This document shows, in pieces, positions 1 to 64,000 of a stretch of 64,000 bases of DNA. The position numbers were made by a program, and so were the translations under genes. The notes beneath the pieces are model-generated. The model saw nothing but the letters and a program-made list of their open reading frames with translations, was not told the DNA's origin and did no database searches. Origin of the DNA: Candidatus Parcubacteria bacterium (GTDB taxonomy: Bacteria > Patescibacteriota > Minisyncoccia > Minisyncoccales > JAGLUP01); the NCBI GenBank assembly GCA_023134715.1, contig JAGLUP010000002.1, positions 143,906 to 207,905 on the forward strand, given 5' to 3'. How positions within the stretch are numbered: the first letter of the stretch is position 1; every line of letters begins with the position of its first letter.

Positions 1-185
1 TCTGTTGCTTTTTTCTTTTGTTCTCCCCACGCTCTGTTTGATTCTCCTATGAGATTATCAATTATTGTATAACCTTGTTTTATTTTTGAAAAAACACTGG
101 AAATTATCATTAATATAAATGCTATTCCCAGCGCTCCCAAAAAAATTTTCCATACTATCCATGTTGTCAATTTTTTAATTTTCAT
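1..185 (-). CDS. hypothetical membrane protein, N-terminal part only (gene runs off the window start)
   Basis: ATG at 185 on minus strand; translation MKIKKLTTWIVWKIFLGALGIAFILMIISS... has a hydrophobic helix; frame open to position 1. Confidence 0.35.
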   Translation of the reverse strand, partial: MKIKKLTTWIVWKIFLGALGIAFILMIISSVFSKIKQGYTIIDNLIGESNRAWGEQKKKAT

Positions 186-308
186 TTTTTAAACAACTAT
201 ATTTAATAACTATAATAATATATAACAACATTTTTTTAAAAAAAGCAAGCCATCTGTTTGATGGCTTTTAAAAATTCTAGGAAAGAAATATATCAACATT
301 TAAAAAAA

Positions 309-342
309 GGTTCAACTTTCGACGATCGCGGAAAGTTGAACC
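309..342. repeat. CGATCG-centred palindromic element (GGTTCAA...TTGAACC family), copy 1; terminator-like
   Basis: ggttcaactttcgacgatcgcggaaagttgaacc flanked by an A-run and a T-run; same design at 8400-8433 and 14154-14187. Confidence 0.7.
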
Positions 343-434
343 CCTTTTGATTAGAAATTTAATATGTTAACCACGTAAAATATTTTATTTCCTACGGGGT
401 TGACATAAAGAGGTTTTTTGATAGATTAAAAGAA

Positions 435-500
435 GTATAAGTATAAGTATAAATATAAGTATAAATATAAGTATAAGCATAAGTATAAGTATAAGTAATA
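435..500. repeat. hexanucleotide tandem repeat (GTATAA)n, about 11 units
   Basis: gtataa gtataa gtataa atataa gtataa atataa gtataa gcataa gtataa gtataa gtaata, ending directly before the AGGAGGT Shine-Dalgarno of aroD. Confidence 0.9.
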
Positions 501-519
501 AATAGGAGGTACATTAAAA

Positions 520-1278
520 ATGACAAATACTGGAATGACTGGAATGATAGCAGGAGTTATTACCGATGCTACGAAGGAAAACATAATACCGCAATTGATA
601 AAAACAAAATTATTAAGAGTAGATTTTGCAGGAATAAGAGTTGATTTATTTGAAAAACAAGACCTGAAAACAATAATGGAAATATTCAGTGAAATTCATT
701 ATCAGAGAAATGCTGGAGTTAAACTTCCGCGAATTATTGCTACAGTGAGAATAAAAAGAGAAGGCGGCGGGTTTAAAAAAGGAGAAGAAGATCGCTCGTC
801 GGCATTCGTAAATATAATATCACATTTGGGACGAGGAGATTTTATCGATATTGAGTTATATGCAGAAGAAATAAGAGATATGGTTATTAGGATGGCAAGA
901 AAACAAGGATTGCGAGTGATTGTATCTTATCACAACTTTGAGGAAACGCCAGGGTATAGCAAACTTAAAAATATTATTAAAAGAGGAACAGAAGTCGGAG
1001 CAGATATAGCAAAGGTGGGAACTTTAGTAAATAGTGACGAGGATATTGCTACCTTAGGAATCACCTTAGATACTTGTAAATATGAAGGAAAGCCAGCAAT
1101 TATTCTTCCAATGGGGAAAGACAAAAGATGCAAAGAGGCAAGACTTTCAATGCCGTTTTTAATAAAAAATCGTATTAACTACGGAAGTATTGGTGATGCC
1201 AACGCGCCGGGACAGCCAACTGTGCAAGAGCTAAGGAACGCATTAAATTTGGCCAGGGAATTACCTTTAGCAATCTAA
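520..1278 (+). CDS. aroD: 3-dehydroquinate dehydratase, type I
   Basis: 252 aa; VSYHNFEETP (active-site His region) and ADIAKVGT (Schiff-base Lys region) typical of type I DHQase; AGGAGGT 8 nt upstream. Confidence 0.7.
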   Translation: MTNTGMTGMIAGVITDATKENIIPQLIKTKLLRVDFAGIRVDLFEKQDLKTIMEIFSEIHYQRNAGVKLPRIIATVRIKREGGGFKKGEEDRSSAFVNIISHLGRGDFIDIELYAEEIRDMVIRMARKQGLRVIVSYHNFEETPGYSKLKNIIKRGTEVGADIAKVGTLVNSDEDIATLGITLDTCKYEGKPAIILPMGKDKRCKEARLSMPFLIKNRINYGSIGDANAPGQPTVQELRNALNLARELPLAI

Positions 1279-1340
1279 ATTTTTAAAAAACAGCATCTCA
1301 ATGAGAAGCTGTCTTTTTTTTATTCTATTATTTTTTTATT

Positions 1341-2012
1341 CTATTTTGCGATTCGCCATTCTATTTTTGATTCTTTGTCGGCAAACTCCAGCCATTCGCT
1401 ATATTTGTTAATCACATACCATTTCTTTTTTGTTTCCGACCAAACCATTGGATCGCCGTCATAATATGGCTTTTTAACAACTTCTTTTGGCTTTAACCTA
1501 TCAAGCTCCAGCCATTTTTTAAAAACCGTCTCAATAGCATAATCAAGGTTTCTTGACTTTGCCCATTCAGCTACTTTAGTAATTGCTTTTTTTGCTTTTT
1601 CTGTGGAGCCGGCTAATTCTAAAAGCTGTTTCGCAGGTTTGGTGAATCGCGAGTAAATAATTTTTTGCTTTTTAGCGTCTCTTTTTAGTTCTTTTAAACT
1701 TAGTCCTTTTGTTTCAAAATAATGAGTAACAATTTGGCGAATCGCTGTTTCTTGTTTTAATTTTTCATAATATTCAATTTTGCCTTTTTTAAAATATTCT
1801 TCAATTTTTTTAGCAATACTCTCTCCCACACCTGAAATTTCTTTAAGGCCTTTGAGCCCCTTTTTTTTATAAATAAAAGAAGCTTCTTTTTCTAAATTTT
1901 CCAAAGACAAGGCGGCTTTTTCATAGGCCTTTAATTTAAAAGGCATCTCGCCCTTTATTTCAAGAAGTTCTTTTATTTTATATAATATTTGAGCAATTTT
2001 TTTATTAGTCAT
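1341..2012 (-). CDS. PolX-like N-terminal (8-kDa/helix-hairpin-helix) domain protein, no polymerase domain
   Basis: N-terminus IAQILYKIKELLEIKGE..FKLKAYEKAA....L.EISGVGESIAKKIEEY resembles the Pol beta/PolX lyase-HhH module; the rest is unassigned. Confidence 0.45.
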   Translation of the reverse strand: MTNKKIAQILYKIKELLEIKGEMPFKLKAYEKAALSLENLEKEASFIYKKKGLKGLKEISGVGESIAKKIEEYFKKGKIEYYEKLKQETAIRQIVTHYFETKGLSLKELKRDAKKQKIIYSRFTKPAKQLLELAGSTEKAKKAITKVAEWAKSRNLDYAIETVFKKWLELDRLKPKEVVKKPYYDGDPMVWSETKKKWYVINKYSEWLEFADKESKIEWRIAK

Positions 2013-2072
2013 TGTTTATTATATTTTACAACTAATCCGCAAAATAAAAAAGGGTATTTAGCCCTTTTATCT

Positions 2073-2525
2073 CTACAAATCAAAAATGTCTATTATGTGC
2101 GCTGAAGACGCAGCAAGCGACATTGTTAATACTGTTTCTCCAAATTTCTGAAAAGATTCGGCGATTCCTAGTTCCTTAATTTTATATTTCTCGAAAATGG
2201 TTTTGACATTTTTCTTTTTTTCTTCTAAGCTTTTTTCGCTAGTTACCTCTTCAACTATATCCATAATTGCCGCAAACATTATCTTTTTTAGATTCTCTTC
2301 TTCTGGTGTAACAGGCGGTTCTAATATCTCTCTAAATAATCCTGCTAGTTTTTCAGAAAGCATGCCTGCTATTCTCTTTATTTCTTCCTCGCCATCATCT
2401 CCTTCTTTAAAAAGCTCTCTCATACTTAAATCTTTTACCTTCTGACTCTTTGTTTGTTTTCTTAATATTTCTAATTCTAAAACTTCCTGTATTAATTTAT
2501 CCCTTTCTTTTGTCATTTTAATCAT
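2073..2525 (-). CDS. hypothetical acidic coiled-coil protein
   Basis: 150-aa ORF, no motif recognised; true start may be the second ATG (2516). Confidence 0.4.
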   Translation of the reverse strand: MIKMTKERDKLIQEVLELEILRKQTKSQKVKDLSMRELFKEGDDGEEEIKRIAGMLSEKLAGLFREILEPPVTPEEENLKKIMFAAIMDIVEEVTSEKSLEEKKKNVKTIFEKYKIKELGIAESFQKFGETVLTMSLAASSAHIIDIFDL

Positions 2526-2673
2526 CTAATATGTATTTATATTTTAAAAGAGCGGAAATCCTCGTGGGATCTCCGCTCTCTTTATTTCCAAGCGGAGATC
2601 ATCCATCTTGGATGTTTAATATAACATGAATAGTATCTTTTTGTCAATTAAAGCTTAATCGCTTGTTAAAAAT

Positions 2674-2702
2674 TTGACAAACGTTTTTGATTAGTTTATT
2701 AT
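2674..2702 (+). promoter_or_regulatory. putative sigma70-type promoter of the 16S rRNA operon
   Basis: TTGACA (2674-2679), 17-nt spacer, TATTAT (2697-2702), about 170 nt upstream of the 16S 5' end. Confidence 0.5.
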
Positions 2703-2867
2703 AAAGATGGAAAGAAAAATTGAAAGTTATTTGAAAATTAAATTTACTCTGTTAAAGATCCATTTAACAGAGTAAAGCAAAATCTTGAGTTCAGTTTTTT
2801 AGAGTTGTTCCGACTCTAAATTATGCAACGTAAGTTGCAACTTTGAAAATTTTTTAAATTTTCATTT

Positions 2868-4380
<1,513 letters not shown>

Positions 4381-4515
4381 TTTACTATTTTTAATAGTAA
4401 AGAGTGTCGATTATGGTTGAAATTTAAAATTTGAATTTTAACTATAGGGAGTTGGTCAAAGCTCCTTAAAGATTGACTATTCTGAGGCCGGGACAACTCT
4501 AAGAAACTGAAAAAT

Positions 4516-4550
4516 AAAAGCGCCCCGCTTAGCGGGGCGCTTTTATTTTT
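4516..4550 (+). terminator. rho-independent terminator after the 16S gene
   Basis: gcgccccgc-ttag-cggggcgc hairpin followed by ttttattttt. Confidence 0.85.
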
Positions 4551-4581
4551 CAGTCCTTTATGGTAAAATTAATAAAATAAT

Positions 4582-4968
4582 ATGAAAAAAAGAGCGCCAA
4601 AAATTTTATTGATTGAAGATGAAAAGATGTTATCAGAAATGTATATGGATAAATTTTCTCAAGCAGGATTTGAGGCAATTTTGAGTTCTGAGGCCAAAAA
4701 GGGTTTGAGATTGTTTAAAGGTAAAAAAAAGTTTGATTTAATTGTGCTTGATATTCTGCTTCCTTTAGAAAACGGAATTTATTTTTTGGAAAAATTAAGA
4801 AATCATAAAAATCCCGCGATTTCCTCAATTCCAGTAATAATTTTTTCAAATTTAGATGACCCAGAAATAGAGAGAAAAGCGCGCAAATTAGGAATTGAAG
4901 ATTATTTAATCAAAACCAATTATACGCCTAATCAAATTGTAAAAGAAATAAAAAAATATTTAAAATGA
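4582..4968 (+). CDS. single-domain response regulator (CheY-like receiver)
   Basis: 128 aa; ILLIEDE...DLIVLDILLP...IIFSN...K pattern of REC domains; no output domain. Confidence 0.8.
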   Translation: MKKRAPKILLIEDEKMLSEMYMDKFSQAGFEAILSSEAKKGLRLFKGKKKFDLIVLDILLPLENGIYFLEKLRNHKNPAISSIPVIIFSNLDDPEIERKARKLGIEDYLIKTNYTPNQIVKEIKKYLK

Positions 4969-6341
4969 AAAGAACATTGATTATTGAAACAATAAAAAAT
5001 TCTGGAAAACAAGTAAAAATTTGCGGCTGGGTGAACTCCCGAAGAGACCATGGGAAAATTATTTTCATAGACCTAAGAGATAAAACAGGTTTAGTACAGG
5101 TTGTTCTTAGCAACAGTTTAGAATCAGCGCAAAATTTACGAGAAGAATGGGTTGTTGAAATAACAGGCAAAGTAAATGAAAGACCGAAAGGAATGGAAAA
5201 TTCAAAAGCTGAAACAGGAAAAATAGAAATTAAAGCTGAAAAATTAAAAATCCTGTCTGAAGCAAAAACTCTGCCTTTTGACATAAATACTGATGGTTAT
5301 AAAATAAATGAAGAAAAACGATTAAAATACCGTTATTTAGATTTAAGAAGGCATAGATTGAAAAAAAATCTGGAAATGCGGCATAGGGTTATTCAGTTTA
5401 TGAGAGAATTTTTAATCAAACAGGATTTTACTGAAGTTGAAACCCCGATATTAACTAAATCAACCCCGGAAGGAGCCAGAGATTTCTTAGTGCCGGCCCG
5501 ATTGCAGCCAGGAAAATTTTACGCGCTTCCTCAATCTCCGCAACAATATAAGCAACTTTTAATGGTTGCGGGACTGGAAAAATATTTTCAAATTGCCAGA
5601 TGTCTGAGAGACGAAGACCAAAGAGCTGACAGGCAGGCAGAACATACTCAATTAGATATTGAAATGTCTTTTGCTGACCAAGAAGATATTATGTCTTTAA
5701 TAGAACAATTATATATAGATTTAACAAGTAAATTATTTCCTCATAAAAAAATCCAAAAAATTCCTTTTCCTCGGATTACTTACAAGGAAGCGATTAAAAA
5801 ATATAAAACAGACAGGCCTGATTTAAGAAAGGACAAATCAAATCCTGATGAACTAGCTTTTGCCTTTATTACTGATTTTCCAATGTTCCAATATCATAAA
5901 AAAGATAAAAAGTGGGGAGCCGAGCATAATCCATTCACCCTCCCGCAAACCGACAATATCCAAAAAATCAAAAAAAATCCAAAAGATATTTTAGCATATC
6001 AATATGATATTGCTTTAAACGGCTATGAAATCGGCGGAGGAGGTTTGCGAACTACAAATTTAGATATTTTAACAGCTGTTTTTGAAATTTTAGGCCATAA
6101 GAAAAAAGACATAGAAAAAAACTTTGCTAATTACTTTAAAGCGTTTTCTTATGGCGTTCCTCCTCACGGAGGGATTGCCATGGGGATTGACAGATTTTTA
6201 ACTGTTGTTTTGAATGAGCCAAATATTAGAGAAGTAATTGCTTTTCCAAAGACAGGAGATAACCGCGACTTAATGATGGAAATTCCTTCAACAGTAGAAA
6301 AAAAACAACTTAAAGAACTGCATCTTAAAATTGATGAATAA
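4965..6341 (+). CDS. aspS: aspartate--tRNA ligase, bacterial-type core lacking the GAD insertion domain
   Basis: FYALPQSPQQYKQLLMVAG..YFQIARCLRDEDQRADRQAEHTQLDIEMSF (motif 2 region), GGGLR, and a class II motif 3 region (GIAMGIDR); only 458 aa. Confidence 0.9.
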   Translation: MKRTLIIETIKNSGKQVKICGWVNSRRDHGKIIFIDLRDKTGLVQVVLSNSLESAQNLREEWVVEITGKVNERPKGMENSKAETGKIEIKAEKLKILSEAKTLPFDINTDGYKINEEKRLKYRYLDLRRHRLKKNLEMRHRVIQFMREFLIKQDFTEVETPILTKSTPEGARDFLVPARLQPGKFYALPQSPQQYKQLLMVAGLEKYFQIARCLRDEDQRADRQAEHTQLDIEMSFADQEDIMSLIEQLYIDLTSKLFPHKKIQKIPFPRITYKEAIKKYKTDRPDLRKDKSNPDELAFAFITDFPMFQYHKKDKKWGAEHNPFTLPQTDNIQKIKKNPKDILAYQYDIALNGYEIGGGGLRTTNLDILTAVFEILGHKKKDIEKNFANYFKAFSYGVPPHGGIAMGIDRFLTVVLNEPNIREVIAFPKTGDNRDLMMEIPSTVEKKQLKELHLKIDE

Positions 6342-7341
6342 AAAAATAATTGAAAATAATAATCTAAAAAAGATTTTGATTGTTCTTTTAGTTTTTTTTA
6401 CCAGCACTTTCTTGGGATTAAAAATAAATGCTTCAGACAAAAGATTGGAAAATTTTTTCTTTGAGCAAATAATTGAAAAAAATTCAGATATATTATTTGC
6501 CAAAGCTATGTCTGATAAAATACTATTACGACCAAGAAAAAATTCAAAAGCGCCTGAATTAGAGCTTGAAGCAATGGCAGCTATTTCAATATATGTAAAC
6601 CCAGAAAGAAAAGAAAAAATTCTTTTCAAAAAACAGGCCTTTGAAAAACTACATATTGCAAGTTTAACGAAATTAATGACAGCTTCAGTTTCTTTGGATA
6701 TTTACGAATTTGAACAAAAATTAGAAATAACTAAAAAAGCGGTTGAGCAGCCCGAAAGAAGGGGAGAATTAATCCCGGGAAACATTCTTTCCGTAAAAGA
6801 CCTCCTTTATACTATGCTTGTTGAATCAAGCAATGACGCAGCGCAGGCATTAGCTGAAGGAAAAACAGCTGGAAAACCAACAACAAAGGAAAAAGAATTT
6901 ATAAATTTAATGAACAAAAGGGCATTCTCTTTAAAAATGGAAAATACTCATTTTGGAAATGCTTCTGGGCTAGACCCTGAGAATAGAGAAACCCCGAATC
7001 TTTCTACGGCTAAAGATTTGAGCAAATTTATAAAATATTTAATTTTTAATCAACCTCAAATCTTGGAAATAACCAACGCGCTTTCTTATGAGGTTTCGGA
7101 AGAAAATGGCTTCCATCATTTCATTAGTGAAAATATAAATATACTTTTAAAAGAAATTCCGGAAATCATAGGAGGTAAAACCGGCTATACTGAAGAAGCT
7201 GGCGGTTGTATTATTTTAGCTTTAGAAGCGCCAAAAAATGGCTATATTATTAATGTTATTTTAGGGTCAGAATCTTCCCAAACTAGATTTGAAGAAATGA
7301 GAAAATTAATAAAATGGACCAACGGGTCTTATACTTGGTAA
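6331..7341 (+). CDS. D-alanyl-D-alanine carboxypeptidase (S11, PBP5/6-like)
   Basis: SxxK (ASLTK), SxN (SSND), KTG (KTGYT) motifs in the correct order; N-terminal TM/signal; the start is probably ATG at 6334. Confidence 0.8.
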   Translation: MMNKKIIENNNLKKILIVLLVFFTSTFLGLKINASDKRLENFFFEQIIEKNSDILFAKAMSDKILLRPRKNSKAPELELEAMAAISIYVNPERKEKILFKKQAFEKLHIASLTKLMTASVSLDIYEFEQKLEITKKAVEQPERRGELIPGNILSVKDLLYTMLVESSNDAAQALAEGKTAGKPTTKEKEFINLMNKRAFSLKMENTHFGNASGLDPENRETPNLSTAKDLSKFIKYLIFNQPQILEITNALSYEVSEENGFHHFISENINILLKEIPEIIGGKTGYTEEAGGCIILALEAPKNGYIINVILGSESSQTRFEEMRKLIKWTNGSYTW

Positions 7342-7344
7342 ATT

Positions 7345-8394
7345 ATGATTTTTTCTTTTAGTCCCAATCTTACTTTTAATATAATAAGAATATTCTTTCT
7401 TACTGCTTTAAGCTCTGGCTTGGCAGTTCTTTTAACTCCGATTCTAACTCATTTCTTGTATAAATATAAACTTTGGAGAAAAGAAGCAAGAAAAAAAACA
7501 ATCACAGGAGATGAAGCAGTCGTCTTTTATAAGCTGCACAAAGAAAGAGAGGTCAGCACGCCTCGCGGAGGTGGAATTTTAATTTGGGCAACAACCTTAA
7601 TAATTATTTTGCTTTGCGCCTTGTCGCAAGAATTTAACTTTCTTTCTCGCGGACAAACTTGGCTTCCTTTTTTCGCCTTAATGGTTGGCTCAATCGTTGG
7701 TCTTTTTGACGACATTTTGCAGGTTTTTGGCAAGGGAAAATATGTTGCCGGAGGACTTAGCTTTAAACAACGGATGGCAGTAATAATTCTTATAGGTTTA
7801 ATCGGGGGAGCTTGGTGTTATTTTAAGCTCGGATGGGATACAATTCATATTCCTTTAATAGGAGATTTATTTATTGATTTTTGGTATATTCCTCTTTTTA
7901 TAATAGTAATGCTTGCTTCATGGTCCGGAGGAATAATTGACGGCATAGACGGCTTAGCCGGAGGAATTTTTGCTATTATGTTCGGCGCTTACGGAATAAT
8001 TGCTTTCTGGCAGGGACTTTTTGATTTAGCGGCTTTTTGCGCTGTAATAAGCGGAGCGATTCTGGCGTTTTTATGGTTTAATATTCCGCCAGCAAGATTT
8101 TATATGGGAGAAACAGGAACCATAGGGCTAACTTCAGCTTTGGCTGTGGTTGCCTTTTTAACTGATTCTGTGGCTGTCCTGCCAATAATTGCCGGGCTTT
8201 TAGTAATAGAATCCGGTTCTGTAATTTTACAACTTCTCTCTAAAAAATTCAGGAAGAAAAAAATCTGGCTCTGCACTCCGATTCATCACCATTTTGAAGC
8301 CAAGGGCTGGCCTCCGCACAAAGTAACAATGCGCTTCTGGCTGATTGGAATCATTTTGGCTATTCTCGGCGTTACCATAAGATTATTAGGATAA
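7345..8394 (+). CDS. mraY: phospho-N-acetylmuramoyl-pentapeptide transferase
   Basis: 349 aa polytopic; DDxxQV-like FDDILQVFGK, IIDGIDGLAGG, PIHHHFEAKGW. Confidence 0.9.
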   Translation: MIFSFSPNLTFNIIRIFFLTALSSGLAVLLTPILTHFLYKYKLWRKEARKKTITGDEAVVFYKLHKEREVSTPRGGGILIWATTLIIILLCALSQEFNFLSRGQTWLPFFALMVGSIVGLFDDILQVFGKGKYVAGGLSFKQRMAVIILIGLIGGAWCYFKLGWDTIHIPLIGDLFIDFWYIPLFIIVMLASWSGGIIDGIDGLAGGIFAIMFGAYGIIAFWQGLFDLAAFCAVISGAILAFLWFNIPPARFYMGETGTIGLTSALAVVAFLTDSVAVLPIIAGLLVIESGSVILQLLSKKFRKKKIWLCTPIHHHFEAKGWPPHKVTMRFWLIGIILAILGVTIRLLG

Positions 8395-8399
8395 AAAAA

Positions 8400-8433
8400 G
8401 GTTCAATTCCCGACGATCGCGGGAATTTGAACC
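8400..8433. repeat. CGATCG-centred palindromic element, copy 2 (acts as mraY terminator)
   Basis: aaaaaaag-gttcaattcccgacgatcgcgggaatttgaacc-ctttttt directly after the mraY stop. Confidence 0.75.
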
Positions 8434-8491
8434 CTTTTTTGATTCCGTAAAAATTTGGTCATTAGAGTGATTATTTAAATAAATTTAGCGT

Positions 8492-8521
8492 AACAAATCT
8501 CGCCGATCGGCGAGATTTGTT
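8492..8521. repeat. 30-bp perfect palindrome centred on CGATCG
   Basis: aacaaatctcgccgatcggcgagatttgtt. Confidence 0.8.
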
Positions 8522-8539
8522 ATTTTATTTCCAGTTTAT

Positions 8540-8632
8540 TTGACAATTTAGGAAAAATTCGCTATCATTAAAATCAGAGATGAGAAAAACTCATCATCTT
8601 AAAAAATAAATATAAATAAATGGGTGATTTGA
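8540..8632 (+). promoter_or_regulatory. promoter plus conserved 5' leader of lipoprotein paralogue 1
   Basis: TTGACA-17 nt-TATCAT, then leader hairpin agatgag-aaaaa-ctcatc and GGGTGAT before ATG; about 90 nt nearly identical to 10019-10110. Confidence 0.6.
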
Positions 8633-9019
8633 ATGAAAATGAAAACGACAAAATGGATAATGGCAATAATGGGAGTATTGCTCTTATTAATGTTATCAGG
8701 ATGTGTTGATGAAAAGAAAACCACAATAAGCAGTAAGGAATATAATATTGACGGCAACGCAACAACAAAAATCGTTGAATTGGAGCCGGAAAAAACATGC
8801 TTTCTTGGTATCTGCGATTGCGAAACAAGAAAACGCCAAATAACAGGAATAATTTTAGATATTGAATTTAATCTAGGAGAACAGAGTGTTTTTGTTTTTA
8901 AAAACGGTTTTGTTACAGCCCTATATCCTGCCGAAAATTTTGACTATGTTTTAAACAAAACCCACATAATAACTGTTTCGGGCAAGAGAACGATAGTAGA
9001 TGTTCAAATTATAGAATAG
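8633..9019 (+). CDS. small lipoprotein, paralogue 1
   Basis: signal peptide with lipobox LLMLSGC; 128 aa; paralogue of 10111..10485. Confidence 0.6.
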   Translation: MKMKTTKWIMAIMGVLLLLMLSGCVDEKKTTISSKEYNIDGNATTKIVELEPEKTCFLGICDCETRKRQITGIILDIEFNLGEQSVFVFKNGFVTALYPAENFDYVLNKTHIITVSGKRTIVDVQIIE

Positions 9020-9130
9020 CTGGAATTAATTCCAGTTCTTTTTTTTGGTTTAAAAAAAAGCTATAATAAATATAATAAAAAAGTTGGACATTAAAAATCA
9101 AATAAACAAAAGGTAATAAAAGGTGATAAA

Positions 9131-9976
9131 ATGGAAACAATAAATGTTGGAATTTTCGGCGGAACCGGAAGATTAGGAGAACACTTAGTCAAAATTTTAG
9201 AAGAACACTCTGGAGTAGAAATAGTTTATACGCATAGTAGAAAAAAAGAAAATGTGAAAGGAAATTTAAATAAAACTGATTTTATATTTTTGGCCCTGCC
9301 ATACGGAAAAAGCAGATATTATCTTTCTAAAATAAAAGATAAGAGGATAATAGATTGCAGTATAGACCACCGGACAGATAGTTTCTGGATATATGGCTCA
9401 TCAGAACTAAACAGAGAAGAAATCAAAGAAGCGCAATACGTGGCAAATCCTGGCTGTTACGCAACCTCAATTATTTTATCTTTAGCTCCTCTAAAAGAAT
9501 ACGGATTGCTAACCCGTCTTAAAATCTGCGGTTTTAGCAGTATTTCTGGAGCCGGAAAAGGATTAAAAAAAGAAGAGAATGTTTTGCTTTACTCGGCAGG
9601 AAGAGAACATCCCCAAATTAAAGAAATAAAATCTGTATTAAATTTATCAGATGTTTCATTGTGCTGCTACCGAGTAGATTCAATAGATAGAGGATTAACC
9701 TCAGTCAGCTATAGTGATGGTTCTCTTGTAAATATAGATAAAATATACAAGAAATTTTATAAAGGAGAACCATTTATTAGATTAAAAGGAGAAAAAGAAA
9801 AAATTGAAACAAAAAAAGTTCAGGGAACAAATTTCTGCGATATAAAAGTTCTTAGTGACGAAAAAAATGTTACCGCAATTTCTGCTTTAGATAACATATT
9901 AAAAGGTGGGGCAGGACAAGCAGTCCAAAATTTTAATATTATGTATGACTTTAAAGAAACATTGGGACTTTTGTAA
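9131..9976 (+). CDS. argC: N-acetyl-gamma-glutamyl-phosphate reductase-like (ArgC/LysY family), short form
   Basis: N-terminal GxxGxxG (GIFGGTGRLG), active-site ANPGCYATS, C-terminal LDNILKGGAGQAVQNFNIM typical of ArgC; 281 aa is shorter than usual. Confidence 0.65.
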   Translation: METINVGIFGGTGRLGEHLVKILEEHSGVEIVYTHSRKKENVKGNLNKTDFIFLALPYGKSRYYLSKIKDKRIIDCSIDHRTDSFWIYGSSELNREEIKEAQYVANPGCYATSIILSLAPLKEYGLLTRLKICGFSSISGAGKGLKKEENVLLYSAGREHPQIKEIKSVLNLSDVSLCCYRVDSIDRGLTSVSYSDGSLVNIDKIYKKFYKGEPFIRLKGEKEKIETKKVQGTNFCDIKVLSDEKNVTAISALDNILKGGAGQAVQNFNIMYDFKETLGLL

Positions 9977-10018
9977 ACATTAAAAGCTATCGTCATAAAA
10001 TTCGATAGCTTCTTTTTA

Positions 10019-10110
10019 TTGACAATTTGGAAAAGCTTGCTATGATTAAAATCAGAGATGAGGAAAACTCATCATCTTAAAAACTAAATATAAATAAATG
10101 GGTGATATGA
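10019..10110 (+). promoter_or_regulatory. promoter plus conserved 5' leader of lipoprotein paralogue 2
   Basis: TTGACA-16 nt-TATGAT, and the same leader hairpin and GGGTGAT as 8540-8632. Confidence 0.6.
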
Positions 10111-10485
10111 ATGAAAATGACAAAATGGATAATGGGAGTTTTTTTAATTATTGTTTTGGTTTGTTTGTCTGGATGCGTTGATGAAGAAAAAACTGCCGCT
10201 AAAACAATAAACTATGGCAGCACAAATTTAACAGAAACAAGAGGGCCTCATAAAAGCTTAATTGGATTAGAACTAGATACATACAGGATAACCGGAAAGA
10301 TAATTGATATTGATTATATTATAACTAGGGAATATTTAATTACCTTTGAAGGCGATATCACTGTCCCGATATGTTCTATTGAAGGATATAATTTGGAAAA
10401 AGGAAAGTTTTACAGAATGGAAATCATTAAACATGGGGGAATTAAAGGCAGGTGCAGAAAAATAATGAAGCTGGAAGAAATCTAA
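10111..10485 (+). CDS. small lipoprotein, paralogue 2
   Basis: lipobox LVCLSGC; 124 aa; its downstream terminator/TATAAT block is also duplicated from the block after 9019. Confidence 0.6.
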   Translation: MKMTKWIMGVFLIIVLVCLSGCVDEEKTAAKTINYGSTNLTETRGPHKSLIGLELDTYRITGKIIDIDYIITREYLITFEGDITVPICSIEGYNLEKGKFYRMEIIKHGGIKGRCRKIMKLEEI

Positions 10486-10539
10486 TTCCAGTTCTTTTTT
10501 TTGGTTTAAAAAAAAGCTATAATAAACCCAGTAGTAAAG

Positions 10540-12003
10540 ATGGGTAAACTAATGAAAAATTATCTTTTCTTTCGGAAAAAATATCCTAAATTTGTTTATC
10601 AGGGATATTCATACAAAATAGCTAAAAATGATTTGCAAATTTCATTTGATTTTGCTATTAGACCGGATATTTTTTTTAAGCCAAAAGTAACTATAAAAAA
10701 TATTAATAAAAAAAAATTGGCGCTGATAGGGGAGAAGGCATTAAATAATTTAATTTTTCATTTGGGTTTGATAGAGCTTATCAGCTATTGGAAATCAACT
10801 TGTTCGCCAGAAATTGAAATTAAAGCTGGCCACCTGAATAAAGAACAAATTAAATGGTGGAAAGATTTAATTATAAATGGAATGGGCGAATTTTTTTATA
10901 AAAATAAAATTGATTTTACGCAAGTAAATTTCCTTAAAATAACATCAAAGCCCTCCATGCCCAATGTAACGAGAAGCGATCTCGTTACATTGAAAAAGAG
11001 GGTGATTGCGCCGATTGGGGGAGGAAAGGACTCAATAGTAACTATGGAGATTTTAAAAAAACAAGGAAAAGATATTAATTGCTTTTCTCTAAATCCGACT
11101 CAAACAGCAAAAAGAGTAATGAGAGTCGGCAATTGTAAAAACCCAATTATTGTCAATAGAAAAATTGACAAAAAACTTTTAGAATTAAACCAAAATGGCT
11201 ATCTTAACGGCCACACTCCTTTTTCAGCTTATTTGGCTTTTTTAAGCATATTTTGCGCTGTAATTTTTGATTATAAATATATTGCGTTTTCAAATGAAAG
11301 AAGCGCAAGCGAAGGAAATTTAAAATATTTAGGAAAAACAATTAATCATCAATATTCAAAAAGTTTTGAATTTGAGCAAAAATTCAGGGATTATTCAAAA
11401 AAATATTTAGCTAAAAACGCAGAATATTTTAGCTTTTTGCGGCCTTTATATGAAATCCAAATAGCAAAATTATTTTCTCAATTTCCTCAATATTTTCCTG
11501 TATTTTTAAGCTGTAACGAAGCGTATAAAACTAATTCCGGCAGAAAAAAACCAGAAAAAAAATGGTGCGGAAATTGCTCTAAGTGTTTATTTGTTTTTGC
11601 AATTTTATATCCTTTTGTTGAAGAGAAAAATTTAATTAAAATTTTTCGTAAAAATCTTTTTGAAAATAAAAAATTACTGCCAATAATGTTAGAACTAATA
11701 GGCCTGCCCGCATCCCGCAAAGACGGGAAGTCGTTGCAGGCGGGGGAGAGAAGATTTAAACCGTTTGAATGCGTGGGAACAAAAAAAGAATGCCTTATTG
11801 CTTTTTACCTTGCCCGCCGTAGCTTTAAGCGAAGGAGGGTTAACAAAAATCTTCCTTATCTTTTGAAATATTTTGAAAAGAAAATTTTGCCAAAACATCC
11901 CGAATTAGAAAAAGAATCAAAAAAAATAATGTGTTCATGGGATAAGCAAAACAATTTACCCAAAAATTTTAAAAAAATACTGAAAAAGATTGACAAAAAT
12001 TAA
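10540..12003 (+). CDS. PP-loop (GGGKDS) ATP-pyrophosphatase-superfamily protein with C-terminal CxxCxKC; function unknown (MurL-type epimerase is a hypothesis)
   Basis: APIGGGKDSIV resembles the SGGxDS PP-loop; WCGNCSKC Cys cluster as in QueC-like enzymes; 487 aa; carries two GC-rich repeat insertions. Confidence 0.45.
   Translation: MGKLMKNYLFFRKKYPKFVYQGYSYKIAKNDLQISFDFAIRPDIFFKPKVTIKNINKKKLALIGEKALNNLIFHLGLIELISYWKSTCSPEIEIKAGHLNKEQIKWWKDLIINGMGEFFYKNKIDFTQVNFLKITSKPSMPNVTRSDLVTLKKRVIAPIGGGKDSIVTMEILKKQGKDINCFSLNPTQTAKRVMRVGNCKNPIIVNRKIDKKLLELNQNGYLNGHTPFSAYLAFLSIFCAVIFDYKYIAFSNERSASEGNLKYLGKTINHQYSKSFEFEQKFRDYSKKYLAKNAEYFSFLRPLYEIQIAKLFSQFPQYFPVFLSCNEAYKTNSGRKKPEKKWCGNCSKCLFVFAILYPFVEEKNLIKIFRKNLFENKKLLPIMLELIGLPASRKDGKSLQAGERRFKPFECVGTKKECLIAFYLARRSFKRRRVNKNLPYLLKYFEKKILPKHPELEKESKKIMCSWDKQNNLPKNFKKILKKIDKN
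11701..11747. repeat. GC-rich hairpin element inserted in frame inside CDS 10540..12003
   Basis: ggcctgcccgcatcccgcaaagacgggaagtcgttgcaggcggggga; GC-rich island in AT-rich CDS; same hairpin family as 58111-58160 and 13985-14065. Confidence 0.6.
11808..11841. repeat. second GC-rich hairpin element inside CDS 10540..12003
   Basis: ccttgcccgccgtagctttaagcgaaggagggtt closely matches intergenic cttgcctcgccgaagtttaaacgaaggcgggtt (55925-55957) and ccctccatagttttaacgaaggaggg (55973-55998). Confidence 0.65.
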
Positions 12004-12076
12004 AAATGTAATAGTATAATAACAGATATAGATATATTATAGTCATTTTAAAATAAAATATAAAGAGGTGGAAAAA

Positions 12077-12376
12077 ATGGGATTAGGAGAAAAAGTAAAT
12101 GCGCGCGCTGAAGAGATGGTTGTAGAAGGTGAAAGGCAACGGCTAGATAAGAAACTCGATGGAGCAAGCTCTATTCAAGAAATAAGAACCGCTCTTTTAG
12201 AAGAATTGGTAAGATTAAAAAAATGGGGTTCTATTTTAGAAAAACAAAAACAAGAAAACAGGGAATACTTTGAAGAATTAGAAAAAAAGACAAAGGAATC
12301 AGGACAAAAAAATCAAGAAAGCACAAGGCAAATAATTGAAAGATTGCACACTCTTGTATTGAGAAACCCAATTTAA
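12077..12376 (+). CDS. hypothetical coiled-coil protein
   Basis: ORF track starts at GTG 12068, but GAGGTGG precedes ATG 12077; followed by a hairpin terminator (12378-12405). Confidence 0.4.
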   Translation: MGLGEKVNARAEEMVVEGERQRLDKKLDGASSIQEIRTALLEELVRLKKWGSILEKQKQENREYFEELEKKTKESGQKNQESTRQIIERLHTLVLRNPI

Positions 12377-12499
12377 AAAGGAGATAAAATCTCCTCTTTT
12401 TTTTGTTGAAAATCTATGCTATTTTGAATAAAAAAATAAACAAAACAATTTACCCAAAAATCTTTATTGTAAGGAGCTAAGCTCCTTACAATTTTGTAT

Positions 12500-12573
12500 T
12501 TGACAAACATGTTAAGTGGTTGTATTTTATAAGTAAGTAGCACTTATTAAAATAAAATATAAGGGTGATAAAA
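12500..12573 (+). promoter_or_regulatory. promoter plus leader cassette (copy 1) driving HMG-CoA reductase
   Basis: TTGACA-17 nt-TATTTT then ...aagtagcacttattaaaataaaatataagGGTGATAAAAATG; near-identical copy at 14198-14271. Confidence 0.65.
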
Positions 12574-13710
12574 ATGAAAGAAGTTGATATACGAAGAAAG
12601 GCAATAGAAGAACTTACAAATACCAATTTAAAAGGTATTGGAGATTTTTCAATAAGTCCAGATTCGGCTGATGGAAATATTGAAAACATGATTGGAGCAG
12701 TCCAAGTTCCAATAGGTATAGCCGGGCCCCTTAAAGTAAACGGTGAATTAGCCAAGGGAGAATATTATATTCCTTTGGCTACAACTGAAGGAGCGTTAGT
12801 AGCTAGTGTCAATCGAGGATGTTCAGTGATAACTGCTTCAAAGGGAGCCAATACTTGGGTTTTTAAAGATAAAATGACCAGAGCTCCAGCGATTAGAACG
12901 AAGGGCATAGCAGAAACAAAATTATTGCTGGATTGGATAAAATTAAATTTTGAACAAATTAAACAAAAGGCCGAAAAAACTACTCTGTTTGGTAAATTAA
13001 TACAAATTGTGCCGCATATAGCAGGAAATACTATTTTTCTTCGGTTTGAGTATACTACTGGGGACGCAATGGGTATGAATATGGTTACGATTGCCACTGA
13101 CGAAGCAGTTAAGCTTATTGCTGAAAAAACAAATACGGAACTCATTGCTTTATCGGGAAATATGTGCGCAGATAAAAAACCTGCATGGCTTAATTCAATT
13201 GAAGGCAGAGGGAAAAGTGTTGTGGTGGAAGTAATAATTCCAGAAAAATTAGTAAAATCAAAGTTAAAAACTACTCCATCTTCCTTTATAGAAGTAGTCC
13301 ATCGAAAAATTTCTATTGGTTCAGCTTTGGCAGGTTCCCTTGGTTTTAACGCACATGTGGCAAATGTAATAGCAGGAATTTTCATTGCTACTGGACAGGA
13401 TGCGGCTCATGTAGTAGAAGCAAGTAATGCCATCACTACCGCTGAAATAGTTCAAGGCAACAAATTGTATGTTTCTGTAACGCTGCCTTCTCTATTGGTA
13501 GGCACAATCGGCGGGGGAACCGGACTAAAAACTCAAAACGAATGTTTAAATATTTTAGGAGTAGCAGGAGGTGCTGATTTTCCCGGAGAAAACGCTAAAA
13601 AATTTGCTGAAATTGTAGCTGCCGCAGTTCTTGCTGGAGAAATTTCTTTAATTGCCGCTTTATCTACTGGTGATTTGGCAAAAGCCCACCAGAGATTAGC
13701 CCGCACATAA
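12574..13710 (+). CDS. hmgA: hydroxymethylglutaryl-CoA reductase, class I (short, soluble form)
   Basis: TTEGALVASVNRGC, TGDAMGMNMV, VGTIGGGT motifs; start moved from GTG 12565 to ATG 12574 (the GTG lies inside the SD-like GGTGAT). Confidence 0.85.
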   Translation: MKEVDIRRKAIEELTNTNLKGIGDFSISPDSADGNIENMIGAVQVPIGIAGPLKVNGELAKGEYYIPLATTEGALVASVNRGCSVITASKGANTWVFKDKMTRAPAIRTKGIAETKLLLDWIKLNFEQIKQKAEKTTLFGKLIQIVPHIAGNTIFLRFEYTTGDAMGMNMVTIATDEAVKLIAEKTNTELIALSGNMCADKKPAWLNSIEGRGKSVVVEVIIPEKLVKSKLKTTPSSFIEVVHRKISIGSALAGSLGFNAHVANVIAGIFIATGQDAAHVVEASNAITTAEIVQGNKLYVSVTLPSLLVGTIGGGTGLKTQNECLNILGVAGGADFPGENAKKFAEIVAAAVLAGEISLIAALSTGDLAKAHQRLART

Positions 13711-13799
13711 CGAGCGAAAAAATCGCTCGTTTTTTTTATTGAAAATTTGTGTTATTTTAAATAAAAAAATAAATAAAACAATCTACCTAAAAATCTTGA

Positions 13800-14153
13800 A
13801 AAAATGTTAAGAAAAAAAGTGTTTTCTAATCCACATATCAAATACGACACAAATACCACTGCTACATAGCAGTAGTATTTGTGTCCCCTTTGTCGTTCAG
13901 TTCGCAAGTCATTCATCAATGAGTCAATATTTTTACAAACGACCTGCGGCCGCAGATGATTTATAAACTCGAGATTCTTCGCCTGCCTCGCCCGCATTGC
14001 TACGCCAGCCCGACAGCCTGACGGCAGTCATGGCGGCGGGCAAAACGTTGCGGGCGGGCTGGCTCAGAATGACAAAGGGACGCTCAGAATGACGTCTCCC
14101 TTGTTATTGCGAGGAGCGACTGAAAGGAACGACACGACAATCTTCGAAAAAAA
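13800..14153. repeat. non-coding cluster of GC-rich palindromic repeat elements
   Basis: hairpin gacacaaataccactgcta-ca-tagcagtagtatttgtgtc; ctgcggccgcag; reverse-oriented copies of the gtcattctgagc...gaagaatct element (agattcttcgcctgc, ggctcagaatgac x2); gcgaggagcgac...; sits exactly where the paralogous locus at 12465-12499 has only a 33-bp palindrome. Confidence 0.7.
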
Positions 14154-14187
14154 GGTTCAACTTTCAACGATCGCGGGGATTTGAACC
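14154..14187. repeat. CGATCG-centred palindromic element, copy 3
   Basis: ggttcaactttcaacgatcgcggggatttgaacc with A-run/T-run flanks. Confidence 0.7.
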
Positions 14188-14197
14188 CTTTTATAAT

Positions 14198-14271
14198 TTG
14201 ACAAATAGGTTAAATAGTTGTATTTTATAGGCAAGTAGCACATATTAAAATAAAATATAAGGGTGATAAAA
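14198..14271 (+). promoter_or_regulatory. promoter plus leader cassette (copy 2)
   Basis: TTGACA-17 nt-TATTTT and the same leader and GGGTGATAAAAATG as 12500-12573. Confidence 0.65.
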
Positions 14272-14700
14272 ATGGAAGAAAATAATGAAGGAAAAATCAA
14301 GGAAGACGCTGGAAAAATAACTGAGGGCAAAAGGACAAACTATTTTATTCCCGTATTAATAGTATTGTCGTTTAGCAGTTTTATAGTTTCTTTAGGGTTG
14401 CTACAAGATATTTTTCTATCTTTAGGAACAGCTTTATTTGTTTTTACACTATTTTTCTTCGGACCAATGAGTTTGTTAGTAATAGAAATAGCTAATAAGC
14501 ATTTTTTCGAAAGGAATGAAAAAGAATGGACAAAGATAACTAAAGAAGAGTTTTGTATGACAGCTGTGTGGGATGGAATATTTCTTCTCTTGTTTATTGC
14601 GAGTGGTTTTAATTTCTGGTTTTTCATACTTTTTATAATTGCGTTTATTGTTTTCCGTTATATATTTTTTAGTGCGTTTGTGATATTAGGAGATAATTAG
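14272..14700 (+). CDS. hypothetical integral membrane protein
   Basis: four hydrophobic segments; start taken at ATG 14272 after GGTGATAAAA. Confidence 0.5.
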   Translation: MEENNEGKIKEDAGKITEGKRTNYFIPVLIVLSFSSFIVSLGLLQDIFLSLGTALFVFTLFFFGPMSLLVIEIANKHFFERNEKEWTKITKEEFCMTAVWDGIFLLLFIASGFNFWFFILFIIAFIVFRYIFFSAFVILGDN

Positions 14701-14742
14701 CAATAATGAATTTATGGAACCAAAAAAAACAAGGTGATAAAA

Positions 14743-14961
14743 ATGACAGAAAATACTGAAAAAGATAAAAAAAGGGAAATTAGAAAAAAAGAACTTAAAC
14801 AAGAATTTAAGCATATACTTGAGGAAATCAACAAGAATGAAGAAGAGGCAACGCCGCGAAGCCCTGAGAATATGTTTAAGGAGGCGTTAAGATTAGTTGA
14901 TTGGCTTGGTAGAAAATGGAGAATTGAAGATTATCAGGAAAAAATCGGTATAAAATATTAA
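14743..14961 (+). CDS. hypothetical small charged protein
   Basis: 72 aa after AAGGTGATAAAAATG; hairpin terminator follows (about 14971-14998). Confidence 0.4.
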   Translation: MTENTEKDKKREIRKKELKQEFKHILEEINKNEEEATPRSPENMFKEALRLVDWLGRKWRIEDYQEKIGIKY

Positions 14962-15033
14962 TTATAAAAAATAAGAGCGATAAAAAGCTCTTTTTATTTT
15001 GATTTTTAAACTATTTTAGATTATTATAAAGAA

Positions 15034-16428
15034 ATGAAGTTAAATAAATTAGAAAATAAAAAAATTCTGGTTTTAGGATTGGGGAGAGAGGGGATAGACA
15101 CGCTCAAGTTTTTGAGGAAATTATTTCCTGAAAAAATCTTAGGAGTGGCGGATGAGTCAGAAATTAAAAAACTGAACAAGCCCGCCCAAATTTTGCTAAA
15201 AGCAAAAATTGTGGCGGGCAGGAAAATTAAAACTCATTTTGGGAAAAATTATCTCAAGACGCTTAAAGATTACGATGTAATAATTAAATCGCCTGGAATT
15301 CCGACAAAAAAGATAGAGCCGTTTTTAAAAAACAAACAGGACTTAACTTCTCAGACAGAAATCTTTTTTGAAAATTGTCCGAGTAAAATTATAGGAATTA
15401 CCGGCACTAAAGGAAAAAGCACTACCGCTTCTTTGATTTATCAGATATTAAAAGCAGGGAAAATAAAAACTCACCCCTTTAAATCCTTTCCGGCTAGCCG
15501 AAAAGGAATTTCGCCAAAGGAGAAATTATTTAACAGGGTGAACTTAATAGGAAATATTGGCACGCCAGTTTTATCTTATTTAAAAAACGCCAAGAAAAAT
15601 GATATTTTTGTCTATGAACTTTCCTGCCATCAACTGCAAAACCTTAAAAAATCACCGCATATTGCGGTATTATTGAATATATACCCAGAACACTTGGATT
15701 ATTACAAAAACTTCCAGGATTACATAAACGCAAAGGCAAACATTACAAAATATCAGACCAAGCAGGATTATTTGATTTATAACTCGCGAAATAAAATTGT
15801 TTCTAAAATTGCGAAAAATTCTAAGGCAAAAAAAATTCCTATCCCTACGAATTTACGAATATTTACGAATATACGAATTACGAATACGATTCCGGAAGAA
15901 AACATAATGGCAGCCGTTGCTATCGGAAAAATATTTAAAGTTCCAGAAAAAATTATTAAAAAAGCTATAAATAACTTTAAATCTCTCGCTCATAGATTAG
16001 AATTTATCGGAGAATTCAAGAAAATAAGATTTTACAATGACTCCTTATCAACCATTCCCGAAGCCACGATTGAGGCCTTAAATTTTTTGGGAAATGACGC
16101 GCAAACTTTAATCTTAGGCGGATATGATAGGGGACTGGACTTTAAAAATTTAGGCGAAAGAATTAAAAAAAGCAAAATAGAAACTCTGATTTTATTCCCC
16201 GAAACCGGCAGAAGAATTTGGAAAGAAATCAAAAAAAACAATAAAAATAATTTTTTAAAGCACTTTTTCGTTTATGATATGAAAGAAGCTATAAAATTGG
16301 CATATAAAAATACTGACAAGGGAAAAATATGTTTGCTTTCTCCTGCTTCTCCGAGTTTTGGAATTTTCAAAGATTACAAAGAAAGAGGAGATTTATTCAA
16401 AAAATATGTAAGGGCTGACTCGCGATGA
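15034..16428 (+). CDS. murD: UDP-N-acetylmuramoylalanine--glutamate ligase with two repeat-derived insertions
   Basis: GLGREG N-terminal Rossmann, [12 protein letters not shown]-loop, GNIGTP, Mur ligase C-terminal region; position upstream of ftsW-murG. Confidence 0.85.
15472..15540. repeat. 69-nt palindromic element inserted in frame in murD
   Basis: outer stem caccc...gggtg enclosing tcctttccggcta/tagccgaaaagga and aatttc...gaaatt hairpins; encodes about 23 extra residues ([24 protein letters not shown], approximate boundaries) between the P-loop helix and GNIG. Confidence 0.65.
15847..15888. repeat. interrupted TACGAAT tandem repeat (5 copies) inside murD
   Basis: tacgaat-t-tacgaat-att-tacgaat-a-tacgaat-tacgaat, translated as [14 protein letters not shown]. 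Confidence 0.8.
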
Positions 16429-16439
16429 CAATCCTTTAT

Positions 16440-16502
16440 GTCATTCTGAGCCAGCAGGCGAAGAATCTATAATACGAGATTCTTCACTTCGTTCAGAATG
16501 AC
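16440..16502. repeat. GC-rich inverted-repeat element (GTCATTCTGAGC...GAAGAATCT type)
   Basis: gtcattctgagccagcaggcgaagaatct-ataatacg-agattcttcacttcgttcagaatgac; a second imperfect IR lies at about 16548-16622. Confidence 0.75.
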
Positions 16503-16650
16503 AAGAGGAGACACTCATAGAAAACGCAGGAAACTGAATTTTAAAAGCGAAAATTCTAGGGTTTTCTGAGACGCGTCGGAGCCCTTTAGGGTAAAGCGCG
16601 AAGAAAATCCAGAATTTGAGCTAGAAAAATTTTTATGCTATAATTAAAAA

Positions 16651-17730
16651 ATGAAAGCTCGTCCTGATTACATTTTGCTTGGCATATCAATTATTTTAGT
16701 ATTCTTAGGAATGTTGGTATTAGCCACTGTTTCCGCGCCATTTTCCTTAGAAAAACACGGGACAACTACTTATTTCCTGTTTCATCAAATAATTTACGCT
16801 TTAATTCCCGGCATAATTCTCGGATTTACAGCATTCAAGCTTCCCTTATCTTTTATTAAAAAAAATGCCTTCAATTTTCTTTTAATAAATTTAATATTTT
16901 TAGCTCTTGTTTTCCTGCCCAAAATTGGTTTAAATTCAGGCGGAGCGGCCCGCTGGATAAGCTTGGGCCCGATTTCTTTCCAGCCATCAGAACTTTTAAA
17001 ACCCTTTTTCATACTTTACTTAGCGGCCTGGCTTGCCCGCCCAAGTTTTTCTAAAAAAAACTTCCTTCCATTTTTAATAATTATAGGACTTCTAAGTTTA
17101 TTTTTGATCCTTCAGCCAGATATAAGCACTTTAGGAATAATTGTTTTAACTGCCAGCTTAATGTATTTTTCCGCTAATACGCCTATTTTACAAAGCGTAT
17201 TTATAGTTTTAGGCGGCATAGGGTCTTTATTTCTTTTAATAAAAATAGCTCCATACAGATTAAATCGTATCTTAGTTTTTCTCAAACCAGAAATTGACCC
17301 TCTTGGAATAGGATATCAAATGAAACAGGCCTTAATCGCAGTAGGGTCAGGAGGTCTGCTCGGCGTAGGACTGGGAATGAGTCATCAGAAATTCGGATTT
17401 CTGCCCCAATCAATTGGAGATTCAATATTTGCTATATTTGCAGAAGAAACAGGATTTATGGGAAGCTTGCTCTTAATTCTTCTTTTTTTAGGATTTGCTT
17501 GGCAAGGCCTGAAGATTGCAAAATCTTCAAATGATGCATTTCTTCGGCTTGCTGCGTTAGGAATCAGCTCTTGGATTGTAATCCAGGGATTTATAAACAT
17601 CAGCTCAATGCTTAGAATTTTTCCTCTTACCGGCATTCCTTTGCCTTTTATCAGCTATGGAGGATCGCATTTAATCGCTGAATTAATTGGAATAGGGATA
17701 CTACTCAATATCTCAAAACAAAAACCATGA
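16651..17730 (+). CDS. ftsW: SEDS-family peptidoglycan glycosyltransferase (FtsW/RodA)
   Basis: 359 aa, about 10 TM segments, RWISLGPISFQPSE and GDSIFAI..EE.G motifs; dcw context. Confidence 0.85.
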   Translation: MKARPDYILLGISIILVFLGMLVLATVSAPFSLEKHGTTTYFLFHQIIYALIPGIILGFTAFKLPLSFIKKNAFNFLLINLIFLALVFLPKIGLNSGGAARWISLGPISFQPSELLKPFFILYLAAWLARPSFSKKNFLPFLIIIGLLSLFLILQPDISTLGIIVLTASLMYFSANTPILQSVFIVLGGIGSLFLLIKIAPYRLNRILVFLKPEIDPLGIGYQMKQALIAVGSGGLLGVGLGMSHQKFGFLPQSIGDSIFAIFAEETGFMGSLLLILLFLGFAWQGLKIAKSSNDAFLRLAALGISSWIVIQGFINISSMLRIFPLTGIPLPFISYGGSHLIAELIGIGILLNISKQKP

Positions 17731-18836
17731 AAATACTTTTTACCGGCGGCGGCACCGGAGGCCATATTTTCCCAATAATTTCTATTGTTAGAGAAATAAG
17801 AAGAATAAAACCTAAAAATAAATTAGAGTTTTTTTACCTTGGTCCAAAAGATGAATTTGCTTCAATTTTTCTTTCTCAAGAAGATATCAAAGTCAAAACA
17901 ATCTTTGCCGGAAAAATCAGGCGATATTTTTCTCTTGAAAACTTTATTGATATTTTTAGAATTTTAATCGGCATTCCTCAAGCATTTCTTTTTATCTTTT
18001 TTTCAACACCTGATATTGTCTTCAGTAAGGGAGGATACGGTTCTTTTCCGGTAGTTTTATCAGCTTGGCTCTTAAGGGTGCCGATTTTCCTTCATGAATC
18101 AGACGCGACCCCGGGATTGGTTAATAGAATCCTGAATGAATTTGCTTTAGAAATTTTTGTTTCTTTTCCAAGAAATGAATTTTTCCCAGTTGAAAAAATG
18201 ATTCTTGTTGGAAATCCGATTCGGAGAGAAATTTTAATGGGCTCAAAAGAAAAAGCAAAAGAATTGTTTAATTTAAGCGAGGAGCGTCCGGTTATTTTGG
18301 TTTTAGGGGGAAGTCAGGGCGCTCAAAAAATTAATGATATATTGTTGATAATTCTGCCGGAAATACTTAAAGAATTTGAAGTAATCCATCAATGCGGCGA
18401 AAGAAATTTTAAACAAATAAGAGCTGAAGCAAATGTAACAATTCCCAGAGGACTTCAAAAACATTATCATATTTTTCCATTTCTAAAAGAATCAGAAATG
18501 GCTCATAGCTATCAAGCGGCCGACATTGTAATAAGCAGAGCCGGCTCTGGAAGTATTTTTGAAATTGCCGCTTCTGGAAAACCAAGCATCTTGATTCCGC
18601 TTAAAACAGCGGCTCAAAATCATCAAATTAAAAACGCTTATCAGTATTCTCAAGCAGGAGCCGCAATTGTTATTGAAGAAGAAAATTTAACTTCTCATTT
18701 TTTTCTAAAGAAAATAAAATACTTAATTTCTCATCCTAACGAAGTTGAGGAGATGAAGAAAAAAGCTAAAGAATTTGGTCGACCAAAAGCTGCTAAAATT
18801 ATTGCTGAATATATTGTGGGATATTTATCTAAATAA
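17727..18836 (+). CDS. murG: UDP-GlcNAc:lipid I GlcNAc transferase
   Basis: FTGGGTGGHIFP N-terminus; GGSQGA; 4-nt overlap with ftsW. Confidence 0.9.
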   Translation: MKILFTGGGTGGHIFPIISIVREIRRIKPKNKLEFFYLGPKDEFASIFLSQEDIKVKTIFAGKIRRYFSLENFIDIFRILIGIPQAFLFIFFSTPDIVFSKGGYGSFPVVLSAWLLRVPIFLHESDATPGLVNRILNEFALEIFVSFPRNEFFPVEKMILVGNPIRREILMGSKEKAKELFNLSEERPVILVLGGSQGAQKINDILLIILPEILKEFEVIHQCGERNFKQIRAEANVTIPRGLQKHYHIFPFLKESEMAHSYQAADIVISRAGSGSIFEIAASGKPSILIPLKTAAQNHQIKNAYQYSQAGAAIVIEEENLTSHFFLKKIKYLISHPNEVEEMKKKAKEFGRPKAAKIIAEYIVGYLSK

Positions 18837-18837
18837 T

Positions 18838-20408
<1,571 letters not shown>

Positions 20409-20420
20409 TAAAAAACCGAT

Positions 20421-20636
20421 TCATAGAACCGGCTCATAATCGACGATAGACCACATCAGTATAAACCAAATCAAAAGAGGAATCATTCCTATCAACAACG
20501 CTTTATTTTGGCTTAAACCTATTTTTTTCATTAAGAACTCAATGAAATATCCCGTTATAAACATACAGATTATAATGCTCAAAAACATAAAAAATATCTT
20601 TCCCAAAAATACCAAAAAAATCATAATAAAATACAT
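20421..20636 (-). CDS. small membrane protein
   Basis: two TM helices; GAGGTGATAAAG precedes ATG at 20636 (the track start 20645 is the GTG inside the SD-like motif). Confidence 0.45.
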   Translation of the reverse strand: MYFIMIFLVFLGKIFFMFLSIIICMFITGYFIEFLMKKIGLSQNKALLIGMIPLLIWFILMWSIVDYEPVL

Positions 20637-20647
20637 CTTTATCACCT

Positions 20648-20863
20648 CTAAAAATTAATACCTTCAAGAACCATCATAGTCCCCACAAATAAAAATAATA
20701 GATATATTAGAAACCGCTCTTTAAGAATTTTTTTCTCAAAAATAAAACTTTCTTGGCGTAATTTAAATAATATTATTTTTAATTCACATATTGCACAATA
20801 GCATATGCAAATCCCCATAATTGAGAAACCAATCCCGAATAAATACCTTATTATGTCATCCAT
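20648..20863 (-). CDS. small membrane protein
   Basis: 71 aa, two TM helices, GAGGTGATAAA before ATG; tandem with 20421..20636. Confidence 0.45.
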   Translation of the reverse strand: MDDIIRYLFGIGFSIMGICICYCAICELKIILFKLRQESFIFEKKILKERFLIYLLFLFVGTMMVLEGINF

Positions 20864-20903
20864 TTTATCACCTCAACAAATTTTCAAATATCTATGTCTT
20901 TAA

Positions 20904-21335
20904 ATGTCTATGTCTAAATTATACAAAACCATGCTCATTTTGTCAATGATTGGCTTGATTTTGCCGTGTTTTGGCTTTGCGCAGCCAACAACGACTGAAA
21001 ATGAGCCATTAGAAGCTCCAGGCACCTTAGAGCAAGCAAAATCTCTTATAATTGAGCTTATTATGGCTATCCCGGAAGGAATGAATAGCGCATGGCAGGA
21101 AGCAAAAGAAATTTGGCAGAATACCTGGGTAAACTGGTGGGGGAGTTATATAAAGCCAAATATTATAAAAATCGAAAACTGGATTAAAAACCTTTGGCAA
21201 GATACAACTCCAATGATTGAACAAGAATTTGAAAAAGAAAAACAAGAAATAAAACAAGATTTGGGAGAACAAGGAGAAAAAGTTAAGCAAGGAATCTGGG
21301 AGCGTTTTAAACAACTAATAAAAGACGCCTTGTAG
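20904..21335 (+). CDS. secreted hypothetical protein, Trp/Glu-rich
   Basis: N-terminal signal peptide (MLILSMIGLILPCFGFA); no motif recognised. Confidence 0.45.
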   Translation: MSMSKLYKTMLILSMIGLILPCFGFAQPTTTENEPLEAPGTLEQAKSLIIELIMAIPEGMNSAWQEAKEIWQNTWVNWWGSYIKPNIIKIENWIKNLWQDTTPMIEQEFEKEKQEIKQDLGEQGEKVKQGIWERFKQLIKDAL

Positions 21336-21366
21336 TTTAGTTTATGGTTTACGGTTTACGGTTATC
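21332..21366. repeat. degenerate heptamer tandem repeat (GGTTTAC-like x5) starting at a stop codon
   Basis: gtagttt agtttat ggtttac ggtttac ggttatc beginning at the TAG of 20904..21335. Confidence 0.75.
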
Positions 21367-21465
21367 TAAGGGGGAGTGGTATTTTTCCACTTGACAGAAC
21401 CTTTTGCCTGTTTTATTCTAAGTATAGAGAAGTGAGTATAATATCCCTTACACTCATAAAGCGAT

Positions 21466-22839
21466 ATGAAAAAATCTCATAAATCAATAATAGACCATAT
21501 TCCCCTTTTTTTAAAACATTTGAAAAAGGAAGATTATTCTGGTCATACTGAAAAAAACTATAAACGTTATCTAAATAGATTTATATTGTGGCTTAAAAAA
21601 ATAAAGAAAGAAACTCTTAAGCCACACGAATTAACTGCTGACGATATTAAAAATTATAAATTTTATCTTTCTGTATCTAAATCTAAAAATGAAAAAACTC
21701 GCCTTTTAAAGCTTATTACTCAAAACTACTATTTAATCGCCCTGAGAGCCATTTTGAGCTATTTTACAGCCAAAGACATAGTTTCGCTCCCAGCAGATAA
21801 AATAAAACTGCCGAAAAACGCTCAGGATGGGAAAACCATAAAATTTCTCAATTTAAACCAAGTTGAGCAACTTTTAATGATTCCTGACACTAAAATAAAA
21901 ATCGGATTAAGAGACCGAGTTATTTTAGAACTTTTGATTTTTAATGGATTTAAACTGTCTAAACTCGTAAATTTAAACAGAAATGCAATTAAATCGCTTT
22001 CAAAAAGAAACATTGATTATGTTAAACAATATTTAAAATCTCGCAAAGATAAAAAAAATGCTCTACTTGTTCGTTATAGTGGTCGCAAAGATGCAGAAAG
22101 CCGTCTCACACCTCGCTCCATAGAAAGAATTATTAATAAATACGGAGAGAAAATCGGGCTTAACTTTCGGCTTACGCCTGAAATTTTACGTAAAAGTTAT
22201 GCTCTTGGCCTATTAGAAGAACAAAAAAAAATAAAAATTTATAAGCCTCAAGCTCACGAAATTTCTTTTATTAAAAACTACGACATATCAATTCCTTTTC
22301 AAAAGAAAATAAAAAATGGCATATCCCCTGCTTGGAATGTTGTTGAGTCTATTATTGAGGAAGAAATAAACTGGCTAAAAAACAATATTTCTGTTTTACC
22401 TGAAAGATATAAAAAAAACTTTTTATTATTGAGCGATGCCCTAATTTTGCGAAAAATAGCAATTTTAATTGTAAACGGCAGGATAAGGGCTACTGAATTT
22501 AATTCTGAAAAAAATAATCTATGGAATAACTGTAGAAAAAAATCAAAACTTAATAAAATAAATCGGCATGGAAAAGAATGGCACAAAAAAATGATGAATG
22601 TGGTTTATGAATACTTTAAGCTTAAAAATTATAAAGTAGCCATAGAACCAACTCTAAATTACGGACGAGCAGATTTAGGAATTTACTCAAATTCAAAAAG
22701 AACTTCTCTAAAAGAAGTTCTTTATATTGAAATAGGCACAGTATCCTTATATAAACTCTGGTATAATCTTTCATCAATGAAAAATGTCACTTTTCTAATT
22801 ATTCCCTCTAAAAAATACGCAATAGAATTTAAAATTTAA
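21466..22839 (+). CDS. degenerate tyrosine-recombinase-like protein fused to a C-terminal PD-(D/E)xK-like domain
   Basis: SAM-like N domain and box I (LRDRVILELL..G.KLSKLVNL) are present, but HxLRH is replaced by EILRKS and the GH...Y segment is missing; C-terminus GRADLG...YIEIGT resembles a restriction-endonuclease-fold core. Confidence 0.5.
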   Translation: MKKSHKSIIDHIPLFLKHLKKEDYSGHTEKNYKRYLNRFILWLKKIKKETLKPHELTADDIKNYKFYLSVSKSKNEKTRLLKLITQNYYLIALRAILSYFTAKDIVSLPADKIKLPKNAQDGKTIKFLNLNQVEQLLMIPDTKIKIGLRDRVILELLIFNGFKLSKLVNLNRNAIKSLSKRNIDYVKQYLKSRKDKKNALLVRYSGRKDAESRLTPRSIERIINKYGEKIGLNFRLTPEILRKSYALGLLEEQKKIKIYKPQAHEISFIKNYDISIPFQKKIKNGISPAWNVVESIIEEEINWLKNNISVLPERYKKNFLLLSDALILRKIAILIVNGRIRATEFNSEKNNLWNNCRKKSKLNKINRHGKEWHKKMMNVVYEYFKLKNYKVAIEPTLNYGRADLGIYSNSKRTSLKEVLYIEIGTVSLYKLWYNLSSMKNVTFLIIPSKKYAIEFKI

Positions 22840-22843
22840 TTAT

Positions 22844-23788
22844 ATGAAAAAAATACAACTTCCTGATTTAGATGATTTTCTTTTAGATCTTCAAGTTAAT
22901 AATCTTTCCGAGAAAACAGTTTATAGTTATGAACGAGATTTAGAAGTTTTTCAAAATTTTCTAAAAGAAATAAATATTGAATTTGATAATATTGATAAAA
23001 AAACAATTCTTAATTATAAGGCTTATTTAGTTTCTCGAGACAGAAAAACAGCTAAATCTCAAAAAAGTAAAAAACGACTTAGTAGTTATTCTATAAATAA
23101 AATGTTATCTGCTATTCGTTCCTATTTAAAATTTTTAATAGATATGGATTATAAGTCTCCCATATCTCCCAGCGAGATTAAATTAGTAAAAACCGAAAAA
23201 AAGCACCCTCGCGTTTCAGAGCTTGAAGAAATAATAAAATTAATTCAATTTCCCACGCAATTTGAAAAAAATAAGATTATTGCTTTGCGCAATCGAGCAG
23301 TGCTTGAAACTTTATTTTCTACTGGAATGAGAATTTCTGAAGTTATAAACTTAAAAAAAGAACAAATTGATAAAACAGGAAGAATCTTTATTATGGGCAA
23401 AGGCAAAAAAGAAAGATTCGTTTATTTGACGCCGAGAGCACAAAAACATATTAAAAAATACTTAGAAGTTAGAGGTATAACAAGTTCTTCTTACCTATTT
23501 ATTCCTTATAGAGGAAAAAATGTAAACTTAAAGGATAAAAAACTTTCTCCTAATTATCTAGAAGAAAAAGTTAAAAAATATCGTGAATTACTTGGATTAA
23601 ATGTCCCTGTTTCTGTCCATGGTATTCGCCATGCATTTGCAACATATTTAGCAGAAAGCGGAGCTAGCCCAGCTGCTATTCAAATATTATTAGGCCATGA
23701 ATCTTTAGATACAACTACAAAATATGTTCATGCTTCCGACCGTTATGCGCAAAAAATTCATCAAAAATTCCACCCTCTCAAGGAATAA
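22844..23788 (+). CDS. tyrosine recombinase XerC/XerD family, catalytically complete
   Basis: RNRAVLETLFSTGMRISEV, HGIRHAFATYL, LLGHESLDTTTKYVH (R, HxxR, H, Y). Confidence 0.85.
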   Translation: MKKIQLPDLDDFLLDLQVNNLSEKTVYSYERDLEVFQNFLKEINIEFDNIDKKTILNYKAYLVSRDRKTAKSQKSKKRLSSYSINKMLSAIRSYLKFLIDMDYKSPISPSEIKLVKTEKKHPRVSELEEIIKLIQFPTQFEKNKIIALRNRAVLETLFSTGMRISEVINLKKEQIDKTGRIFIMGKGKKERFVYLTPRAQKHIKKYLEVRGITSSSYLFIPYRGKNVNLKDKKLSPNYLEEKVKKYRELLGLNVPVSVHGIRHAFATYLAESGASPAAIQILLGHESLDTTTKYVHASDRYAQKIHQKFHPLKE

Positions 23789-23796
23789 TTTATTAT

Positions 23797-24498
23797 CTAT
23801 GCGCCGAAACGCCTGCCTCTTTTAGAATATTCTTTAATCGCTTCTTTAAAATCTTCAACCGTAAAATCAGGCCAGGGTTTATCAGAAAAATATAACTGCG
23901 CGTCGGCTATATCCCACATCATAAATCCTGAAGACATATGCGGCTCGCCGCCTGTTCTAATTAAATAATCCACTGGGGGCAAATTTTTAGTTAAAAGATG
24001 ATTTTTAATAAATTCAGAAGTTATCATTTTTTTGTCTGAATTTTGTTCTGTAATTTTTTTCACTGCTTCCAACATTTCATCTGTCCCGCTATAAGCGACC
24101 ATAAAATTAAACTGGAATTTATTATAATTTTTAGTCCTTTCTATTATCTGCTCCATTGGCTTTTTGACATCTTCAGGAAATTGATTTCGCCAGTCCCCTA
24201 TAATATTAATTTTTACCTTGTTTTTGTGAATATCTTTATCTTCAATCAGTTCAATAAATCCTTTTTTAAACAAACTTAATAAAAATTTTATTTCTAAGGA
24301 AGAACGTTTTTTAAAATTATCCTTAGATGACGCCCAAAAAGAAAAACAAGGAATTTTTAATTCAAAAACTGCCCTTAATATCTCTTCAAGGTTTTTCTTT
24401 CCCTGTCCATGACCAAGCCAGGGCTTCAGGCCCTGAGTACTCGCCCATCTTCTATTGCCGTCAGGAACAACAGCTATGTGATTAGGAATTTTTATCAT
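23797..24498 (-). CDS. uppS: isoprenyl transferase (undecaprenyl-diphosphate synthase family)
   Basis: HIAVVPDGNRRWA and RTGGEPHMSSGFMMW motifs; start placed at ATG 24498 (ATGA overlap with the upstream gene) rather than 24549. Confidence 0.85.
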   Translation of the reverse strand: MIKIPNHIAVVPDGNRRWASTQGLKPWLGHGQGKKNLEEILRAVFELKIPCFSFWASSKDNFKKRSSLEIKFLLSLFKKGFIELIEDKDIHKNKVKINIIGDWRNQFPEDVKKPMEQIIERTKNYNKFQFNFMVAYSGTDEMLEAVKKITEQNSDKKMITSEFIKNHLLTKNLPPVDYLIRTGGEPHMSSGFMMWDIADAQLYFSDKPWPDFTVEDFKEAIKEYSKRGRRFGA

Positions 24499-25445
24499 AA
24501 TTTGAAAAGATAATCTCCTTGTATTTTTACTTTTTTGGGCAAAACCCAAGGAAAATTAAATCCAAAAAAATATACTGCTTTATTAATTATATTATATAAA
24601 ATAAATCTTGGTAAAAAAAATCTTTTCATTACCTCCTGATGCTTTAAAAAATGAGGAAAATGTTTTAAAAGCATTTCACAGCTTTTTAATCCCCAAATTA
24701 CCCCTCCCCCACTCCAGGGCTTGGTAAGCCCGGCCGCTTCGCCGCAAAGCGTAATATCAGGATTAGAAAATTTTTGAAAACCGCAAGCAATCATTTCTGA
24801 TTTTATATCTCTTAGTCCTATCCCCTGTTTTTCTAAGAATTCTTTTAAAAGCTTTTTTGCTCTTAAGGGTTTTTCTATTATACCATATTCTACCTGTTTT
24901 CCTTGTGGAATTCTCCAGATAAACCCCCCGCCACTCTTTTGCGGCCATGTTTCAACAAAATTAGAATTATCTTTATTATGAACAAATCCCAAAATACCTA
25001 AAGAAAAATTCGGCTCATTAATATTTAAAGTTTTTCTTACAAAAGATTGTCCGCCGTCGCATCCGATAGTTCTATCAAATCCAGAAGGTAAAGATTTAAT
25101 CTGATTATCTAAAATAATCTCTGCGCCTGCTTTTTCCGCTAAACCTGCCACTAATTTATCTAATTCAGAATGATTTATTACTAAAAACTTTTCAGAAAAT
25201 GAAACTTTAATAGTTTTTTTGGGAAAATGGATTAAAGTATAATCAATTTGATTTTCAATTAAATGGCGGCTCTGAGGAATATAATCTAAAATCTTTTCAG
25301 AAAAAAGACCTGAGCAGGCCTGTTTTCCTATTTCTTTCTTTTTCTCAAATACAGTAATTTTATGACCTTTTTCTGAAAGCTTCCAAGCCAGATAAAGCCC
25401 GCAAATTCCCGCTCCGATAATGGCTGTATTTAAACTCTTGGACAT
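24495..25445 (-). CDS. FAD-dependent oxidoreductase, geranylgeranyl-reductase-like
   Basis: N-terminal dinucleotide fold AIIGAGICGLYLAWKLSEKGHKITVFEKK; CDGGQS; operonic with uppS. Confidence 0.6.
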   Translation of the reverse strand: MSKSLNTAIIGAGICGLYLAWKLSEKGHKITVFEKKKEIGKQACSGLFSEKILDYIPQSRHLIENQIDYTLIHFPKKTIKVSFSEKFLVINHSELDKLVAGLAEKAGAEIILDNQIKSLPSGFDRTIGCDGGQSFVRKTLNINEPNFSLGILGFVHNKDNSNFVETWPQKSGGGFIWRIPQGKQVEYGIIEKPLRAKKLLKEFLEKQGIGLRDIKSEMIACGFQKFSNPDITLCGEAAGLTKPWSGGGVIWGLKSCEMLLKHFPHFLKHQEVMKRFFLPRFILYNIINKAVYFFGFNFPWVLPKKVKIQGDYLFKL

Positions 25446-25600
25446 ATAATTTGACGTTCAATTTTTAAGGGTGTTTTTCCCTGGTCTTCAGCTGTTATGT
25501 ATCCGACAGCAAAACTAAGCAGAGAAATTAAAATAACTCCGACAACTAAAATAATATCTTCTTGATTTTTTTTGACAAATTGTTTAAAGTTTGATAACAT
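25430..25600 (-). CDS. possible small membrane protein (56 aa, below the ORF-track cutoff)
   Basis: MLSNFKQFVKKNQEDIILVVGVILISLLSFAVGYITAEDQ...; one TM helix; its 3' end overlaps the start of 24495..25445. Confidence 0.3.
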   Translation of the reverse strand: MLSNFKQFVKKNQEDIILVVGVILISLLSFAVGYITAEDQGKTPLKIERQIICPRV

Positions 25601-25751
25601 AAAATTAAATTAAAAAATAAAAGTGAAAAACGAAAAGCTACAATCTAAAATCTAAAACTTTTAATATTTAAAATAATAATTTTGAATTTTGCTTTATCAT
25701 TTTGCATTTTTCATTTTGAATTTTGCATTTGACCAAGCAAAGCGAGGGAAC
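25601..25751. repeat. AT-rich palindromic intergenic element, copy A (divergent region, small ORF / rpmA)
   Basis: contains acaatctaaaatctaaaa (25640-25657) plus inverted gaaaaacgaaaag / cattttgcatttttcattttg arms; related to 28080-28217 and 52391-52498. Confidence 0.6.
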
Positions 25752-26036
25752 ATGTCTAAGACAAAAGCTACAGGCGCGACAAAGCTGGGAAGAGATTCTC
25801 AGCCAAAATATTTAGGAGTAAAGCTTTATGAAGGCCAAAAAGCTAAGCCCGGCAGTATTATAATTCGTCAAAGAGGAACTAAATTTCTTGCCGGGAAAAA
25901 TGTCAGACAAGGAAAAGATGACACTCTTTACGCTGTGAAAGAAGGGGTTATTAAGTTTGGAACAAAAAGAAAGACAAAATTTGACGGCTCCCAAAGAATC
26001 GCTAAAGTTGTCAATGTTGAGCTGAACAAACTTTAA
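25752..26036 (+). CDS. rpmA: 50S ribosomal protein L27
   Basis: [42 protein letters not shown]; start moved to the internal ATG matching the L27 N-terminus. Confidence 0.9.
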
Positions 26037-27633
26037 TAAATTCTCTGAATAATGGATGCGGCTTTAACGGCCTGGATTTGAATTCCGGATGAAATTGGCT
26101 TGCGACAAAAAATGGATGATTTTTCAATTCAATAATCTCTACTAAATCCCGTTTAGAATTAATGCCTGCCATTATCATTCCTTTTGCCTCTAATTGGTCT
26201 CTAAATTCATTATTCAGCTCATAACGATGCCTGTGACGCTCGGAAATATCAGAACGCTTATATCCCCTAAAACTAATAGTTTGGGGTTTTATTTTGCATT
26301 TATAAGCGCCAAGACGCATTGTTCCCCCATATTTTTTCTCTTTTAAAAGCGCTTTTTGCTCAGGCATTACATCAATAACCGGGTATTTACATTTTGAAGA
26401 AAATTCAGTAGAGCTCGCCTGGGCTATTCCGCAAACATTTCTGGCAAATTCAATTACCGCTAACTGCATTCCCAAACATAGTCCCAAAAAAGGAATTTTG
26501 TTTTTTCGGCAAAATTCAATTGCTTTAATTTTTCCTTCCACTCCCCTATTTCCAAATCCTCCGGGAATGATTATGCCGTCATAATTTTTAATCTCTTTTA
26601 CAGCTTGAGAATCTTTCTCATATTCACCTGCTGACAGCCAGGAAATTTCCGGCTTTTTTTTATGCTCCCAGCAAGCATGTTTTATTGCTTCAATTATAGA
26701 AATATAAGAATCCATTAAAGTAAATTTTCCTGTTTCAAAATATTTTCCCACTATTCCAATTTTTACTGTTTCAGAGCTATTTTTTATTACATTTACTAAT
26801 TTTTTCCAATCTTTCAAATCTTTTTTTGGCGCAGGCATTCCAAATTTGTTTAAAATTCTTTTTCCTAAATTATCTTTTTGAAAATTAATCGGCACTTCGT
26901 AAATTGACTTAATATCAGGAGCGGAAATAACATCTTGCTCGCTAATGTTGCAAAAAGTTGAAATCTTTTTTTTGCGCGGTTCGTCTAATGGAACTTCTGA
27001 ACGAGCAATAATTATATCCGGCTGAATTCCAGCCATATTTAAAGTTCTTACAGCGTATTGAGTGGGCTTTGTTTTCATCTCGCCAATCATATTTGGAATT
27101 GGCAGATAGCTTACTAAAATAAAAAGAACATCTTTTGGATGTCTAAGTTTAAGCATTCTGGCGGCTTCTAAAAATAAAGAATTTTGATATTCTCCCACCG
27201 TGCCGCCAATTTCAATTAAAACAAAATCAGCTTTTACTCTTTGGACCGCTTTTTTTATTCTTGAAATTACTTCATTTGGGATATCGGGAACAACCTCAAC
27301 GCATCTGCCGCCGTATTCTAAATTCCTTTCCCGATTAATAACCGCTTGATAAACTCTTCCAGTAGTAATGTAATTATGAGTAGTCAAATCTTGGTCTAAA
27401 AATCTTTCATAGTTTCCAATATCTTGGTCGCATTCTGTCCCATCATCGGTTACAAAAACCTCTCCATGCTCAATTGGGTTCATTGTTCCTGCGTCAACAT
27501 TAATATAGGGATCAATTTTGATTGCCGTAATTTTGAACCCTTTGCTTTGAAGAATTTTACCGATAGAAGCCGCTGTTATCCCCTTTCCAATGCCGGACAT
27601 TACGCCGCCGCCAATAAAAATATATTTTGCCAT
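26011..27633 (-). CDS. pyrG: CTP synthase
   Basis: [23 protein letters not shown], glutamine amidotransferase GLCLGMQ and HPEF motifs; 540 aa. Confidence 0.95.
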
Positions 27634-28079
27634 TATTTCTCTTCAGTAATTATTACTTTTATTTCTACTTCTAAATTATGCTCAAATTTAAGTTTTATCG
27701 GAAACTCGCCGATTTCCTTAATCGGCTCTTTCAAATCAATTTGAGTTTTTTTAATCTCAAATCCAAGTTCTTTCAATTTTTCAGAAATTTTCTGTTGGTT
27801 TATTGACTCAAAAAGCTGTCCCTCTTCTCCAGCTTTAACTGAAATAGCAACTTCTAATCCGTCAAGCTTTGAAGCTGTTTCCTGAACATTTTTTAATTCC
27901 TGCTCTGTTTTCTTTGCTTTAATTTTTTTCCGCGATTCCAGCCATTTCAAAGCTGACGGGTCAGCGAGTTTAGCCAAATTTTTAGGAAACAAAAAATTCC
28001 TGGCATAACCATCCTTTGCATTTTTAACATCATATTTCTTGCCCATATTTTCTATGTCTTGTAAGAGTATAACCTTCAT
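27633..28079 (-). CDS. rplI: 50S ribosomal protein L9
   Basis: MKVILLQDIENMGKKYDVKNAKDGYARNFLFPKNLA. Confidence 0.9.
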   Translation of the reverse strand: MKVILLQDIENMGKKYDVKNAKDGYARNFLFPKNLAKLADPSALKWLESRKKIKAKKTEQELKNVQETASKLDGLEVAISVKAGEEGQLFESINQQKISEKLKELGFEIKKTQIDLKEPIKEIGEFPIKLKFEHNLEVEIKVIITEEK

Positions 28080-28217
28080 AATCGCTTCGCTAAATTAAAA
28101 ATAGAAAATGAAAAATGAAAAATCACAATCTAAAATCTAAAACTAAAATTTTATTTTTTATTTTTTTTATCTTTTTTAATTTTTCTTTGTGGTTTTTCAT
28201 TTTTAGTTTTTACTTTT
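28080..28217. repeat. AT-rich palindromic intergenic element, copy B (between ctpA and rplI)
   Basis: gaaaatgaaaaatgaaaaatcacaatctaaaatctaaaac...tcttttttaattttt...ggtttttcatttttagtttttactttttcattt; shared blocks with 52391-52498. Confidence 0.7.
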
Positions 28218-29438
28218 TCATTTATTATATCTCATTTCTTTAATAATTTCAACTGCTTTGTCTAATTGAGGGTCTCTGTCTTTCTCATAATCCTCTTCGG
28301 TCATTTCTACTTCAATATCCGGCGCCAGTCCGACATCAGTAATAAGCTGGCCGTTGGGAGTCAGCCATTTCGCTATAGTAATTTTCAAACTTGTCGCGCC
28401 CGGCAGTTTTTCTAATTCCTGGACTGAACCCTTGCCAAAAGATTTTGCGCCGATTAATTTTACTCCTAAGTTATCCTGTAAGGCACCGGCTAAAATCTCT
28501 GAAGCAGAGGCAGAGCCCTGATTTATTAAAATTACCATTGGGTATTCTGAAAATTTAGCATTTCCTCTCGCCTTATATTCCATATTCGGCTGTTTTCCGC
28601 CAAAATCTTCAATCACAACAACATCTCCCCTTTCTAAAAACCAACCGGCAATATCTACAGAAACCTCTAAATAACCTCCCGGATTATTTCTTAGGTCTAA
28701 AATAATTTTTTCAGATGAAGAATTTAAAATTTCAAGAGCCATTTTATCAAAATCAGAATCAGCTTTTTGTGAAAAATGATAAATTTTTACATAAGCGATA
28801 TTATCATCCAAAATCTCCAATTTCAAGGAAGGCACCTTGATAACATTTCTTATAACCTTAATTTCTTCTGGCTGAGCCCATCCTTTGCGAAAAATCGTAA
28901 GAACAACCTCTGTTCCTTTTGGCCCGCGAATCAGTTTAACCACTTGCTCAATGCCAATATCAGCGGTTGAAATTCCATCTACTTCTAAAATTTTATCGCC
29001 GGGGCGAAGTCCGGCTCTTTGAGCAGGTGTATTTTCAAGAGGCGCGATTATTGTAAGTTGATTATTTCTTATGCCAATTTCCATACCTACGCCCTCAAAA
29101 CTTCCGGAAATATCTTCTAAAAATATCTTGGAGTCCTCTGGGGGCAGGAAAACGGTGTAAGGGTCATCCAGCGATTCAACCATCCCGGAAATTGCTCCGT
29201 AAACCATTTTTTGATAATCCAATTCTTCATTATCTACATATTTCTCCTGTAATTTTATCCAAGCATCCCAAAAAAGAGAAAAGTCAACTGTATCCGGCCT
29301 GCCTAAATCTCGATTTATTACTCCTTGAATAACCAGCTTCTCTCCTTCAATTTTTCCTAAATAAAAACCAAAGCAAAGACTTATCAATGTAAAAACAATG
29401 ATAACACCTCCTATAAATAAATATCTTTTTTTAATCAT
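28218..29438 (-). CDS. ctpA: carboxy-terminal processing protease (S41)
   Basis: PDZ (GLRPGDKILEVDG), catalytic GSASASEI and K in KSFGKGSVQ; N-terminal TM. Confidence 0.85.
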   Translation of the reverse strand: MIKKRYLFIGGVIIVFTLISLCFGFYLGKIEGEKLVIQGVINRDLGRPDTVDFSLFWDAWIKLQEKYVDNEELDYQKMVYGAISGMVESLDDPYTVFLPPEDSKIFLEDISGSFEGVGMEIGIRNNQLTIIAPLENTPAQRAGLRPGDKILEVDGISTADIGIEQVVKLIRGPKGTEVVLTIFRKGWAQPEEIKVIRNVIKVPSLKLEILDDNIAYVKIYHFSQKADSDFDKMALEILNSSSEKIILDLRNNPGGYLEVSVDIAGWFLERGDVVVIEDFGGKQPNMEYKARGNAKFSEYPMVILINQGSASASEILAGALQDNLGVKLIGAKSFGKGSVQELEKLPGATSLKITIAKWLTPNGQLITDVGLAPDIEVEMTEEDYEKDRDPQLDKAVEIIKEMRYNK

Positions 29439-29479
29439 ATTTCTATTTTACTATAGCATAGCAAAATTTAAAAACAAAT

Positions 29480-30535
29480 CTACACATCCAAAATTTTTCT
29501 GAATTTTTCTATCAATTTCTCCTCTTTTCCTATTATTTTTTTAATTAAACTATTTATTTGAAAATGGAAAAAAATAATTATTCCGAAAAAAGCAGCAGTC
29601 AAACTAACTATTCTTATTATCAAACTAAAGGCAACACCAATAGTTCCGCTTATCCCTAAAAAAGGGAAAATAAACGCTTGGCTTAATTCAAAACTTCCTA
29701 ATGCTGCTGGAATAGGGACAAGAAAAATTAAAGTTATTGCGGTATTTAGGGAAAGTATTTGCTTTATGCCTACGCTGTATCCTAAAAAATAGATGACCAG
29801 CCAATAAGTCAACAAAACAAAAAAAACATCAAAAGCAGCAAGAGAAAAAACTATTATTAATTTTTTCTTTTTTTCTTTAAAAAAATAAGAGATATTTTTT
29901 TCTGCGCTATTCACGCCTTGTCCGATTTTTCTAATAGCCCTTATTTTATTTAAACCTAAAATATCAATAAAAAAATTAAAAAAGCCCTTTTCTCCAGATG
30001 CTCCGTTAAGCGCCTTAGAATAAAAAATATAAAAAAGCCAAAAAGAAAAAATTACAATAATAGCGATTAAAAAAATAAAAATAGTAGATGGGGTAAAATA
30101 ACTAAAAAGAAAAAAAAGTCCTATAATAAAAAATATAAAAACAACGCTCAAATAAATCACCGCGTCTATTACAGTAGAAGCTGCTGCTTTGTCTAAAGGA
30201 ACATCTGTTTCTTCTTTTAATAAATAAGCTCTAACCGGCTCACCTCCAACAAATATAACCGGAGTTAAATAATTTATGCTGGAACCAATCAGCTTGGTTT
30301 TCATTACTTTTAAAAAAGAAATCTTAGAAGGATGTTGACTCTCTATGATAATTTTCCAACGCAAAGTTGATATTGAAATACCCAATAAACTTATAATTAA
30401 AATAAAAAGAAATTTTTCAAGAGAAAAAGCTGAAACAACTGAAGAAATATTATCCAAGCCAATTCTCTTCAGCACCGCCGCAAACAAAACCAAACCGAAG
30501 CAAAGTGAAAATAAAAAAAACAAATTCTTCTTCAT
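29480..30535 (-). CDS. polytopic membrane protein, UPF0104/LPG-synthase-TM (flippase-like) family
   Basis: 351 aa, 8 or more TM helices; LRWKIII...SSINYLTP..GGEPVRAYLL pattern. Confidence 0.5.
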   Translation of the reverse strand: MKKNLFFLFSLCFGLVLFAAVLKRIGLDNISSVVSAFSLEKFLFILIISLLGISISTLRWKIIIESQHPSKISFLKVMKTKLIGSSINYLTPVIFVGGEPVRAYLLKEETDVPLDKAAASTVIDAVIYLSVVFIFFIIGLFFLFSYFTPSTIFIFLIAIIVIFSFWLFYIFYSKALNGASGEKGFFNFFIDILGLNKIRAIRKIGQGVNSAEKNISYFFKEKKKKLIIVFSLAAFDVFFVLLTYWLVIYFLGYSVGIKQILSLNTAITLIFLVPIPAALGSFELSQAFIFPFLGISGTIGVAFSLIIRIVSLTAAFFGIIIFFHFQINSLIKKIIGKEEKLIEKFRKILDV

Positions 30536-30562
30536 AAATAATTCTTAGAATTTAAAGTGATA

Positions 30563-31120
30563 TTATAATTCATTCTTGATTTTTTCAAGAAGAAAGTCAA
30601 GTTTAGTATATCCAAACTCTTGATTAATATGTCCTGCGTTTTTGAGAATAATCAACTCTGTATCTAAATTTTCAGCGAGCGCTTTGCCCTTTTCAATTGG
30701 AACATATGGATCATTATCTGAACTAATCACATAAAATTTCTTGCAATTGTTTTTTATTCTATTCCAATTAAATGATTTGGTGGTAAATGTTTTATTAAGT
30801 TCATCAAATTCAGAACCACCTAATAATCCAGTAAAGCCCGCAATAAAAAACGCTGCCTTAATTGGCTGATTCAATTTTTCAAGAACGCTTAATAAAAAAG
30901 CAGGCCCCAAACTATGACCAACAACAATTGAATTCTCGTCTAAATATTGTTCATAATCTTTAAAAACTGCCAGCCAATTTTCTAAAGATTGATTTTCTGG
31001 AGTTGGAAATTTCGGGACAAAAACTTTGCATTCTAATTTTTCAAGTTCGGTCTTTAACCACGGAAACCAATTCATTTCAGGATTTCCCTCGGTTCCGTGA
31101 ATAATAACAACATTGGTCAT
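30563..31120 (-). CDS. alpha/beta serine hydrolase, YdeN/RBBP9-like
   Basis: VIIHGTEGNPEMNWFPWL, nucleophile elbow GHSLG, C-terminal GHIN. Confidence 0.6.
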   Translation of the reverse strand: MTNVVIIHGTEGNPEMNWFPWLKTELEKLECKVFVPKFPTPENQSLENWLAVFKDYEQYLDENSIVVGHSLGPAFLLSVLEKLNQPIKAAFFIAGFTGLLGGSEFDELNKTFTTKSFNWNRIKNNCKKFYVISSDNDPYVPIEKGKALAENLDTELIILKNAGHINQEFGYTKLDFLLEKIKNEL

Positions 31121-31127
31121 AAATTAA

Positions 31128-31889
31128 TTATTTTTTTAAACCATCAAGCTTATAAAAAACTACGCCCTCAATGTCTTCCTTTAAAATAGGCCCAAATACT
31201 CTTGAATCTAAGCTTTTATTTCGATTATCTCCTAACACAAAATACTCATTTTTCTTTAAAGTTAAAATTAGATTGCCAGTAGTTGTTCCATTAGCGTATG
31301 GTTCATTTAAAAACTGACCATTAACATAAAGATCATTATCTTTAATTTCTATTTTTTCTCCTGGTAAACCAATAATTCGTGTTATTAAAAATTTATTTTT
31401 ATCTTCTTGTAAACAATAAACAACGATATCTCCATGAATAAAACGCTTATCAAGCTTATTTATCAACAAATAATCATAACTAATATAAGTAGGACTCATT
31501 GCCTCTCCTTTAACAATAAAAGGCGAAGCTATAAAAAAACGAACGGAAATAATAATAACTGAAAAAATCGCAAGCGCAACCGTTCCAGACACAATATATA
31601 TTGCCAATGATTTTTTCCAATTATTCTGATAATATTTTTTTAGAAAAAAATGAAAAACAAAAAATGCAATAATCGTAGTAAAAATTCCTGATAAAAAACT
31701 CAAATTAACAATTTTGAATATTGCTCCGCAAGTAAAACTGGCAATTCCAGAAAATATTAAAATCTTAAAAGAATTTTTATAACTCGGATTTTCAATTTTA
31801 AATAATTTTTTTGTCCAAAGCAAAACGCCAGCAGCAATGATTAAATAAATAAAACTGAAAATTAATAATATAAAAATTATAAGTGCCAT
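31128..31889 (-). CDS. lepB: signal peptidase I
   Basis: GEAMSPT (SM.PT box), GDNRNKSLDSR box E; extended N-terminal multi-TM region. Confidence 0.8.
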   Translation of the reverse strand: MALIIFILLIFSFIYLIIAAGVLLWTKKLFKIENPSYKNSFKILIFSGIASFTCGAIFKIVNLSFLSGIFTTIIAFFVFHFFLKKYYQNNWKKSLAIYIVSGTVALAIFSVIIISVRFFIASPFIVKGEAMSPTYISYDYLLINKLDKRFIHGDIVVYCLQEDKNKFLITRIIGLPGEKIEIKDNDLYVNGQFLNEPYANGTTTGNLILTLKKNEYFVLGDNRNKSLDSRVFGPILKEDIEGVVFYKLDGLKK

Positions 31890-31939
31890 AATATATTAAT
31901 CGTGCTTGGCTGTTGTGTTTGGCTAAGCCAAGCACAACA

Positions 31940-32530
31940 TTATTTCTTAACTTTAAACATTTTTCCGTGTCCGGGAATTACATAATCGGCTATTTCTAAA
32001 ATTCTATCCCTACTTTCTCTTAATGCTTTTTCATCTTTTGCATAAGGGTCTTTGTGTTCTATCAAGCTTTGCTTATCTGTTTTTTGCTCCTCGTTATCCA
32101 TCCACCAAAAGACATCGCCAGCTATTATCACTTTGCCCAAATCCTTTGTATCTGCTAAAACAGAGCAATGAAATTGATCATGTCCAGGCGTTTTAATAAT
32201 TTGAATTTCAGTATTTGGAATCTTGCCCTTGTGTTCCCCTATTTTTCCATCAAAAGAATAAGTATTGCTGTTATCTAAAATAACAGCATTTTCAAAAATA
32301 CCAACCAAAAGAGAATGGTCTAAATGAGTATGAGTTAAAATTACATAATCAATTTGGACTAAAGACAAATTTTCTTTACTTAAAGCGGATAATAATAATT
32401 TTCTGTCCATTCCCGGATCAATAATTATATTCAAATTAACATCTTGAATTAAAGTAGCAGTTGAAGAGGCAAATTCCTCTCCATTTATTTCTCTTGCATA
32501 TCCCTCAATTAAGATTTTAACTTTTGTCAT
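31940..32530 (-). CDS. MBL-fold metallo-hydrolase
   Basis: LTHTHLDH motif, later TPGH and GD..W. Confidence 0.7.
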   Translation of the reverse strand: MTKVKILIEGYAREINGEEFASSTATLIQDVNLNIIIDPGMDRKLLLSALSKENLSLVQIDYVILTHTHLDHSLLVGIFENAVILDNSNTYSFDGKIGEHKGKIPNTEIQIIKTPGHDQFHCSVLADTKDLGKVIIAGDVFWWMDNEEQKTDKQSLIEHKDPYAKDEKALRESRDRILEIADYVIPGHGKMFKVKK

Positions 32531-32572
32531 AATATACTAAAATTTAACCTTTAAGGTTAAATCTCTATAATT

Positions 32573-33226
32573 TTACTCGTTTTCTATAACTTTTTTTATT
32601 TCAGATGTCTTGAAAATTTTTTCCACATCTCTATAGTTAAACTGTTTTCCCTCAACTGTTGTCCATTCTTCTTCTATGCTCTCCCATGGAAATAAATATG
32701 AAAACGGAGATATCCCCTTTTCTTCACATTCCTTCTTGCTTAAATCCCTTGTTTCGTTAGTTAGCTTGCCATAAAAAACAATTTCTACGCCTTCAACTTT
32801 TTGATAAGAATAATCTATATGGTCTGCCGCATAAATTATTTTACAATCTGGAAACATTTCTTTTAAATCTTTCACTGCCATTGACGCTGTAACTCCAAAG
32901 CAATGATTTTGTTCTACTAATAAAAATGTTGGTTTTTCTGGCAGATCTATTTTTGGTAAAGATAGAAGACATCTTAATTCTATTTTATTATTTTTAAAAA
33001 GATATTTATATTGGACAGGAAGCATTCTCAGCAAGCCACACTTAAACGTAAGATAAGCTCCGGGAAAAGCAGCGCCACGAAGTATCGGCACGACAGCATC
33101 TATTTTTATATCTTTTTCTTTAATGTATCCTGCGACTTTGTCATGCAATTTTTCCAAAGTTTTCCCATATTCTTCCCATGAAACTTGTTTAAAATCTTCT
33201 TTTTTATATTTTGCTAAATAACTCAT
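32573..33226 (-). CDS. phosphoribosyltransferase-like protein (degenerate PRPP loop)
   Basis: DAVVPILRGAAFPGAYL resembles the PRT N-terminal hood; LLVEQNHCFGVT sits in place of VDD..DTG.T. Confidence 0.35.
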   Translation of the reverse strand: MSYLAKYKKEDFKQVSWEEYGKTLEKLHDKVAGYIKEKDIKIDAVVPILRGAAFPGAYLTFKCGLLRMLPVQYKYLFKNNKIELRCLLSLPKIDLPEKPTFLLVEQNHCFGVTASMAVKDLKEMFPDCKIIYAADHIDYSYQKVEGVEIVFYGKLTNETRDLSKKECEEKGISPFSYLFPWESIEEEWTTVEGKQFNYRDVEKIFKTSEIKKVIENE

Positions 33227-33241
33227 AAAAAATATATTTAT

Positions 33242-33574
33242 TTAATATAATTTTGCTCCTATTTCAATATCGCGCTCTGGCTGGATTAAAACACATTCCC
33301 CGTCTGAATCAGGAACTCCTAATGTTAAAACTTCTGAAACCTCTGGACCAATTTGTCTAGGAGGAAAATTTACAACAGCAAGAACTAACATCCCATTAAG
33401 GTCTTCTTTGGTATATTTTGCCACAAGCTGAGCGCAGGATTTTTTAATTCCTATTTCTTCGCCAAAATCTATCTTCAGCTTGTAAGATGGTTTTCTCGCT
33501 TCTGGAAAATCCTCCACTTCAATAATTTTTCCTACCCGGATATCTAATTTTTGAAAATCCTCAATTGTCGCCAT
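33242..33574 (-). CDS. csaA: tRNA-binding protein (CsaA/EMAP-II-like OB fold)
   Basis: FQKLDIRVGKIIEVEDFPEARKPSYKLKIDFG..IG.K.S.AQL. Confidence 0.75.
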   Translation of the reverse strand: MATIEDFQKLDIRVGKIIEVEDFPEARKPSYKLKIDFGEEIGIKKSCAQLVAKYTKEDLNGMLVLAVVNFPPRQIGPEVSEVLTLGVPDSDGECVLIQPERDIEIGAKLY

Positions 33575-33616
33575 AAAAATAAAATTTAAAACCCAAGATT
33601 AAATCTTTCAAACTTT

Positions 33617-34468
33617 CTATTCTATTATTTCAGATTCACACCCATTTTTTAGCTCTCGATTCTGTATCTTGTCACAGATAGATGAATTTGGTTTATCAAG
33701 AATAGCGTTCAAATAACATTCGTCTTTCGTATATTGATCTTGTATCTTGTCACAGATAGATGAATCTCTTTTAGCTACAGCGACATTCCTATAACACATA
33801 TCTTTAGAAAGTTGCTCTTCGTCTACTTTGTCACAGATAGATGAATCCTGTTTAGCTATAGCAACTTCCATATAACAAAAACTTTTTCCAAACTGATCTT
33901 TTATCTTCTTTTCACAAATAGATGGATCTCTTTTGCCAGAAGCGACGCCACAATAACAGACATCTTTTATCCTTTGATCTTGCATCTTTTCACAAACAGA
34001 CAGATCTGCCAAGTTTTCAAAGCAATTCCAATAGCACTTATCGATCATTGTCTGATCTTTTATCTTCTCACAAATAGAAAAATCTTTTTTAACTTTAGCT
34101 ATCTCTGAATAGCAAGAATCTTTAAATGATTGATGCAGTTTTTCACAAATTGACAGATCTTGTTTAATTATAGCAACATTCGAATAACAAAAATCTCTGT
34201 TAAATTTATCTTCTATTTTTTTACAAATAGATAAATCTTTTTTGGTCATAGCAACATCCGTATAATAATAAATATAACAAAGGTCTCTTTCCCTTGAACT
34301 CTGCATTTTACCACATATATTTTGAATTTCAGTTTCAGTAAGTGGAAGCAATTTTTTATTTTTTTCTATTGTGTCAATAAAAATAGCCCCGCAAATTATT
34401 AAAATAGCAACTATTCCAATTATTATCAAAAAAACAACTCTTTTTGATTTTGAAAAATAAATATTCAT
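33617..34468 (-). CDS. membrane-anchored protein made of about 8 tandem Cys-containing repeats of about 31 aa
   Basis: N-terminal TM then repeated D.CY..VA..K.D.SIC.KI.D units (e.g. FCYSNVAIIKQDLSICEKL, MCYRNVAVAKRDSSICDKI). Confidence 0.6.
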   Translation of the reverse strand: MNIYFSKSKRVVFLIIIGIVAILIICGAIFIDTIEKNKKLLPLTETEIQNICGKMQSSRERDLCYIYYYTDVAMTKKDLSICKKIEDKFNRDFCYSNVAIIKQDLSICEKLHQSFKDSCYSEIAKVKKDFSICEKIKDQTMIDKCYWNCFENLADLSVCEKMQDQRIKDVCYCGVASGKRDPSICEKKIKDQFGKSFCYMEVAIAKQDSSICDKVDEEQLSKDMCYRNVAVAKRDSSICDKIQDQYTKDECYLNAILDKPNSSICDKIQNRELKNGCESEIIE

Positions 34469-34574
34469 AATTTTTTGGTTTTCTTTGCCATAATTAAAAT
34501 TTAAAACTTACTTTCAATTATTTTACCAAATTAAAAACCTTAAATCAAGAACAAAAAAATCAATAGGAAATTCT

Positions 34575-36182
34575 TTAATTTTCTAAAAATAAACGGGCTA
34601 ATCTTATTTCATCATAGGAGAAAGTATCTCCCAAAATTGCCCTGGCTGGAGCTAATTGCCAGCAACGAGATTCCTGAAAAGCTAAATTTATTTCTTCAAG
34701 AACGCATTCAGGCGGCCGCAAATATTCTAAATTAATATCCGCGCGGTCTTTAACTAATTTTTCCAAATGGCTCATAATAGTTGCTTCTGTTAATTCTCTT
34801 TGTTTAGCTATTTTTTTAATCCCCATTTTAGCGTCAACCAAAGCCTTTGTTTTCATATAAGTTGAAATGGATTTTGCTCCTCCTTTTGGAAGAGATTCTA
34901 AAAATCGCTTTTGTAATTTTCTTTTGTTTGCTTCTTCTATAAATTCAACCGCTTTTTGCGATAATTGTTTAAGTGTTTCATCCAGCTCCATAATATCTTC
35001 ATTGACCAAGAGAGCCAAATCATTCAACCCTTTGAGCTTTAAACCAGCCAAAGAACTTAAACGGGAAAGAGCCACATAGCCCATTCCTTTTAAAAAAGAT
35101 TTAGAAAGGTTAATTTCAGCGGCATCAAGATTCATTCCCTGGCTCTTATGAATTGTTATAGCCCATGCCAGGCGAAGAGGAAATTGATTGATTTCCGCCT
35201 TAATCATATTGTCTTCTTCAATCATCCATCTGGCAGGCGCGACTTCAATACGCTCGCCCCTGAAAGTTTCCACAATAGGCAGGCCTTCATCATTAAATCC
35301 AATAATTTTTCCTAAAGTGCCATTCATATAGCCAGCGTCAAAATTATTTTTCACAAACATCACTTTAGCTCCCTGCTTAAGAGCTAATCTTTCCGGAGCC
35401 AAACAAGTTTTTTTAAGAATAGCCACAATATTTTCATTCCCGTTTGATTTCATATGATAAACAATCTCTTCCTCATTTATTTTATTTAATTCATAATTAT
35501 TAATCGCGTCAACATCAATATTATGGGTATAAAGCCGAACAGGAGCAAGGGGAAAAGTTTTTTCCTCATCTTCCCTATTAAGCAATATTCGGCGAGATTC
35601 CTGAAGATTATTATTCCGAATATGATTTAATAAATCTGCCAGCTCATTATCTTTTTGGCGATGCTGTTCCGCAAGATAGCATATTTTCATATTCATTTTA
35701 GGCCAAATATCTGATTCAATTATAAATTTTGGCTTGCCTTGCTTTTGCACTGGAGGAAGCTGAAAAAAATCTCCTGAACAAACAACCTGCATGCCGCCGA
35801 AAGCTTCAACATTGCCTTTAAACGCCTGGCAGATGCAGTTAACTATATCAAACTGAAAAGAATGAAGCATTGAAACTTCATCAATAATAAGAACATTAGT
35901 ATCCTTAAATTTCTTTCGAAGATAAGATTTTTTTAGCAATTTTTTAATATCCAGCTCCGTGAGTTTTTCTTTTATCCCCAACCCTGACCAGGAATGAATA
36001 GTAATTCCATTCATATGAGTGGCGGCGATTCCAGTAGAAGCTGTCACTGCCACTTTCCTGCGATTCTTTTTTAAATAAGAAATATATTTATTCAATAAAA
36101 AAGTTTTTCCGCTTCCAGGCGGACCAGTTAAATACACATTATGCCCAAGTTTTAATATATCTAAGGCCTCCTGCTGAGTCAT
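34575..36182 (-). CDS. PIF1/RecD-family ATP-dependent DNA helicase with C-terminal HTH-like extension
   Basis: Walker A GPPGSGKT, ASTGIAA, Walker B VLIIDEVSM, GDFFQLPPV, AITIHKSQG. Confidence 0.85.
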   Translation of the reverse strand: MTQQEALDILKLGHNVYLTGPPGSGKTFLLNKYISYLKKNRRKVAVTASTGIAATHMNGITIHSWSGLGIKEKLTELDIKKLLKKSYLRKKFKDTNVLIIDEVSMLHSFQFDIVNCICQAFKGNVEAFGGMQVVCSGDFFQLPPVQKQGKPKFIIESDIWPKMNMKICYLAEQHRQKDNELADLLNHIRNNNLQESRRILLNREDEEKTFPLAPVRLYTHNIDVDAINNYELNKINEEEIVYHMKSNGNENIVAILKKTCLAPERLALKQGAKVMFVKNNFDAGYMNGTLGKIIGFNDEGLPIVETFRGERIEVAPARWMIEEDNMIKAEINQFPLRLAWAITIHKSQGMNLDAAEINLSKSFLKGMGYVALSRLSSLAGLKLKGLNDLALLVNEDIMELDETLKQLSQKAVEFIEEANKRKLQKRFLESLPKGGAKSISTYMKTKALVDAKMGIKKIAKQRELTEATIMSHLEKLVKDRADINLEYLRPPECVLEEINLAFQESRCWQLAPARAILGDTFSYDEIRLARLFLEN

Positions 36183-36280
36183 ATTTTCATTTTATTATTT
36201 TATTTATTTTTGTGAAAAAGGTGGGCTGACCACCTTTTTTTGACTAATGGTTGATGATTGTCAACCAATTGTCAACCAAT

Positions 36281-36839
36281 TCACTGGTTGGCTCTGTGAA
36301 AATTTTTAGCTTCTGCTTCTTCAGTACTACAAAGCCATCTATCTTTTCTAAGCAAATTGATTTTGGTTTTAGAATAATATTTATCTCCGGGCAAATGATA
36401 ATATTTTTTACCCTCCTCGTTTATATTACCTTTAATTACGCATTCTCCATCAAATTGAGATTCTCCGCAAGAACCCCAAATTCCCAAAAAATCTATCATA
36501 TTTATCAATATCAAATTCTAAAACCACATTTCTGTCTAAAACCAGTTCCTCATTTTTTTCTTTTGCCTGAGAACAAAAACAAGTTTCATAATCCGGACCA
36601 TCAAGCTCCGGAGTGTCAATCCCAAGATAGCGGACATTAAAAACCTGGCCGGTTTTAATATCTTTCACCCTGATAGTATCTCCGTCAACCACTCTCCACA
36701 CTTCTACTTCAACCTCTTTAATCCCTCTAACTTCAGAAAGCTTAGATTGATTTTGATAAATATCAAACCCAAACAACAAAGAAAACAAAACCACCAAAAC
36801 CCCCAAAATAATTTTCAATAAATTCCTCCCATTTTTCAT
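36281..36839 (-). pseudogene. secreted thermonuclease (SNase) gene with sunset-type C-terminal domain, internally deleted and frameshifted
   Basis: Frame A (36450..36839): signal/TM + VVDGDTIRV...VRYLGIDTPE...DKYDR then out-of-frame tail. Frame B (36281..36514): GIWGSCGESQFDGECVIKGNI...YHLPGDKYY...RWLCSTEEAEAKNFHR. The middle of the SNase domain is missing. Confidence 0.65.
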
Positions 36840-36953
36840 AAATTTATTGTTTAGTAATTATATCTCTATTCTATCAAAAAATCGCCTTTTTGGCGATTTT
36901 TTTAAATCAGCAACTAACGCAATTAATAAAAGCACGACAAAATAACAATAATC

Positions 36954-37148
36954 TTAAATTTTATGATTGCCCGTTTTTAATCCTCCAAATTTATTTTCAT
37001 AGCTTTTGATTAAATTAGACTGTTCTATATTAGCATCTCTCGCTGCCTTATTTATTATTTTTTTTTGTTCACCTGACGATAAGCTAAAAAAATCTGTTTT
37101 TGATTTATTTGATCCTCTTTTTAGAAATTTGGATATTTTTTTAATCAT
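36954..37148 (-). CDS. hypothetical small protein
   Basis: 64 aa; ATGA overlap with the upstream gene 37145..37666. Confidence 0.3.
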   Translation of the reverse strand: MIKKISKFLKRGSNKSKTDFFSLSSGEQKKIINKAARDANIEQSNLIKSYENKFGGLKTGNHKI

Positions 37149-37666
37149 AATTTTAATCTTAATGATTTAATAGTATATTCCATTCTTAAATGATTGTCAA
37201 TGTCTTCAATATTAAACCAAGTCTTTTCAACTCTATTAGAATAATTTTTTTTAATCAAAAAAATTTGTATCTTATCTTTAAAATCTGCTTTTATCTTTTT
37301 CATATTTTCTTTCGCATTAAAGAATGATTTTATAAATACTTCTTTTGGAACATGTCTGCCTTCTAATTTTTCCCTTTTTTTTGTAAAATCCCATGCAATT
37401 AGAGGGTCTTGGTATATATAAAAAATTGCGGCAATACGATTTTTCTTAATAGACCTCTCTACATTACTATAAGAAATCTTGTAATTAGCAAATGTACCGT
37501 CAATTACCTCCTCCACTTCCACCTCAACAACCTGAAGCTCCTCATTTTCCCCAACTCCAGAAAGCTCAGATTGATTTTGATAAATATCAAACCCAAACAA
37601 CAAAGAAAACAAAACCACCAAGACCCCCAAAATAATTTTCAATAACCTTTTCCCATTTTTAAACAT
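37145..37666 (-). CDS. chimeric protein: nuclease-type signal peptide fused to a zeta-toxin-like C-terminal fragment (no P-loop)
   Basis: First about 45 aa and about 110-150 nt nearly identical to the start of 36450..36839; the remainder (IAWDFTKKREKLEGRHVPKEVFIKSFFNAKEN) resembles the C-terminal half of zeta/AAA_33 kinases; Walker A absent. Confidence 0.4.
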   Translation of the reverse strand: MFKNGKRLLKIILGVLVVLFSLLFGFDIYQNQSELSGVGENEELQVVEVEVEEVIDGTFANYKISYSNVERSIKKNRIAAIFYIYQDPLIAWDFTKKREKLEGRHVPKEVFIKSFFNAKENMKKIKADFKDKIQIFLIKKNYSNRVEKTWFNIEDIDNHLRMEYTIKSLRLKL

Positions 37667-38025
37667 AACCTTATTCTAAATTAATTTTTTAACTTTTATT
37701 TATTTGGCTTTTTATAATTCTAAATTTTTTCTGCAAAGCTAAACTCCGCGGGCAATTAGAGAGTTAGCTATTTTATTATTCTACCCTACCGCTTTTTTGC
37801 TTAAATTTCAAGACAAATAAAAAAACGAAACTGATTGATTTTATTTTAGAGGAAAAAATGGAAACAAAAAAAACAGAGGTTTTGACCCTGCTTTTGCTGA
37901 ACTAACTCCCAAAATTCAAATCATTTCCACCTCATATTTTTTGTTTTTATTGTTGGGCATTGATAAAATGTATTAAAAAATTTAACAACTTTTTCTTTTT
38001 TAATACGACTTAATATAGGTATAGA

Positions 38026-38445
38026 TTATTTTCTGATTTCTTCTCGGGGAGTTTCAAATTTATTAATATACATATCATATAAACTGTTATCTCTAATCAA
38101 ATCGTAAGCAATTCCAAATATCGATAAAACAATCAAAAAAATAGCACCTATTATTAACCCATTTAAAATTTTTACAGATTTATCAGTGAAGGCTTGTTGG
38201 GTTAACATTTTTGATAGTTTTTCTTTCTGTTTTTCTATTTCTTTTGCTTGTTTGTCAAATTGTTTTTTATACCTATTTAATGCTCCTTGAAGTTCCCTCA
38301 TTTCCCTATTGGTATTTTTAATCCACTCAAGTAATTTTAGTTGGCTAATCCTTAAGTCACCCGTAGAACCGACTAATCCCGTCTCCTCTGCTTCTTTTAA
38401 GAAATTAATGGGATCTTTAAAATTTCCTGATTCATTTTTGCTCAT
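38026..38445 (-). CDS. coiled-coil protein with C-terminal TM helix (gene 3 of island operon A)
   Basis: 139 aa; long heptad-like region then LIIGAIFLIVLSIFGIAYDLI; start overlaps the upstream gene by 14 nt. Confidence 0.55.
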   Translation of the reverse strand: MSKNESGNFKDPINFLKEAEETGLVGSTGDLRISQLKLLEWIKNTNREMRELQGALNRYKKQFDKQAKEIEKQKEKLSKMLTQQAFTDKSVKILNGLIIGAIFLIVLSIFGIAYDLIRDNSLYDMYINKFETPREEIRK

Positions 38446-39163
38446 AATTATTCAAAAATTTATTTATATTGTCGTATGTCATCTCTCCGGATGCTTTATC
38501 TAATATTTTTTTTATATCTTCAACAGTCAAATTATATTCATTTATTTTCTCTGATATAGTGTTTATGTCATACCGTAAAACTAATCTTTTATCATCTACT
38601 GGATCAGAAATTTTCCTTAAACTATCAATTTTAATAAATCTATTTATTTCCCAAGTATCGATGTTATCTTTTTCGGTGAATACTAAAGAAATATTTTTTA
38701 TTTTCCTACTTTCAGCAAAATAACAATCTTTTTTTAATAATTGATTTTGCAATATTGTGTTTGAGCTTTCGTCTAAATCTGTGATAAAATCCACTATAAA
38801 TCCTATTCTTCCTATAAACAAGGCTTGATCTTCTATAAAGTAAGAATAAATTTGTTTTACTTTTGATAGATAAATATTTTTCACTTCTTCAAATTTTTGT
38901 TTTTCGCTCACTTGCTGGAAGAAATCAATCCGTGGGATAGCAACATCACAACGAAAGATACCATCTTTTGACTGAAGCATTATTCTAGGAATCTCCAACG
39001 GTGCATCAATGGGCAACGGTAAAATAGTGGGCTCACCGTCAAAAAGAACTCCTGTCTTCACCTTTAAGTCATTAGCAATTTTAACTTTGTCAATGGGATT
39101 AAAGTTTTTAGGAAACAAAGCGAATTGAATTTTTTGAACTTTAAAATTTACACTTGTAGACAT
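38432..39163 (-). CDS. hypothetical protein, no recognisable motif (gene 2 of island operon A)
   Basis: 243-aa uninterrupted ORF, co-directional and translationally coupled to 38026..38445. Confidence 0.5.
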   Translation of the reverse strand: MSTSVNFKVQKIQFALFPKNFNPIDKVKIANDLKVKTGVLFDGEPTILPLPIDAPLEIPRIMLQSKDGIFRCDVAIPRIDFFQQVSEKQKFEEVKNIYLSKVKQIYSYFIEDQALFIGRIGFIVDFITDLDESSNTILQNQLLKKDCYFAESRKIKNISLVFTEKDNIDTWEINRFIKIDSLRKISDPVDDKRLVLRYDINTISEKINEYNLTVEDIKKILDKASGEMTYDNINKFLNNYEQK

Positions 39164-39245
39164 ATTTTTTTTCTTATAAATTAAAAACTGATTTAATTTT
39201 AACTTAACAAATTTTTACATAATTCTGTTGGTCTTGAGCTATATT

Positions 39246-40271
39246 TTACTTCCAGCCCTGACCAATTATTTTCCACATTACTTGCTCCTGCGGAATTTGA
39301 ATTTGACCTTGAGGCGTTTGTTGAGCCATTGAAACTTGACCTCTTTTATATTCTAAAATTAGTTCAAAATAATTTGTTGCTATTTGACTCTCAATAAAGG
39401 CAATTTTGTATTCTTTTCTATTTATTGCTTTGCCCTCGCCTAATTCAATTTCTGGATTCCATAAAACATCCAATTCCATCTCTTTTTTGTATTCTTCGTA
39501 TAATTTGGTAATTGAATCCGCTAACTCCTTATCAGTATAAGTTATAGTTTTAATTCCTAAATCCTCTTTTGCCTCTTTTCTGCCAATAAGGTACTGATGG
39601 GAGTAAAGTTTTTCCGTGAGAAAATCAACAATTTTATCAATTTCTTCATCAGCCATCGGATTTCTTTGGCTCTTTAATAATCGTTTTGCTAAAATTCTAA
39701 TTAAGTTATGAGTTCTATTGACATTTCCGAGAGCCAAAGGATGAATTTGAGGATTTGATTCCATAAATTTATTAAAAATTTTCGTCAAGTCCTCATCATT
39801 TTTAATCCCAAATTTATTTTTCGCTAAATCAAAATAAGCCATTACATCCTCTACGGAAATAGGAATTTTATTCTGCGGATTTTTTGGGTCCTGCGGGTTG
39901 AAAACATTAGCGGTTGAAGGGTCAATTGGCGAAAGCTCAGACAAATCGCTGGTAATAATTTCATCGCCCCCTAAAGCAATCATTGTTGCCGCGCTATGAG
40001 CTTTATATGGGATTAAAACAGAAAAGTTGTCGCAGTATTCACGAATCATTGAAACCAAACGCCAAGGCACCATTGTGTCTCCGCCAGTAGAATACAAAAA
40101 TAAATCAATTTTATCTGTTTTGCCGATTTTTCTTAACTGACTACTGATTACCGGAATAATATCCATAGCAATTCTGGCATTGACTGGTCCCTTTCTATCA
40201 CTGGTTAGATAAGTGATGACTTTTGACCCTCTTTTTTCTTCAATTTTTTTAATTAAATCTTGTGTTGCCAT
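39246..40271 (-). CDS. ClpP/SppA-fold serine protease-like protein (SDH-type 'serine dehydrogenase proteinase' family) (gene 1 of island operon A)
   Basis: DLFLYSTGGDTMVPWRLVSMIREY....VLIPYKAHSAATMIALGGDEII..LSELSPIDP matches the ClpP-fold periplasmic/SDH protease pattern; helical C-terminal half. Confidence 0.55.
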   Translation of the reverse strand: MATQDLIKKIEEKRGSKVITYLTSDRKGPVNARIAMDIIPVISSQLRKIGKTDKIDLFLYSTGGDTMVPWRLVSMIREYCDNFSVLIPYKAHSAATMIALGGDEIITSDLSELSPIDPSTANVFNPQDPKNPQNKIPISVEDVMAYFDLAKNKFGIKNDEDLTKIFNKFMESNPQIHPLALGNVNRTHNLIRILAKRLLKSQRNPMADEEIDKIVDFLTEKLYSHQYLIGRKEAKEDLGIKTITYTDKELADSITKLYEEYKKEMELDVLWNPEIELGEGKAINRKEYKIAFIESQIATNYFELILEYKRGQVSMAQQTPQGQIQIPQEQVMWKIIGQGWK

Positions 40272-40280
40272 ATTATTAAT

Positions 40281-40309
40281 ATAATATCACATTTTTAAAT
40301 ATTTTTCAA
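40281..40309 (-). promoter_or_regulatory. putative promoter of island operon A
   Basis: minus-sense TTGAAA (40304-40309), 17 nt, TATTAT (40281-40286), 10 nt before the ATG at 40271. Confidence 0.45.
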
Positions 40310-40448
40310 CTTTTGGGATGTCTTTAATTTTCCAAGATTTTTCTGAAAAAGGTGACTGGGTTCATTTTTTCTATTTTTTCATTTCTCAAAATGAAATTAA
40401 AAAAATTGAACGAATTAATTCACTAAAAGCTGACGAGGAAAGATAAAA

Positions 40449-40634
40449 CTATTTGCCCTTATGTTTTGTCTTATCGACTAACGTAAAAGTTTTTGCCTTA
40501 CCACCGTAAGGCGGAACTCTATCACCCTTGGAAAGAGTAATTTCAAACTTTGTGCCTGCTGGCCTATATTGGCCAGATTTAGGCGCCTTCTGTCCCGTCT
40601 TAATTCTAATTTTGCGTGATTGTCTATTTTTCAT
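40449..40634 (-). CDS. small basic protein, YjzC-like
   Basis: 61 aa; KTGQKAPKSGQYRP.G....TLSKGDRVPP resembles YjzC-family small proteins. Confidence 0.35.
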   Translation of the reverse strand: MKNRQSRKIRIKTGQKAPKSGQYRPAGTKFEITLSKGDRVPPYGGKAKTFTLVDKTKHKGK

Positions 40635-40711
40635 TTCATTTATTCTAAATTAATTTTTTATTTATTTTTCTAAAGAAAATGCCTGACCCCATTTTTGTTC
40701 ATGAAAAATTA

Positions 40712-41434
40712 TTATTTTAACTTAGGATAAATTATATCATCAAGAATGCCACTGGAATTAGGACGCCCCGTTAAAAGACCTAAATAATAATTTTTTTGTT
40801 CTGATAAATTCAATTTTCTATACAATAATTTCAAATATGAATCGAAATCGTTTTTTGAATTTAAATTTATCATTGATTTTGAATTTAGAACACATAATAA
40901 AATTTTTATACCAGCTCTTACTGAATCTAACTGCACTTTTTTGTTATTTGCTACGCTTATAAAATCTCTTCCAAATTTAGATCCAGTAAAATTGGGGTCA
41001 AAATTTTTGTATACATCATAAAATGGGTCTTTTTGTTGCCCGTGTTTCTGTATTAAGCAAAATACTTCTATTGCCACAATTTTGCTATTGTATTTAGCAG
41101 TAAAATCTGGTTGAGAAATCTTTTTCTTCGCTTTAAGCGGGATGATACTTGTAAAACCAAAATGCTGTAACCAAAATATAGATCGTAATTCAGCCAAAAA
41201 AGCTTCTAATGCTTCAATCGTTAAATCTTTTGGCTTAAAGTCTAATCTTTGCAAAAGATCAGGAAAAGACAAATTCGTAACCTTGCATGCATCTTCCATC
41301 TTTTCCAAAATTTCTGATATTACTTTTGGATCATTCAATCTTTCGTCTTTTATTTTGCTGTATAAATTATCCAAATAAACTAATAAATTATCCTTTGAAA
41401 AAAAGTTTGTATTTGTTTTTATTTTATCAATCAT
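40712..41434 (-). CDS. hypothetical protein, possible PD-(D/E)xK core
   Basis: 240 aa; QPDFTAKYNSKIVAIEVFC could be a D...E.x nuclease-fold core; weak. Confidence 0.35.
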   Translation of the reverse strand: MIDKIKTNTNFFSKDNLLVYLDNLYSKIKDERLNDPKVISEILEKMEDACKVTNLSFPDLLQRLDFKPKDLTIEALEAFLAELRSIFWLQHFGFTSIIPLKAKKKISQPDFTAKYNSKIVAIEVFCLIQKHGQQKDPFYDVYKNFDPNFTGSKFGRDFISVANNKKVQLDSVRAGIKILLCVLNSKSMINLNSKNDFDSYLKLLYRKLNLSEQKNYYLGLLTGRPNSSGILDDIIYPKLK

Positions 41435-41524
41435 TAGTTTCGGTAAAAATAAATCGTGGAAAAATGATAATTCTTAATTTTTTCTTGTGTCATAAATCAT
41501 ATTTATATCATTATAATGCTCTAA

Positions 41525-41929
41525 TTATATCATTGCTGTTTTCTTAATTGAATCTAAAACCCAATCTCCTCTTAGTTTGTCTTTCATATTTTCAACTTCT
41601 TTGAGGGAAAACCATTGAGCGTCAAGAATTTCATCTTTGGGGAAATTAAGTCGTCCGTCAATTATTTTAGCTCTAAAAGAATGCTTTACTGGAGCTTTTG
41701 CGTTCTCGTGAAAAATATCTATTTTTTTTAATAGTTCAACATTATAACCAGTTTCTTCTTTAGCTTCCTTAACAGCAGTTTCTTCAATTGATAAACCCTG
41801 CTCTACCCTACCAGCAGGAAGATTCCATTTTCCATAACATTGAGCCTGCTTTTCTTGAACTAATAAAAACTTGCCATCTTTTTCAATAACCACTCCAGCT
41901 GCGACACCTATTTTAACTAAATTTTCCAT
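41525..41929 (-). CDS. NUDIX hydrolase, copy 1
   Basis: Nudix box GRVEQGLSIEETAVKEAKEETGY; 134 aa; 3 aa differences from 48888..49292. Confidence 0.85.
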   Translation of the reverse strand: MENLVKIGVAAGVVIEKDGKFLLVQEKQAQCYGKWNLPAGRVEQGLSIEETAVKEAKEETGYNVELLKKIDIFHENAKAPVKHSFRAKIIDGRLNFPKDEILDAQWFSLKEVENMKDKLRGDWVLDSIKKTAMI

Positions 41930-41937
41930 AAATTTTA

Positions 41938-42582
41938 TTATAATAAAAACATTTTTTTCACAAGTTTTCTAGGATTATACTCATTGTAACCATAATTAGG
42001 CCAAATTTCTCCAATATGGATTTTCCAAACCCCATCCTTATTCTTATTTGTATTAATAAACATTATTTTTGAGAAAGGAAACCCTGTTATATAAATGGAC
42101 CTCGCTGTTTTTTCTAAGTTAATGCCTTTGTGGCCATCAAAAAAAATTACTAAAATCGCAGAACTTTTTGTATACTTTTTTTGTATTTTAGAAAGAAGAT
42201 GAATTAATCCTTTTGTATCTTTTTCTTTTTGAAAGTGTCCAAAACGCTTTAGTTGGAAAATCCAGGCAACGTTTTTCTTTCCATAAAAGCTTCCAACTGG
42301 TGAAATTGCAACATCAACTAAATCATTCTCTTCATTATGGATTTCAATCAAGTCTTTAGCCTCATCTACTGTAAGCGGCTTAGAATTTTTTTCATAATAT
42401 TTTAAATATTTTGGATTTAATTTAATGCCAACAACACAATCAAAACCATTTTCTATTTCAAAAAATCCTTTTAGAATAATCGCTGCTCCCAACTCATAAT
42501 CTTTTCCCATCAGACGTTTACCATACTTTTTTATGTATAGTCTAATTGTCTTGTCGTCTAGGTATATATAATCACCATGCAT
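41938..42582 (-). CDS. hypothetical protein (8-nt gap to NUDIX copy 1)
   Basis: 214 aa; DVAISPV...IFQLKR could be a nuclease-fold core; otherwise unassigned. Confidence 0.4.
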   Translation of the reverse strand: MHGDYIYLDDKTIRLYIKKYGKRLMGKDYELGAAIILKGFFEIENGFDCVVGIKLNPKYLKYYEKNSKPLTVDEAKDLIEIHNEENDLVDVAISPVGSFYGKKNVAWIFQLKRFGHFQKEKDTKGLIHLLSKIQKKYTKSSAILVIFFDGHKGINLEKTARSIYITGFPFSKIMFINTNKNKDGVWKIHIGEIWPNYGYNEYNPRKLVKKMFLL

Positions 42583-42690
42583 AATTTATAATAAACAACT
42601 ATATGGCATGTCGCCATAATTTTATTTTAAGCTTAAGATGTTCCAATTTTTCTCGTTTTCATAAGAATAATTTTCGTTTATGGATATTTT

Positions 42691-42876
42691 TTAATTCGCT
42701 TCTTCATAACATTTATCGCAAAGCTTTTTTCTATGTAAGGAATGTAAAAATTTATCTTTTATATTTTTTGCATAATAAAAATCACCAGTGTTTATTTGCC
42801 CTCTGCATTTCATGCAAGCATGACTTATTCTGGCCTTTGTTTTCTTAAAAAATTTTAGATTATCATATTTGCTCAT
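42691..42876 (-). CDS. small zinc-ribbon protein
   Basis: 61 aa with CMKC...CDKC pairs. Confidence 0.45.
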   Translation of the reverse strand: MSKYDNLKFFKKTKARISHACMKCRGQINTGDFYYAKNIKDKFLHSLHRKKLCDKCYEEAN

Positions 42877-42892
42877 AGTTTAAATTAAGATT

Positions 42893-43936
42893 TTATTCTC
42901 TAATTTCGTTTATTAATTTCTTTTCGGGTTTTTTTAAAACAGATTCGACTATAGATATATTTTTTGATCTGGCTAATTGTTTTATTTCACGCTTTACGTC
43001 AGAAGAATTTGTGAAAATATATCCTCTACTGCAACCAATATCTAACATCTTTCCGGAAAAAATAAAGACATCTGCAACACTTATGGATCCAGTCTTACAC
43101 TCACAAAAAATTCTAATACTCTCTTTTGTGTTTTCTGCGATATTATCAATCTCATGTTCTACGCCTGAATGGCCAAGCAGATACACACCACACATTGTCT
43201 GAAAATTTTTTTTCCTTAAAAGATAATCGATACCGTGTTCAAGCCACAGGTTGTCATTTATAAAAGAAATGGTACCTGGGTTAAATCTATGAATTATAAT
43301 GTTTTCTGTTTTATTAATGAAGTTGATCTTTTCGCCACAAATACAATCTACTGAATGAAATCGATCTATACTGATTAAGGATTTGCATTTTTTGCAGAAA
43401 TATACGGGGTGTCCCACAAGAATATCAAGTGCTATCTTTTTTTTAGTTTCGAAACTATCCATTAAATTGTTTACCTTGTTTGACTTTTCTCGAAGCTTTC
43501 GTCTTATTTTGAGATTATAATCTTTTCTTTCTTTCTCGAGTTTTTCTTTCAATTCTTTTTCAATCTCTATTCGTTGTTCCTTCGTCGCATGTCTTAATTT
43601 TCTAATTAATCTAAAAGTATAGGCTCCTCTTGAGCTAACTCTAATCCTACTTTGATAAGGGGTTACAGGAGAAGAATATCGGTGTGGCGACGAATGTAAC
43701 AAATGATAGTCGAGGTCTGTCTTTTTTAAACTCTCTTTTGCTATTTCTAAAATTTTATTTATCTCCTCAGTAAGTTCCTTAATCTTACAAAAAAGTTCGT
43801 TTAAATCATAATCCAAAAGAAGGTTAGACCTTATTAGATTTTGAACCCTTGGGTCGTTTTCTACTAATTCCCTTGCTGTTTTTTTTATATACTTTAAAGC
43901 GGGTAATTTTAAGTTTGGTGGCGAATGAAGTTCCAT
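42893..43936 (-). CDS. coiled-coil / zinc-ribbon / Mrr-like restriction-endonuclease-fold protein
   Basis: CKKCKS...CICGEK ribbon; C-terminal EHEIDNIAEN...IFCECKTG...GYIFTNS...A....I resembles the Mrr_cat (D...E.K) core. Confidence 0.5.
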   Translation of the reverse strand: MELHSPPNLKLPALKYIKKTARELVENDPRVQNLIRSNLLLDYDLNELFCKIKELTEEINKILEIAKESLKKTDLDYHLLHSSPHRYSSPVTPYQSRIRVSSRGAYTFRLIRKLRHATKEQRIEIEKELKEKLEKERKDYNLKIRRKLREKSNKVNNLMDSFETKKKIALDILVGHPVYFCKKCKSLISIDRFHSVDCICGEKINFINKTENIIIHRFNPGTISFINDNLWLEHGIDYLLRKKNFQTMCGVYLLGHSGVEHEIDNIAENTKESIRIFCECKTGSISVADVFIFSGKMLDIGCSRGYIFTNSSDVKREIKQLARSKNISIVESVLKKPEKKLINEIRE

Positions 43937-43995
43937 AATTTTATATTTTAATTATTAATTAATTATTGTTATTTAATTTTCTGAAAAAGGTGGTT

Positions 43996-44045
43996 GACGC
44001 CATTTAATGTGGACCCCATTTAATGATTTAATGACCCTATTTAAC
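43996..44045. repeat. three direct repeats upstream of 42893..43936 (possible operator/iteron)
   Basis: gacgccatttaatg (43996), gaccccatttaatg (44012), gaccctatttaac (44033). Confidence 0.55.
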
Positions 44046-44095
44046 AAATCTACTTTAATTCCTTAGAAATTGAGTCAGCGAGGTTGCTATGCCGC

Positions 44096-44811
44096 CTACT
44101 TTAATCTTTTAATCTCTTTTTTTATTTCTTTGATTACTTCTGGATTATGGATTATCTTATCTTTACCTTCGGTTATTGAAATAATATAAAATACCTTTCC
44201 GCCGTATTTTGTGGTAAATTTTTCGTGCGTTTTTTTCTGCTGTTCTTTTTCGTTGATTATTTGCGTAATATATTCAAAGCCCGCGGGTTTTATTTGAAGA
44301 CCGATATATTTTTCGTGAATTTTAATAAAATAATCAACATTATATCTTCTATCCCATTCATCGGAAGCAGGTTCAATTTTAACTCCGAGGGTTTTTTCAA
44401 GTTGTCCGTATATTGTTTGAATCTCTGATTGATAACCATCAAAAGTTCTATTTATAACCAGGTTGTATATAAAGTTTATACAATCCTCTTCGGTAACATT
44501 TTCTATTTCGGCTTTACAAACATCGGTAACTTTAATAAATAATATTTTTCCAAGTTGCTCAAGGTGTTGTTTTGAATAAGCTTTGTCTAAATAAAATTTT
44601 AGCCTAATTTTTTATATTTATTATTTATGATACATTCTTGAAATACAACTGCACTTAAAGAACATTTTAAAAAAATAAAATTTAAAGCTTGTTCTGAATC
44701 ATAATTATTTCTTCTTAGAATTTTAAAAAAATCCCAAAAAGAAAATTTATCATGAAGAATAAAAAAATTTTCATTGTTTTTAACAAATTGTCGATTCAAG
44801 ATTTTCTTCAT
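44096..44811 (-). pseudogene. restriction-endonuclease-like gene interrupted by a frameshift
   Basis: N-terminal 70 aa (44599..44811) stop at 44599. A Met-less 171-codon frame (44096..44611) continues with ...YNVDYFIKIHEKYIGLQIKP... (D...Q.K core). The frames overlap at an a/t run, 44599-44611. Confidence 0.55.
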
Positions 44812-44858
44812 AATTTATTTTACTAGACTAATATAATATCTCTTGCTAGTATAGTAGC

Positions 44859-45875
44859 ATGAGATATCATATTCTTACAACTGTCAAATTTGCTAATGAA
44901 TGTATTGAAAACGGCATTTATGGAGCTACTAATTCTAACTGGCTAGCCAATATTGAGTTTGGCGACTTTGTTTTTATTTCACAATTTAATTATAAATCAC
45001 AAAACATTTATGGACCGTTTAAAGTTGCAGAAACTTTATTCTACGATAAAAATATAATTTATCCAAATCAAAAATATTATTATCGTATTAAGCTTGATCC
45101 AAGTAAGGTTAAAGTAATCGACGAAACTGATTTATATTTAAATGGCATTAAAAATGAAAATATAGATTTGGCATATTATATTATTAATTTAATACAACAA
45201 AATAAACATCTTCATTCAATAAGCCTTGTTGAACAAGAAGGAAAATTTATTTTAGAAACTATAGAAAAATTGGGCAATAAAACTAAAATAGAAAGCGTTA
45301 ATAATCATTCTTTAGATTTCGAGACACACAAGGTTGATACAAATTTTTTGATAGCGAAAAATAAACTATTCAAAAAATTATCTTTTTCTTCCGAAAGCGA
45401 TTTGGAAGCTTTTATTTTATTAAATTTAAAAAATGAAAATAGTATATTATACAAACAAATTGATAAAATTTTAAATGAATTTCAAAAAAATTATCTTGGT
45501 AATTCAATAACTTATAACCAATTTATTTTTGGCAATGCCTATCCAGCAGATATTGTAATTATCAATAAGGAAAATATAAATATCTTCGAACTAAAAAAAG
45601 ACATCCTTGATCAAAACCCACTCTCAATTTTAAGAAAAGAAATGAAAAAATACTGTTATTACTCTTTATTTTCTCGTAGAATACAAAATAAAGATATTAA
45701 ACGAATGAATTTTTTCCTTCTTACCCTAAAAGATGCTAATAATAAAACCAAAAAAGATCTTTATCGTGAGTTTAGTAATATAAACAATTTTGTAAGTAAT
45801 TTAAGAGAAAATAATTTTATTATTCTCGAATATTATATTGATAATGGTCGTTTATTTATAAAAAAAGTAAACTAA
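44859..45875 (+). CDS. PUA/EVE-like N-terminal domain + PD-(D/E)xK nuclease domain protein (type IV restriction-like)
   Basis: N-terminus GIYGAT...W..I..GDFVFI....IYGPFKV resembles PUA-like readers (weak). C-terminus SESDLEAFILLNL...YPADIVIINKENINIFELKKD...KYCYY is a NucS/PDDEXK-like core. It is the only plus-strand gene inside the minus-strand R-M remnant. Confidence 0.5.
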   Translation: MRYHILTTVKFANECIENGIYGATNSNWLANIEFGDFVFISQFNYKSQNIYGPFKVAETLFYDKNIIYPNQKYYYRIKLDPSKVKVIDETDLYLNGIKNENIDLAYYIINLIQQNKHLHSISLVEQEGKFILETIEKLGNKTKIESVNNHSLDFETHKVDTNFLIAKNKLFKKLSFSSESDLEAFILLNLKNENSILYKQIDKILNEFQKNYLGNSITYNQFIFGNAYPADIVIINKENINIFELKKDILDQNPLSILRKEMKKYCYYSLFSRRIQNKDIKRMNFFLLTLKDANNKTKKDLYREFSNINNFVSNLRENNFIILEYYIDNGRLFIKKVN

Positions 45876-46234
45876 GTTTTTTGCCAAATAATAGCTCCTA
45901 TATAATCAAAACCGATAGTTTCGCAAAATTTAATTATTTCTGTTCTAATTGGAATAATTTTATATCTACCATAATAAACCGCGCGAGCAAATTGATCGCC
46001 TATGTTTATGCAAAGCCTACAACCATCATTCAAAACCCTAAAACACTCTTTCCATACTAAATTTAGGTTATTAATATAATTTTCATAACTATCATTGAAG
46101 CCAATCTGATCTGACGAGCCATAATCTTTTAATTGCCAATAGGGTGGTGAAGTAATCACGAGATGAACAGAATTATTTTTTAATTCTGGCATATTTCTGG
46201 AATCGCCTATTATAACCTTGTGATTAGTTTTCAT
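45872..46234 (-). pseudogene. N4/N6 DNA methyltransferase, N-terminal fragment only
   Basis: SPPY motif IV (VITSPPYWQLKDY) and IIWQK present; stops after 120 aa; the FxGxG SAM-binding half is absent; the stop overlaps the end of 44859..45875. Confidence 0.65.
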
Positions 46235-46416
46235 ATTTTCATATTTTATTATTCCAATTATTAGAATAAAAATTTGGGTTGCGTAGTTTTAATTATCTAT
46301 GCTTTATTATAACAAAAAACCGCTTCTGCGGAAAGGCGGAGGCGGGGTTTTCAATGTTTGTTTGTAAATAAAAAAGCCTTGCGGAAGCAGGGCGGGGTTG
46401 TTTTGGTCGGATAATT

Positions 46417-46611
46417 TTATTTACTTGGTTTTTCAGGGACGACAAAAGCAGAAATAATATAAACAAAAATACCTGGGGCAAAACCAGTAAAAACAACAAT
46501 CAAAAGCCAAGTAATTCTCAAAATAGCAGGGTCTATATTTAAATATTCCCCTATTCCTCCAATAACTCCCGCGAAGATTCTATTTTTCTCGCTTCTATAT
46601 AATTTTTTCAT
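46417..46611 (-). CDS. PspC-domain membrane protein
   Basis: LYRS..NRIFAGVIGGIGEYLNIDPAILRI.W. Confidence 0.75.
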   Translation of the reverse strand: MKKLYRSEKNRIFAGVIGGIGEYLNIDPAILRITWLLIVVFTGFAPGIFVYIISAFVVPEKPSK

Positions 46612-46742
46612 AATTTTTATTTATTTTTATTTATATTTTTATTATAACAAAAAATTATTGTTTTGGTAATTTTATTTTCTTTTTCTGATTTAGTAAAATT
46701 TTAAGTAAAAGAATAGTCGCAGGATATACTGCGACATAAATT

Positions 46743-47138
46743 TTAATGACTTGGTGGATCACTTTTTTCACTTAGCTCTATTTTGAAAAAGCTTTGATCA
46801 TCGGGGTCAATTTCTCCGACAAAAACTTCCATACTCCCTCCGTCATGATTGCAACAAAGAGAGTTTCCGACGAAATGGCATATATCAACAGCCAAATCAT
46901 CTCTTAACCTCTTTGTTCTTTCTTGACTAGAAAGAAAATCAACGTAAACAAGTATTTTATTTCCTATTTGTTTTTTAATATTTATCCCGTCGACATAAAT
47001 CTCTGTCTTATCGTCAAATTTCACAATCACCTCCTTAGATTCCACCTTTAACTTTTCTACTATAATCCGTGTAACCAAACTTGCTACACCATCCCTTGAC
47101 TCTCCTTCTGGAAGTCCTTCAATCCTTATAATTGGCAT
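46743..47138 (-). CDS. hypothetical protein, possibly tautomerase-like (Met-Pro start)
   Basis: The track ORF starts at TTG 47204; an internal ATG gives MPIIRIEG..., reminiscent of 4-OT/MIF Pro-1 enzymes; weak. Confidence 0.3.
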   Translation of the reverse strand: MPIIRIEGLPEGESRDGVASLVTRIIVEKLKVESKEVIVKFDDKTEIYVDGINIKKQIGNKILVYVDFLSSQERTKRLRDDLAVDICHFVGNSLCCNHDGGSMEVFVGEIDPDDQSFFKIELSEKSDPPSH

Positions 47139-47401
47139 TTTCTTTTTTATTTCGGTATTTTTTTTATTCAATTCTTTCTCTCCAGATTTAATTGTAAGGA
47201 GCAATTTCTATTTTAAAGAATAGCATAAAATTAAGGTTCTGTCAATTTTTTAATATAAAAAAGCCTTGCGAAGGCAAGGCGGGGTTGTTTTGGAATAAAG
47301 TTTAAAATTTGGGGTTAAATTTTTAATTTTTCAAATTCGTCAATATCTTTATTTTTTCTCACATTATCCAAGGAAGTGATTGAGGTCGAACCTCAGCCGC
47401 T

Positions 47402-48487
47402 TTAATCATCGTCTATTAAATCTGTTCTGAACTTTGCATAGATTGGATAATGGTCCGAGACATCCCAGACTAATTCTTTGTCACTGAGCGCGTATTCTTC
47501 GTCAAAATAAAAAACTGCCGCGCTGTTACTCATATATTCGTGACTAAGTGTAGCATTTATCATAACTATTCTATCATAAGTCCAGTCAGTTTTAGTCATA
47601 GTATCCATATCATTAGTAATTACCCAATGGTATTTATAGGATTTAAAAGGATTAATATCGTCATCTTCATCAAAATAACTTCCATCTGCGTTAAAATCTC
47701 CCATAACTATAATATCTTTTTCGTTGGGGTCTTTTGCTAAAATTGAATCAACGACATCCGCAAGATAGCTAATTTCGGAGTCGGCATCATCCGGCTTAAC
47801 GTGAATTCCCGCAAGAGTAAAGTCAAAATTTCCTTTTTTGAAAGAAGCTATATATGGCTCTCTTTGAAAAACATCGTTTATATCATTATACACATAAGCA
47901 GAGCCCTCAATAAATTCTATTTCATCGGTATTATAGAAATAAGCATAAGCTTCCTTGCTGCTTCCTCTGCCAAGCCTTTCACTTCTTTGAAAAGCATATT
48001 TTTGATAACCAGCCGCTTCGTTTATTTTTTGAAGGTAATAAGGAGCGGTTTCTTCTTTTGCGTCTCTAATTTCTTGAACAAGCATAACATCAAATTCTTG
48101 AGCGATTCTTTTCAGCATATCCATTACGTCATTTTTCTCTCTTTTCGTTTTTCCAAATATCTGAATATTGAAGGCGGCAACTTTAATCGGTTTTACTTCT
48201 GAACACTTATTATTTTTACATTCACAGCCAAATACTTCGTGTACCTCCTGACAATTAATTCCACAAACCTTATTTTCTAAAACTTCCGGCGTCTGACCCG
48301 CGCGATAACACTTGCAATCACAAAGAGAAAGATTGCACTCATTACTTTGTTCACATTCTTTGCTATCCTCTAATTCTTGTTGAAAGAACAAAAATGAAAA
48401 ACCGATAGAAGTTATTATTAAAACAATTATTGAACTTTTTTTCAAGTTGGTTATTTTTTTATTTTTTGGCATATTATTTATTGACAT
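47402..48487 (-). CDS. secreted DNase I-like endonuclease/exonuclease/phosphatase (EEP) family nuclease with Cys-rich N-terminal domain
   Basis: signal/TM; IKVAAFNIQIFG..K.......L..I....DV.LVQEI; GDFNADGSY; SDHYPIYA. Confidence 0.75.
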   Translation of the reverse strand: MSINNMPKNKKITNLKKSSIIVLIITSIGFSFLFFQQELEDSKECEQSNECNLSLCDCKCYRAGQTPEVLENKVCGINCQEVHEVFGCECKNNKCSEVKPIKVAAFNIQIFGKTKREKNDVMDMLKRIAQEFDVMLVQEIRDAKEETAPYYLQKINEAAGYQKYAFQRSERLGRGSSKEAYAYFYNTDEIEFIEGSAYVYNDINDVFQREPYIASFKKGNFDFTLAGIHVKPDDADSEISYLADVVDSILAKDPNEKDIIVMGDFNADGSYFDEDDDINPFKSYKYHWVITNDMDTMTKTDWTYDRIVMINATLSHEYMSNSAAVFYFDEEYALSDKELVWDVSDHYPIYAKFRTDLIDDD

Positions 48488-48736
48488 GGAAAGTCCTATC
48501 CTTATAACAGATTTCTTTTCCGGGAAGTAATTCTACTTTTGGTAGATATGAGTAAATTTCATCTTAGTGTATTATACCTGCATTTCACTCAAAAACAATA
48601 TCTGCGCTATATTTGAAACAAGCGAAATCCCATCGGTTTCGCTTTTTAATTTCTATCCAAGAAGGCGACAAAAAAGAGATTTTGCAATTCCCCTAAATAG
48701 TGAGTTTGACAATTTCGCCGTGTTTATTCAGAATAT

Positions 48737-48856
48737 TTATCTTCCTTTTTGTCTATTCTCTTTTTCAATGTTGTTTCCAACCGTGCATTCTTTGTAAATA
48801 TGATATACTTCTGTTTTTTCGTCTGTATGATATGGTTTAACTTTTTTGGGTTTCAT
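48737..48856 (-). CDS. possible 39-aa small protein (below ORF-track cutoff)
   Basis: MKPKKVKPYHTDEKTEVYHIYKECTVGNNIEKENRQKGR; a VYH..C..G..I...N pattern I recall only loosely; its first codons are part of the NUDIX-associated duplication. Confidence 0.25.
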   Translation of the reverse strand: MKPKKVKPYHTDEKTEVYHIYKECTVGNNIEKENRQKGR

Positions 48857-48887
48857 AAATTTTATTTATATCATTATAATGCTCTAA

Positions 48888-49292
48888 TTATATCATTGCT
48901 GTTTTCTTAATTGAATCTAAAACCCAATCTCCTCTTAGTTTGTCTTTCATATTTTCAACTTCTTTGAGGGAAAACCATTGAGCGTCAAGAATTTCATCTT
49001 TGGGGAAATTAAGTTGTCCGTCAATTATTTTAGCTCTAAAAGAATGCTTTACTGGAGCTTTTGCGTTCTCGTGAAAAATATCTATTTTTTTTAATAGTTC
49101 AACATTATAACCAGTTTCTTCTTTAGCTTCCTTAACGGCAGTTTCTTCAATTGATAAACCTTGCTCTACTCTGCCAGCAGGAAGATTCCATTTTCCATAA
49201 CATTGAGCCTGCTTTTCTTGAACTAATAAAAACTTGCCATCTTTTTCAATAACCACTCCAGCTGCGATATTTATTTTAACTAAATTTTCCAT
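48888..49292 (-). CDS. NUDIX hydrolase, copy 2
   Basis: same Nudix box; about 450 nt including flanks nearly identical to 41491-41940. Confidence 0.85.
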   Translation of the reverse strand: MENLVKINIAAGVVIEKDGKFLLVQEKQAQCYGKWNLPAGRVEQGLSIEETAVKEAKEETGYNVELLKKIDIFHENAKAPVKHSFRAKIIDGQLNFPKDEILDAQWFSLKEVENMKDKLRGDWVLDSIKKTAMI

Positions 49293-49333
49293 AAATTTTA
49301 TTTATTTTTTGAAAAAGGTGGCTGACTGGATTT

Positions 49334-49708
49334 TTAACTTAAATACTTTTTTATTCTATCGCGGTCCTCATTTTCTTTTTCACCCTTAAAATATATCTGA
49401 ATAAATTCAACTTTACAAGTTTGAGAATAAAAAGCGTAAATAACTCGTATTCCGCTTTTTGAGCCTCGTCCTTTTAGCGCCTTGCAGGCAAATTTTTTGA
49501 TTTTGCAAATTTGTACTATTTCCGTACAAAAACCTTTGATTGGAAAAATGCTTTGATTGTCAATGCGTTTAAGGTGATAAAGCTCAATAGCGTTGCGTTT
49601 TGCAGTTTCTAAATCTTCCTCAAGCGTTCTATATTTTTTGAGAAGTCGCTTGAGGTCTTTTTGAAAAAGGTTAATTTCACTGTATTTAATCTTCGTCGGT
49701 TTTGTCAT
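49334..49708 (-). CDS. RelE/ParE-superfamily-like toxin
   Basis: 124 aa; ...GSKSGIRVIYAFY....V.FIQIYFKGEKENED resembles RelE/HigB-type toxins; overlaps the upstream antitoxin by 23 nt. Confidence 0.5.
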   Translation of the reverse strand: MTKPTKIKYSEINLFQKDLKRLLKKYRTLEEDLETAKRNAIELYHLKRIDNQSIFPIKGFCTEIVQICKIKKFACKALKGRGSKSGIRVIYAFYSQTCKVEFIQIYFKGEKENEDRDRIKKYLS

Positions 49709-50477
49709 ATTTTCTTACTGATGTTTCGGGCGTGCGGTAAAACACCGACTCAAAATCAAGCGGTTTTCCGTCTTCCGCGCTAATCCACGGGACATCTTTA
49801 TGTGATAAATCTGTTAATTGACTGGCTGTTAAATCAGAAAGTCGTTGTAATTCCCAATCAATATGCTTCTGTTCTTGGCCATTTAAAATGCTTAATTCCG
49901 GCTCAATTGCCGGATTGACCAAATACTTGGTTTGAGGATATTGGTAAAACTTGCTTTTTACGATTTCCACATCGCCATCTTTCACCATATCTTTGATAAG
50001 ATTTTCAAACAAAAGCGGCGTTGGCCCATGATGATTTTTCATATACACTAAACCCATCAACTGGTCCTCATATTTTTCGTAATAGTCAAAATCTATAAAA
50101 TAAAGCAATTTATACAAAACCGTCATGCCAACATTCGGCTTGCCGCCGACTTTTTTTAAAATGTAAAGCAAAATTTGTCGAAACTTATCTGCTTTTTCTT
50201 GCGGAACGCTTATTCTAATCTCATTTTCTTGCTTTTGAGTTTGTTTTTTCTTTTTTTCCACTTTTACGATTGTCTTTATTCCTTCCTTGCTTTGCAAAAA
50301 ATTTTGAAAAGAAATGTTAAAAATTTCCGCCAGCTTTTTTGCTTCGGTAATAGTTAAATCCCGCCCGCCTTGTTCTATTTGAACATAAGTCGGACGGGAA
50401 ATGCTTAATTCAGACGCCAAAAACTCCTGCGTCAAATTGCGCTTTTTCCGTTGTTGTTGAATGAATTTTGCAAGCAT
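49686..50477 (-). CDS. XRE-HTH + Panacea (DUF4065/SocA-like) domain antitoxin
   Basis: LTQEFLASELSISRPTYVQIEQG HTH; C-terminal KLLYFIDFDYYEKY...G..Y.KN.HGP typical of DUF4065; promoter TTGACA-17-TATACT at about 50486-50514 (minus). Confidence 0.6.
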   Translation of the reverse strand: MLAKFIQQQRKKRNLTQEFLASELSISRPTYVQIEQGGRDLTITEAKKLAEIFNISFQNFLQSKEGIKTIVKVEKKKKQTQKQENEIRISVPQEKADKFRQILLYILKKVGGKPNVGMTVLYKLLYFIDFDYYEKYEDQLMGLVYMKNHHGPTPLLFENLIKDMVKDGDVEIVKSKFYQYPQTKYLVNPAIEPELSILNGQEQKHIDWELQRLSDLTASQLTDLSHKDVPWISAEDGKPLDFESVFYRTPETSVRKYDKTDED

Positions 50478-50549
50478 AGTGATTATAGTATAGGCGATGT
50501 AAAATTATTTGTCAATAGCAATGTCAAAAAGTTATACACACCCTATATT

Positions 50550-50834
50550 TCACTGGTTGGCTCTGTGAAAATTTTTGGCTTCTGCTTCTTCAATAGAGCA
50601 AAGCCATTTGTCTTCTTCAAAAAGATTAATCGTGGTTAGAGAGTAATGTTTATCTCCGGGAAGATGATAATATTTTCGATATTTTTGGCTTGTGTGACGG
50701 CTAACATTGCCCTTAATTACGCATTTTCCATCAAATTGAGATTCTCCGCAAGAACCCCAAATTCCCAAAAAACCGCTTCTGCTAAAAGGCGGATTTGGGA
50801 TTTTCGTTTTTTGCAGAATGTGGCTCTCTCCCAC
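50550..50834 (-). pseudogene. 3' fragment of a second SNase/sunset-domain nuclease gene
   Basis: GIWGSCGESQFDGKCVIKGN...YHLPGDKHY...KWLCSIEEAEAKNFHRANQ; about 230-245 nt homologous to 36281-36510 (about 80 percent identity by eye); the N-terminal domain is replaced by a terminator-like repeat. Confidence 0.6.
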
Positions 50835-50926
50835 TTGACAAGGGGTGTGAATTTGCTATTGTTAAAGTATTAAGACGAAAGGGAATCCGAACGGTTTACT
50901 GCCTAAGGAGACCCTTTCTTTTTTTA

Positions 50927-51142
50927 TTACTGTATTTTTCTTTTAACTCCTTCGTTACCCAAATAATCAAAATACATAGGCATAAGTTTTCTATATAATG
51001 AAGAAGCGAATTGTTTATTTGGAAAAAGTATTTTCTTAAATCTATTTTCTTCAATCAAAAAATCCACGAGCATTTTATAATCTCCATCTCCAGAAACAAG
51101 AACTATTTTATCAAATGGTTCTTTTTTGTATAATTTTTTCAT
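50927..51142 (-). pseudogene. C-terminal fragment of an NYN/LabA-like (DUF88) protein
   Basis: IVLVSGDGDYKMLVDFL matches the end of NYN domains; only 71 aa. Confidence 0.45.
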
Positions 51143-51220
51143 TACATTAAAAAACCGCTTTTACTGAAAGGCGGAGGCGGGGGTGTTATAGTTTACACTG
51201 AGGAGCGAAGCGACGAAGTG

Positions 51221-51294
51221 TGCGCTCGGAGGGGATCGAACCCCCGACCATCGGCTTAAAAGGCCGCTGCTCTACCTAACTGAGCTACGAGCGC
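51221..51294 (-). tRNA. tRNA-Lys (anticodon UUU), CCA not encoded
   Basis: GCGCTCG-TA-GCTC-AGTTAGGTA-GAGC-A-GCGGC-CTTTTAA-GCCGA-TGGTC-GGGGG-TTCGATC-CCCTC-CGAGCGC-A folds as a 74-nt cloverleaf with one 27:43 mismatch. Confidence 0.85.
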
Positions 51295-51313
51295 AAGTGC
51301 CGCGAATCAGCGG

Positions 51314-52390
51314 CTATATTCCTTCTTTCTTTAATTGCTCTAAAAGTTGTTTTTGATTTTTGCTTAATTTTTGCGGTGTCTGGATAACCAGCTCTACATA
51401 CATACTTCCTCTTCCCCAGCCGGAAAAATGAGGAATTCCTTTTCGAGAAAGCCGTAAAACTTTTCCTGATTCAGTTCCATCAGGAATTTTTAACTCAATT
51501 TTCTTGCCTTCTAAGCTTGGTATTTCAATCTTGTCTCCCAAACATGCCTGTGAAAAACTAATAGGAGCGCTATGATAAATATCATCGCCGCTTCTTTTGA
51601 ACGCCGAATGTTTTTTAACTAAAATTCTGATATATAAATCGCCGGGATTGCCGCCTCTTTTTCCCGCTTCTCCTTCGCCTGTGATTTTAATTACCTGATT
51701 TGTGTCAACTCCGGCTGGAATAGAAATTCTAATTTCTTTATCTTTTTTAATTCTTCCTTCGCCCTTGCAGACATTACAAAGTTTTTCAGGTTTAGTCCCC
51801 TCTCCTTTACATTCCGGACAAGTAGTATATCTCTGGAAAGAGCCCAAAAATGTTTTTTTAATTTGCTGGACCTCTCCGGCGCCTCTACAGGTAAAACATT
51901 CTTTGACAGAAGAGCCGGGCTCAGCTCCGCTTCCCTGACATCTGTCGCAAACAGCTGCTTTATACAAAGAAACTTTCTTTTCTTTGCCTGTTAAAACATC
52001 TTCAAGCGTAATTTGTATATCAACCTGAATGTCCTGGCCTCTTTTAATATTCTTTTTTCTTGCCTGGTCTCCACTGAAAAAACTTCCAAAAATTTCTCCT
52101 AAATCTCCCATATCAAATTCTACGCCTTGGCCAGCTCCTTGGCCAAAACCAAATCCAGCAGCGCCCGGGTCAAATCCCCCGGCTTGGCCCTCAAAAACTC
52201 TGCCAAATTGATCATATTGCGCTCGCTTCTGCTTACTGGAAAGAACCTGATACGCTTCATTAAGCTCTTTAAATTTTTTCTCATCTCCTCCTTTGTCTGG
52301 ATGATATTTATGAGCTAATTTACGGTAGGCCTTTTTTATGTCTTGTTCTGAAGCGTCGCGAGCAACGCCTAATGTTTGATAATAATCCAT
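51314..52390 (-). CDS. dnaJ: molecular chaperone DnaJ
   Basis: J domain with HPD, G/F region, four CxxCxGxG repeats. Confidence 0.95.
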
Positions 52391-52498
52391 AATGAAATTG
52401 AAAATGAAAAGCGAAAAAAGAAAAACTACAATCTAAAATCTAAAATTTAATCTTTTTTAATTTTTATCTGTCGTTTTTCATTTTTAGTTTTCAGTTTT
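52391..52498. repeat. AT-rich palindromic intergenic element, copy C (between dnaK and dnaJ)
   Basis: gaaaatgaaaagcgaaaaaagaaaaactacaatctaaaatctaaaat...tcttttttaattttt...gtttttcatttttagttttcagtttttcattt. Confidence 0.7.
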
Positions 52499-54397
52499 TC
52501 ATTTTTCTTTGTATTCTCCTTCTTCCGGCTTTTTTTCCTCATCTTCTGGCTTTTTTTCTTCAGGTTTTTTTTCAGATTCTGGCTTTTTTTCCTCCGTCTG
52601 TTTATACATTTCTGTTCCGATTTTTTGAATCGCCTCGGATAATTCTGATGTCTTGCTCTTTATATCCTCTATATTATCACCATCTTTAACCTGTTTCAAG
52701 TTCTCTATTTTTTCTTCAATTTCTTTTTTGGAGTCAGCGGAAACCTTGTCTCCTGCGTCTTTAATGGTTTTTTCAGTGGTATAAACCAAACTGTTAGCCA
52801 TATTTTTTGCTTCAATTAATTCCTGCTTTTTTTTATCGTCTTCTTTATGAAGCTCCGCGTCTTTTTTCATTTTCTCCACTTCTTCTTTTGATACGCCGGA
52901 AGAACCCTCAATTCTAATTGACTGGGTTTTGCCGCTCGCCTTATCTTTAGCAGACACTTCTAGAATTCCATTAGCGTCAATATCAAAACTTACTTCAATC
53001 TGGGGAACTCCGCGAGGAGCCGGAGGAATGCCGTCTAAAATAAATCTTCCTAATGTCTTGTTATCGCTTGCCATTGGTCTTTCGCCTTGAAGCACATGGA
53101 CTTCTACTGAAGGTTGATTCTCGGCCGCGGTAGAAAAAACTTGTGTTTCAGCCGCTGGAACAGTGGTATTTTTGGAAATTAAAATTGTATTTACACTGCC
53201 TAATGTTTCAATTCCCAAAGAAAGAGGAGTTACATCTAAAAGTAAAACATCTTTCACGCTTCCTTGTAAAATGCCGGCCTGGACAGCGGCTCCGACAGCT
53301 ACCACTTCGTCTGGATTAATTTCTTTATTCGCTTCTTTTCCAAAAAGATTTTTAATCTCTTCCTGAATTTTAGGCATTCTTGTCTGCCCGCCGACTAAAA
53401 TTATTTCCTTAATATCTTTGGCTTCCATATCCGCCTCTTTCAAGGCCTGCTTAGTAAGTTCAATAGATTTATCAATATAATCTTTGACTAAATTCTCAAA
53501 TTCAGCCCTTGCTAATTTATAAAGAAGATGTTTTGGTCCGGCGCTGTCTGAAGTGACAAAAGGAATATTAATTTCGCTTTCTAAGGTAGTTGATAATTCA
53601 ATTTTTGCTTTTTCAGCCGCTTCTTTTAATCGCTGTAAAGCTAAATTATCTTTAGATAAATCAATGCCTTGGTCTTGTTTAAATTTATCTACAAGCCAAT
53701 CAATTATTTTTTGGTCAAAATCATCCCCGCCTAAATGACTATTCCCGCCTGTGGCTTTTACCTCTACTGTGTCCTCGCTTACATCTAAGACAGAAATATC
53801 AAAAGTTCCTCCGCCAAAATCATAGACAACGATTTTTTGCTCGCCTTTTTTTGTCAAACCGTAAGCCAACGCGGCCGCAGTCGGCTCGTTGATTACCCTT
53901 CTAACTTTAAATCCAGCGATTTCTCCCGCTATTTTCGTCGCTTTTCTTTGAGAATCATCAAAATAAGCCGGGCAGGTAATAATTGCTTCTTCAATTTTTT
54001 CTCCTAATTTTTCTTCTGCGTCGCTTTTTAATTTTTGCAAAATCATTGCTGAAATCTCAACCGGCTTATGCCATTTATCTCCCATTTTAACTTCAACCCC
54101 GCCATCAGACGCTTCTTTAAGCTCATAAGGCAATAGTTTTTTATCTTTCTGAACTTCTTTATCAGAAAAACGATGGCCTATTAATCGTTTTATAGAGAAG
54201 ATAGTATTTTCAGGATTAGTTATTTGCTGTCTTCGCGCTAAAATTCCCACCAATCGCTCTTGATTTTTTGTTAACGCTACAATAGACGGAGTGGTTCTGG
54301 CTCCTTCTTTATTTTCAATTATTTTTGGTTCTCCAGCTTCAACAACAGCCATAGCTGAAAAAGTTGTGCCTAAATCAATGCCTAATATTTTTGACAT
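52499..54397 (-). CDS. dnaK: molecular chaperone DnaK
   Basis: [15 protein letters not shown], full Hsp70 architecture; 632 aa with a KPEE-rich tail. Confidence 0.97.
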
Positions 54398-54481
54398 AAT
54401 TAAAAAAATTTCTAATTTCTAATTCTTAATTTTTAAACATTTAAAATTAGAAATTTAAAATTTAAAATTAATCTATTGAAT

Positions 54482-54775
54482 TTATTTATCTTCTCCTGCG
54501 AATCCGATTTTTTGTTCCGGGACTGCTGTTGCTTCTATTTTACCAAATTGCTCTTCATATCTTCCTAAATTTTCCTGCAACGCGCTAATCATTCTTTTCA
54601 AATGGGCAGGATTCATAATGACTCTGGAATTCAAAATTCCATTTGGAGGCGATACTAAGAAAAAATCTAAAATAAATTCATCTTTAGTATGCAAAATCTG
54701 CATTAAATTTGAATAAACTCCTCTTAAATCTTCGTCTCTGACTTTAATTTTTATTTCTCTTTTTTGCTGTTCCAT
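54482..54775 (-). CDS. DUF3467-family protein
   Basis: GVYSNLMQILHTKDEFILDFF......V.MNP.H.KR....L..N...YE..FG.I. Confidence 0.6.
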   Translation of the reverse strand: MEQQKREIKIKVRDEDLRGVYSNLMQILHTKDEFILDFFLVSPPNGILNSRVIMNPAHLKRMISALQENLGRYEEQFGKIEATAVPEQKIGFAGEDK

Positions 54776-54796
54776 AACTTTAAATTGTTATATTGT

Positions 54797-55294
54797 TTAT
54801 TTCGCGACCTTGACTTTGGCAGGTCTGATGACCTTGCCTTTTAAAATATATCCTTTTTCAATTTCTTCTATAATTATATCCGAATCTTTATCTTTTGCTT
54901 CAGCTTGTTCTACTGCTTCATGAAAATTTGGGTCAAACTCTTTTTCGCTTGTTTCAATTTCCTCTATTCCTTGTGTTTTTAAAAATTCTTGAAATTGATT
55001 TTTGATTTTTAACAACCCGTCCACATCAGCATTATTTTTTAAATCCTCTGATACTTTACTTTCAGCTAAATAAAAATTATCTAAAATTGGCAAAATTTTT
55101 AAAATAAACTCTCTTTGAACATAATCTAAAATTTCTTTAGCTCTCTCTGCCTCTTCTTTTTTATAATTTGAAAAATCAGCTTGCGCTCTTTGCCAGCCAG
55201 CCAGATACTCATCTCTTAATTTCTCGCATCCTTCTAATTTTTGCTTGAAATCTGTTTGTTTCTGAACTTTTTTTTCTTTTTTCTTCTTTTCCAT
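54797..55294 (-). CDS. grpE: nucleotide exchange factor GrpE
   Basis: RAQADFSNYKKE.....E......L..ILP.LDN; C-terminal FDPNFHEAV......G.VIRPAKV. Confidence 0.9.
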   Translation of the reverse strand: MEKKKKEKKVQKQTDFKQKLEGCEKLRDEYLAGWQRAQADFSNYKKEEAERAKEILDYVQREFILKILPILDNFYLAESKVSEDLKNNADVDGLLKIKNQFQEFLKTQGIEEIETSEKEFDPNFHEAVEQAEAKDKDSDIIIEEIEKGYILKGKVIRPAKVKVAK

Positions 55295-55312
55295 AATCTA
55301 AAATATATTCTA

Positions 55313-55341
55313 ATTATATAAAATAAATAGACAAAAGTCAA
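55313..55341 (-). promoter_or_regulatory. putative promoter of the grpE-dnaK-dnaJ operon
   Basis: minus-sense TTGACT (55336-55341), 17 nt, TATAAT (55313-55318); no CIRCE-like inverted repeat seen. Confidence 0.5.
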
Positions 55342-55472
55342 ATCCGATAGTAAAACAAAAAACCCACAGAGCTAAGCTCCGCAGGTTTTTTGTTTATTTC
55401 TATTCACCTTTTTCCAACCCACAAACTTTTTTATGAGCTCGAAAAAATAAGAAAGAGAAAAAAATTTCTTTT

Positions 55473-55766
55473 CTACCTTGCCCTTAGGAATTCAGGGGTA
55501 AGGTAATCTTTAACATAGTCGGTTAAATCATTGGCGATATCAATTAAAATATGATAGTCCTTCTCTTCTTGATATTTCTCTACGGCCTCAAGTATAACCT
55601 GCTTAACCATTCCATGGCTATGTCCAATTTCTTCAAGTATCCGAGCAGCCATTGCAGTGGCTTCGGTATCCTTCTCTTCAAAAAGTGAATCCACTAGACA
55701 TTTCTGTAGTTCACTGATGTTTTTTTCCTTATTTGCTTTACTTATCCGTACAAAAATATTTGTCAT
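55473..55766 (-). CDS. hypothetical protein (cargo of cassette-array module 1)
   Basis: 97-aa ORF with GGAGGT 7 nt upstream; no motif recognised. Confidence 0.4.
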   Translation of the reverse strand: MTNIFVRISKANKEKNISELQKCLVDSLFEEKDTEATAMAARILEEIGHSHGMVKQVILEAVEKYQEEKDYHILIDIANDLTDYVKDYLTPEFLRAR

Positions 55767-55792
55767 TGTTTTTACCTCCGCAGGAATAATGT

Positions 55793-55888
55793 CATTCTCC
55801 TGCCGATTGAAATTCCAAAATTCGCGTAAATTCGTGTCAATATTTGTTTAAATTTGCGATACTTAGAACCTCAATCAGCAGGAGAATG
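55793..55888. promoter_or_regulatory. conserved long hairpin, copy 1 (18-bp stem, 60-nt loop)
   Basis: cattctcctgccgattga ... tcaatcagcaggagaatg; the same stem at 56960-57011 has a different, shorter loop. Confidence 0.65.
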
Positions 55889-56115
55889 TTTCTTGCCTCG
55901 CCGAAGTATAGATGTATGGCGGGCTTGCCTCGCCGAAGTTTAAACGAAGGCGGGTTTCTCTTTCTTTTTTTGCCCTCCATAGTTTTAACGAAGGAGGGTT
56001 TTTTTTATTTAAAGAGCTGTCTTTTATTTCTAACAAGGAGAGAGCTCTTTTCAAATTTACACAGACCCGACGTGTGTATTTTGTTTAAAAAGAATTCTCT
56101 CGTTGCTAATTTTGC

Positions 56116-56143
56116 TTGACATTGTGTTTAAAAATTATAGAAT
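56116..56143 (+). promoter_or_regulatory. promoter of hicBA (shared TA-cassette promoter, copy 1)
   Basis: TTGACA-16 nt-TAGAAT within an about 130-nt block repeated at 57068-57196. Confidence 0.6.
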
Positions 56144-56178
56144 AAAATTAGATTAAAAAATAATTTAGTTTTAAATTT

Positions 56179-56427
56179 ATGCGTATTTATACTTTTCGAA
56201 CTATCATTGAACCAGACGAAAATAATACTTTTCATGGTTATGTTCCATCTCTTCCTGGCTGTCATACTTGGGGAGAAACAATTGAAGAAACAAAAATAAA
56301 TTTAAAAGATGCGATAAAATGTCATATTCAAGGACTTTTGAAAGATAAAGAGTTTATTCCTCAAGATAAAGAAAGTTTAGAATTTATTCAAACTTTTACT
56401 GAAAAAGAACTTGTGAAAGCAATGTAA
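56179..56427 (+). CDS. hicB: HicB-family antitoxin (UPF0150)
   Basis: YTFRTIIEPDENNTFHGYVPSLPGCHTWGETIEETKINLKDAI. Confidence 0.8.
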   Translation: MRIYTFRTIIEPDENNTFHGYVPSLPGCHTWGETIEETKINLKDAIKCHIQGLLKDKEFIPQDKESLEFIQTFTEKELVKAM

Positions 56428-56431
56428 TTAT

Positions 56432-56662
56432 ATGCCGAAATTGCCTGTTATAAAATCTAAAGAATTGGCAAAATTTTTAAATAAGATTGGATTTTTTGAA
56501 TATCATCAAACAGGAAGTCATATTCAATTTAAGCATTCAGACGGCAGAAGAACAACTATTTCTTTTCATCCTGGGAAAGATATTCCTCGGGGAACGCTTA
56601 AGGCGATTCTTAGAGATTTAAAAATCTCAAATGAAGAATTTATAAAATTATTAAAAAAATAA
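56432..56662 (+). CDS. hicA: HicA-family mRNA interferase toxin
   Basis: SKELAKFLNKIGF.......GSH.QFKH.DGRRTTISFHPGKDIP.GTLKAILRDL. Confidence 0.8.
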   Translation: MPKLPVIKSKELAKFLNKIGFFEYHQTGSHIQFKHSDGRRTTISFHPGKDIPRGTLKAILRDLKISNEEFIKLLKK

Positions 56663-56840
56663 TAGGCCAATCCATAGGTCTGTTTTTTTTATTCTGTTTT
56701 TTATTTTTTACCCTGAACCCTATGTGGTTTAGGGCTTCTTCCAACCCACAATTTTACAAAAATGGTCTAAGCCCGTCTTGGACCATTTTTGAAGTTTATG
56801 GGCTCGAAAAAATAAAGAAAGAGAAAATTCATGGTCTAAT

Positions 56841-56933
56841 TTATCGCGCATAATTTTTTAGACCATTTCTTATATTTTCCGTGAATTCTTTAATCTTCTT
56901 TGTTATTTCTTCCATCAAAATTATTATATCCAT
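56841..56933 (-). CDS. possible 30-aa peptide (cargo of module 2)
   Basis: MDIIILMEEITKKIKEFTENIRNGLKNYAR preceded by GAGGTGTAAAA; in the same position as 55473..55766 relative to the conserved hairpin. Confidence 0.25.
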   Translation of the reverse strand: MDIIILMEEITKKIKEFTENIRNGLKNYAR

Positions 56934-56959
56934 TTTTACACCTCTGCGGAAATAATATT

Positions 56960-57011
56960 ATTCTCCTGCTGGTTGGGGTCCAAGATTTAGAACCTCAATC
57001 AGCAGGAGAAT
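56960..57011. promoter_or_regulatory. conserved long hairpin, copy 2
   Basis: attctcctgctggttg-gggtccaagatttagaacc-tcaatcagcaggagaat. Confidence 0.65.
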
Positions 57012-57144
57012 AGCTACAGGCTTGTCGGTATCTGATACCGACAGACATTTTCTCTTTCTTTTTTTTATTTAAAGAGCTGTTTATTGTTTCTAACAAGGAG
57101 AGAACTCTTTTCAAATTTTTTTAAAAAGAATTCTCTCATTACTA

Positions 57145-57172
57145 TTGACATTATGTTTAAAAATTATAGAAT
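57145..57172 (+). promoter_or_regulatory. promoter of the relE-like TA pair (shared TA-cassette promoter, copy 2)
   Basis: TTGACA-16 nt-TAGAAT, same block as 56116-56143. Confidence 0.6.
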
Positions 57173-57196
57173 AAAATAAAGATTAAATTTATATTT

Positions 57197-57403
57197 ATGG
57201 CTCAAGCACTATTAGATAATAAATTACAAATGTCACGACTTCAAGAAGAAGTAAAAATTCTTCGTTCTTTTGTGATTGGTATTGCCGGAAAAGATAAAGA
57301 GGGAGAATATAAGCCAGAATTTGTCAAAAAAATATTAAAAGCGTCTCAAGAAAAACCAGAACATAGATTTAAAGATAAAAAATCTTTTCTTTCAATGATT
57401 TAA
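57197..57403 (+). CDS. putative antitoxin
   Basis: 68 aa directly upstream (6-nt gap) of a RelE-like toxin; no motif recognised. Confidence 0.5.
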   Translation: MAQALLDNKLQMSRLQEEVKILRSFVIGIAGKDKEGEYKPEFVKKILKASQEKPEHRFKDKKSFLSMI

Positions 57404-57409
57404 AAATTC

Positions 57410-57673
57410 ATGATAATTCTTGTTTATAGTAATTATTTTTTAAAATCTGCGAGAAAGCTTCCTAAAATACAACAAAATAAACTTGCAGAACTTCTTGAAA
57501 AATTTCAGAAAAATCCATTTTCTTCTGAATTACATACTAAATCTCTTACTGGAAAATTAGCTGGATTTTACTCTTTTAGAATTACTCGCGATTGGCGAGT
57601 AATTTTTCAATTTCTATCATCTGAGAAAATACAGCTTATAGATATTGGACACAGAAAAGATATTTACAAATAA
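57410..57673 (+). CDS. RelE/ParE-family toxin
   Basis: F.KSARKL....Q.K....L..F..NPF...L..K.L.GKL.G.YSFRI..DWRVIF......I.LIDIGHRKDIY. Confidence 0.75.
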   Translation: MIILVYSNYFLKSARKLPKIQQNKLAELLEKFQKNPFSSELHTKSLTGKLAGFYSFRITRDWRVIFQFLSSEKIQLIDIGHRKDIYK

Positions 57674-57743
57674 TATTAACCTTTTTCCAACCCACAAAAT
57701 CTGTTTTCTGGACTCGAAAAAATAAAGAAAGAAAAAAAATATT

Positions 57744-57977
57744 TTAGAACCAATCACTGTAATGAGAACCAGTAAAATAAAATGTTCCAACCGCTAAAGC
57801 CAACCTTATTATACCTCTCATCATATAGTATGTGCCCTCTGCTGGTATTTCTTCCATACAAAAACCAGATACTATATCCATACATCCGATTGCAAATAAA
57901 TATAAACCTACTATGCTAAATAGTACCAAAAATAGAACCTTAGCTATAGTCATTAAATATGTTTTTACACGTTCCAT
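57744..57977 (-). CDS. small membrane protein (cargo of module 3)
   Basis: 77 aa, two TM helices. Confidence 0.4.
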   Translation of the reverse strand: MERVKTYLMTIAKVLFLVLFSIVGLYLFAIGCMDIVSGFCMEEIPAEGTYYMMRGIIRLALAVGTFYFTGSHYSDWF

Positions 57978-58340
57978 TTTAGTTTCACCTTATATATATC
58001 TGCCGTCACTAGAAAACCTGACATTATCAGATTTCTTCAAGGCATTAAACTGACAACTAATTATTTAATTATCAATTCACTGCCCTGAAGATTTTCTCTT
58101 TCTTTTTTGCCCGCCTAATTGTCCGACCCGCCTGCATCGTTATGCGAAGCATTGCGGGCAGGAGGACTTTTGACGGATTATTTTATTCAAAGAGCTGTTA
58201 TTAAAGAAAAACAGACAACTATGGAGAGAGGTCTGTTTTTCGTGAATAATTAAAATCAGTTTCTCTCTCCTAACATTTTTAATTATACCATAAAAGCAAA
58301 ATTTGTCAAGTTCAAGTTAAAAAAAGACAGCATAGATTTT

Positions 58341-58499
58341 CTATGCTGGGGTTTGAGAACATTTCTTTTCTAATTCTTTAAGCGCCCTTTCGCCTTTTCT
58401 TACTTCTTTAAAACCTTCTTTTACTTCCTTTGTGTTGGGTACAAATATCTCTACCTCCGACACATCTATCTCCACATCATCTATCTCCACATCATCCAC
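58341..58499 (-). CDS. possible 52-aa acidic protein with internal 15-nt tandem repeat (below cutoff)
   Basis: GTG start 4 nt after GAGGTGAT; VDDVEIDDVEIDVSEVEIFVPNTKEVKEGFKEVRKGERALKELEKKCSQTPA; the KEGF..VR.G...L.EL tail is antitoxin-like. Confidence 0.3.
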   Translation of the reverse strand: MDDVEIDDVEIDVSEVEIFVPNTKEVKEGFKEVRKGERALKELEKKCSQTPA

Positions 58500-58620
58500 T
58501 TCAATCACCTCTTTTTATATTTTATTTTTAATATCTTCATATTACACTCTAATCCAAAAATGTCAACTTTTAATTCTTTTCCACAGGGTTTTTAAAAAAA
58601 ATGTGTTAAAATAGTTTAAT

Positions 58621-59535
58621 ATGATTAAGACAATTAAATACAAAAAAATAACATGGCTTGATATTCAAAGGCCTGATGAAAAAGATATTGAATATCTTCG
58701 TTCTAATTTTAATTTCCATCCTATTATTTTGGCTGAGCTTATCCCTCCGTCTTATTTCAGCAAGGTTAAAAAATTTGATAATTATATTTATTTTATTTTT
58801 TACTATCCATTTCATGACAACTTAAAAAGGCAAACTCGCGCCCGGGAGCTTGATGTTTTAGTAACTAAAAATGTCATTATTACCAGCCATTATCAACCAA
58901 TTATGCCTTTAAAAACCATTTGGGACGCCTGTAATTTATATGAAGAAGAAAAACAAAAATACTTAGGCCAGGGAACCGGTTTTCTTCTTTATTCTATTTT
59001 AGACAAAACCTTTAACGAATGCTTGTTAAAGCTTAATAGAATTGAAAAAAGAATTAATTTTGTTGAAAATAAAATTTTTGCCGAAAAAGAAAAAGAAATG
59101 GTAAGAGAAATCTCAATTGTTAAAAGAGATATTATTGATTTTTACAGGATAATAGAGCCGCAAAAATCAGTAATAAATTCTCTGGTTTTAGAAGGAGAAA
59201 AATTCTGGGGCAGAAAATTTTTGCCTTATTTCTCTAATTTAACAAGTTCTTTTGGTGTTTGCTGGAATAGAATAAGGAGTTTTCAAGATATTATAAAGGC
59301 TTTGGAAGAAACAAATAATTCCCTTCTTACCAATAAAATCAATGAAATCGTTAAAATTTTAACAATTTTTTCAGTTATTGTTTTTCCTTTAACTTTACTT
59401 GCGTCAATCTTTGGAATGAACACTAAATATCTTCCTCTTGTTGGCGCCAAGCATGATTTTTGGATAATTTTGGGAGTTATGGGTATTGGAACTTTATTTA
59501 TGTTAAAACTTTTTAAAAAGAAAAAATGGCTATGA
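58621..59535 (+). CDS. corA: CorA-family magnesium/cobalt transporter
   Basis: C-terminal two TM helices with FGMN motif (IFGMNTKYLP). Confidence 0.85.
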   Translation: MIKTIKYKKITWLDIQRPDEKDIEYLRSNFNFHPIILAELIPPSYFSKVKKFDNYIYFIFYYPFHDNLKRQTRARELDVLVTKNVIITSHYQPIMPLKTIWDACNLYEEEKQKYLGQGTGFLLYSILDKTFNECLLKLNRIEKRINFVENKIFAEKEKEMVREISIVKRDIIDFYRIIEPQKSVINSLVLEGEKFWGRKFLPYFSNLTSSFGVCWNRIRSFQDIIKALEETNNSLLTNKINEIVKILTIFSVIVFPLTLLASIFGMNTKYLPLVGAKHDFWIILGVMGIGTLFMLKLFKKKKWL

Positions 59536-61121
59536 TAAAAAGCCAAAAGTTATTTATAATTTTCGGTTTATTAGTAATTCTCGCGATAGCGGGTTTTTTT
59601 CGGCTTTCGCAAATAGAAAGTATGCCCGGAGGGTTATTTCCTGACGAAGCGGCAAATGGCCAGGACGCTATTCTAATTCTACAAGGCGAGCATGCTCCTT
59701 TTTTTGAAAAAGGGCTTGGAAGAGAAGCTTTATATTTTTATCTGCTCGCAGTAAGCACTGCTATTTTCGGAATAGGTGTCTGGCAAATTCACCTTGTTTC
59801 CGCTCTAATTGGAATTTTAACTGTTCTGGCAGTATGGCTTTTAGCTAAAAAATTATTCAACAATAAAATCGCTTTTTTAACAAGTTTTTTCTTAGCTGTC
59901 TCAACATGGCATGTCACTCTTTCCCGAACTGGCTTCCGGGCTATTTTAATTCCCCTACTCTCCTGTCTTTTCTTTTATTTTCTTTATTCTACTTACAAAG
60001 AACCAATTAAAAAGAAACGTATTTTATGGGCTGTTTTAAGCGGTATTTCGCTTGGCTTGGGATTTTATACTTATATTGCGTTTCGGGCAATAGTTGGAAT
60101 TATAGGCCTATTGGCGATTATTTTATTTTTAATAAAAAAACAAGTTTTCAAAAAATTCTGGAAAGAAATACTTATCGGACTAATCGCAATGTTTTTGGTC
60201 TTATCTCCTTTAATTATTTATTTTATTGACCATCCCGGCTCTTTCACGGGCCGCGCCGGCTGTGTCTCTATTTTTAGCCAAGATTTAAATAAAGGCGATG
60301 TTTTGGGAACTTTCTTAGAAGTGTGCAAAAAAACCTTTTGGATGTTTTTCACAGAAGGAGATTTAAACTGGCGTCATAATGTTTCCGGCTTTTCTATGCT
60401 AAATCCTTTAATCGGCTTATTTTTCGCGAGCTTTATTTTTGCATGTCCTATAATTTTTTTAAAAGAAAAAATTTGGGAAATAAAAAATCTTAAAAATAAA
60501 CTTTGGAAATATTTTAAATATATATTTTTAATTATCTGGTTCGGCGCTATGCTTGGGCCTGAAATTTTAAGCGCGGAAGGAATTCCTCATGGATTAAGAG
60601 CAATCGGAGCAATTCCGGCAGTATTTTTCTTTCCAGCCATAATGATTAATTTTTTCTGGCAAAAAATTAACTCTTTAATAGGGTCTAAAAATAATAAAAT
60701 ATTTTTAGCTGCAACCTTTGGAATTCTTTTATTATCAAGCTTGCTTTATAATTATACTTTATATTTCGGCGTAAGCGCTATTTCGCCTGATTTTCATTAC
60801 GCTTATCGTTCTGACTTAACAATTGTCAGCGATTATCTTAATCAACGCAACTTCAAAGAAAAAACTTATTTGGTCTTAGACGAATATTCAGTTCAAACGC
60901 CTGATTATCTTACTACAGAAAATAATCAACCATATATTTTAGTTAATCCGGAAAGAAGTTACCAGACCAAACTATCTCCAGGAGATCAAATTATTTTTAC
61001 TCAATCAACAATTTTTGACACTAAAAAATTTGAACAAGAACACCCTGAAGCTAAAATGATAAAACAAAAATTTAATCAATTTTCACAAGAAATAATGCGC
61101 GTTTACGAATATGAATATTAA
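59526..61121 (+). CDS. GT-C fold glycosyltransferase (ArnT/PMT_2, GT39/83-like)
   Basis: 531 aa, polytopic N-terminal two-thirds, first-loop DEA motif (LFPDEAANG), soluble C-terminal domain. Confidence 0.65.
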   Translation: MAMIKSQKLFIIFGLLVILAIAGFFRLSQIESMPGGLFPDEAANGQDAILILQGEHAPFFEKGLGREALYFYLLAVSTAIFGIGVWQIHLVSALIGILTVLAVWLLAKKLFNNKIAFLTSFFLAVSTWHVTLSRTGFRAILIPLLSCLFFYFLYSTYKEPIKKKRILWAVLSGISLGLGFYTYIAFRAIVGIIGLLAIILFLIKKQVFKKFWKEILIGLIAMFLVLSPLIIYFIDHPGSFTGRAGCVSIFSQDLNKGDVLGTFLEVCKKTFWMFFTEGDLNWRHNVSGFSMLNPLIGLFFASFIFACPIIFLKEKIWEIKNLKNKLWKYFKYIFLIIWFGAMLGPEILSAEGIPHGLRAIGAIPAVFFFPAIMINFFWQKINSLIGSKNNKIFLAATFGILLLSSLLYNYTLYFGVSAISPDFHYAYRSDLTIVSDYLNQRNFKEKTYLVLDEYSVQTPDYLTTENNQPYILVNPERSYQTKLSPGDQIIFTQSTIFDTKKFEQEHPEAKMIKQKFNQFSQEIMRVYEYEY

Positions 61122-62577
61122 AAAAATAATTTTATTGCCTTTTATTCTAATAATAGCCGCTGTGCTGCGGATTTATAATCTTGCCGCGATATCTTTATGG
61201 CACGACGAGGCGTTTTCAGGACTCTTAATGAGATATGATTTAGGAGAAATGCTATACCGTATTGGATTAGACGTCCATCCGCCGTTTTATTATCTTATTT
61301 TAAGAATCTGGGATTTTTGCTTTGGCAACTCTTTATTTTCTTTGCGAATGTTTAGCGTTTTTTTCAGCATCTTGATTATTTTAGCTGTTTATCTTTTCGT
61401 TAAACAAGCTTTTAAAAATAAAAAACTGGCTCTTTTTTCCTCAGTTATCACGGCTCTTAATTGTTTTCAAATTCAATACGCGCAAGAAGCGAGAATGTAC
61501 ACTTTGGGCGCTTTTTTAATTATTATTTCCAGCTATTTTCTTTTAAGGGCGTTGGATAAAGGCGGGAAAAAATCGCCTTGGCTTTGGTGGGGACTATATA
61601 TAGTAGCTGTAATCGCTGGCATTTATACTCATTATTATATTTTCTTCTCTATCGCGGCTCAAGCGCTTTTCGTTGTTTATTATCTTTTTAAACATTCAAG
61701 GCAGAATTTTAAACTTGCCGTTGGCTCTTATTTATTAATAGCTCTTTCCTATATCCCATGGTTAGGCATATTTTTTAAACAATTGAGTCAGGTTCAGGAA
61801 AGCTATTGGATTCCTGCTATGAACATCTGGTCTATCCCCTGCACTTTTTATAAATTAAGCACCGGGGCTGGAATTAACGCTTCTGAATGCGCTTCTATTT
61901 TAATTATAATGATGATTGCGATTATAGCCGCAATCATTTATGCTTTAAGAAAAAATAAAACGCCGGCTAAGTGGCTGACTCTTTCTCTGCTTATTATTCC
62001 TTTTGTAGTGGCAATCGGAATGTCTCTTAAGACCTCTATTTATCTTGACCGTTATTTTATTTTTGTTTCTGCTTTTTATATAATCCTGATTTGCTCGGCT
62101 ATTTTGGAAATTAAAAATAAATTTATCAGAAATACCTTAATCATAGTTGCTATTTTAGGAAGCTTAATTGGTTATGCCCATTACTGGAATGACCTTGATA
62201 TTAAAGACAAACCAGGAATGGCTGGAGCAGCGGCCTATTTGAATCAAGAAGTAAAACCAGATGATAAAATCTATATTGGCTCTTCTTTTGTTTGTTTTAC
62301 TTTTAGATATTATAATGAAACACGGGTTGAGCCGCTTCTTTTCGCTCCGAACGAACTTTCGCATTTCTCAGGCACGGCCCTGCTTTCTCCAAAAGATATT
62401 ATTAAAAATTTTGACCAGCCAAAAAAAGATGATGTTGTTTGGTTCATAAACACCACTGGCTTTGGCAATTATCAGCCGGAAACGCCTAGACACTGGATTA
62501 AACAACAAGAAAAAGGATTCCAAGACGCCCACCCATACCAGGGCTGGATTATCGTAACCCAGTACAAAGTCCAATAA
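61111..62577 (+). CDS. GT-C fold glycosyltransferase (ArnT/PMT_2-like), second copy
   Basis: 488 aa, SLWHDEAFS first-loop motif, polytopic; overlaps the previous gene by 11 nt. Confidence 0.65.
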   Translation: MNIKKIILLPFILIIAAVLRIYNLAAISLWHDEAFSGLLMRYDLGEMLYRIGLDVHPPFYYLILRIWDFCFGNSLFSLRMFSVFFSILIILAVYLFVKQAFKNKKLALFSSVITALNCFQIQYAQEARMYTLGAFLIIISSYFLLRALDKGGKKSPWLWWGLYIVAVIAGIYTHYYIFFSIAAQALFVVYYLFKHSRQNFKLAVGSYLLIALSYIPWLGIFFKQLSQVQESYWIPAMNIWSIPCTFYKLSTGAGINASECASILIIMMIAIIAAIIYALRKNKTPAKWLTLSLLIIPFVVAIGMSLKTSIYLDRYFIFVSAFYIILICSAILEIKNKFIRNTLIIVAILGSLIGYAHYWNDLDIKDKPGMAGAAAYLNQEVKPDDKIYIGSSFVCFTFRYYNETRVEPLLFAPNELSHFSGTALLSPKDIIKNFDQPKKDDVVWFINTTGFGNYQPETPRHWIKQQEKGFQDAHPYQGWIIVTQYKVQ

Positions 62578-62625
62578 ACCCAATAAATGCTTTTCTCTAT
62601 TTATTACTATTTCTCTTTTTAAATT

Positions 62626-62665
62626 GTATAACACATATACAACGATCGTTGTATATGTGTTATAC
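62626..62665. repeat. 40-bp perfect palindrome centred on CGATCG, copy 1
   Basis: gtataacacatatacaacga|tcgttgtatatgtgttatac with conserved flanks aaatt...tctaaattct. Confidence 0.9.
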
Positions 62666-62756
62666 TCTAAATTCTATAAACAAGCTCTATAAACAAGCCC
62701 TGTATAAAAAAATCTCTCTTAATTAAAAGAGAGTTTTTGTTTGTTTTTTCAGCCGT

Positions 62757-62918
62757 TCAGCCCTTAGGAAAGGCTTGTTTGTGTAATTTTTCCTTCATAT
62801 TCTTTACATCTTCCATTATTTTATTTATGGCCGCTATCATCTCATTCATTTTATTTTCAATCTGAATATCTTTTTGCGATAGACCCTCATCAATAGATAA
62901 TTCTTTAATTTTTTCCAT
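62757..62918 (-). CDS. 53-aa coiled-coil peptide (below ORF-track cutoff), paralogue of 63531..63743
   Basis: GAGGTGAAAAGA before ATG; MEKIKELSIDEGLSQKDIQIENKMNEMIAAINKIMEDVKNMKEKLHKQAFPKG; the same downstream terminator and palindrome as its paralogue. Confidence 0.4.
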   Translation of the reverse strand: MEKIKELSIDEGLSQKDIQIENKMNEMIAAINKIMEDVKNMKEKLHKQAFPKG

Positions 62919-62930
62919 TCTTTTCACCTC

Positions 62931-63302
62931 TTAATATTTTCTTTTCTTTTCTATCAATACTGGAAGGCCATACTTTCCAGTGCCTACATATTTAATATAC
63001 CATGTCTCGCCTTTTTTTATCTCTGGATGTAGTTCTTCAACTCTTACTCGCTCTCCATTTTTAAATACTATTTCTGTTTGCTCTTCTCTCTCCATAGAAC
63101 TCCACCCGCCAGGGATATAAGGCATAATTAAAACTGCTTCTACTTCTCCCTTTATTTCATTTTCAATTTGAAAATCTGCTATTATCGCTCTTATCCTCCT
63201 GCGTCTTTTCAATGAAAAATAGAGCAGAACAGCAACCGCCACAACTATTCCTGCTATAAAACCCTCATATCTTCCAAAATACTGCGCATATGTTGTATCC
63301 AT
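62931..63302 (-). CDS. single-pass membrane protein with small beta-rich domain
   Basis: AGGTGATGTGAAAATG start context like the 8633 and 10111 lipoprotein genes; promoter TTGACT-16-TATAAT at about 63366-63393 (minus). Confidence 0.5.
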   Translation of the reverse strand: MDTTYAQYFGRYEGFIAGIVVAVAVLLYFSLKRRRRIRAIIADFQIENEIKGEVEAVLIMPYIPGGWSSMEREEQTEIVFKNGERVRVEELHPEIKKGETWYIKYVGTGKYGLPVLIEKKRKY

Positions 63303-63428
63303 TTTCACATCACCTTTTTTATTTTTTATTTTTTAATTTGCTATTTCTTGCTTATAATATATATTATATTAAAATAGAACAAAAAGTCAACTAAAATAAT
63401 TTCCTTTATTGACTTCTCTACTTAAATT

Positions 63429-63468
63429 GTATAACACATATACCACGATCGTGGTATATGTGTTATAC
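63429..63468. repeat. 40-bp perfect palindrome centred on CGATCG, copy 2
   Basis: gtataacacatataccacga|tcgtggtatatgtgttatac; differs from copy 1 by a symmetric pair of substitutions that keeps the palindrome perfect. Confidence 0.9.
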
Positions 63469-63530
63469 TCTAAATTCTCTAAATTTTATAAACCTTGTAT
63501 AAAAAAATCTCTCTTTTATTAAGAGAGTTT

Positions 63531-63743
63531 TTAAACTGACTTGGCTCCAAGACGCAAAGATCCTTTTGTTCTTTCGTCTAAACTGCTTTGAAATTTTTTA
63601 ATTTCTTTATTTTCCGCAGATAAACGGTTTATGGCGTCTATTATTTCGTCAAGTTTTTCTCTATGTTCAATCGCCATAAGCGTTAAATTCACCACAGGAC
63701 CTTTTTCAGATATAACAGGACCTAATTTTTTAATTTTTGCCAT
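63531..63743 (-). CDS. 70-aa coiled-coil peptide
   Basis: GAGGTGATAAGA before ATG 63743; MAKIKKLGPV...LDEIIDAINRLSAENKEIKK. Confidence 0.45.
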   Translation of the reverse strand: MAKIKKLGPVISEKGPVVNLTLMAIEHREKLDEIIDAINRLSAENKEIKKFQSSLDERTKGSLRLGAKSV

Positions 63744-63808
63744 TCTTATCACCTCTTTTGTTTTAAATAGTACTACGCATAATCATTCTATAAAATTCTT
63801 ACAAAAAG

Positions 63809-64000
63809 TCAATCTTTGTATTTGTAATAAACTTTGCTGAATCTTAAATCAATATATTCTAAATTTTTTCTTTGCTCTTTGGGAATTTCCTGTTCTAAAA
63901 CCAAACTTAATTCTGTAATCTGCCAATCAATATTTTTTTCTAAATTAAAATAAATTTCCCATTTCTCTAAAGTTTTAAAGTTCAATCTCTTATCCGATAC
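63809..64000 (-). CDS. hypothetical protein, C-terminal part (gene starts beyond the window end)
   Basis: frame open from 64000 to TGA at 63809-63811: ...LEKWEIYFNLEKNIDWQITELSLVLEQEIPKEQRKNLEYIDLRFSKVYYKYKD. Confidence 0.35.
   Translation of the reverse strand, partial: VSDKRLNFKTLEKWEIYFNLEKNIDWQITELSLVLEQEIPKEQRKNLEYIDLRFSKVYYKYKD

Follow-up and report, generated by a model that had tools for sequence, protein, structure and literature searches.

The window, the 64-kb stretch of DNA analysed here, contains a stand-alone 16S rRNA gene at 2866–4379 on the forward strand. Its full-length match to Rfam RF00177 (model positions 1–1533; 1421.6 bits vs. a gathering score of 50) identifies it as a bacterial small-subunit rRNA. 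Downstream there is no 23S gene; a terminator follows, and then protein genes. The pre-16S processing stem is a 23-bp duplex between a leader strand at 2790–2812 and the strand ACAACUCUAAGAAAC at 4488–4511, the latter conserved in relatives, and an intrinsic-terminator-like stem-loop (GCGCCCCGC / GCGGGGCGC, 4521–4551, forward strand) with a T run stands 3' of the rRNA gene. The organism appears to belong to the Parcubacteria, judged by the source names of AspRS matches rather than by phylogeny: NCBI lists a protein with 100% identity to the window's AspRS under 'Candidatus Parcubacteria bacterium', and Parcubacteria DG_74_2 and Nealsonbacteria follow as the next named matches. Of the proteins scanned in this 64-kb window, bL9 among them, none is ribosomal protein uL1.

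Helix 45 (4343–4366, forward strand) has 10 bp and a GGAA loop, as judged from its fold, from compensatory pairs in relatives (consensus fold) and from the covariance-model alignment. It is followed at 4367–4383 by the 3' tail GAUUAUCACAUUUAUUU, placed with high posterior probability by the covariance-model alignment and again by alignment with L059, L071 and L073. After G4366 the letters are G A U U A U C A C A U U U, ending at 4379, with AUUU and more beyond. The gene terminus is GGAUUAUCACAUUU, the canonical counterpart being GGAUCACCUCCUUU; near the 3' end the gene reads AGGGGAACCT, seven nucleotides, then GATTAT. G4366 and GAUUAUCACAUUUAUUU together are the ungapped homologue of GGAUCACCUCCUUUCU, with the changes C1533U, C1535U, U1537A and C1539A. 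As the earlier note had reported, there is no CCUCC from 4367 to the processing stem, and positions 1535–1539 read UCACA in place of the canonical anti-Shine-Dalgarno (anti-SD) core. Because the tail lies on GGAUCACCUCCUUU with no gaps in either the covariance-model or the four-species alignment, CCUCC has become UCACA by substitution. The same ungapped fit, and a trailer at 4380–4511 that is conserved among relatives, speak against the suggestion that the 3' end is atypically organised: this is a normally organised 16S gene whose anti-SD core has decayed through point substitution. The tail is the same in three assemblies (NCBI MAG, ENA and Logan), which may share the same reads. With the mRNA-docking sequence mutated away, the majority of genes would therefore initiate without a docking site.

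What the tail does contain is UUAUCAC at 4369–4375 (forward strand), a perfect complement of GUGAUAA (duplex −7.1 kcal/mol), found where it had been described. Its ungapped homology and its physical distance from helix 45 place it at E. coli-equivalent 1532–1538, the site of the SD helix. It thus overlaps the canonical site, and the proposal that the pairing site had moved towards the 5' part of the tail does not hold. The canonical AUCAC (1531–1535) is destroyed here, the canonical AUCACC now reading AUUAUC, and a new AUCAC 3 nt further 3' is the sole perfect partner in the tail. The full complement of the tail GGAUUAUCACAUUU would be UGUGAUAA.

The trailer folds into a hairpin at 4381–4401, present in L073 and absent in L059 and L071; a second at 4412–4446, found in all relatives with compensatory pairs; and a third at 4447–4466, with covariation in L059, L071 and L073. 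The heptamer CUCCUUA, about 90 nt downstream, does sit inside a hairpin as had been noticed: it occupies 4462–4468, and its CUCC (4462–4465), in the 3' strand of the third hairpin, pairs with GGAG at 4448–4451. The corresponding stem is GGAU/AUCC in L059 and AGGUG/CACCU in L071. Since CUCC is thus one strand of a covarying trailer hairpin, CUCCUUA is not an anti-SD and falls away as a downstream candidate. A displaced anti-SD or tail insertion, in which CAC (ending at 4375) would be joined to CUCCUUA (from 4462), was rejected because the trailer is conserved, the third hairpin covaries and the tail aligns without gaps. An intervening sequence or intron splitting the tail was likewise rejected: there is no extra sequence compared with the homologues, and the same joining in L059 yields no CCUCC.

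Comparison of related 16S 3' ends, a check proposed with the original observation, showed that a CCUCC-type core is absent from L059, L071, L073, L074 and L075 too. In all five related Parcubacteria loci sampled the tail is degenerate, differing between loci, or deleted, with core CUUCA in L059 and L075, UUACA in L071, UAUCC in L073 and the tail missing in L074. The 16S gene stands beside response-regulator and AspRS genes only in the L059 lineage, relatives at 75% AspRS identity having a histidine kinase in that place; the L059 16S intron carries a LAGLIDADG endonuclease, whose homologues led to further 16S tails. Fast evolution across the clade makes the tail look unconstrained, which counts against pairing. 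A metagenome scan with the helix-45 pattern returned ~28 CPR 16S genes, all with canonical tails and 73–78% identical to the window 16S; too distant to serve as relatives, these loci were used as a canonical-tail control and as the source of the spacer element GUCGA. A scan of viral contigs gave 0 matches.

Upstream of the start codons, GGTGAT is the top-ranked hexamer at −22 to −1 in an unbiased k-mer test (10 of 80 genes vs. 0.23 expected, p=5e-14) and the most enriched G-containing hexamer in the 80 genes. The window has 24 copies on both strands, with ~21 estimated from base composition, and 11 of the 24 lie 3–6 nt before a start codon, where ~0.06 would be expected (Poisson P ~1e-21; P = 4e-15 when paralogous copies are collapsed to 8 sites). 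GTGAT begins at −9 in seven cases and at −8 in two, an enrichment at fixed distance from the start codon of the kind that marks SD-type sites. The gap from the end of GGTGAT to the start is 3–6 nt, mostly 3–4, rather than the 5–8 nt first given. The motif had been said to precede many genes; it is indeed enriched and positioned, but 'many' amounts to ~14% of genes, some of them local duplicates (8633/10111 and 12574/14272). Motif-carrying genes make up ~14–15%, or ~20% with the partial forms GAGGTGG, AGGTGA and GAGGTGA, and ~85% of genes have no SD of any kind and A/U-rich upstream regions. AA follows GGTGAT at 9 of 13 sites (p=0.002) and at 6 of 10 independent ones (p=0.03), figures that A-rich spacers confound; AA also follows it in L059 and L055.

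All eleven GGTGAT sites listed in the earlier note are present. On the forward strand, GGGTGAT lies 4 nt before the ATG at 8633 (8622–8628; a 128-aa lipoprotein) and again before that of its paralogue at 10111 (10100–10106), the 98 nt upstream being 91% identical. AGGTGATAA lies 1 nt before the ATG at 9131 (9121–9129; semialdehyde-dehydrogenase-like, 281 aa) and recurs before the ATG at 14743 (14732–14740; 72 aa), while GGGTGATAA precedes the ATGs at 12574 (12563–12571; HMG-CoA reductase, Methanosarcinales type) and 14272 (14261–14269; a 142-aa membrane protein). On the reverse strand, GAGGTGATAA precedes the ATGs at 20636 (20639–20648; a 71-aa membrane protein), 20863 (20865–20874; 71 aa, the syntenic small gene after GluRS) and 63743 (63746–63755; 70 aa); GAGGTGAT lies 4 nt before 58499 (58504–58511; ~52 aa), where the start is GTG; and AGGTGAT lies 6 nt before the ATG at 63302 (63309–63315; 123 aa). 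For several motif genes, gene callers take the in-frame GTG within GGTGAT as the start. Partial forms are GAGGTGG, 5 nt before the ATG at 12077 (12065–12071, forward; 99 aa), GAGGTGA, 5 nt before that at 62918 (62924–62930, reverse; 53 aa), and AGGTGA, 7 nt before that at 57977 (57985–57990, reverse; a 77-aa membrane protein). Two sites are classical: AGGAGGT, 9 nt before the ATG of aroD at 520 (504–510, forward) and conserved in L059, and GGAGGT, 7 nt before the ATG at 55766 (55774–55779, reverse; 97 aa).

The GGTGAT(AA) genes are short and mostly encode membrane, secreted or accessory proteins. Several have a recognisable sigma-70-type promoter and a predicted leader of 35–65 nt, promoter-like TTGACA-16/18-TATAAT pairs tending to sit 41–72 nt upstream; in promoter-bearing genes without the motif the gaps are mostly shorter (6–35 nt), with three above 55 nt. 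The archaeal-type HMG-CoA reductase has a promoter-leader-GGTGATAA module (12498–12598) with an 85%-identical duplicate before an unrelated gene, that at 14272, and this duplication suggests that the motif is native rather than a donor relic. GC and GC3 are the same in motif genes and in other genes, so the motif genes are probably long-resident. Recent horizontal transfer as the origin of the motif was rejected on these two grounds, equal composition and a native leader module. Motif-bearing genes are also inserted in the conserved cell-wall (mur/ftsW) cluster, and are absent from L059 and L066.

Outside the window, more copies of GGTGAT stand before starts in flanking DNA of the same genome, beyond the 11 in the 64 kb. 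In 79 kb of relatives it occurs before a start at one orthologous gene only, and 149 kb of canonical-tail CPR loci have no such site. The orthologous gene is the small one after GluRS, for which both L059 and L055 (no 16S recovered from the latter) retain (G)AGGTGATAA; the 16S genes of the species carrying the conserved motif are only ~85% identical. The L059 tail, GGACCACUUCA, forms only 4 bp with (G)AGGTGATAA of its small gene, and there is no motif-tail covariation at this one testable orthologue. On small counts, the window combines GGTGAT-rich starts with a UCAC core, and in L059 the sites are mostly of GGAGG type and the core, CUUC, can pair with GAGGUG; a Fisher test of motif type by genome is not robust, because the L059 sequence GGAGGTGAG belongs to both motif classes.

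The perfect 7-nt complementarity of GUGAUAA to UUAUCAC was confirmed, at about −7 kcal/mol. With the window tail GGUGAUAA forms a duplex of −7.1 kcal/mol, vs. −3.8 to −4.2 kcal/mol with four other degenerate tails, and the actual sites reach −7.4 to −12.6 kcal/mol. Natural SD sites typically have duplex energies of −7 to −9 kcal/mol, and those of the window motif are alike. Upstream regions at −8 kcal/mol or better amount to 8.7%, vs. 1.2–1.4% of controls; against a canonical tail instead, the figure is 18.8%. The GGAGG sites (aroD, 55766) cannot pair with the window tail, as had been stated: AGGAGGT of aroD gives about −2 kcal/mol against an 18-nt tail and bare GGAGG 0.0 kcal/mol against a 16-nt tail. 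The first base of the motif is G at every GGTGA site in the window and flanking DNA, yet it lies opposite A4376; a U, which would pair with A4376, occurs there at none of these sites, and the true complement TGTGAT never stands upstream of a start in the same DNA. GGAGGT, GAGGTG, GGTGAT and TAAGGAGGTGAT all resemble substrings of the canonical extended SD. Within the 16S gene, three internal sites match or beat the tail in paper pairing with GGUGAUAA. We rejected the idea that the tail's A/U-rich stretch, AUUUAUUU, pairs upstream of genes with sequences of the AAAUAAAU kind: A/T-rich k-mers are enriched there, but they scatter diffusely over −30 to −3 and so give no positioned signal.

We think it most likely, at about even odds, that the motif is a remnant of an SD, or a re-tuned one, and that it pairs with the mutated tail over 7 bp. 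The interaction would be of the usual SD type, made with the part of the tail that is left: GUGAUAA would form seven Watson-Crick pairs with 4369–4375, and in GAGGUGAUAA sites nine of ten positions could pair, counting one G.U pair and leaving a single G.A mismatch, at A4376. Such a helix would lie at the usual place of the SD helix, equivalent to 1532–1541. We infer that ribosomes do form it and that it helps initiation, and that 4369–4379 is retained at the mature 16S 3' end. A minority gene class would thereby keep (GA)GGUGAU(AA), ending 3–4 nt before the start, and the remaining genes would initiate without an SD. A stronger form, which we hold only tentatively, is natural re-coding: the anti-SD would have gone from CCUCC to UCACA (with C1533U) and the leadered genes from GGAGGUGA to GGUGAUAA. 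Read in the usual SD-helix register, that change would compensate for three of the four altered rRNA positions, giving a re-tuned SD channel for ~15% of genes beside SD-independent initiation.

Against pairing with the tail stand the invariant first G, unpaired with the actual tail, the GGAGG sites that cannot pair, the canonical look of the motif family, the orthologue in L059 that keeps GGTGATAA beside a different tail, and the internal 16S sites that pair on paper at least as well. GGTGAT, GAGGTG and GGAGG might instead be ancestral or donor leftovers on accessory genes, of canonical type and functionless here; the present ribosome would ignore them, and motif genes would start without an SD like the others. 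The motif family fits GGAGGTGAT better than it fits the actual tail, the first G is invariant though unpaired, the GGAGG sites exist and are conserved, the HMG-CoA reductase is of archaeal origin, and the insertions in the mur/ftsW cluster, missing in L059 and L066, could be read the same way; surveyed organisms without an anti-SD are, moreover, generally without an SD (PMC6107228). But an unused motif would be expected to decay in a genome of 32% GC, whereas some 10 independent sites hold both core and position, and so do species with 16S genes as far apart as those noted above. The motif also moves with a native sigma-70 promoter-leader module duplicated in place, its genes have the composition of the genome, and the strict 3–4 nt spacing implies selection on the distance to the start codon. 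We regard a relic as unlikely, though a serious competitor.

Less probable again is that GGTGATAA is read by something other than the tail, be it a protein (ribosomal or regulatory), a different stretch of rRNA or an element that acts in the DNA. Conservation of the first G and of the whole 8–10-mer goes beyond the needs of tail pairing, the motif is conserved in L059 independently of the L059 tail, and the internal 16S sites are equal or better partners on paper; these, however, lie in helices or the decoding centre. Similarly, GTGATAAAAT resembles an extended −10 element (TGnTAAAAT), but a −10 element there would start transcription within the gene, and SD-type sites are marked by just such a fixed 3–4 nt gap, purine-rich composition and A-rich spacer. 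We give least credence of all to a canonical anti-SD present after all, through a second 16S gene, heterogeneous rRNA with CCUCC or joining at the RNA level. Joining CAC (4375) to CUCCUUA (4462) would yield UUAUCACCUCCUUA; GAGGTGATAA, which has five sites (two of them in flanking DNA), would pair perfectly with this hypothetical tail over 10 nt at about −15 kcal/mol, a C facing the motif's first G would account for its invariance, and the GGAGG sites would be accounted for too. Yet 4376–4461 is ordinary trailer, its GUCGAUUAUGG element and hairpins common to relatives and found also in the spacers of canonical-tail CPR loci. The CUCC strand is AUCC in L059, where joining gives no CCUCC; a self-splicing intron needs more than 86 nt; CPR genomes have one rrn copy as a rule; and the tail is degenerate or missing in five of five relatives sampled.

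Among known systems, the canonical pairing of GGAGG with CCUCC (1535–1539) resembles the window in that a motif rich in purines stands a short, constant distance ahead of the start; in both, the motif is complementary to the single-stranded tail after helix 45, and the helix has the same physical place. The canonical pairing differs in that the window core is UCACA, not CCUCC, the motif core GGUGA, not GGAGG, only ~15% of window genes are involved, and A4376 against the first G is a conserved mismatch. In archaea and low-GC Firmicutes, GGTGAT-type SD sites pair with AUCACC (1531–1536) of the canonical tail. The hexamer and the short spacing are the same here, but AUCACC reads AUUAUC in the window and the partner is the AUCAC 3 nt further 3'. 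Specialised or orthogonal ribosomes, with a changed anti-SD and an SD changed to match in a subset of mRNAs, have reportedly been engineered by Hui and de Boer in 1987 and by Rackham and Chin in 2005. The change of GGAGGUGA to GGUGAUAA would likewise mirror U1537A, C1535U and C1533U in normal register; unlike those systems, the window case is natural and putative, with one ribosome population and C1539A uncompensated.

Only 48% of Parcubacteria had a detected CCTCCT in the work of Tsurumaki et al. (2022, RNA 28:1041, PMC9297842), and the window tail fits the anti-SD loss published there for a subgroup: the organism is parcubacterial by its NCBI name, CCTCCT is absent in it and its relatives, and most genes lack an SD. 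That study assumes no SD helix and reports neither tail-motif matching nor a GGTGAT gene class, whereas the window has a positioned motif complementary to its mutated tail. We found no report in the literature of GGTGAT-type sites or leaderless initiation in Parcubacteria. Flavobacteriia, Mycoplasma and Carsonella, given as lacking the anti-SD by Amin et al. (2018, PMC6107228, citing Lim et al. 2012), resemble the window in having lost CCUCCU and in largely SD-independent initiation. The same survey of 20,648 taxa found no variant anti-SD perfectly complementary to an enriched variant motif; the window, unlike its cases, has a 7-nt perfect match between tail and motif.

In the published view, loss of the anti-SD means that SD-dependent initiation is abandoned, with no SD helix in anti-SD-less Parcubacteria. 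The window genome is a counter-candidate, combining a mutated tail with a strongly positioned complementary motif in front of one definite class of genes. If the pairing is true, SD/anti-SD pairs can drift and then re-match in nature, translational channels are split by gene class (leadered accessory vs. SD-free housekeeping), and this would be a natural orthogonal SD/anti-SD pair. If the re-coding is true, no earlier natural case would be known in which a variant SD matches a variant anti-SD, the 20,648-taxa survey having had none (PMC6107228). If the pairing is false, conservation of a partnerless motif would suggest recognition by some other mechanism.

Among the SD-less genes, an excess of TAnnnT hexamers is seen over gaps of 0–12 nt with a weak peak at 6, on an A/T-rich background, and a full −35/−10 pair at a gap of 6–9 nt occurs in three genes only. 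The −10-box evidence is no more than suggestive of leaderless initiation in this class.

Rfam matched a full-length bacterial 16S rRNA gene at 2866-4379 and, besides it, only a tRNA-Lys in the window; the 16S gene is unlinked and stands alone. It is flanked by a 23-bp processing stem (leader 2790-2812 with trailer 4488-4511), downstream of which a GC-rich stem-loop and T run (4521-4551) have the form of an intrinsic terminator, and a response-regulator gene comes next. Helix 45 (4343-4366) is followed by GAUUAUCACAUUUAUUU, and no CCUCC was found in the window sequence between helix 45 and the processing stem. The AspRS of the window is 100% identical to an NCBI 'Candidatus Parcubacteria bacterium' protein (assembly GCA_030673145.1), and three assemblies, which may share reads, agree fully in the 16S tail and trailer. 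Using the Rfam covariance model, the tail was aligned ungapped with high posterior probability, so its changes can be read, in E. coli-equivalent numbering, as C1533U, C1535U, U1537A and C1539A.

The earlier note had offered, as one of two alternatives, an atypically organised 16S 3' end, and had pointed to a CUCCUUA heptamer (4462-4468) downstream. Neither this organisation nor a displaced anti-Shine-Dalgarno (anti-SD) sequence at the heptamer survived. Every relative has a homologous counterpart of the trailer (4380-4511), whose consensus fold comprises two hairpins showing compensatory changes and a long-range helix enclosing both. GGAG (4448-4451) pairs with CUCC (4462-4465) in the stem of hairpin 3, itself supported by compensatory changes, and the counterparts read GGAU/AUCC in the related locus L059 and AGGUG/CACCU in L071. 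The heptamer is thus a coincidence of stem sequence, and a split or displaced anti-SD was rejected.

Comparison with relatives, which the note had proposed, returned a degenerate or missing tail in every case. One relative (L059-L062, seen in four samples) was recovered via AspRS synteny; its AspRS is 82% and its 16S about 85% identical to those of the window, and the neighbours of its 16S gene are arranged as in the window. Four further 16S 3' ends from related Parcubacteria were reached via homologues of a LAGLIDADG endonuclease encoded in the L059 16S intron. About 80 kb of the window's genome and 10-21 kb per relative were covered. In ungapped alignment the tails read GGAUCACCUCCUUUCU (canonical), GGAUCACUUCAUUAAA (L075), GGACCACUUCAUUUAU (L059), GGAUCAUAUCCUUUUU (L073), GGAUCAUUACAUUUUA (L071) and GGAUUAUCACAUUUAU (window). 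In L074 (a Nealsonbacteria MAG, GCA_019923625.1), the trailer hairpin lies directly 3' of helix 45 (GAUUAUUGUUGGUUUGCGAGAAUUCUC; 11385-11470), and the entire 3' tail appears to have been deleted. Anti-SD loss was already known in this clade, since CCTCCT was detected in only 48% of Parcubacteria, the SD helix being assumed not to form there (Tsurumaki et al., PMC9297842), and 128 taxa without CCUCCU were concluded to lack SD (Amin et al., PMC6107228); the five additional tails agree with this.

The intron of the L059 16S gene is an 885-nt insertion (8030-8914) at the equivalent of window position 3922, and a second insertion of ~200 nt lies near the 5' end (6812-7028); the window 16S has neither. 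CPR assemblies contain hundreds of homologues of the endonuclease (767 with E <= 1e-10), and more LAGLIDADG ORFs lie downstream in L073 and L075. The helix 45 loop region is GCGGAAGC in L071, L073 and L075, whose stems carry compensatory changes, versus GGGGAACC in the window and L059. To our knowledge the GGGGAACC loop is near-universal and contains the dimethyl-adenosine site.

GGTGAT is not over-represented overall in the window (GC content 32%), as 24 copies on both strands compare with ~21 by our own estimate from base composition. Eleven copies sit 3-6 nt upstream of the start codons of plausible genes, where ~0.06 would be expected. An unbiased k-mer test over 80 predicted starts returned GGTGAT as the top hexamer (10 vs. 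0.23 expected, p=5e-14), followed by GTGATA, AGGTGA and GAGGTG, the remaining words being generic and A/T-rich. The first base of GTGAT falls at -9 in seven genes and at -8 in another two, whereas the A/T-rich words are diffusely spread. Flanking DNA of the same genome holds five extra sites: two GAGGTGATAA, one GAGGTGA, one GGAGGAGGTGA and one GGGTGAT. Sequence, k-mer test and positions together confirm what the note had reported, a tail without CCUCC and a GGTGAT motif before starts. No SD-like sequence precedes about 85% of genes, among them all the housekeeping genes of the window (aaRS, Mur ligases, FtsW, CTP synthase, bL9, DnaK and DnaJ). The note's other alternative, an unusual initiation, is supported to this extent: a majority of genes without SD coexists with a GGTGAT class. 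The GTG within GGTGAT at 12565, 14263, 14734, 20645, 63308 and 63752 is in frame with the true ATG, three codons downstream (two at 63308). A mechanical ORF list starts these six ORFs at the inner GTG, as does the 14743 gene call (75 aa); the inner GTG is a systematic cause of start mis-annotation in this genome.

Does the motif pair with the tail? The note had placed the pairing in the 5' part of the tail, at UUAUCAC (4369-4375). Because the tail is ungapped, this segment corresponds to 1532-1538, the normal place of the SD helix, and canonical AUCAC (1531-1535) reads AUUAU. In the normal register, three differences separate canonical GGAGGUGA from local GGUGAUAA, each mirroring an rRNA change (U1537A, C1535U, C1533U); the fourth change, C1539A (A4376), is unmirrored, the mRNA retaining G opposite it. 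This compensatory register is attractive but not unique: GGUGAU is equally just the canonical SD moved by three nucleotides, and both readings agree with the spacing data. Pairing of GGTGAT with the mutated core at the normal site is plausible, with roughly an even chance of being correct. In its favor, the GGUGAUAA duplex reaches -7.1 kcal/mol with the window tail, whereas the other four degenerate tails yield -3.8 to -4.2, and actual sites reach -7.4 to -12.6 kcal/mol. Energies of -8 kcal/mol or better are reached by 8.7% of upstream regions vs. 1.2-1.4% of random or shuffled controls. GGTGAT before starts is common in the window; 79 kb of relatives have it at a single orthologous gene, and 149 kb of CPR loci whose tails are canonical, and which use AGGAG or GGAGG, do not have it at all.

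Other observations count against such pairing. All GGTGA sites in the window and flanking DNA share the first G without exception, although it faces A4376, and TGTGAT, the true complement, is never found upstream of any start. With a hypothetical canonical tail, the share of upstream regions at -8 kcal/mol or better would be higher, at 18.8%. GGAGGT at aroD and the 55766 gene gives only -2 to -3 kcal/mol with the window tail, and bare GGAGG gives 0.0; the aroD site is kept in L059. A small gene after GluRS retains (G)AGGTGATAA in L055 and L059, to which the L059 tail offers only about 4 bp. Among the main rivals, a canonical-type motif that is conserved but unpaired is a possible if rather doubtful reading. 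A hidden canonical anti-SD would accommodate the GGAGGT sites but is very improbable. On paper, other 16S segment(s) pair better than the tail; recognition of the motif by another mechanism is unlikely, though slightly less so. According to Amin et al. (PMC6107228), their survey turned up no case in which a variant anti-SD perfectly complements a variant SD. A strongly positioned motif before a defined gene class, complementary to a mutated tail, is not in that literature (PMC9297842, PMC6107228).

Motif-bearing genes are short (median 111 aa vs. 190; p=0.04) and mostly predicted to encode lipoproteins or membrane proteins, and many have been inserted into a conserved cell-wall (mur/ftsW) cluster, which runs without a break in L059 and L066. 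One encodes HMG-CoA reductase (NADPH; 12574-13710), with Methanosarcinales alone among its closest relatives (60-64% identity). Its best 120 homologues, itself excluded, are archaeal wherever named (Methanoperedens, Methanosarcina and other Methanosarcinales; 57-64% identity) and include no other Parcubacteria, and from these matches the gene looks like an archaeon-to-CPR transfer. A semialdehyde-dehydrogenase-like gene lies nearby (9131-9976). The motif does not look like donor baggage, given the genes' own composition, promoters and duplicated modules: their GC and GC3 are the genome's own, and sigma-70-like TTGACA-16/18-TATAAT pairs lie 41-72 nt before several of them. The 101-nt promoter-leader-GGTGATAA module of HMG-CoA reductase recurs, 85% identical, before an unrelated membrane-protein gene, and a second, 98-nt promoter-leader module is also repeated (91% identical). 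In motif-less genes with a recognisable promoter the gaps are mostly much shorter (6-35 nt; three >55 nt), compatible with leaderless or short-leader mRNAs, though in a small sample and against an A/T-rich background.

At 8394-15034, accessory genes are inserted in the otherwise conserved cluster GT4 - MurL - MurD - FtsW - MurG - GluRS. They are framed by repeats (the 98-nt/101-nt promoter-leader modules and 61-82-nt downstream modules), with a 52-nt hairpin repeat at 8393 and 14147, a layout that resembles a cassette array. An AAGTAT tandem array (433-497, 10.8 copies) lies directly 5' of the aroD ribosome-binding site. None of several toxin-antitoxin modules at 56179-57673 and 37145-37666 (HicB/HicA, DUF2683 + YafQ/ParE-like toxin, zeta toxin) carries an SD-like motif. 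A 300-nt direct repeat (41464-41763 and 48827-49126, 96% identical) spans the 3' part of two NUDIX genes and sequence beyond. Between the copies, ~7 kb encode an Mrr-like endonuclease and a truncated DNA methylase and include an ORF after a perfect canonical TAAGGAGGTGAT (47026-47037), and this island is possibly mobile. Coordinate arithmetic puts the ends of the two NCBI MAG contigs approximately at these repeats; the window assembly therefore bridges a repeat-flanked island. Two tandem tyrosine recombinase genes (21466-23788), the first with a weak and partial catalytic-domain match, follow the GluRS/small-gene block, and L055 and L066 carry an integrase at the same place.

Follow-up and report, generated by a model that had tools for sequence, protein, structure and literature searches.

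The window, a 64,000-nucleotide stretch from a Candidatus Parcubacteria (CPR/Patescibacteria) genome, is probably host to several families of repeats, short and relatively GC-rich nested palindromes that behave as non-autonomous selfish DNA, a reading to which we assign a probability of roughly 0.68. The host genome is tiny and has about 32% GC. Hairpin-forming repeats lie in frame within two of its cell-wall genes, murD and murL, and the family of the murD copy is apparently undescribed and spread over many bacterial phyla and many other essential genes; no published description of murD-type elements was found in the literature. The hairpins claimed by an earlier note on this DNA are all present, at or near the positions it had assigned. 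That note regarded them as one GC-rich hairpin family in variants; the hairpins are real and non-random, but they fall into several distinct families or modules.

The murD element and its family

15471..15541, plus strand: three-way-junction palindrome in murD (CDS 15034-16428), from fold, homologue comparison, covariance model and AlphaFold
15180..15219, plus strand: palindrome in the murD N-terminal domain, GCCCGCCCAAATTTTGC-TAAAA-GCAAAAATTGTGGCGGGC, fold -27 kcal/mol, missed by the earlier note
2741..2778, strand not assigned: stem-only relative of the murD element in the 16S rRNA leader, TTTACTCTGTTAAA-GATCCA-TTTAACAGAGTAAA, from covariance model R1

The murD element is a nested palindrome of 69 nt coding for about 23 additional residues, as had been proposed. 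Its outer stem (TCACCCCTTTAAAT/ATTTAACAGGGTGA) encloses inner hairpins CCTTTCCGGC-TA-GCCGAAAAGG and AATTTCGCC-AAA-GGAGAAATT, and for the RNA of positions 15465-15548 a three-way junction is predicted, with a folding energy of -24.1 kcal/mol and z=-3.9. The frame used is xHPxK...FNRV. The orthologue alignment places the insert at residues 143-169 and reveals it to be lineage-specific, as evident from its absence in the solved (PDB) MurDs and in about 30 of 45 close homologues. In the AlphaFold model of MurD (mean pLDDT 82), pLDDT is below 50 at residues 149-172 only, so that the insert is the sole low-confidence loop of an otherwise confident structure. The smaller palindrome at 15180-15219 occupies a length-variable loop, in which 3-4 extra residues are common to some homologues only.

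Membership of the murD copy in a dispersed repeat family has been established with a covariance model (R1) for which 22 copies were used, all of them intergenic and from other genomes. R1 matches the murD copy at 15468-15544 with 48.7 bits (E=2.6e-10), which demonstrates a formal similarity between the intragenic and the intergenic elements. Within the 64 kb of the window, R1 recovers one full copy and one stem-only copy only. The latter scores 32.6 bits (E about 4e-6), lies in the leader of the 16S gene (2866-4379) and carries a compensated C-G to T-A change as compared to the family consensus.

The family is characterized by a conserved outer stem of 14-17 bp (TTCACCCYGTTAAAT/ATTTAACRGGGTRAA) closing two heavily covarying inner hairpins, and the interior folds into exactly two adjacent hairpins in 81 of the 130 unique copies listed. 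In an alignment of 149 matches, which is itself fitted to the model, 97% of cells are paired; shuffles reach 76% and slid controls 33-52%. All 13 pairs of the inner helices have changed on both sides, and such cells number 800 as compared to 226 +/- 14 after shuffling. The structure is thus conserved through compensatory changes, while the interior of the encoded peptide varies.

An exact-pattern scan of 185,579 species-representative genomes, biased by the pattern used, yielded at least 120 stretches against a chance estimate of fewer than about 10. The 120 matches listed comprise 43 from Patescibacteria, 24 from WOR-3/Stahlbacteria, 16 from Desulfobacterota, 8 from Bacteroidota and 6 from Omnitrophota, the rest being from other groups. 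Several genomes carry at least five murD-type copies. About 20-25 of 136 copies listed lie within long ORFs, mostly in the frame HPVK..FNRV; the host genes of in-frame copies include those of EF-G, FtsZ, PolA, GatA, CysRS, PGK and ribosomal protein L18. In the EF-G of one genome (L097), an insert of 30 residues stands in place of a single residue of the T. thermophilus protein.

Hairpin-coding segments of murL

11703..11744, plus strand: type b palindrome in murL (CDS 10540-12003), CCTGCCCGCA...TGCAGGCGGG, from homologue comparison, empty site and pattern matches
11808..11841, plus strand: type c hairpin-coding segment in murL, GCCCGCC-GTAGCTTTAAGCGAA-GGAGGGT, coding for ARRSFKRRRV, from loop-motif statistics and homologues
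10950..11003, plus strand: hairpin-coding segment in the murL variable linker, coding for PNVTRSDLVTL, from fold and homologues; missed by the earlier note

The CDS 10540-12003 had been taken for a generic PP-loop protein; this label is rejected, as Pfam PF26298/PF26299 identify the gene as murL. Of the two insertions claimed in it, the first stands. The type b element, a simple nested hairpin, is a clean in-frame insertion of 42 nt (14 aa) adding LPASRKDGKSLQAG, the next residues 'ER' being native. It is missing in 37 of 37 homologues examined, and the closest relative (L130, 79% identical) has an exact empty site at the DNA level, reading ATAGG/GGAGAGA as compared to ATAGG-(42 nt)-GGAGAGA in the window. 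Both 10-nt termini of the insert are shared with the intergenic copy at 58127-58162 and with copies in other Patescibacteria, so that formal similarity of coding and intergenic copies extends to murL.

The second segment, ARRSFKRRRV, is rejected as a length insertion. It is longer by 2 aa than in L130 and of the same length as in many other homologues, which makes it a hairpin-coding replacement of a segment of similar length, patchy among homologues; simple insertion therefore does not explain it. The variant A[LR]RSFKRRRV is scattered over the MurL NJ tree, at six or more separate places. Taken alone, neither segment has an exceptional fold (z=-1.7 for the type b insert and z=-0.8 for the type c segment), and the support for both thus comes from repeat statistics and orthologue comparison.

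The linker segment at 10950-11003 contains a 13-bp stem, CAATGTAACGAGA/TCTCGTTACATTG, with GCCCTC/GAGGGT on either side, and its 70-nt window folds at -28 kcal/mol as compared to a mean of -8.2 (sd 5.0) over the whole window. The peptide NVTR(S/K)D(L/F)VT is common to the homologues P0129, P0133, P0146 and P0225 and is not present in the closest relative, P0122. The insertions in murD and murL keep the reading frame, as had been claimed.

Repeats of types a, b and c in the window

16440..16502, strand not assigned: type a element, inverted hairpin units GTCATTCTGAGC..GAAGAATCT and AGATTCTTC..TCAGAATGAC, from fold and motif statistics
13968..14140, strand not assigned: composite three-part intergenic block, from sequence reading, fold and motif matches
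13968-14075, minus strand: type a unit of this block with a nested GC-rich b-like hairpin
14082-14093, minus strand: partial type a unit of this block
14101-14140, plus strand: GTTATTGCGAGG...CGACAATC unit of this block
51197..51219, plus strand: hairpin unit that has the conserved apical motif GAGGAGCGAAGCGACGAAG and is closed by another stem (ACACT/AGTGT)
58127..58162, minus strand: intergenic type b copy, CCTGCCCGCAATGCTTCGCATAACGATGCAGGCGGG, from pattern match
55925..55998, plus strand: two intergenic type c hairpins, 55925-55957 and 55973-55998, from motif match and fold

Motif statistics reveal each of the three types to be non-random within the window. The type a motif GTCATTCTGAGC occurs four times (14062, 14082, 16440 and 16491); with up to 2 mismatches it is observed 7 times as compared to 2.7 expected, a number reached in 1 of 100 shuffles only. 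The type b pattern CCTGCCCGCA-N-TGCAGGCGGG has two matches (11703-11744 on the plus and 58127-58162 on the minus strand) against 0 expected, and the type c loop motif TTTAA(N)CGAAGGNGGG has three (11824, 55939 and 55984) against 0.01 expected. The type a element at 16440-16502 begins 12 nt past the murD stop codon, and the region 16430-16512 folds at -38.2 kcal/mol (z=-7.7); the minus strand of 13960-14105 folds with z=-6.4. The hairpin at 51197-51219 adjoins the 3' end of tRNA-Lys (51220-51294, minus strand), and its 19-nt apical motif is also found in another genomic locus (L087, at 5022) within a GTCATTCTGAGG...GAAGAATC unit.

Other genomes carry types a and b as well, and motif comparison with them places type b nested within type a units. 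Inverted pairs GTCATTGCGAG...GAAGCAATC, related to type a, are common there, with 29 units in 0.9 Mb, and a type a pair lies within a 23S rRNA gene.

Mobility and alternative explanations

We infer the elements to be mobile and selfish. Copies would land, or be copied, between genes, in the spacers of rRNA operons and within coding sequence, and those in essential genes would persist only if their length keeps the frame, the frame read is free of stops and the site is a tolerant surface loop. The strong conservation of the outer-stem sequence from one phylum to another suggests that a conserved trans-acting protein recognises it. The murD and murL inserts are most likely transcribed and translated as additional disordered loop residues. 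No transposition event was observed. The murL insert shows no target-site duplication relative to the empty site beyond a 1-2 nt G ambiguity, the flanks of murD-type copies have no direct repeats, the 150 nearest neighbour ORFs are not enriched in transposases or recombinases, and no autonomous element with matching termini occurs in 0.9 Mb of loci.

An alternative, in which the murD-type element would not be selfish DNA but a structured nucleic-acid motif with a function, is unlikely. Such a motif could serve in RNA processing, stability or regulation, or as a ssDNA/cruciform site for a conserved host protein, and its coding copies would be tolerated by-products or regulators of host mRNAs. 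The lack of a linked transposase agrees with this, as do the copies in rRNA leaders or spacers of the window, L061 and L087; rRNA operons, however, account for 2 of the 120 loci listed, which is about background and no enrichment. The sequence of the outer stem is strongly conserved in more than 10 phyla, with covariation in the inner helices. The TTCACCC...GGGTAAA strand is the sense strand in 39 vs 16 cases (30 vs 6 with a stricter pattern). Stem conservation and orientation bias could indicate function rather than pure selfishness. On the other hand, the elements have no Rfam match, occupy about 20 unrelated housekeeping genes in frame and are patchy at the murD site among orthologues; their interior flips freely in orientation relative to the arms, the asymmetry of the arms is in part due to ascertainment through the search pattern, and the sense-strand stem has a C.A mismatch where a selected RNA helix would be expected to have a G.U wobble.

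Full, short and solo-arm forms are spread across at least seven branches of the MurD tree. The short variant HPVKFASQxFNRVN occupies the murD site in 4-5 separate branches, a solo right arm is left there in L129, and P0007 and P0008 retain a solo-arm remnant. Occupation of one site in several separate lineages requires a hot spot, repeated precise loss or the spread of alleles by homologous recombination. Recurrence at the murD and murL sites through allele exchange among related Parcubacteria, or through a single ancient insertion followed by decay, would dispense with repeated site-specific insertion, and the elements here may no longer be mobile. The short variant and the remnants fit such exchange, as do the highly conserved flanks of the murD insert (TKGKSTT...GNIG) and the presence of one full copy only in 64 kb. 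As a complete account it is nevertheless quite improbable, as it does not explain how copies came to be dispersed over many phyla, in about 20 unrelated genes and at more than 100 intergenic sites; it is compatible with selfish repeats as a secondary process.

Removal or skipping of the elements before the protein is made, by RNA excision at the stem base and ligation or by translational bypassing, is very improbable. The stem-junction is compact and stable, its excision would give back a near-native sequence, and a type a element does lie within a 23S gene. CPR genomes are known for rRNA intervening sequences, and the 'byp' elements of yeast mitochondria for translational bypassing. However, a length of 2 mod 3, which preserves the frame, is found in 20 of 25 coding copies as compared to 47 of 108 non-coding copies (Fisher p=0.0015), and coding copies are read in the sole frame without stop codons, both of which would be needless if the elements were removed; no ribozyme or intron family matched the elements.

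That the MurD and MurL segments are ordinary lineage-specific loop expansions under protein-level selection, with incidental palindromic DNA, is hardly credible: both proteins are length-variable at these positions, other homologues have other inserts there, and both genes remain full length with all invariant residues kept, but the match of the intergenic-copy covariance model to the murD copy largely refutes it. An element with identical termini is found in intergenic DNA and unrelated proteins, pairing is kept by compensatory changes over a variable peptide interior, the MurD insert is predicted to be disordered and an intergenic copy has the termini of the murL insert.

Comparison with known systems

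With its GC-rich stem and the T8 run behind it, the type c copy of 55973-55998 resembles an intrinsic (Rho-independent) terminator, and intergenic copies are often placed between co-directional genes. In contrast, the murD-type element is followed by an A-rich and not a U-rich tail, and copies in CDSs have no T-run. Ordinary terminators of this region are simpler hairpins than the repeat elements.

Mitochondrial GC clusters, double-hairpin elements and repetitive hairpin elements are likewise GC-rich hairpins that have invaded compact AT-rich genomes, their rRNA and coding regions included. Such cases are known from yeast and Allomyces, and sponge mitochondria have repetitive hairpin elements (RHEs; PMC2800124). 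All belong to another domain of life and have no sequence relationship to the repeats described here; the likeness is one of analogy only.

REP/BIME sequences, which RAYT (TnpA-REP) transposases mobilise, are also short GC-rich imperfect palindromes, often paired or clustered, without target-site duplication and with an orientation bias. REPs are extragenic by definition and have a GTAG or CGTC tag beside the stem (PMC3733652), whereas the present repeats lie within genes too, and no such tag marks the murD-type termini. No Y1-transposase gene was found among the neighbour ORFs of murD-type copies.

Bacterial MITEs (Nezha, ERIC, Correia) share small size, terminal inverted repeats, dispersal and occasional intragenic in-frame copies (PMC10969869). 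They differ from the present elements, for which neither a target-site duplication nor a parent insertion sequence with matching termini has been detected. In the present elements the termini are conserved from phylum to phylum, which is unusual for MITE families.

Rickettsia palindromic elements (RPEs) are palindromic, about 100-150 bp long, form about ten families restricted to Rickettsia, and are found in non-coding DNA and in frame in many unrelated housekeeping genes (PMC10969869). The RPE-like behaviour suggested earlier is borne out by the orthologue and the intragenic-intergenic comparisons, by the kept frame and by about 20 other housekeeping genes. The inserts are in frame, lineage-specific and dispersed, that of MurD is predicted to lie in a loop, and their behaviour therefore matches the RPE description (PMC10969869); in both systems peptide segments are added at fold-compatible positions and the host has a reduced genome. 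That description also sets the present elements apart, as they measure 42-69 nt, occur in Patescibacteria and many other phyla and, in the murD-type family, possess a conserved terminal stem of 14-17 bp closing two covarying hairpins. 'RPE-like' is thus a term for behaviour only, while length, host and architecture differ.

Genomic setting of the repeats

The window has a GC content of ~32%. Its peptidoglycan genes are ordered as murL (10540-12003), a small ORF, the HMG-CoA reductase gene (12565-13710), two small ORFs, murD (15034-16428), ftsW, murG and gltX. Within 10540-16428, murL and murD are separated by the HMG-CoA reductase gene and the small ORFs; murL lies directly upstream of murD in two relatives (loci L001 and L129), and the two genes occupy separate loci in the closest relative. 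The earlier note had labelled the CDS 10540-12003 a PP-loop protein, a label that is replaced here by murL, as its homologues all carry Pfam PF26299/PF26298 (MurL_N, MurL_epimerase_C). MurL acts as the epimerase where the D-Glu residue of peptidoglycan is made by the alternative MurD2/MurL route (PMC8788868, PMC5808125). The window MurD is 100% identical to an NCBI protein of 'Candidatus Parcubacteria bacterium'. Exact-protein look-ups of the window MurD and of the ORF 1341-2012 gave no match, and 51111-64000 is 100% identical to DAOVJQ010000001.1 (GCA_030673145.1).

RNA genes and further repeats of the window
2866-4379: bacterial 16S rRNA gene
51220-51294, minus strand: tRNA-Lys gene
302-353, 8393-8444 and 14147-14198: intergenic hairpin repeat D11, three copies, AAAAAAAGGTTCAAyTTyCrACGATCGCGGrrAkTTGAACCC
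12383-12464 / 13716-13797 and 12498-12598 / 14196-14296: duplicated intergenic terminator-to-promoter/leader modules (D10, D14, D17), 84-85% identical
16551-16620: 'type d' hairpin between the type a element and the ftsW promoter, TTCTrGrkTTTTCTGA...GCGCGAAGAAAATyCAGA
55793-55888 and 56959-57012: long hairpins with common arms, (C/T)ATTCTCCTGC(C/T)G(A/G)TTG ... CAATCAGCAGGAGAAT(G/A)
62626-62665 and 63429-63468: 40-nt perfect palindrome, two copies ~800 nt apart, GTATAACACATATACmACGATCGkGGTATATGTGTTATAC

Alongside the duplicated modules, AAAATATAAGGGTGATAAAAATG recurs as a start context, with three uses. The long hairpins adjoin small toxin-antitoxin-like genes (HicA/HicB and HigB/YafQ-like, from the gene table of locus L131), and a relative of the 'type d' hairpin is located at 20151-20220 of L131, ~7.3 kb past the window end. 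In the coding region of the minus-strand ORF 33668-34300, a periodic repeat of 78-81 nt (D1) is present six times, with 62-71% identity to the reference copy.

Hairpin families a, b and c

Repeat statistics and fold z-scores of -3.9 to -7.7 (murD segment and type a) show that the hairpins are real and non-random. They had been described as variants of one family; the analysis separates them into distinct families or modules, with type b however nested inside type a units. A strict stem scan allowing at most one mismatch missed the intragenic hairpins, which are detected by a sliding minimum-free-energy scan.

The type a motif GTCATTCTGAGC has exact or near matches at 14062, 14082, 16440 and 16491. 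The inverted pair at 16440-16502 folds with -38.2 kcal/mol (z=-7.7), and the minus-strand composite at 13960-14105 with z=-6.4. As read from its sequence, the type a unit is a small hairpin itself, with an ATTC/GAAT stem, tandem G.A pairs and an inner stem; hammerhead-like cores were considered for these units and discarded, the core motifs being absent on sequence reading. Units of the form GTCATTGCGAG...GAAGCAATC number 29 in 0.9 Mb of unrelated loci, where inverted pairs are a common arrangement, and a type a pair within the 23S rRNA gene of the Doudnabacteria locus L087 (5022-5228) matches an intergenic copy of another locus (L013, 1953-2020). This 23S gene (L087 2278-6459) spans 4182 nt vs a 2925-nt model, which indicates that it carries insertions, one of them being this type a pair.

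Type b, CCTGCCCGCA-N-TGCAGGCGGG, is matched at 11703-11744 and at 58127-58162 (minus strand), with 0 matches expected. Its nesting within type a units is seen at 13968-14075 of the window and in two loci of other genomes (L027 and L041), and related copies are present in L121 and L123. The type c loop TTTAA(N)CGAAGGNGGG is matched at 11824, 55939 and 55984 (expected 0.01) and was found in the window alone when 0.9 Mb of other loci was also scanned. Its copy at 55973-55998 has a GC-rich stem and then a U-run on the transcribed strand, as in an intrinsic terminator.

Structure and distribution of the murD-type family

The segment inside murD (15471-15541) folds as a three-way junction (z=-3.9). 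DNA copies of this family have a common outer stem, TTCACCCYGTTAAAT / ATTTAACRGGGTRAA, and two inner hairpins that differ in sequence. A scan of GTDB with the exact pattern, using one genome per species and with fewer than about 10 chance matches estimated, matched at least 120 stretches. Among the matches listed, 43 belong to Patescibacteria, 24 to WOR-3/Stahlbacteria, 16 to Desulfobacterota, 8 to Bacteroidota and 6 to Omnitrophota; 6 more are labelled Gammaproteobacteria, 5 are from other phyla and 12 are unclassified. Closed or multi-Mb contigs are among the Desulfobacterota matches, as is a single-cell genome. Also among the matches listed, several genomes contain at least 5 copies, and the interior consists of exactly two adjacent hairpins in 81 of the 130 unique copies. 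A WOR-3 subfamily (e.g. L014, L017, L021 and L102) has the same 14-nt termini and a conserved 42-nt interior with no hairpins, is present in many copies per genome, and has conserved flanks (ACAGAT before and GAACCACAGAG after the element).

A covariance model of the family, R1, was built from 22 intergenic copies, none from the genome of the window. With filters off, it scores the murD copy at 48.7 bits (E=2.6e-10), so that the proposed similarity between intragenic and intergenic copies is borne out by a model of intergenic copies alone. Its second match, in the 16S leader at 2741-2778 (32.6 bits, E ~4e-6), is a relative with the stem only and a compensated C-G to T-A change. There is no third match over the 64-kb window, where the family is represented by one full and one stem-only copy; over the other loci, R1 recovered the pattern matches as well as additional divergent copies.

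In the R1 alignment, which is fitted to the model, 97.2% of the cells are paired (shuffles 75.9%, slid controls 33-52%), and in the same fitted alignment 13 of the 13 inner-helix pairs have changed on both sides (800 cells vs 226 +/- 14). The outer helix, with arms of 14-17 bp, is almost invariant in sequence. At one of its positions, one arm usually has C and the other A (a C.A mismatch, TTCACCC...GGGTAAA), an asymmetry that is partly ascertainment since the search pattern required TCACCC; a family-wide reading of it was rejected, and the 7 copies recovered without the pattern are heterogeneous. The C...A strand is the sense strand in 39 vs 16 cases. The orientation of the interior flips relative to the arms, as would be expected from recombination between inverted arms.

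The insert in MurD

Residues 143-169 of the window MurD, located after the P-loop helix and before the L(I/V)GNIG strand, are without a match in solved MurDs, and in ~30 of the 45 close homologues this site is a short native linker, G(G/K)(L/I)K(A/V/T)H. Orthologue alignment therefore confirms the segment to be lineage-specific, as had been proposed. Its exact boundaries are ambiguous on homologue comparison. Related inserts, e.g. LKVHPVKSRKAGISPKTKLFNRVN, are present at the same site in other Parcubacteria MurDs, and in homologue P0007 (L129) the right arm alone, GAATTTAACAGGGTAAAT, stands where the native linker would be and encodes FNRVN. The MurD neighbour-joining tree has full elements, short forms with a single hairpin (HPVKFASQxFNRVN) and solo arms distributed over at least 7 branches, a scatter compatible with a hot spot, with repeated loss, or with spread of alleles via homologous recombination.

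The AlphaFold model of the window MurD, made with an alignment of 45 homologues, has a mean pLDDT of 82 and a pTM of 0.81, and pLDDT falls below 50 only at residues 149-172, i.e. at the insert; the prediction is consistent with a tolerated surface loop. The homologue at L004 has a second murD-type copy in another loop.

A TACGAAT(T) tandem repeat in murD (window 15846-15889) encodes 14 residues in a loop where homologues have NYEFITNIRI, and the three-way-junction element of L004 sits within this repeat. Other recurrent GC-rich insert peptides are found in the MurD/MurL homologues P0009, P0146, P0225, P0105, P0119 and P0048; PEG(I/K)P(L)SA(G)SYGAS is shared by MurD and MurL homologues, and further insert peptides are KILKQVQNDKK, PACWQAG and SATSLRPSGSARV. 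In-frame hairpin inserts thus look common in the clade.

The segments in MurL

Two insertions had been claimed for this protein, of which the first is upheld. Its segment LPASRKDGKSLQAG, encoded by the type b copy at 11703-11744, is absent from 37 of the 37 aligned homologues. The locus of the closest relative (L130, 79% identity) provides an empty site, in which ATAGG is directly followed by GGAGAGA; in the window the same two motifs enclose CCTGCCCGC...GCAGGCGGG. Comparison of filled and empty site defines the insertion as exactly 42 nt long and shows no duplication other than a G ambiguity of 1-2 nt. The second segment, ARRSFKRRRV (type c, 11808-11841), does not hold as an insertion: it takes the place of a segment of similar size, with 2 additional residues as compared to L130. 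Hairpin-coding A(L/R)RSFKRRRV appears at no fewer than 6 separate positions on the MurL neighbour-joining tree, and its sister sequences have AT-rich SLKKFKSENKN or SWKKYRGQTS there. Replacement, conversion or recombination are possible origins of this segment.

As isolated folds both murL segments are unremarkable (z=-1.7 and -0.8), and their recognition as elements is based on repeat statistics and orthologue comparison, not on fold energy. The sliding-window fold scan revealed further hairpin-coding segments that had been missed earlier, at 10950-11003 in murL and 15180-15219 in murD; both lie in length-variable loops and are patchy across homologues.

Coding copies in other genes

Among the matches listed, ~20-25 of 136 murD-type copies lie inside long ORFs, and their reading is nearly always xHPVK...(L)FNRV. 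Sequence inspection identifies the host genes as those of GatA, KsgA, CysRS, ribosomal protein L18, PolA (DNA polymerase I), the FtsZ linker, EF-G, PGK, RecG, LeuRS, HolB and glycosyltransferases. In the EF-G of locus L097, the element forms a 30-residue segment just before DTPGH, vs one residue in T. thermophilus EF-G. A pattern length of 2 mod 3, by which the arm frames of HPVK and FNRV are brought together and the host frame is kept, is found in 20 of 25 coding copies vs 47 of 108 non-coding copies (Fisher p=0.0015). The other frames of the element, on sequence reading, contain TAA or TGA stops. The coding copies of the window keep the frame and have no stop codons; this, together with the frame compatibility of 20 of the 25 coding copies, argues against byp-like bypass or an intron-like intervening sequence. 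A search of a 5.8-billion-protein set with the concatenated insert peptides as query returned 10 candidates, a number that is not a measure of host-protein diversity.

Origin and spread of the elements

The element pattern gave a single match in IMG/VR viral contigs and thus no indication of a phage vector, and an association with rRNA operons, suggested by the window, L061 and L087, was dismissed because rRNA is on 2 of 120 loci among the matches listed. Integron attC sites were discarded as a match, since GTTRRRY and RYYYAAC boxes, read from the element sequence, stand in the opposite order to attC. The arm ...TGTTAAAT of the murD-type element may resemble the XerD arm known from E. coli dif; scanning the window for dif-like sites gave 36 matches vs 25 expected, an outcome that carries no information in DNA this rich in AT.

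Over the whole window and over 16 loci that carry elements, Rfam 15 returned rRNA and tRNA matches alone, and the region 13700-16700, scanned permissively, gave chance-level matches alone. Pfam analysis of the 150 nearest ORFs revealed housekeeping families, with no transposase or recombinase and no transposase family enriched, and a Y1 transposase was not found among the same ORFs. A kb-scale autonomous element with the same arms was absent from 0.9 Mb of loci, a search in which extra divergent copies surfaced. Target-site duplication was seen neither in the murL filled/empty comparison nor in the flank profiles of 130 murD-type copies, which prolong the palindrome and do not display direct repeats. 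A full-text literature search on the terminal sequences and on palindromic or MITE elements in CPR/Patescibacteria retrieved nothing relevant.

The 14-nt termini are constant across Patescibacteria, Desulfobacterota, WOR-3 and Bacteroidota, and the inner hairpins evolve freely; conservation of the termini across phyla suggests widely shared recognition machinery. Spread may proceed via a conserved host protein or a trans-acting protein recognising the stem, for which candidates would be a tyrosine recombinase or, on the hairpin in single-stranded DNA, an HUH enzyme. Constant termini, free inner hairpins, lack of target-site duplication and lack of a linked transposase together raise the idea of an unusual mechanism, and of the murD-type element as an undescribed cross-phylum class of mobile or copied DNA, a reading that is put forward tentatively and is considered rather unlikely at present. 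If true, such a class would be a major source of novel loop sequence in essential CPR proteins (EF-G, FtsZ, aminoacyl-tRNA synthetases and Mur ligases).

Significance

In-frame palindromic colonisation of essential genes is best known from Rickettsia. Its occurrence in CPR/Patescibacteria, if true, would mean that genome reduction and AT bias lead to it generally, and that it is not a Rickettsia quirk. In CPR proteins and in metagenomic ORF catalogues, it would also account for many lineage-specific insertions that have lacked an explanation and for many 'hypothetical' peptide motifs such as HPVKS...FNRV, SFKRRRV, NVTRKDFVT and QNDK. This is of relevance to gene calling, marker-protein alignment and phylogeny, and structure prediction in uncultured lineages, and R1 makes a genome-wide census directly feasible.

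Comparison with known element classes

Intrinsic terminators differ from the murD-type element, the 3' flank of which is A-rich, and from the copies inside CDSs, which are without a U-run. REP sequences are extragenic, have a GTAG/CGTC tag beside a palindrome of 20-40 nt and are associated with a RAYT gene (PMC3733652). In contrast to REPs and BIMEs, the present elements are also intragenic, the murD-type ends are TTCACCC and not GTAG, and no Y1 transposase is found among the 150 nearest ORFs. MITEs share with the elements terminal inverted repeats (the 14-17 bp murD-type arms and the inverted pairs of type a units), size and copy number; however, target-site duplication is lacking here, and no parent insertion sequence was found in 0.9 Mb of loci.

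In behaviour the elements match RPEs (reviewed in PMC10969869). Like these, the elements are palindromic repeats forming stable hairpins in several copies, the murD-type being matched in at least 120 stretches elsewhere and displaying covariation, and they occur in frame in unrelated genes (murD and murL; EF-G, FtsZ, PolA and others) as well as in non-coding DNA. By their description RPEs are set apart as ~100-150 bp elements of Rickettsia, as compared to 42-69 nt elements of another architecture in Parcubacteria. The observations are therefore best described as RPE-like: palindromes have colonised genes in frame in a lineage new to this behaviour, through a new element family with members across phyla.

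Follow-up and report, generated by a model that had tools for sequence, protein, structure and literature searches.

In the genome of an ultra-small Parcubacteria (Patescibacteria) bacterium, a 20.7-kb stretch beside the gene for tRNA-Lys is probably a flexible genomic island and recombination hotspot. It was identified in a window of 64,000 nucleotides, i.e., the whole stretch of DNA that was analysed, and it extends from ~30.54 to ~51.19 kb of that window. Across related genomes the site is either empty or filled with up to 21 kb of defence, toxin-antitoxin and nuclease genes that have been swapped, duplicated or are in decay.

The locus and its conserved flanks

In related genomes two conserved blocks frame the site: grpE-dnaK-dnaJ-tRNA-Lys and, at its opposite end, (LPG synthase)-ctpB-rplI-pyrG. 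The tRNA-Lys(UUU) gene follows dnaJ in 43 of the 44 related loci scanned, and homology to L120 runs 32 nt beyond tRNA-Lys, ending at 51188 (blastn end point). Between these blocks, L123 (DnaJ 77% identity) harbors an empty site, where tRNA-Lys is followed by 52 nt and the LPG synthase gene. L120 (DnaJ 82%) has an 8.7-kb spacer with NUDIX, a type IIG restriction-modification enzyme, a Dam-like methylase, a YjzC-like gene, DUF2726 and PIF1, while DG_74_2 (DnaJ 85%) has a spacer of at least 9.5 kb in which an intact SNase-67aa-NYN module adjoins LPG synthase. Across the 23 loci with both genes, the dnaJ-ctpB spacer ranges from 156 to 9,189 bp and the contents are unrelated.

That relatives differ at exactly this site in whether genes are present and in which ones, as shown by the comparison that the original prediction had proposed, bears out its view that the segment is accessory; the boundaries that it drew and the role that it gave to repeats are, however, unsupported. 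The minus-strand bias that it pointed out is present but not island-specific (the flanking genes at 24-55 kb lie on the same strand). The species is represented in the collections by one population (two assemblies, 5 mismatches in 20.5 kb), and the turnover described here applies between species or genera (DnaJ 77-85%), not within a species. Relatives at this distance are remote enough that ordinary synteny loss could explain part of the difference. The island is slightly AT-richer and its tetranucleotide content is modestly deviant, a compositional signal that is weak.

The features of the region are as follows (position, strand, description).

51220-51294, minus, tRNA-Lys(UUU), the conserved right anchor (ARAGORN and Rfam)
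51151-51185, no strand, terminator-like repeat T1; its T-run abuts the truncated NYN gene
50862-51153, minus, 3' fragment of an NYN-domain gene (ORF 50927-51142) with ~65 nt downstream
50769-50800, no strand, terminator-like repeat T2; its T-run is the junction with SNase-sunset copy c
50550-50772, minus, SNase-sunset copy c, a 3' fragment with the sunset domain only
49334-50477, minus, toxin-antitoxin pair: antitoxin (49686-50477) with HTH-Panacea domain (SocA-like; Pfam) and putative 124-aa toxin (49334-49708) with weak HigB-2 resemblance (PDB phmmer E = 0.06)
48837-49302, minus, NUDIX duplicate A (ORF 48888-49292), preceded by the motif copy at 49287-49339
47402-48487, minus, secreted or membrane-anchored nuclease of the endonuclease/exonuclease/phosphatase family, 361 aa (Pfam Exo_endo_phos)
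46417-47204, minus, PspC-domain protein (46417-46611) and 153-aa protein (46743-47204)
46316-46352, no strand, terminator-like repeat T3
45872-46234, minus, N-terminal fragment (120 aa) of an N6/N4 DNA methylase (Pfam N6_N4_Mtase positions 1-83 of 221)
44599-45875, no strand, insertion splitting a restriction-modification system
44096-44598, minus, start-less remnant of an MjaI-family restriction endonuclease, in a stretch that had looked non-coding
42893-43936, minus, 347-aa protein with Mrr_cat restriction-endonuclease fold (within 41938-44017)
42691-42876, minus, 61-aa Cys-rich ORF
41938-42582, minus, 214-aa protein
41474-41939, minus, NUDIX duplicate B (ORF 41525-41929)
40712-41434, minus, 240-aa protein (within 40324-41434)
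40449-40634, minus, YjzC-like gene (61 aa) with motif copies on either side
40324-40373, 40649-40705, 43956-44017 and 49287-49339, motif copies
38026-40271, minus, three-gene operon: ClpP-like SDH-type protease (39246-40271), 243-aa protein (38432-39163) and 139-aa membrane protein (38026-38445), matching PHROG families 11747, 24110 and 2990
36954-37666, minus, SNase-sunset copy a: gene 5' end (37513-37666) fused to a Zeta-toxin fragment
36281-36839, minus, SNase-sunset copy b, a pseudogene with two overlapping ORFs
36189-36246, minus, motif copy with perfect 10-bp hairpin (AAAAAGGTGG/CCACCTTTTT), immediately upstream of PIF1
34575-36182, minus, PIF1-like helicase with C-terminal HTH_40 domain (Pfam)
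30563-34563, minus, left part of the variable region
34519-34563, promoter-like 45-mer, in L114 immediately upstream of the LPG synthase gene
28218-30535, minus, LPG_synthase_TM (29480-30535) and ctpB (28218-29438), the conserved left anchor

A mosaic of cassettes and remnants

Nucleotide identities of core genes are 80-85% to L120, 82% to L114 and 84% to L122. Judged by alignment against these values, individual cassettes are common to different relatives at above-core identities. PIF1 is 94.9% identical to L120 over 36211-34574 (vs 80-85% for core genes), the NYN fragment, which covers Pfam NYN profile positions 87-135 of 145, is 94.9% identical to the intact NYN gene in L114 (core 82%; alignment, blastn), and tRNA_bind is 90.5% identical to L122, where it adjoins tRNA-Lys. 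The small YjzC-like cassette is common to L115 (82% nt) and L120 (86% nt). Both L108 and L018 have homologous toxin-antitoxin pairs at this hotspot, and the protease alone, 78% identical at the amino acid level, is found in L079 at a different site.

PIF1, which had been taken as the core-side boundary, is itself cargo, i.e., a cassette and not a core gene; its identity to L120 exceeds the core level and it carries a copy of the island motif. Its neighbours are unrelated in 30 other genomes, and the variable region continues beyond it to LPG synthase at ~30.54 kb. This left part encodes a 283-aa repeat protein, a 217-aa protein and a metallo-beta-lactamase-fold protein, as well as tRNA_bind, S26 signal peptidase and Ser_hydrolase; S26 signal peptidase and tRNA_bind are housekeeping-like.

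At least six gene remnants were found in the island, in agreement with the many fragments that had been noted. The methylase fragment is the methylase remnant of a destroyed MjaI-like restriction-modification system, the nuclease remnant of which matches Pfam RE_MjaI over profile positions 39-164 of 164 (E = 4e-27, from translation). The insertion between the two holds a plus-strand 338-aa gene (44859-45875) with a weak EVE/PUA-like N-terminus and a 70-aa ORF (44599-44811, minus strand). PADLOC recognised no complete defence system. In agreement with the original prediction, no integrase or transposase was found in Pfam scans of the called genes at 29-62 kb. The island yielded no phage structural genes, and the tRNA 3' end is not copied anywhere in the window, i.e., there is no tRNA-derived att repeat.

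Duplications, terminator-like repeats and junctions

Internal duplications, as had been described, are present; they involve the NUDIX gene, the SNase 5' end and the sunset repeat. NUDIX copies A and B differ at 15 of 466 nt and bracket a 7,363-bp unit. The SNase 5' end occurs at 36689-36836 and 37513-37660 (83% identical), and the SNase 5' part is 87% identical to a relative's copy (core value 82%). The sunset-domain 3' repeat, at 36280-36491 and 50549-50772 in direct orientation, was measured at 80.9% identity in an alignment of 225 columns that contains a single 12-nt indel, and its initial 28 nt are identical; apart from small coordinate corrections, this is the ~80% identical nuclease repeat reported earlier. 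Both copies match the sunset domain NF051437 (NCBIfam).

These repeats had been thought to delimit the island, a role that the comparison does not support. Instead, they and a third remnant derive from a resident family of SNase-sunset genes, a member of which is intact at the same locus in the closest relative, and the right copy lies 420 bp within the variable region. Copies b and c have diverged from each other as much as from orthologues in other genomes, and copy c contains a 12-nt insert of the L114/P0002 type. Copy b, aligned to full-length homologues of 235-245 aa, covers Pfam SNase profile positions 1-56 of 107 and has lost ~165 bp (~55 aa) between AGATTT microhomologies; it is a pseudogene because this deletion shifts the frame. 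In copy a, the Zeta-toxin fragment is without the N-terminal 81 positions of a 199-position profile, and a 64-aa ORF lies next to it. The nuclease repeats are not att sites.

The 64-kb window has exactly three copies of the terminator-like repeat AAAACCGCTTCTGCNNAAAGGCGGA (46316, 50769 and 51151), with no match in any shuffle; as proposed earlier, this repeat cuts off the right sunset copy, with the T-run of T2 at the junction. A second terminator family is found at 46361-46406 and 47248-47293, one beyond the PspC-domain gene and one beyond the 153-aa gene. Several junctions fall at T-runs or microhomology, i.e., AGATTT in copy b, T2 for copy c and T1 for NYN.

The motif GAAAAAGGTGG is found in the island, with GAAAAAGGTGR on the plus strand at 36214, 40345, 43983 and 49311 and a fifth, degenerate copy at 40649-40705 (profile search). 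It forms part of a conserved intergenic element of ~45 nt, AAAAATGGGGTCAGCCACCTTTTTCAnAAAAATAAATAAAAT. All four sites reported earlier and the hairpin at 36214, the only copy with a good predicted hairpin, are present, but every copy can equally well be described as lying upstream of a gene. Three or four further copies occur in accessory regions of L115, L120 and L117; none was found in ~77 kb of core DNA from the same genomes, nor in the loci of other, more distant relatives (1.34 Mb of relatives' DNA scanned, L115 included).

Alternative explanations

A single Campbell-type insertion, in which a ~14.3-kb circle with a sunset segment recombined once with a resident sunset fragment, would make copies b and c the true boundaries of one inserted unit, near the picture drawn earlier. 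The repeats are indeed direct, 14,269 bp apart and start at the same T-run, they hold identical stretches of at least 28 nt that could support a RecA-mediated crossover, they have seven sites in common against both relatives, and the NUDIX pair shows the same, younger topology. Nevertheless, this explanation is unlikely: identity between b and c, at 94% in the 5' third, 69% in the central third and 90% in the 3' third, does not exceed the between-genome values, the L114-type insert of copy c is absent from copy b, the interior is a mosaic with cassettes common to different relatives and a nested duplication, and the variable region reaches past both repeats. Less likely still is an integrative element that once targeted the tRNA (a prophage, an ICE or an integrase-type island) and has since degraded, losing its integrase and att sites. 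Although the island abuts the tRNA-Lys 3' end, encodes a helicase and an Xre-type HTH protein alongside remnants of methylase and restriction genes, and includes a protease and 243-aa and 139-aa proteins that match PHROG families (including a weak holin-like match), the tRNA 3' end is not repeated anywhere in the window, and families of integrases, recombinases, terminases, capsid or tail proteins are absent. Moreover, tblastn against 50,697 phage records gave no match for the 243-aa protein and one partial 35% match for the protease, and what relatives carry at this site is unrelated.

That the ~45-nt element is a recombination site for single-gene cassettes, in an integron-like array served by an unidentified recombinase, seems very improbable. 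Its five copies in the island are all gene-oriented and at cassette 5' edges, further copies lie in accessory regions of L115, L120 and L117 with none in the core DNA scanned, and the homology tracts of the YjzC-like cassette and PIF1 begin or end within it. However, no IntI-like or other recombinase was found, the copies are without a common conserved fold, attC-like R''/R' ends or an Rfam match, and related terminator/promoter segments moving with cassettes explain the pattern equally well. Least credible of all is an assembly artefact, i.e., a chimeric contig join through the NUDIX repeat that mimics an island. Both public assemblies break within this repeat, at 48874, 41640 and 41850, and 41641-41849 is covered by the window alone, but breaks in or beside the 152-bp stretch identical in both NUDIX copies are expected de Bruijn-graph behaviour. 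L001 extends through copy A and all of the 7-kb unit into copy B, where it has the three B-specific bases, L003 exits copy B with B-specific bases, and the island conclusion is independent of this join.

Proposed origin

Genomic islands have been reported to be common in Patescibacteria (PMC12455944). In the island described here, cassettes were most likely gained, duplicated and lost through homologous and illegitimate recombination, routes that we infer from the anatomy of the junctions. DNA of related cells would enter and be exchanged by homologous recombination in the conserved flanks or in common cassettes, while illegitimate recombination at microhomologies, especially the T-runs after terminator hairpins, would make new junctions. 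Single-crossover or unequal recombination between common genes could yield direct duplications such as the NUDIX pair (7.36 kb) and the SNase-sunset remnants, and genes out of use would then decay. The earlier suggestion that recombination between repeats shaped the island thus stands as far as recombination signatures are concerned, but the sunset repeats are not its delimiting ends; if the proposed origin is correct, they are relics of the recombination process and not the ends of a mobile element.

Comparison with known systems

With integron cassette arrays the island shares co-oriented single-gene units and a recurring intergenic element between them, but it is without IntI, attC-like structure and attI/Pc architecture. 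Integrase-type tRNA islands and prophages are similar in their location at a tRNA 3' end, their accessory cargo and their absence from relatives, whereas here there is no integrase, tRNA 3'-end repeat, or mobility or structural genes. As in defence islands, MjaI-like nuclease and N6/N4 methylase remnants, an Mrr_cat nuclease and an EVE-like protein are clustered, together with toxin-antitoxin modules (Panacea, Zeta remnant) and a helicase; unlike in defence islands, several of the components are pseudogenes, PADLOC identifies none of the known systems in complete form, and the NUDIX genes and secreted nucleases may have a nutritional or housekeeping role rather than one in defence.

Flexible genomic islands of "additive" and "replacement" types, integration hotspots that lie between conserved core genes and often beside a tRNA, have been described for streamlined aquatic bacteria. 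The present locus resembles them in its fixed position between conserved flanks beside a tRNA, in cargo that differs by genome (with one site empty) and has an abundance of restriction-modification, toxin-antitoxin and nuclease genes, and in cassettes common to relatives at above-core identity. It differs in that the pattern is seen between species- or genus-level Parcubacteria relatives rather than strains, that the load of gene remnants is unusually high and that some cargo is housekeeping-like. The hotspot is an ordinary kind of flexible genomic island, though a well-resolved one.

Location and variability of the interval

The conserved blocks that flank the region, i.e., dnaK-dnaJ-tRNA-Lys and (LPG synthase)-ctpB-rplI-pyrG, are found in 23 distant and three closer relatives, and dnaK-dnaJ-tRNA-Lys(UUU) is retained in 43 of 44 related metagenome loci. 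The single tRNA of the window, tRNA-Lys(UUU), is located at 51220-51294 on the minus strand. Across the 23 distant loci, which also hold ctpB-rplI-pyrG, the spacer from dnaJ to ctpB ranges from 156 to 9,189 bp. In the shortest of these, tRNA-Lys immediately abuts ctpB, and a Pfam census of the 23 loci revealed unrelated contents (e.g., DinB, DUF763, a restriction-modification pair and glycosyltransferases). The three closer relatives were traced via their DnaJ homologues.

Table. Distance from tRNA-Lys to the LPG synthase gene in closer relatives and in the window
Locus; DnaJ identity to window; tRNA-Lys to LPG synthase
L123; 77%; 52 nt, empty site
L120; 82%; 8.7 kb
DG_74_2 (loci L122, L114 and L115); 85%; at least 9.5 kb
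Window; not applicable; 20.7 kb (51220 to 30535)

The L120 filling is composed of a 104-aa ORF, a NUDIX gene, a type IIG restriction-modification enzyme and two ORFs (245 and 470 aa), followed by a Dam-like methylase, a YjzC-like gene, DUF2726 and PIF1. In DG_74_2, a tRNA_bind gene is found close to the tRNA, and an intact module composed of SNase-sunset (244 aa), a 67-aa ORF and NYN adjoins the LPG synthase gene. Because the spacer is empty or otherwise filled at the same position in these closer relatives, the segment between PIF1 and tRNA-Lys (36211-51294), originally predicted to be an accessory island, is indeed accessory. The helicase gene, which had been taken as the core boundary of that island, does not mark its edge; the variable region is larger, running through PIF1 and on to ~30.56 kb. 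This polymorphism reflects turnover seen between relatives, the species itself being on record as one population (two assemblies, with 5 mismatches in 20.5 kb).

Another small spot of variability is located at 55400-58300, between corA (58621-59535) and grpE (54797-55294), where the window holds HicB/HicA (56179-56662) as well as a DUF2683-like antitoxin paired with a ParE/YafQ-like toxin (57197-57673); the corA-to-grpE distance in L120 and L123 is just ~0.2-0.7 kb. The window also holds a complete 16S rRNA gene (2866-4379), and the rRNA genes are unlinked, since 23S and 5S are absent across all 64 kb.

Gene content

Gene families were assigned using Pfam, NCBIfam and PHROG scans.

Table. Features of the segment in order along the minus strand, starting at the tRNA
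T1, first copy of the terminator-like repeat
NYN gene, 3' fragment
T2, second copy of the terminator-like repeat
Copy c of the SNase-sunset gene, sunset-domain fragment
HTH-Panacea antitoxin and 124-aa putative toxin with weak HigB-2 resemblance
NUDIX copy A
EEP-family nuclease
153-aa protein
PspC-domain protein
T3, third copy of the terminator-like repeat
45872-46234, N6/N4 methylase, initial 120 aa only
338-aa EVE-like gene, opposite strand
44096-44598, MjaI-family restriction endonuclease remnant (E = 4e-27), start-less, in seemingly non-coding DNA
Mrr_cat protein
214-aa protein
NUDIX copy B
240-aa protein
YjzC-like gene, 61 aa
ClpP-like SDH protease and two partner genes
Copy a, SNase 5' end joined to a Zeta-toxin fragment without the N-terminal 81 of 199 profile positions
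64-aa ORF
Copy b, SNase-sunset gene with internal deletion
PIF1

The reported bias toward the minus strand is present; it is shared by the flanks and is therefore uninformative about an island. The defence-type Pfam matches comprise the RE_MjaI and N6_N4_Mtase remnants, Mrr_cat, the EVE-like gene, the Panacea toxin-antitoxin pair and the Zeta remnant. No complete defence system was recognised by PADLOC, which gave only helicase-level matches, for PIF1. PDB sequence searches with the island proteins that lacked an assignment returned nothing useful except the weak HigB-2 match of the 124-aa toxin.

A homologue of the SDH-type protease (78% aa identity) is found in L079, a relative with a DnaJ identity to the window of merely 61%, at 4774-5796; there it is solitary between grpE and dnaK, without the 243-aa and 139-aa partners. 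The 283-aa gene beside PIF1, for which Pfam gave no match, contains an 81-nt unit in ~3.4 tandem copies, besides a further periodic repeat of 75-78 nt (33663-33934, 34047-34271).

SNase-sunset remnants

Complete members of the SNase-sunset family are 235-245 aa long and are composed of a transmembrane segment, an SNase domain and a sunset domain. All three copies in the window are partial, i.e., pseudogenised, and none retains the full open reading frame. Copy a consists of the 5' end only, joined to the Zeta fragment. Copy b is frameshifted and lacks ~55 aa between two AGATTT microhomologies, and copy c is limited to the sunset domain, starting at the same T-run as b and being fused to T2. 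The direct repeat described earlier is present in the same orientation at 36280-36491 (copy b) and 50549-50772 (copy c), with 80.9% identity, one 12-nt indel and 28 identical initial nucleotides. An insert of the L114 type is present in copy c and absent from copy b, and b and c have seven sites in common against both relatives.

The two repeats had been proposed to bound the island. Instead, they are remnants of a gene family resident at the locus and not att-like ends. A Campbell-type origin of the b/c direct repeats is topologically feasible but unlikely. The 81% identity does not mark the repeat as old and unrelated to insertion, because a crossover between diverged alleles keeps their divergence. 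Copies b and c are 94%, 69% and 90% identical in their 5', central and 3' thirds, which resembles a mosaic or gene-conversion pattern, but the matching thirds of two orthologues show 88-94%, 63-74% and 80-87% identity between genomes, so the apparent pattern mostly stems from some parts of the domain being conserved and others variable.

The 11-nt unit ATTGTCAACCA recurs 2.3 times at 36257-36281, in the gap that separates the stop codon of copy b from the adjacent hairpin; on the gene strand, the ATTGTCAACCA repeats yield two TTGACA boxes.

Junctions and gene flow

The terminator-like repeat occurs, as had been noted, exactly three times in 64 kb (46316, 50769 and 51151), and not in shuffled sequences. 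The NYN fragment abuts the T-run of T1 and copy c abuts that of T2. The NUDIX copies A and B bracket a unit of 7,363 bp. Between them, the MjaI-like restriction-modification operon is interrupted by the oppositely oriented 338-aa EVE-like gene, and the MjaI remnant and the N6/N4 methylase piece resemble what is left of a type II restriction-modification operon after an insertion destroyed it. Taken together, the joins at T-runs, the split operon and the NUDIX duplication suggest that illegitimate recombination at microhomologies and T-runs would have made the junctions, and homologous recombination between shared genes may also have contributed; on this anatomy, both would be routes by which the hotspot turns over.

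A further terminator family, in which GCCTTGCnnnnGCAAGGC has CCCCGCC before it and a T-run after it, is found at 46361-46406 and 47248-47293 and is absent from the remainder of the window. It is also found at L120 12214-12248 and L122 4501-4535, and is thus common to accessory regions of three genomes.

The identity to relatives varies from cassette to cassette. Core DNA is 80-85% identical to the window in L120, 82% in L114 and 84% in L122 at the nucleotide level, and several cassettes are closer to these relatives than the core is, which is evidence of the gene flow expected of a flexible island.

Table. Nucleotide identity of cassettes and of core DNA between the window and relatives
Cassette; relative; cassette identity; core identity
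PIF1 (36211-34574); L120; 94.9%; 80-85%
NYN fragment and 65 nt downstream; L114; 94.9%; 82%
tRNA_bind; L122; 90.5%; 84%
SNase 5' part of copy b; L114; 87%; 82%
YjzC-like cassette; L120 and L115; 86% and 82%; 80-85% (L120)

PIF1 is cargo, because its identity to L120 exceeds the core level. Its use as a stable core marker or synteny probe was ruled out, as 30 other genomes, including that of a relative with 84% aa identity, have unrelated genes beside it. A promoter-like 45-mer immediately precedes the LPG synthase gene in L114 and lies between PIF1 and the 283-aa gene in the window.

Composition and assembly support

The window is AT-rich (~32% GC). The GC content is 30.3% in the segment, 30.9% at 29.4-36.2 kb and 32.8-32.9% in the flanks, and the tetranucleotide distance from the flanks is highest, with values of 0.18-0.22, at 37.5-50 kb, compared to 0.10-0.16 elsewhere. 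The segment is therefore AT-richer and deviant in tetranucleotides, consistent with accessory DNA, but the difference is small and composition provides weak evidence.

Two contigs of GCA_030673145.1, a Candidatus Parcubacteria MAG, match the window at 100% identity; one of them stops at 48874 and the other begins at 41640, and 41850-62390 is spanned by an ENA scaffold. All these ends in the NUDIX genes lie in or beside a 152-bp stretch that is identical in both NUDIX copies, so these are the usual repeat-induced breaks, and copy-specific bases on either side of the break support the order seen in the window. Both retrieved public assemblies break in the NUDIX repeat, and 209 bp inside NUDIX B (41641-41849) are the sole part without independent cover.

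The intergenic motif

Four plus-strand occurrences of GAAAAAGGTGR are found within the segment, as described originally, and a profile search added a fifth, degenerate copy (40649-40705). The element is ~45 nt long, with the gene-strand consensus AAAAATGGGGTCAGCCACCTTTTTCAnAAAAATAAATAAAAT, and its five copies are located upstream of PIF1, the SDH protease, the YjzC-like gene, the Mrr_cat gene and NUDIX A. Additional copies are found in accessory regions of relatives (two in L115, one in L120 and a weak one in L117), such that the motif is confined to cassette edges in the accessory regions of the window genome and three relatives. The remainder of the window and the other loci of the more distant relatives gave no copy in a scan that covered 1.34 Mb from relatives, L115 included, and a search of viral contigs gave one chance 18-mer match in a GC-rich context.

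A structured RNA or terminator family was rejected on the basis of folding: only the copy at 36214 forms a stable hairpin and there is no conserved fold. Rfam, at gathering and E-value thresholds, returned the tRNA and the 16S gene only. We read the motif as a related terminator/leader segment travelling with the cassettes, although it may conceivably serve in recombination or as a binding site. That AAAAATGGGGTCAGCCACCTTTTTCAnAAAAATAAATAAAAT is where an unrecognised, integrase-free cassette exchange of ultra-small CPR bacteria has its site of recognition or crossover appears highly improbable; if true, the motif would be more than a terminator or promoter remnant carried along with genes.

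In L120 (17300-17363), a motif copy runs into ~20 nt that match the start of NUDIX A of the window exactly, and the YjzC-like gene comes next; this is another cassette-junction remnant in a relative.

Comparison with known systems

Taken together, the region is probably a flexible genomic island, i.e., a hotspot, without an integrase. The original statement that integrases and transposases are missing was confirmed by our own scans and by precomputed Pfam hits for all called genes at 29-62 kb, and neither tyrosine nor serine recombinases were among these Pfam hits. A search of the tRNA region against the window (blastn-short) gave no tRNA-derived att repeat, the terminator-like repeat being the sole match. 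PHROG and Pfam scans identified no phage structural, packaging or conjugation genes, just weak holin- and protease-like matches, and a phage origin of the protease operon was rejected, tblastn against phage records being essentially negative. The locus thus differs from an integrase-type tRNA island or prophage, where a recombinase, a direct repeat of the tRNA 3' end and phage or conjugation genes would be found. It also differs from an integron, as IntI is missing and the attC-type hairpin after each cassette is not matched, only one of the five motif copies being able to fold.

A tiny, streamlined Patescibacteria genome thus keeps a defined hotspot that turns over defence, toxin-antitoxin and nuclease genes with no visible integrase, and the locus offers a worked example in which relatives provide an empty site along with two different fillings. 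For annotation, PIF1 and the SNase-sunset, NYN, Zeta and MjaI-like restriction-modification pieces are best regarded as cargo or pseudogenes, and the interval between dnaJ-tRNA-Lys and LPG synthase-ctpB is a good target for studies of strain variation and of new defence genes in the clade. Genomic islands have been reported to be common in Patescibacteria (PMC12455944), and the locus reveals no new kind of element.
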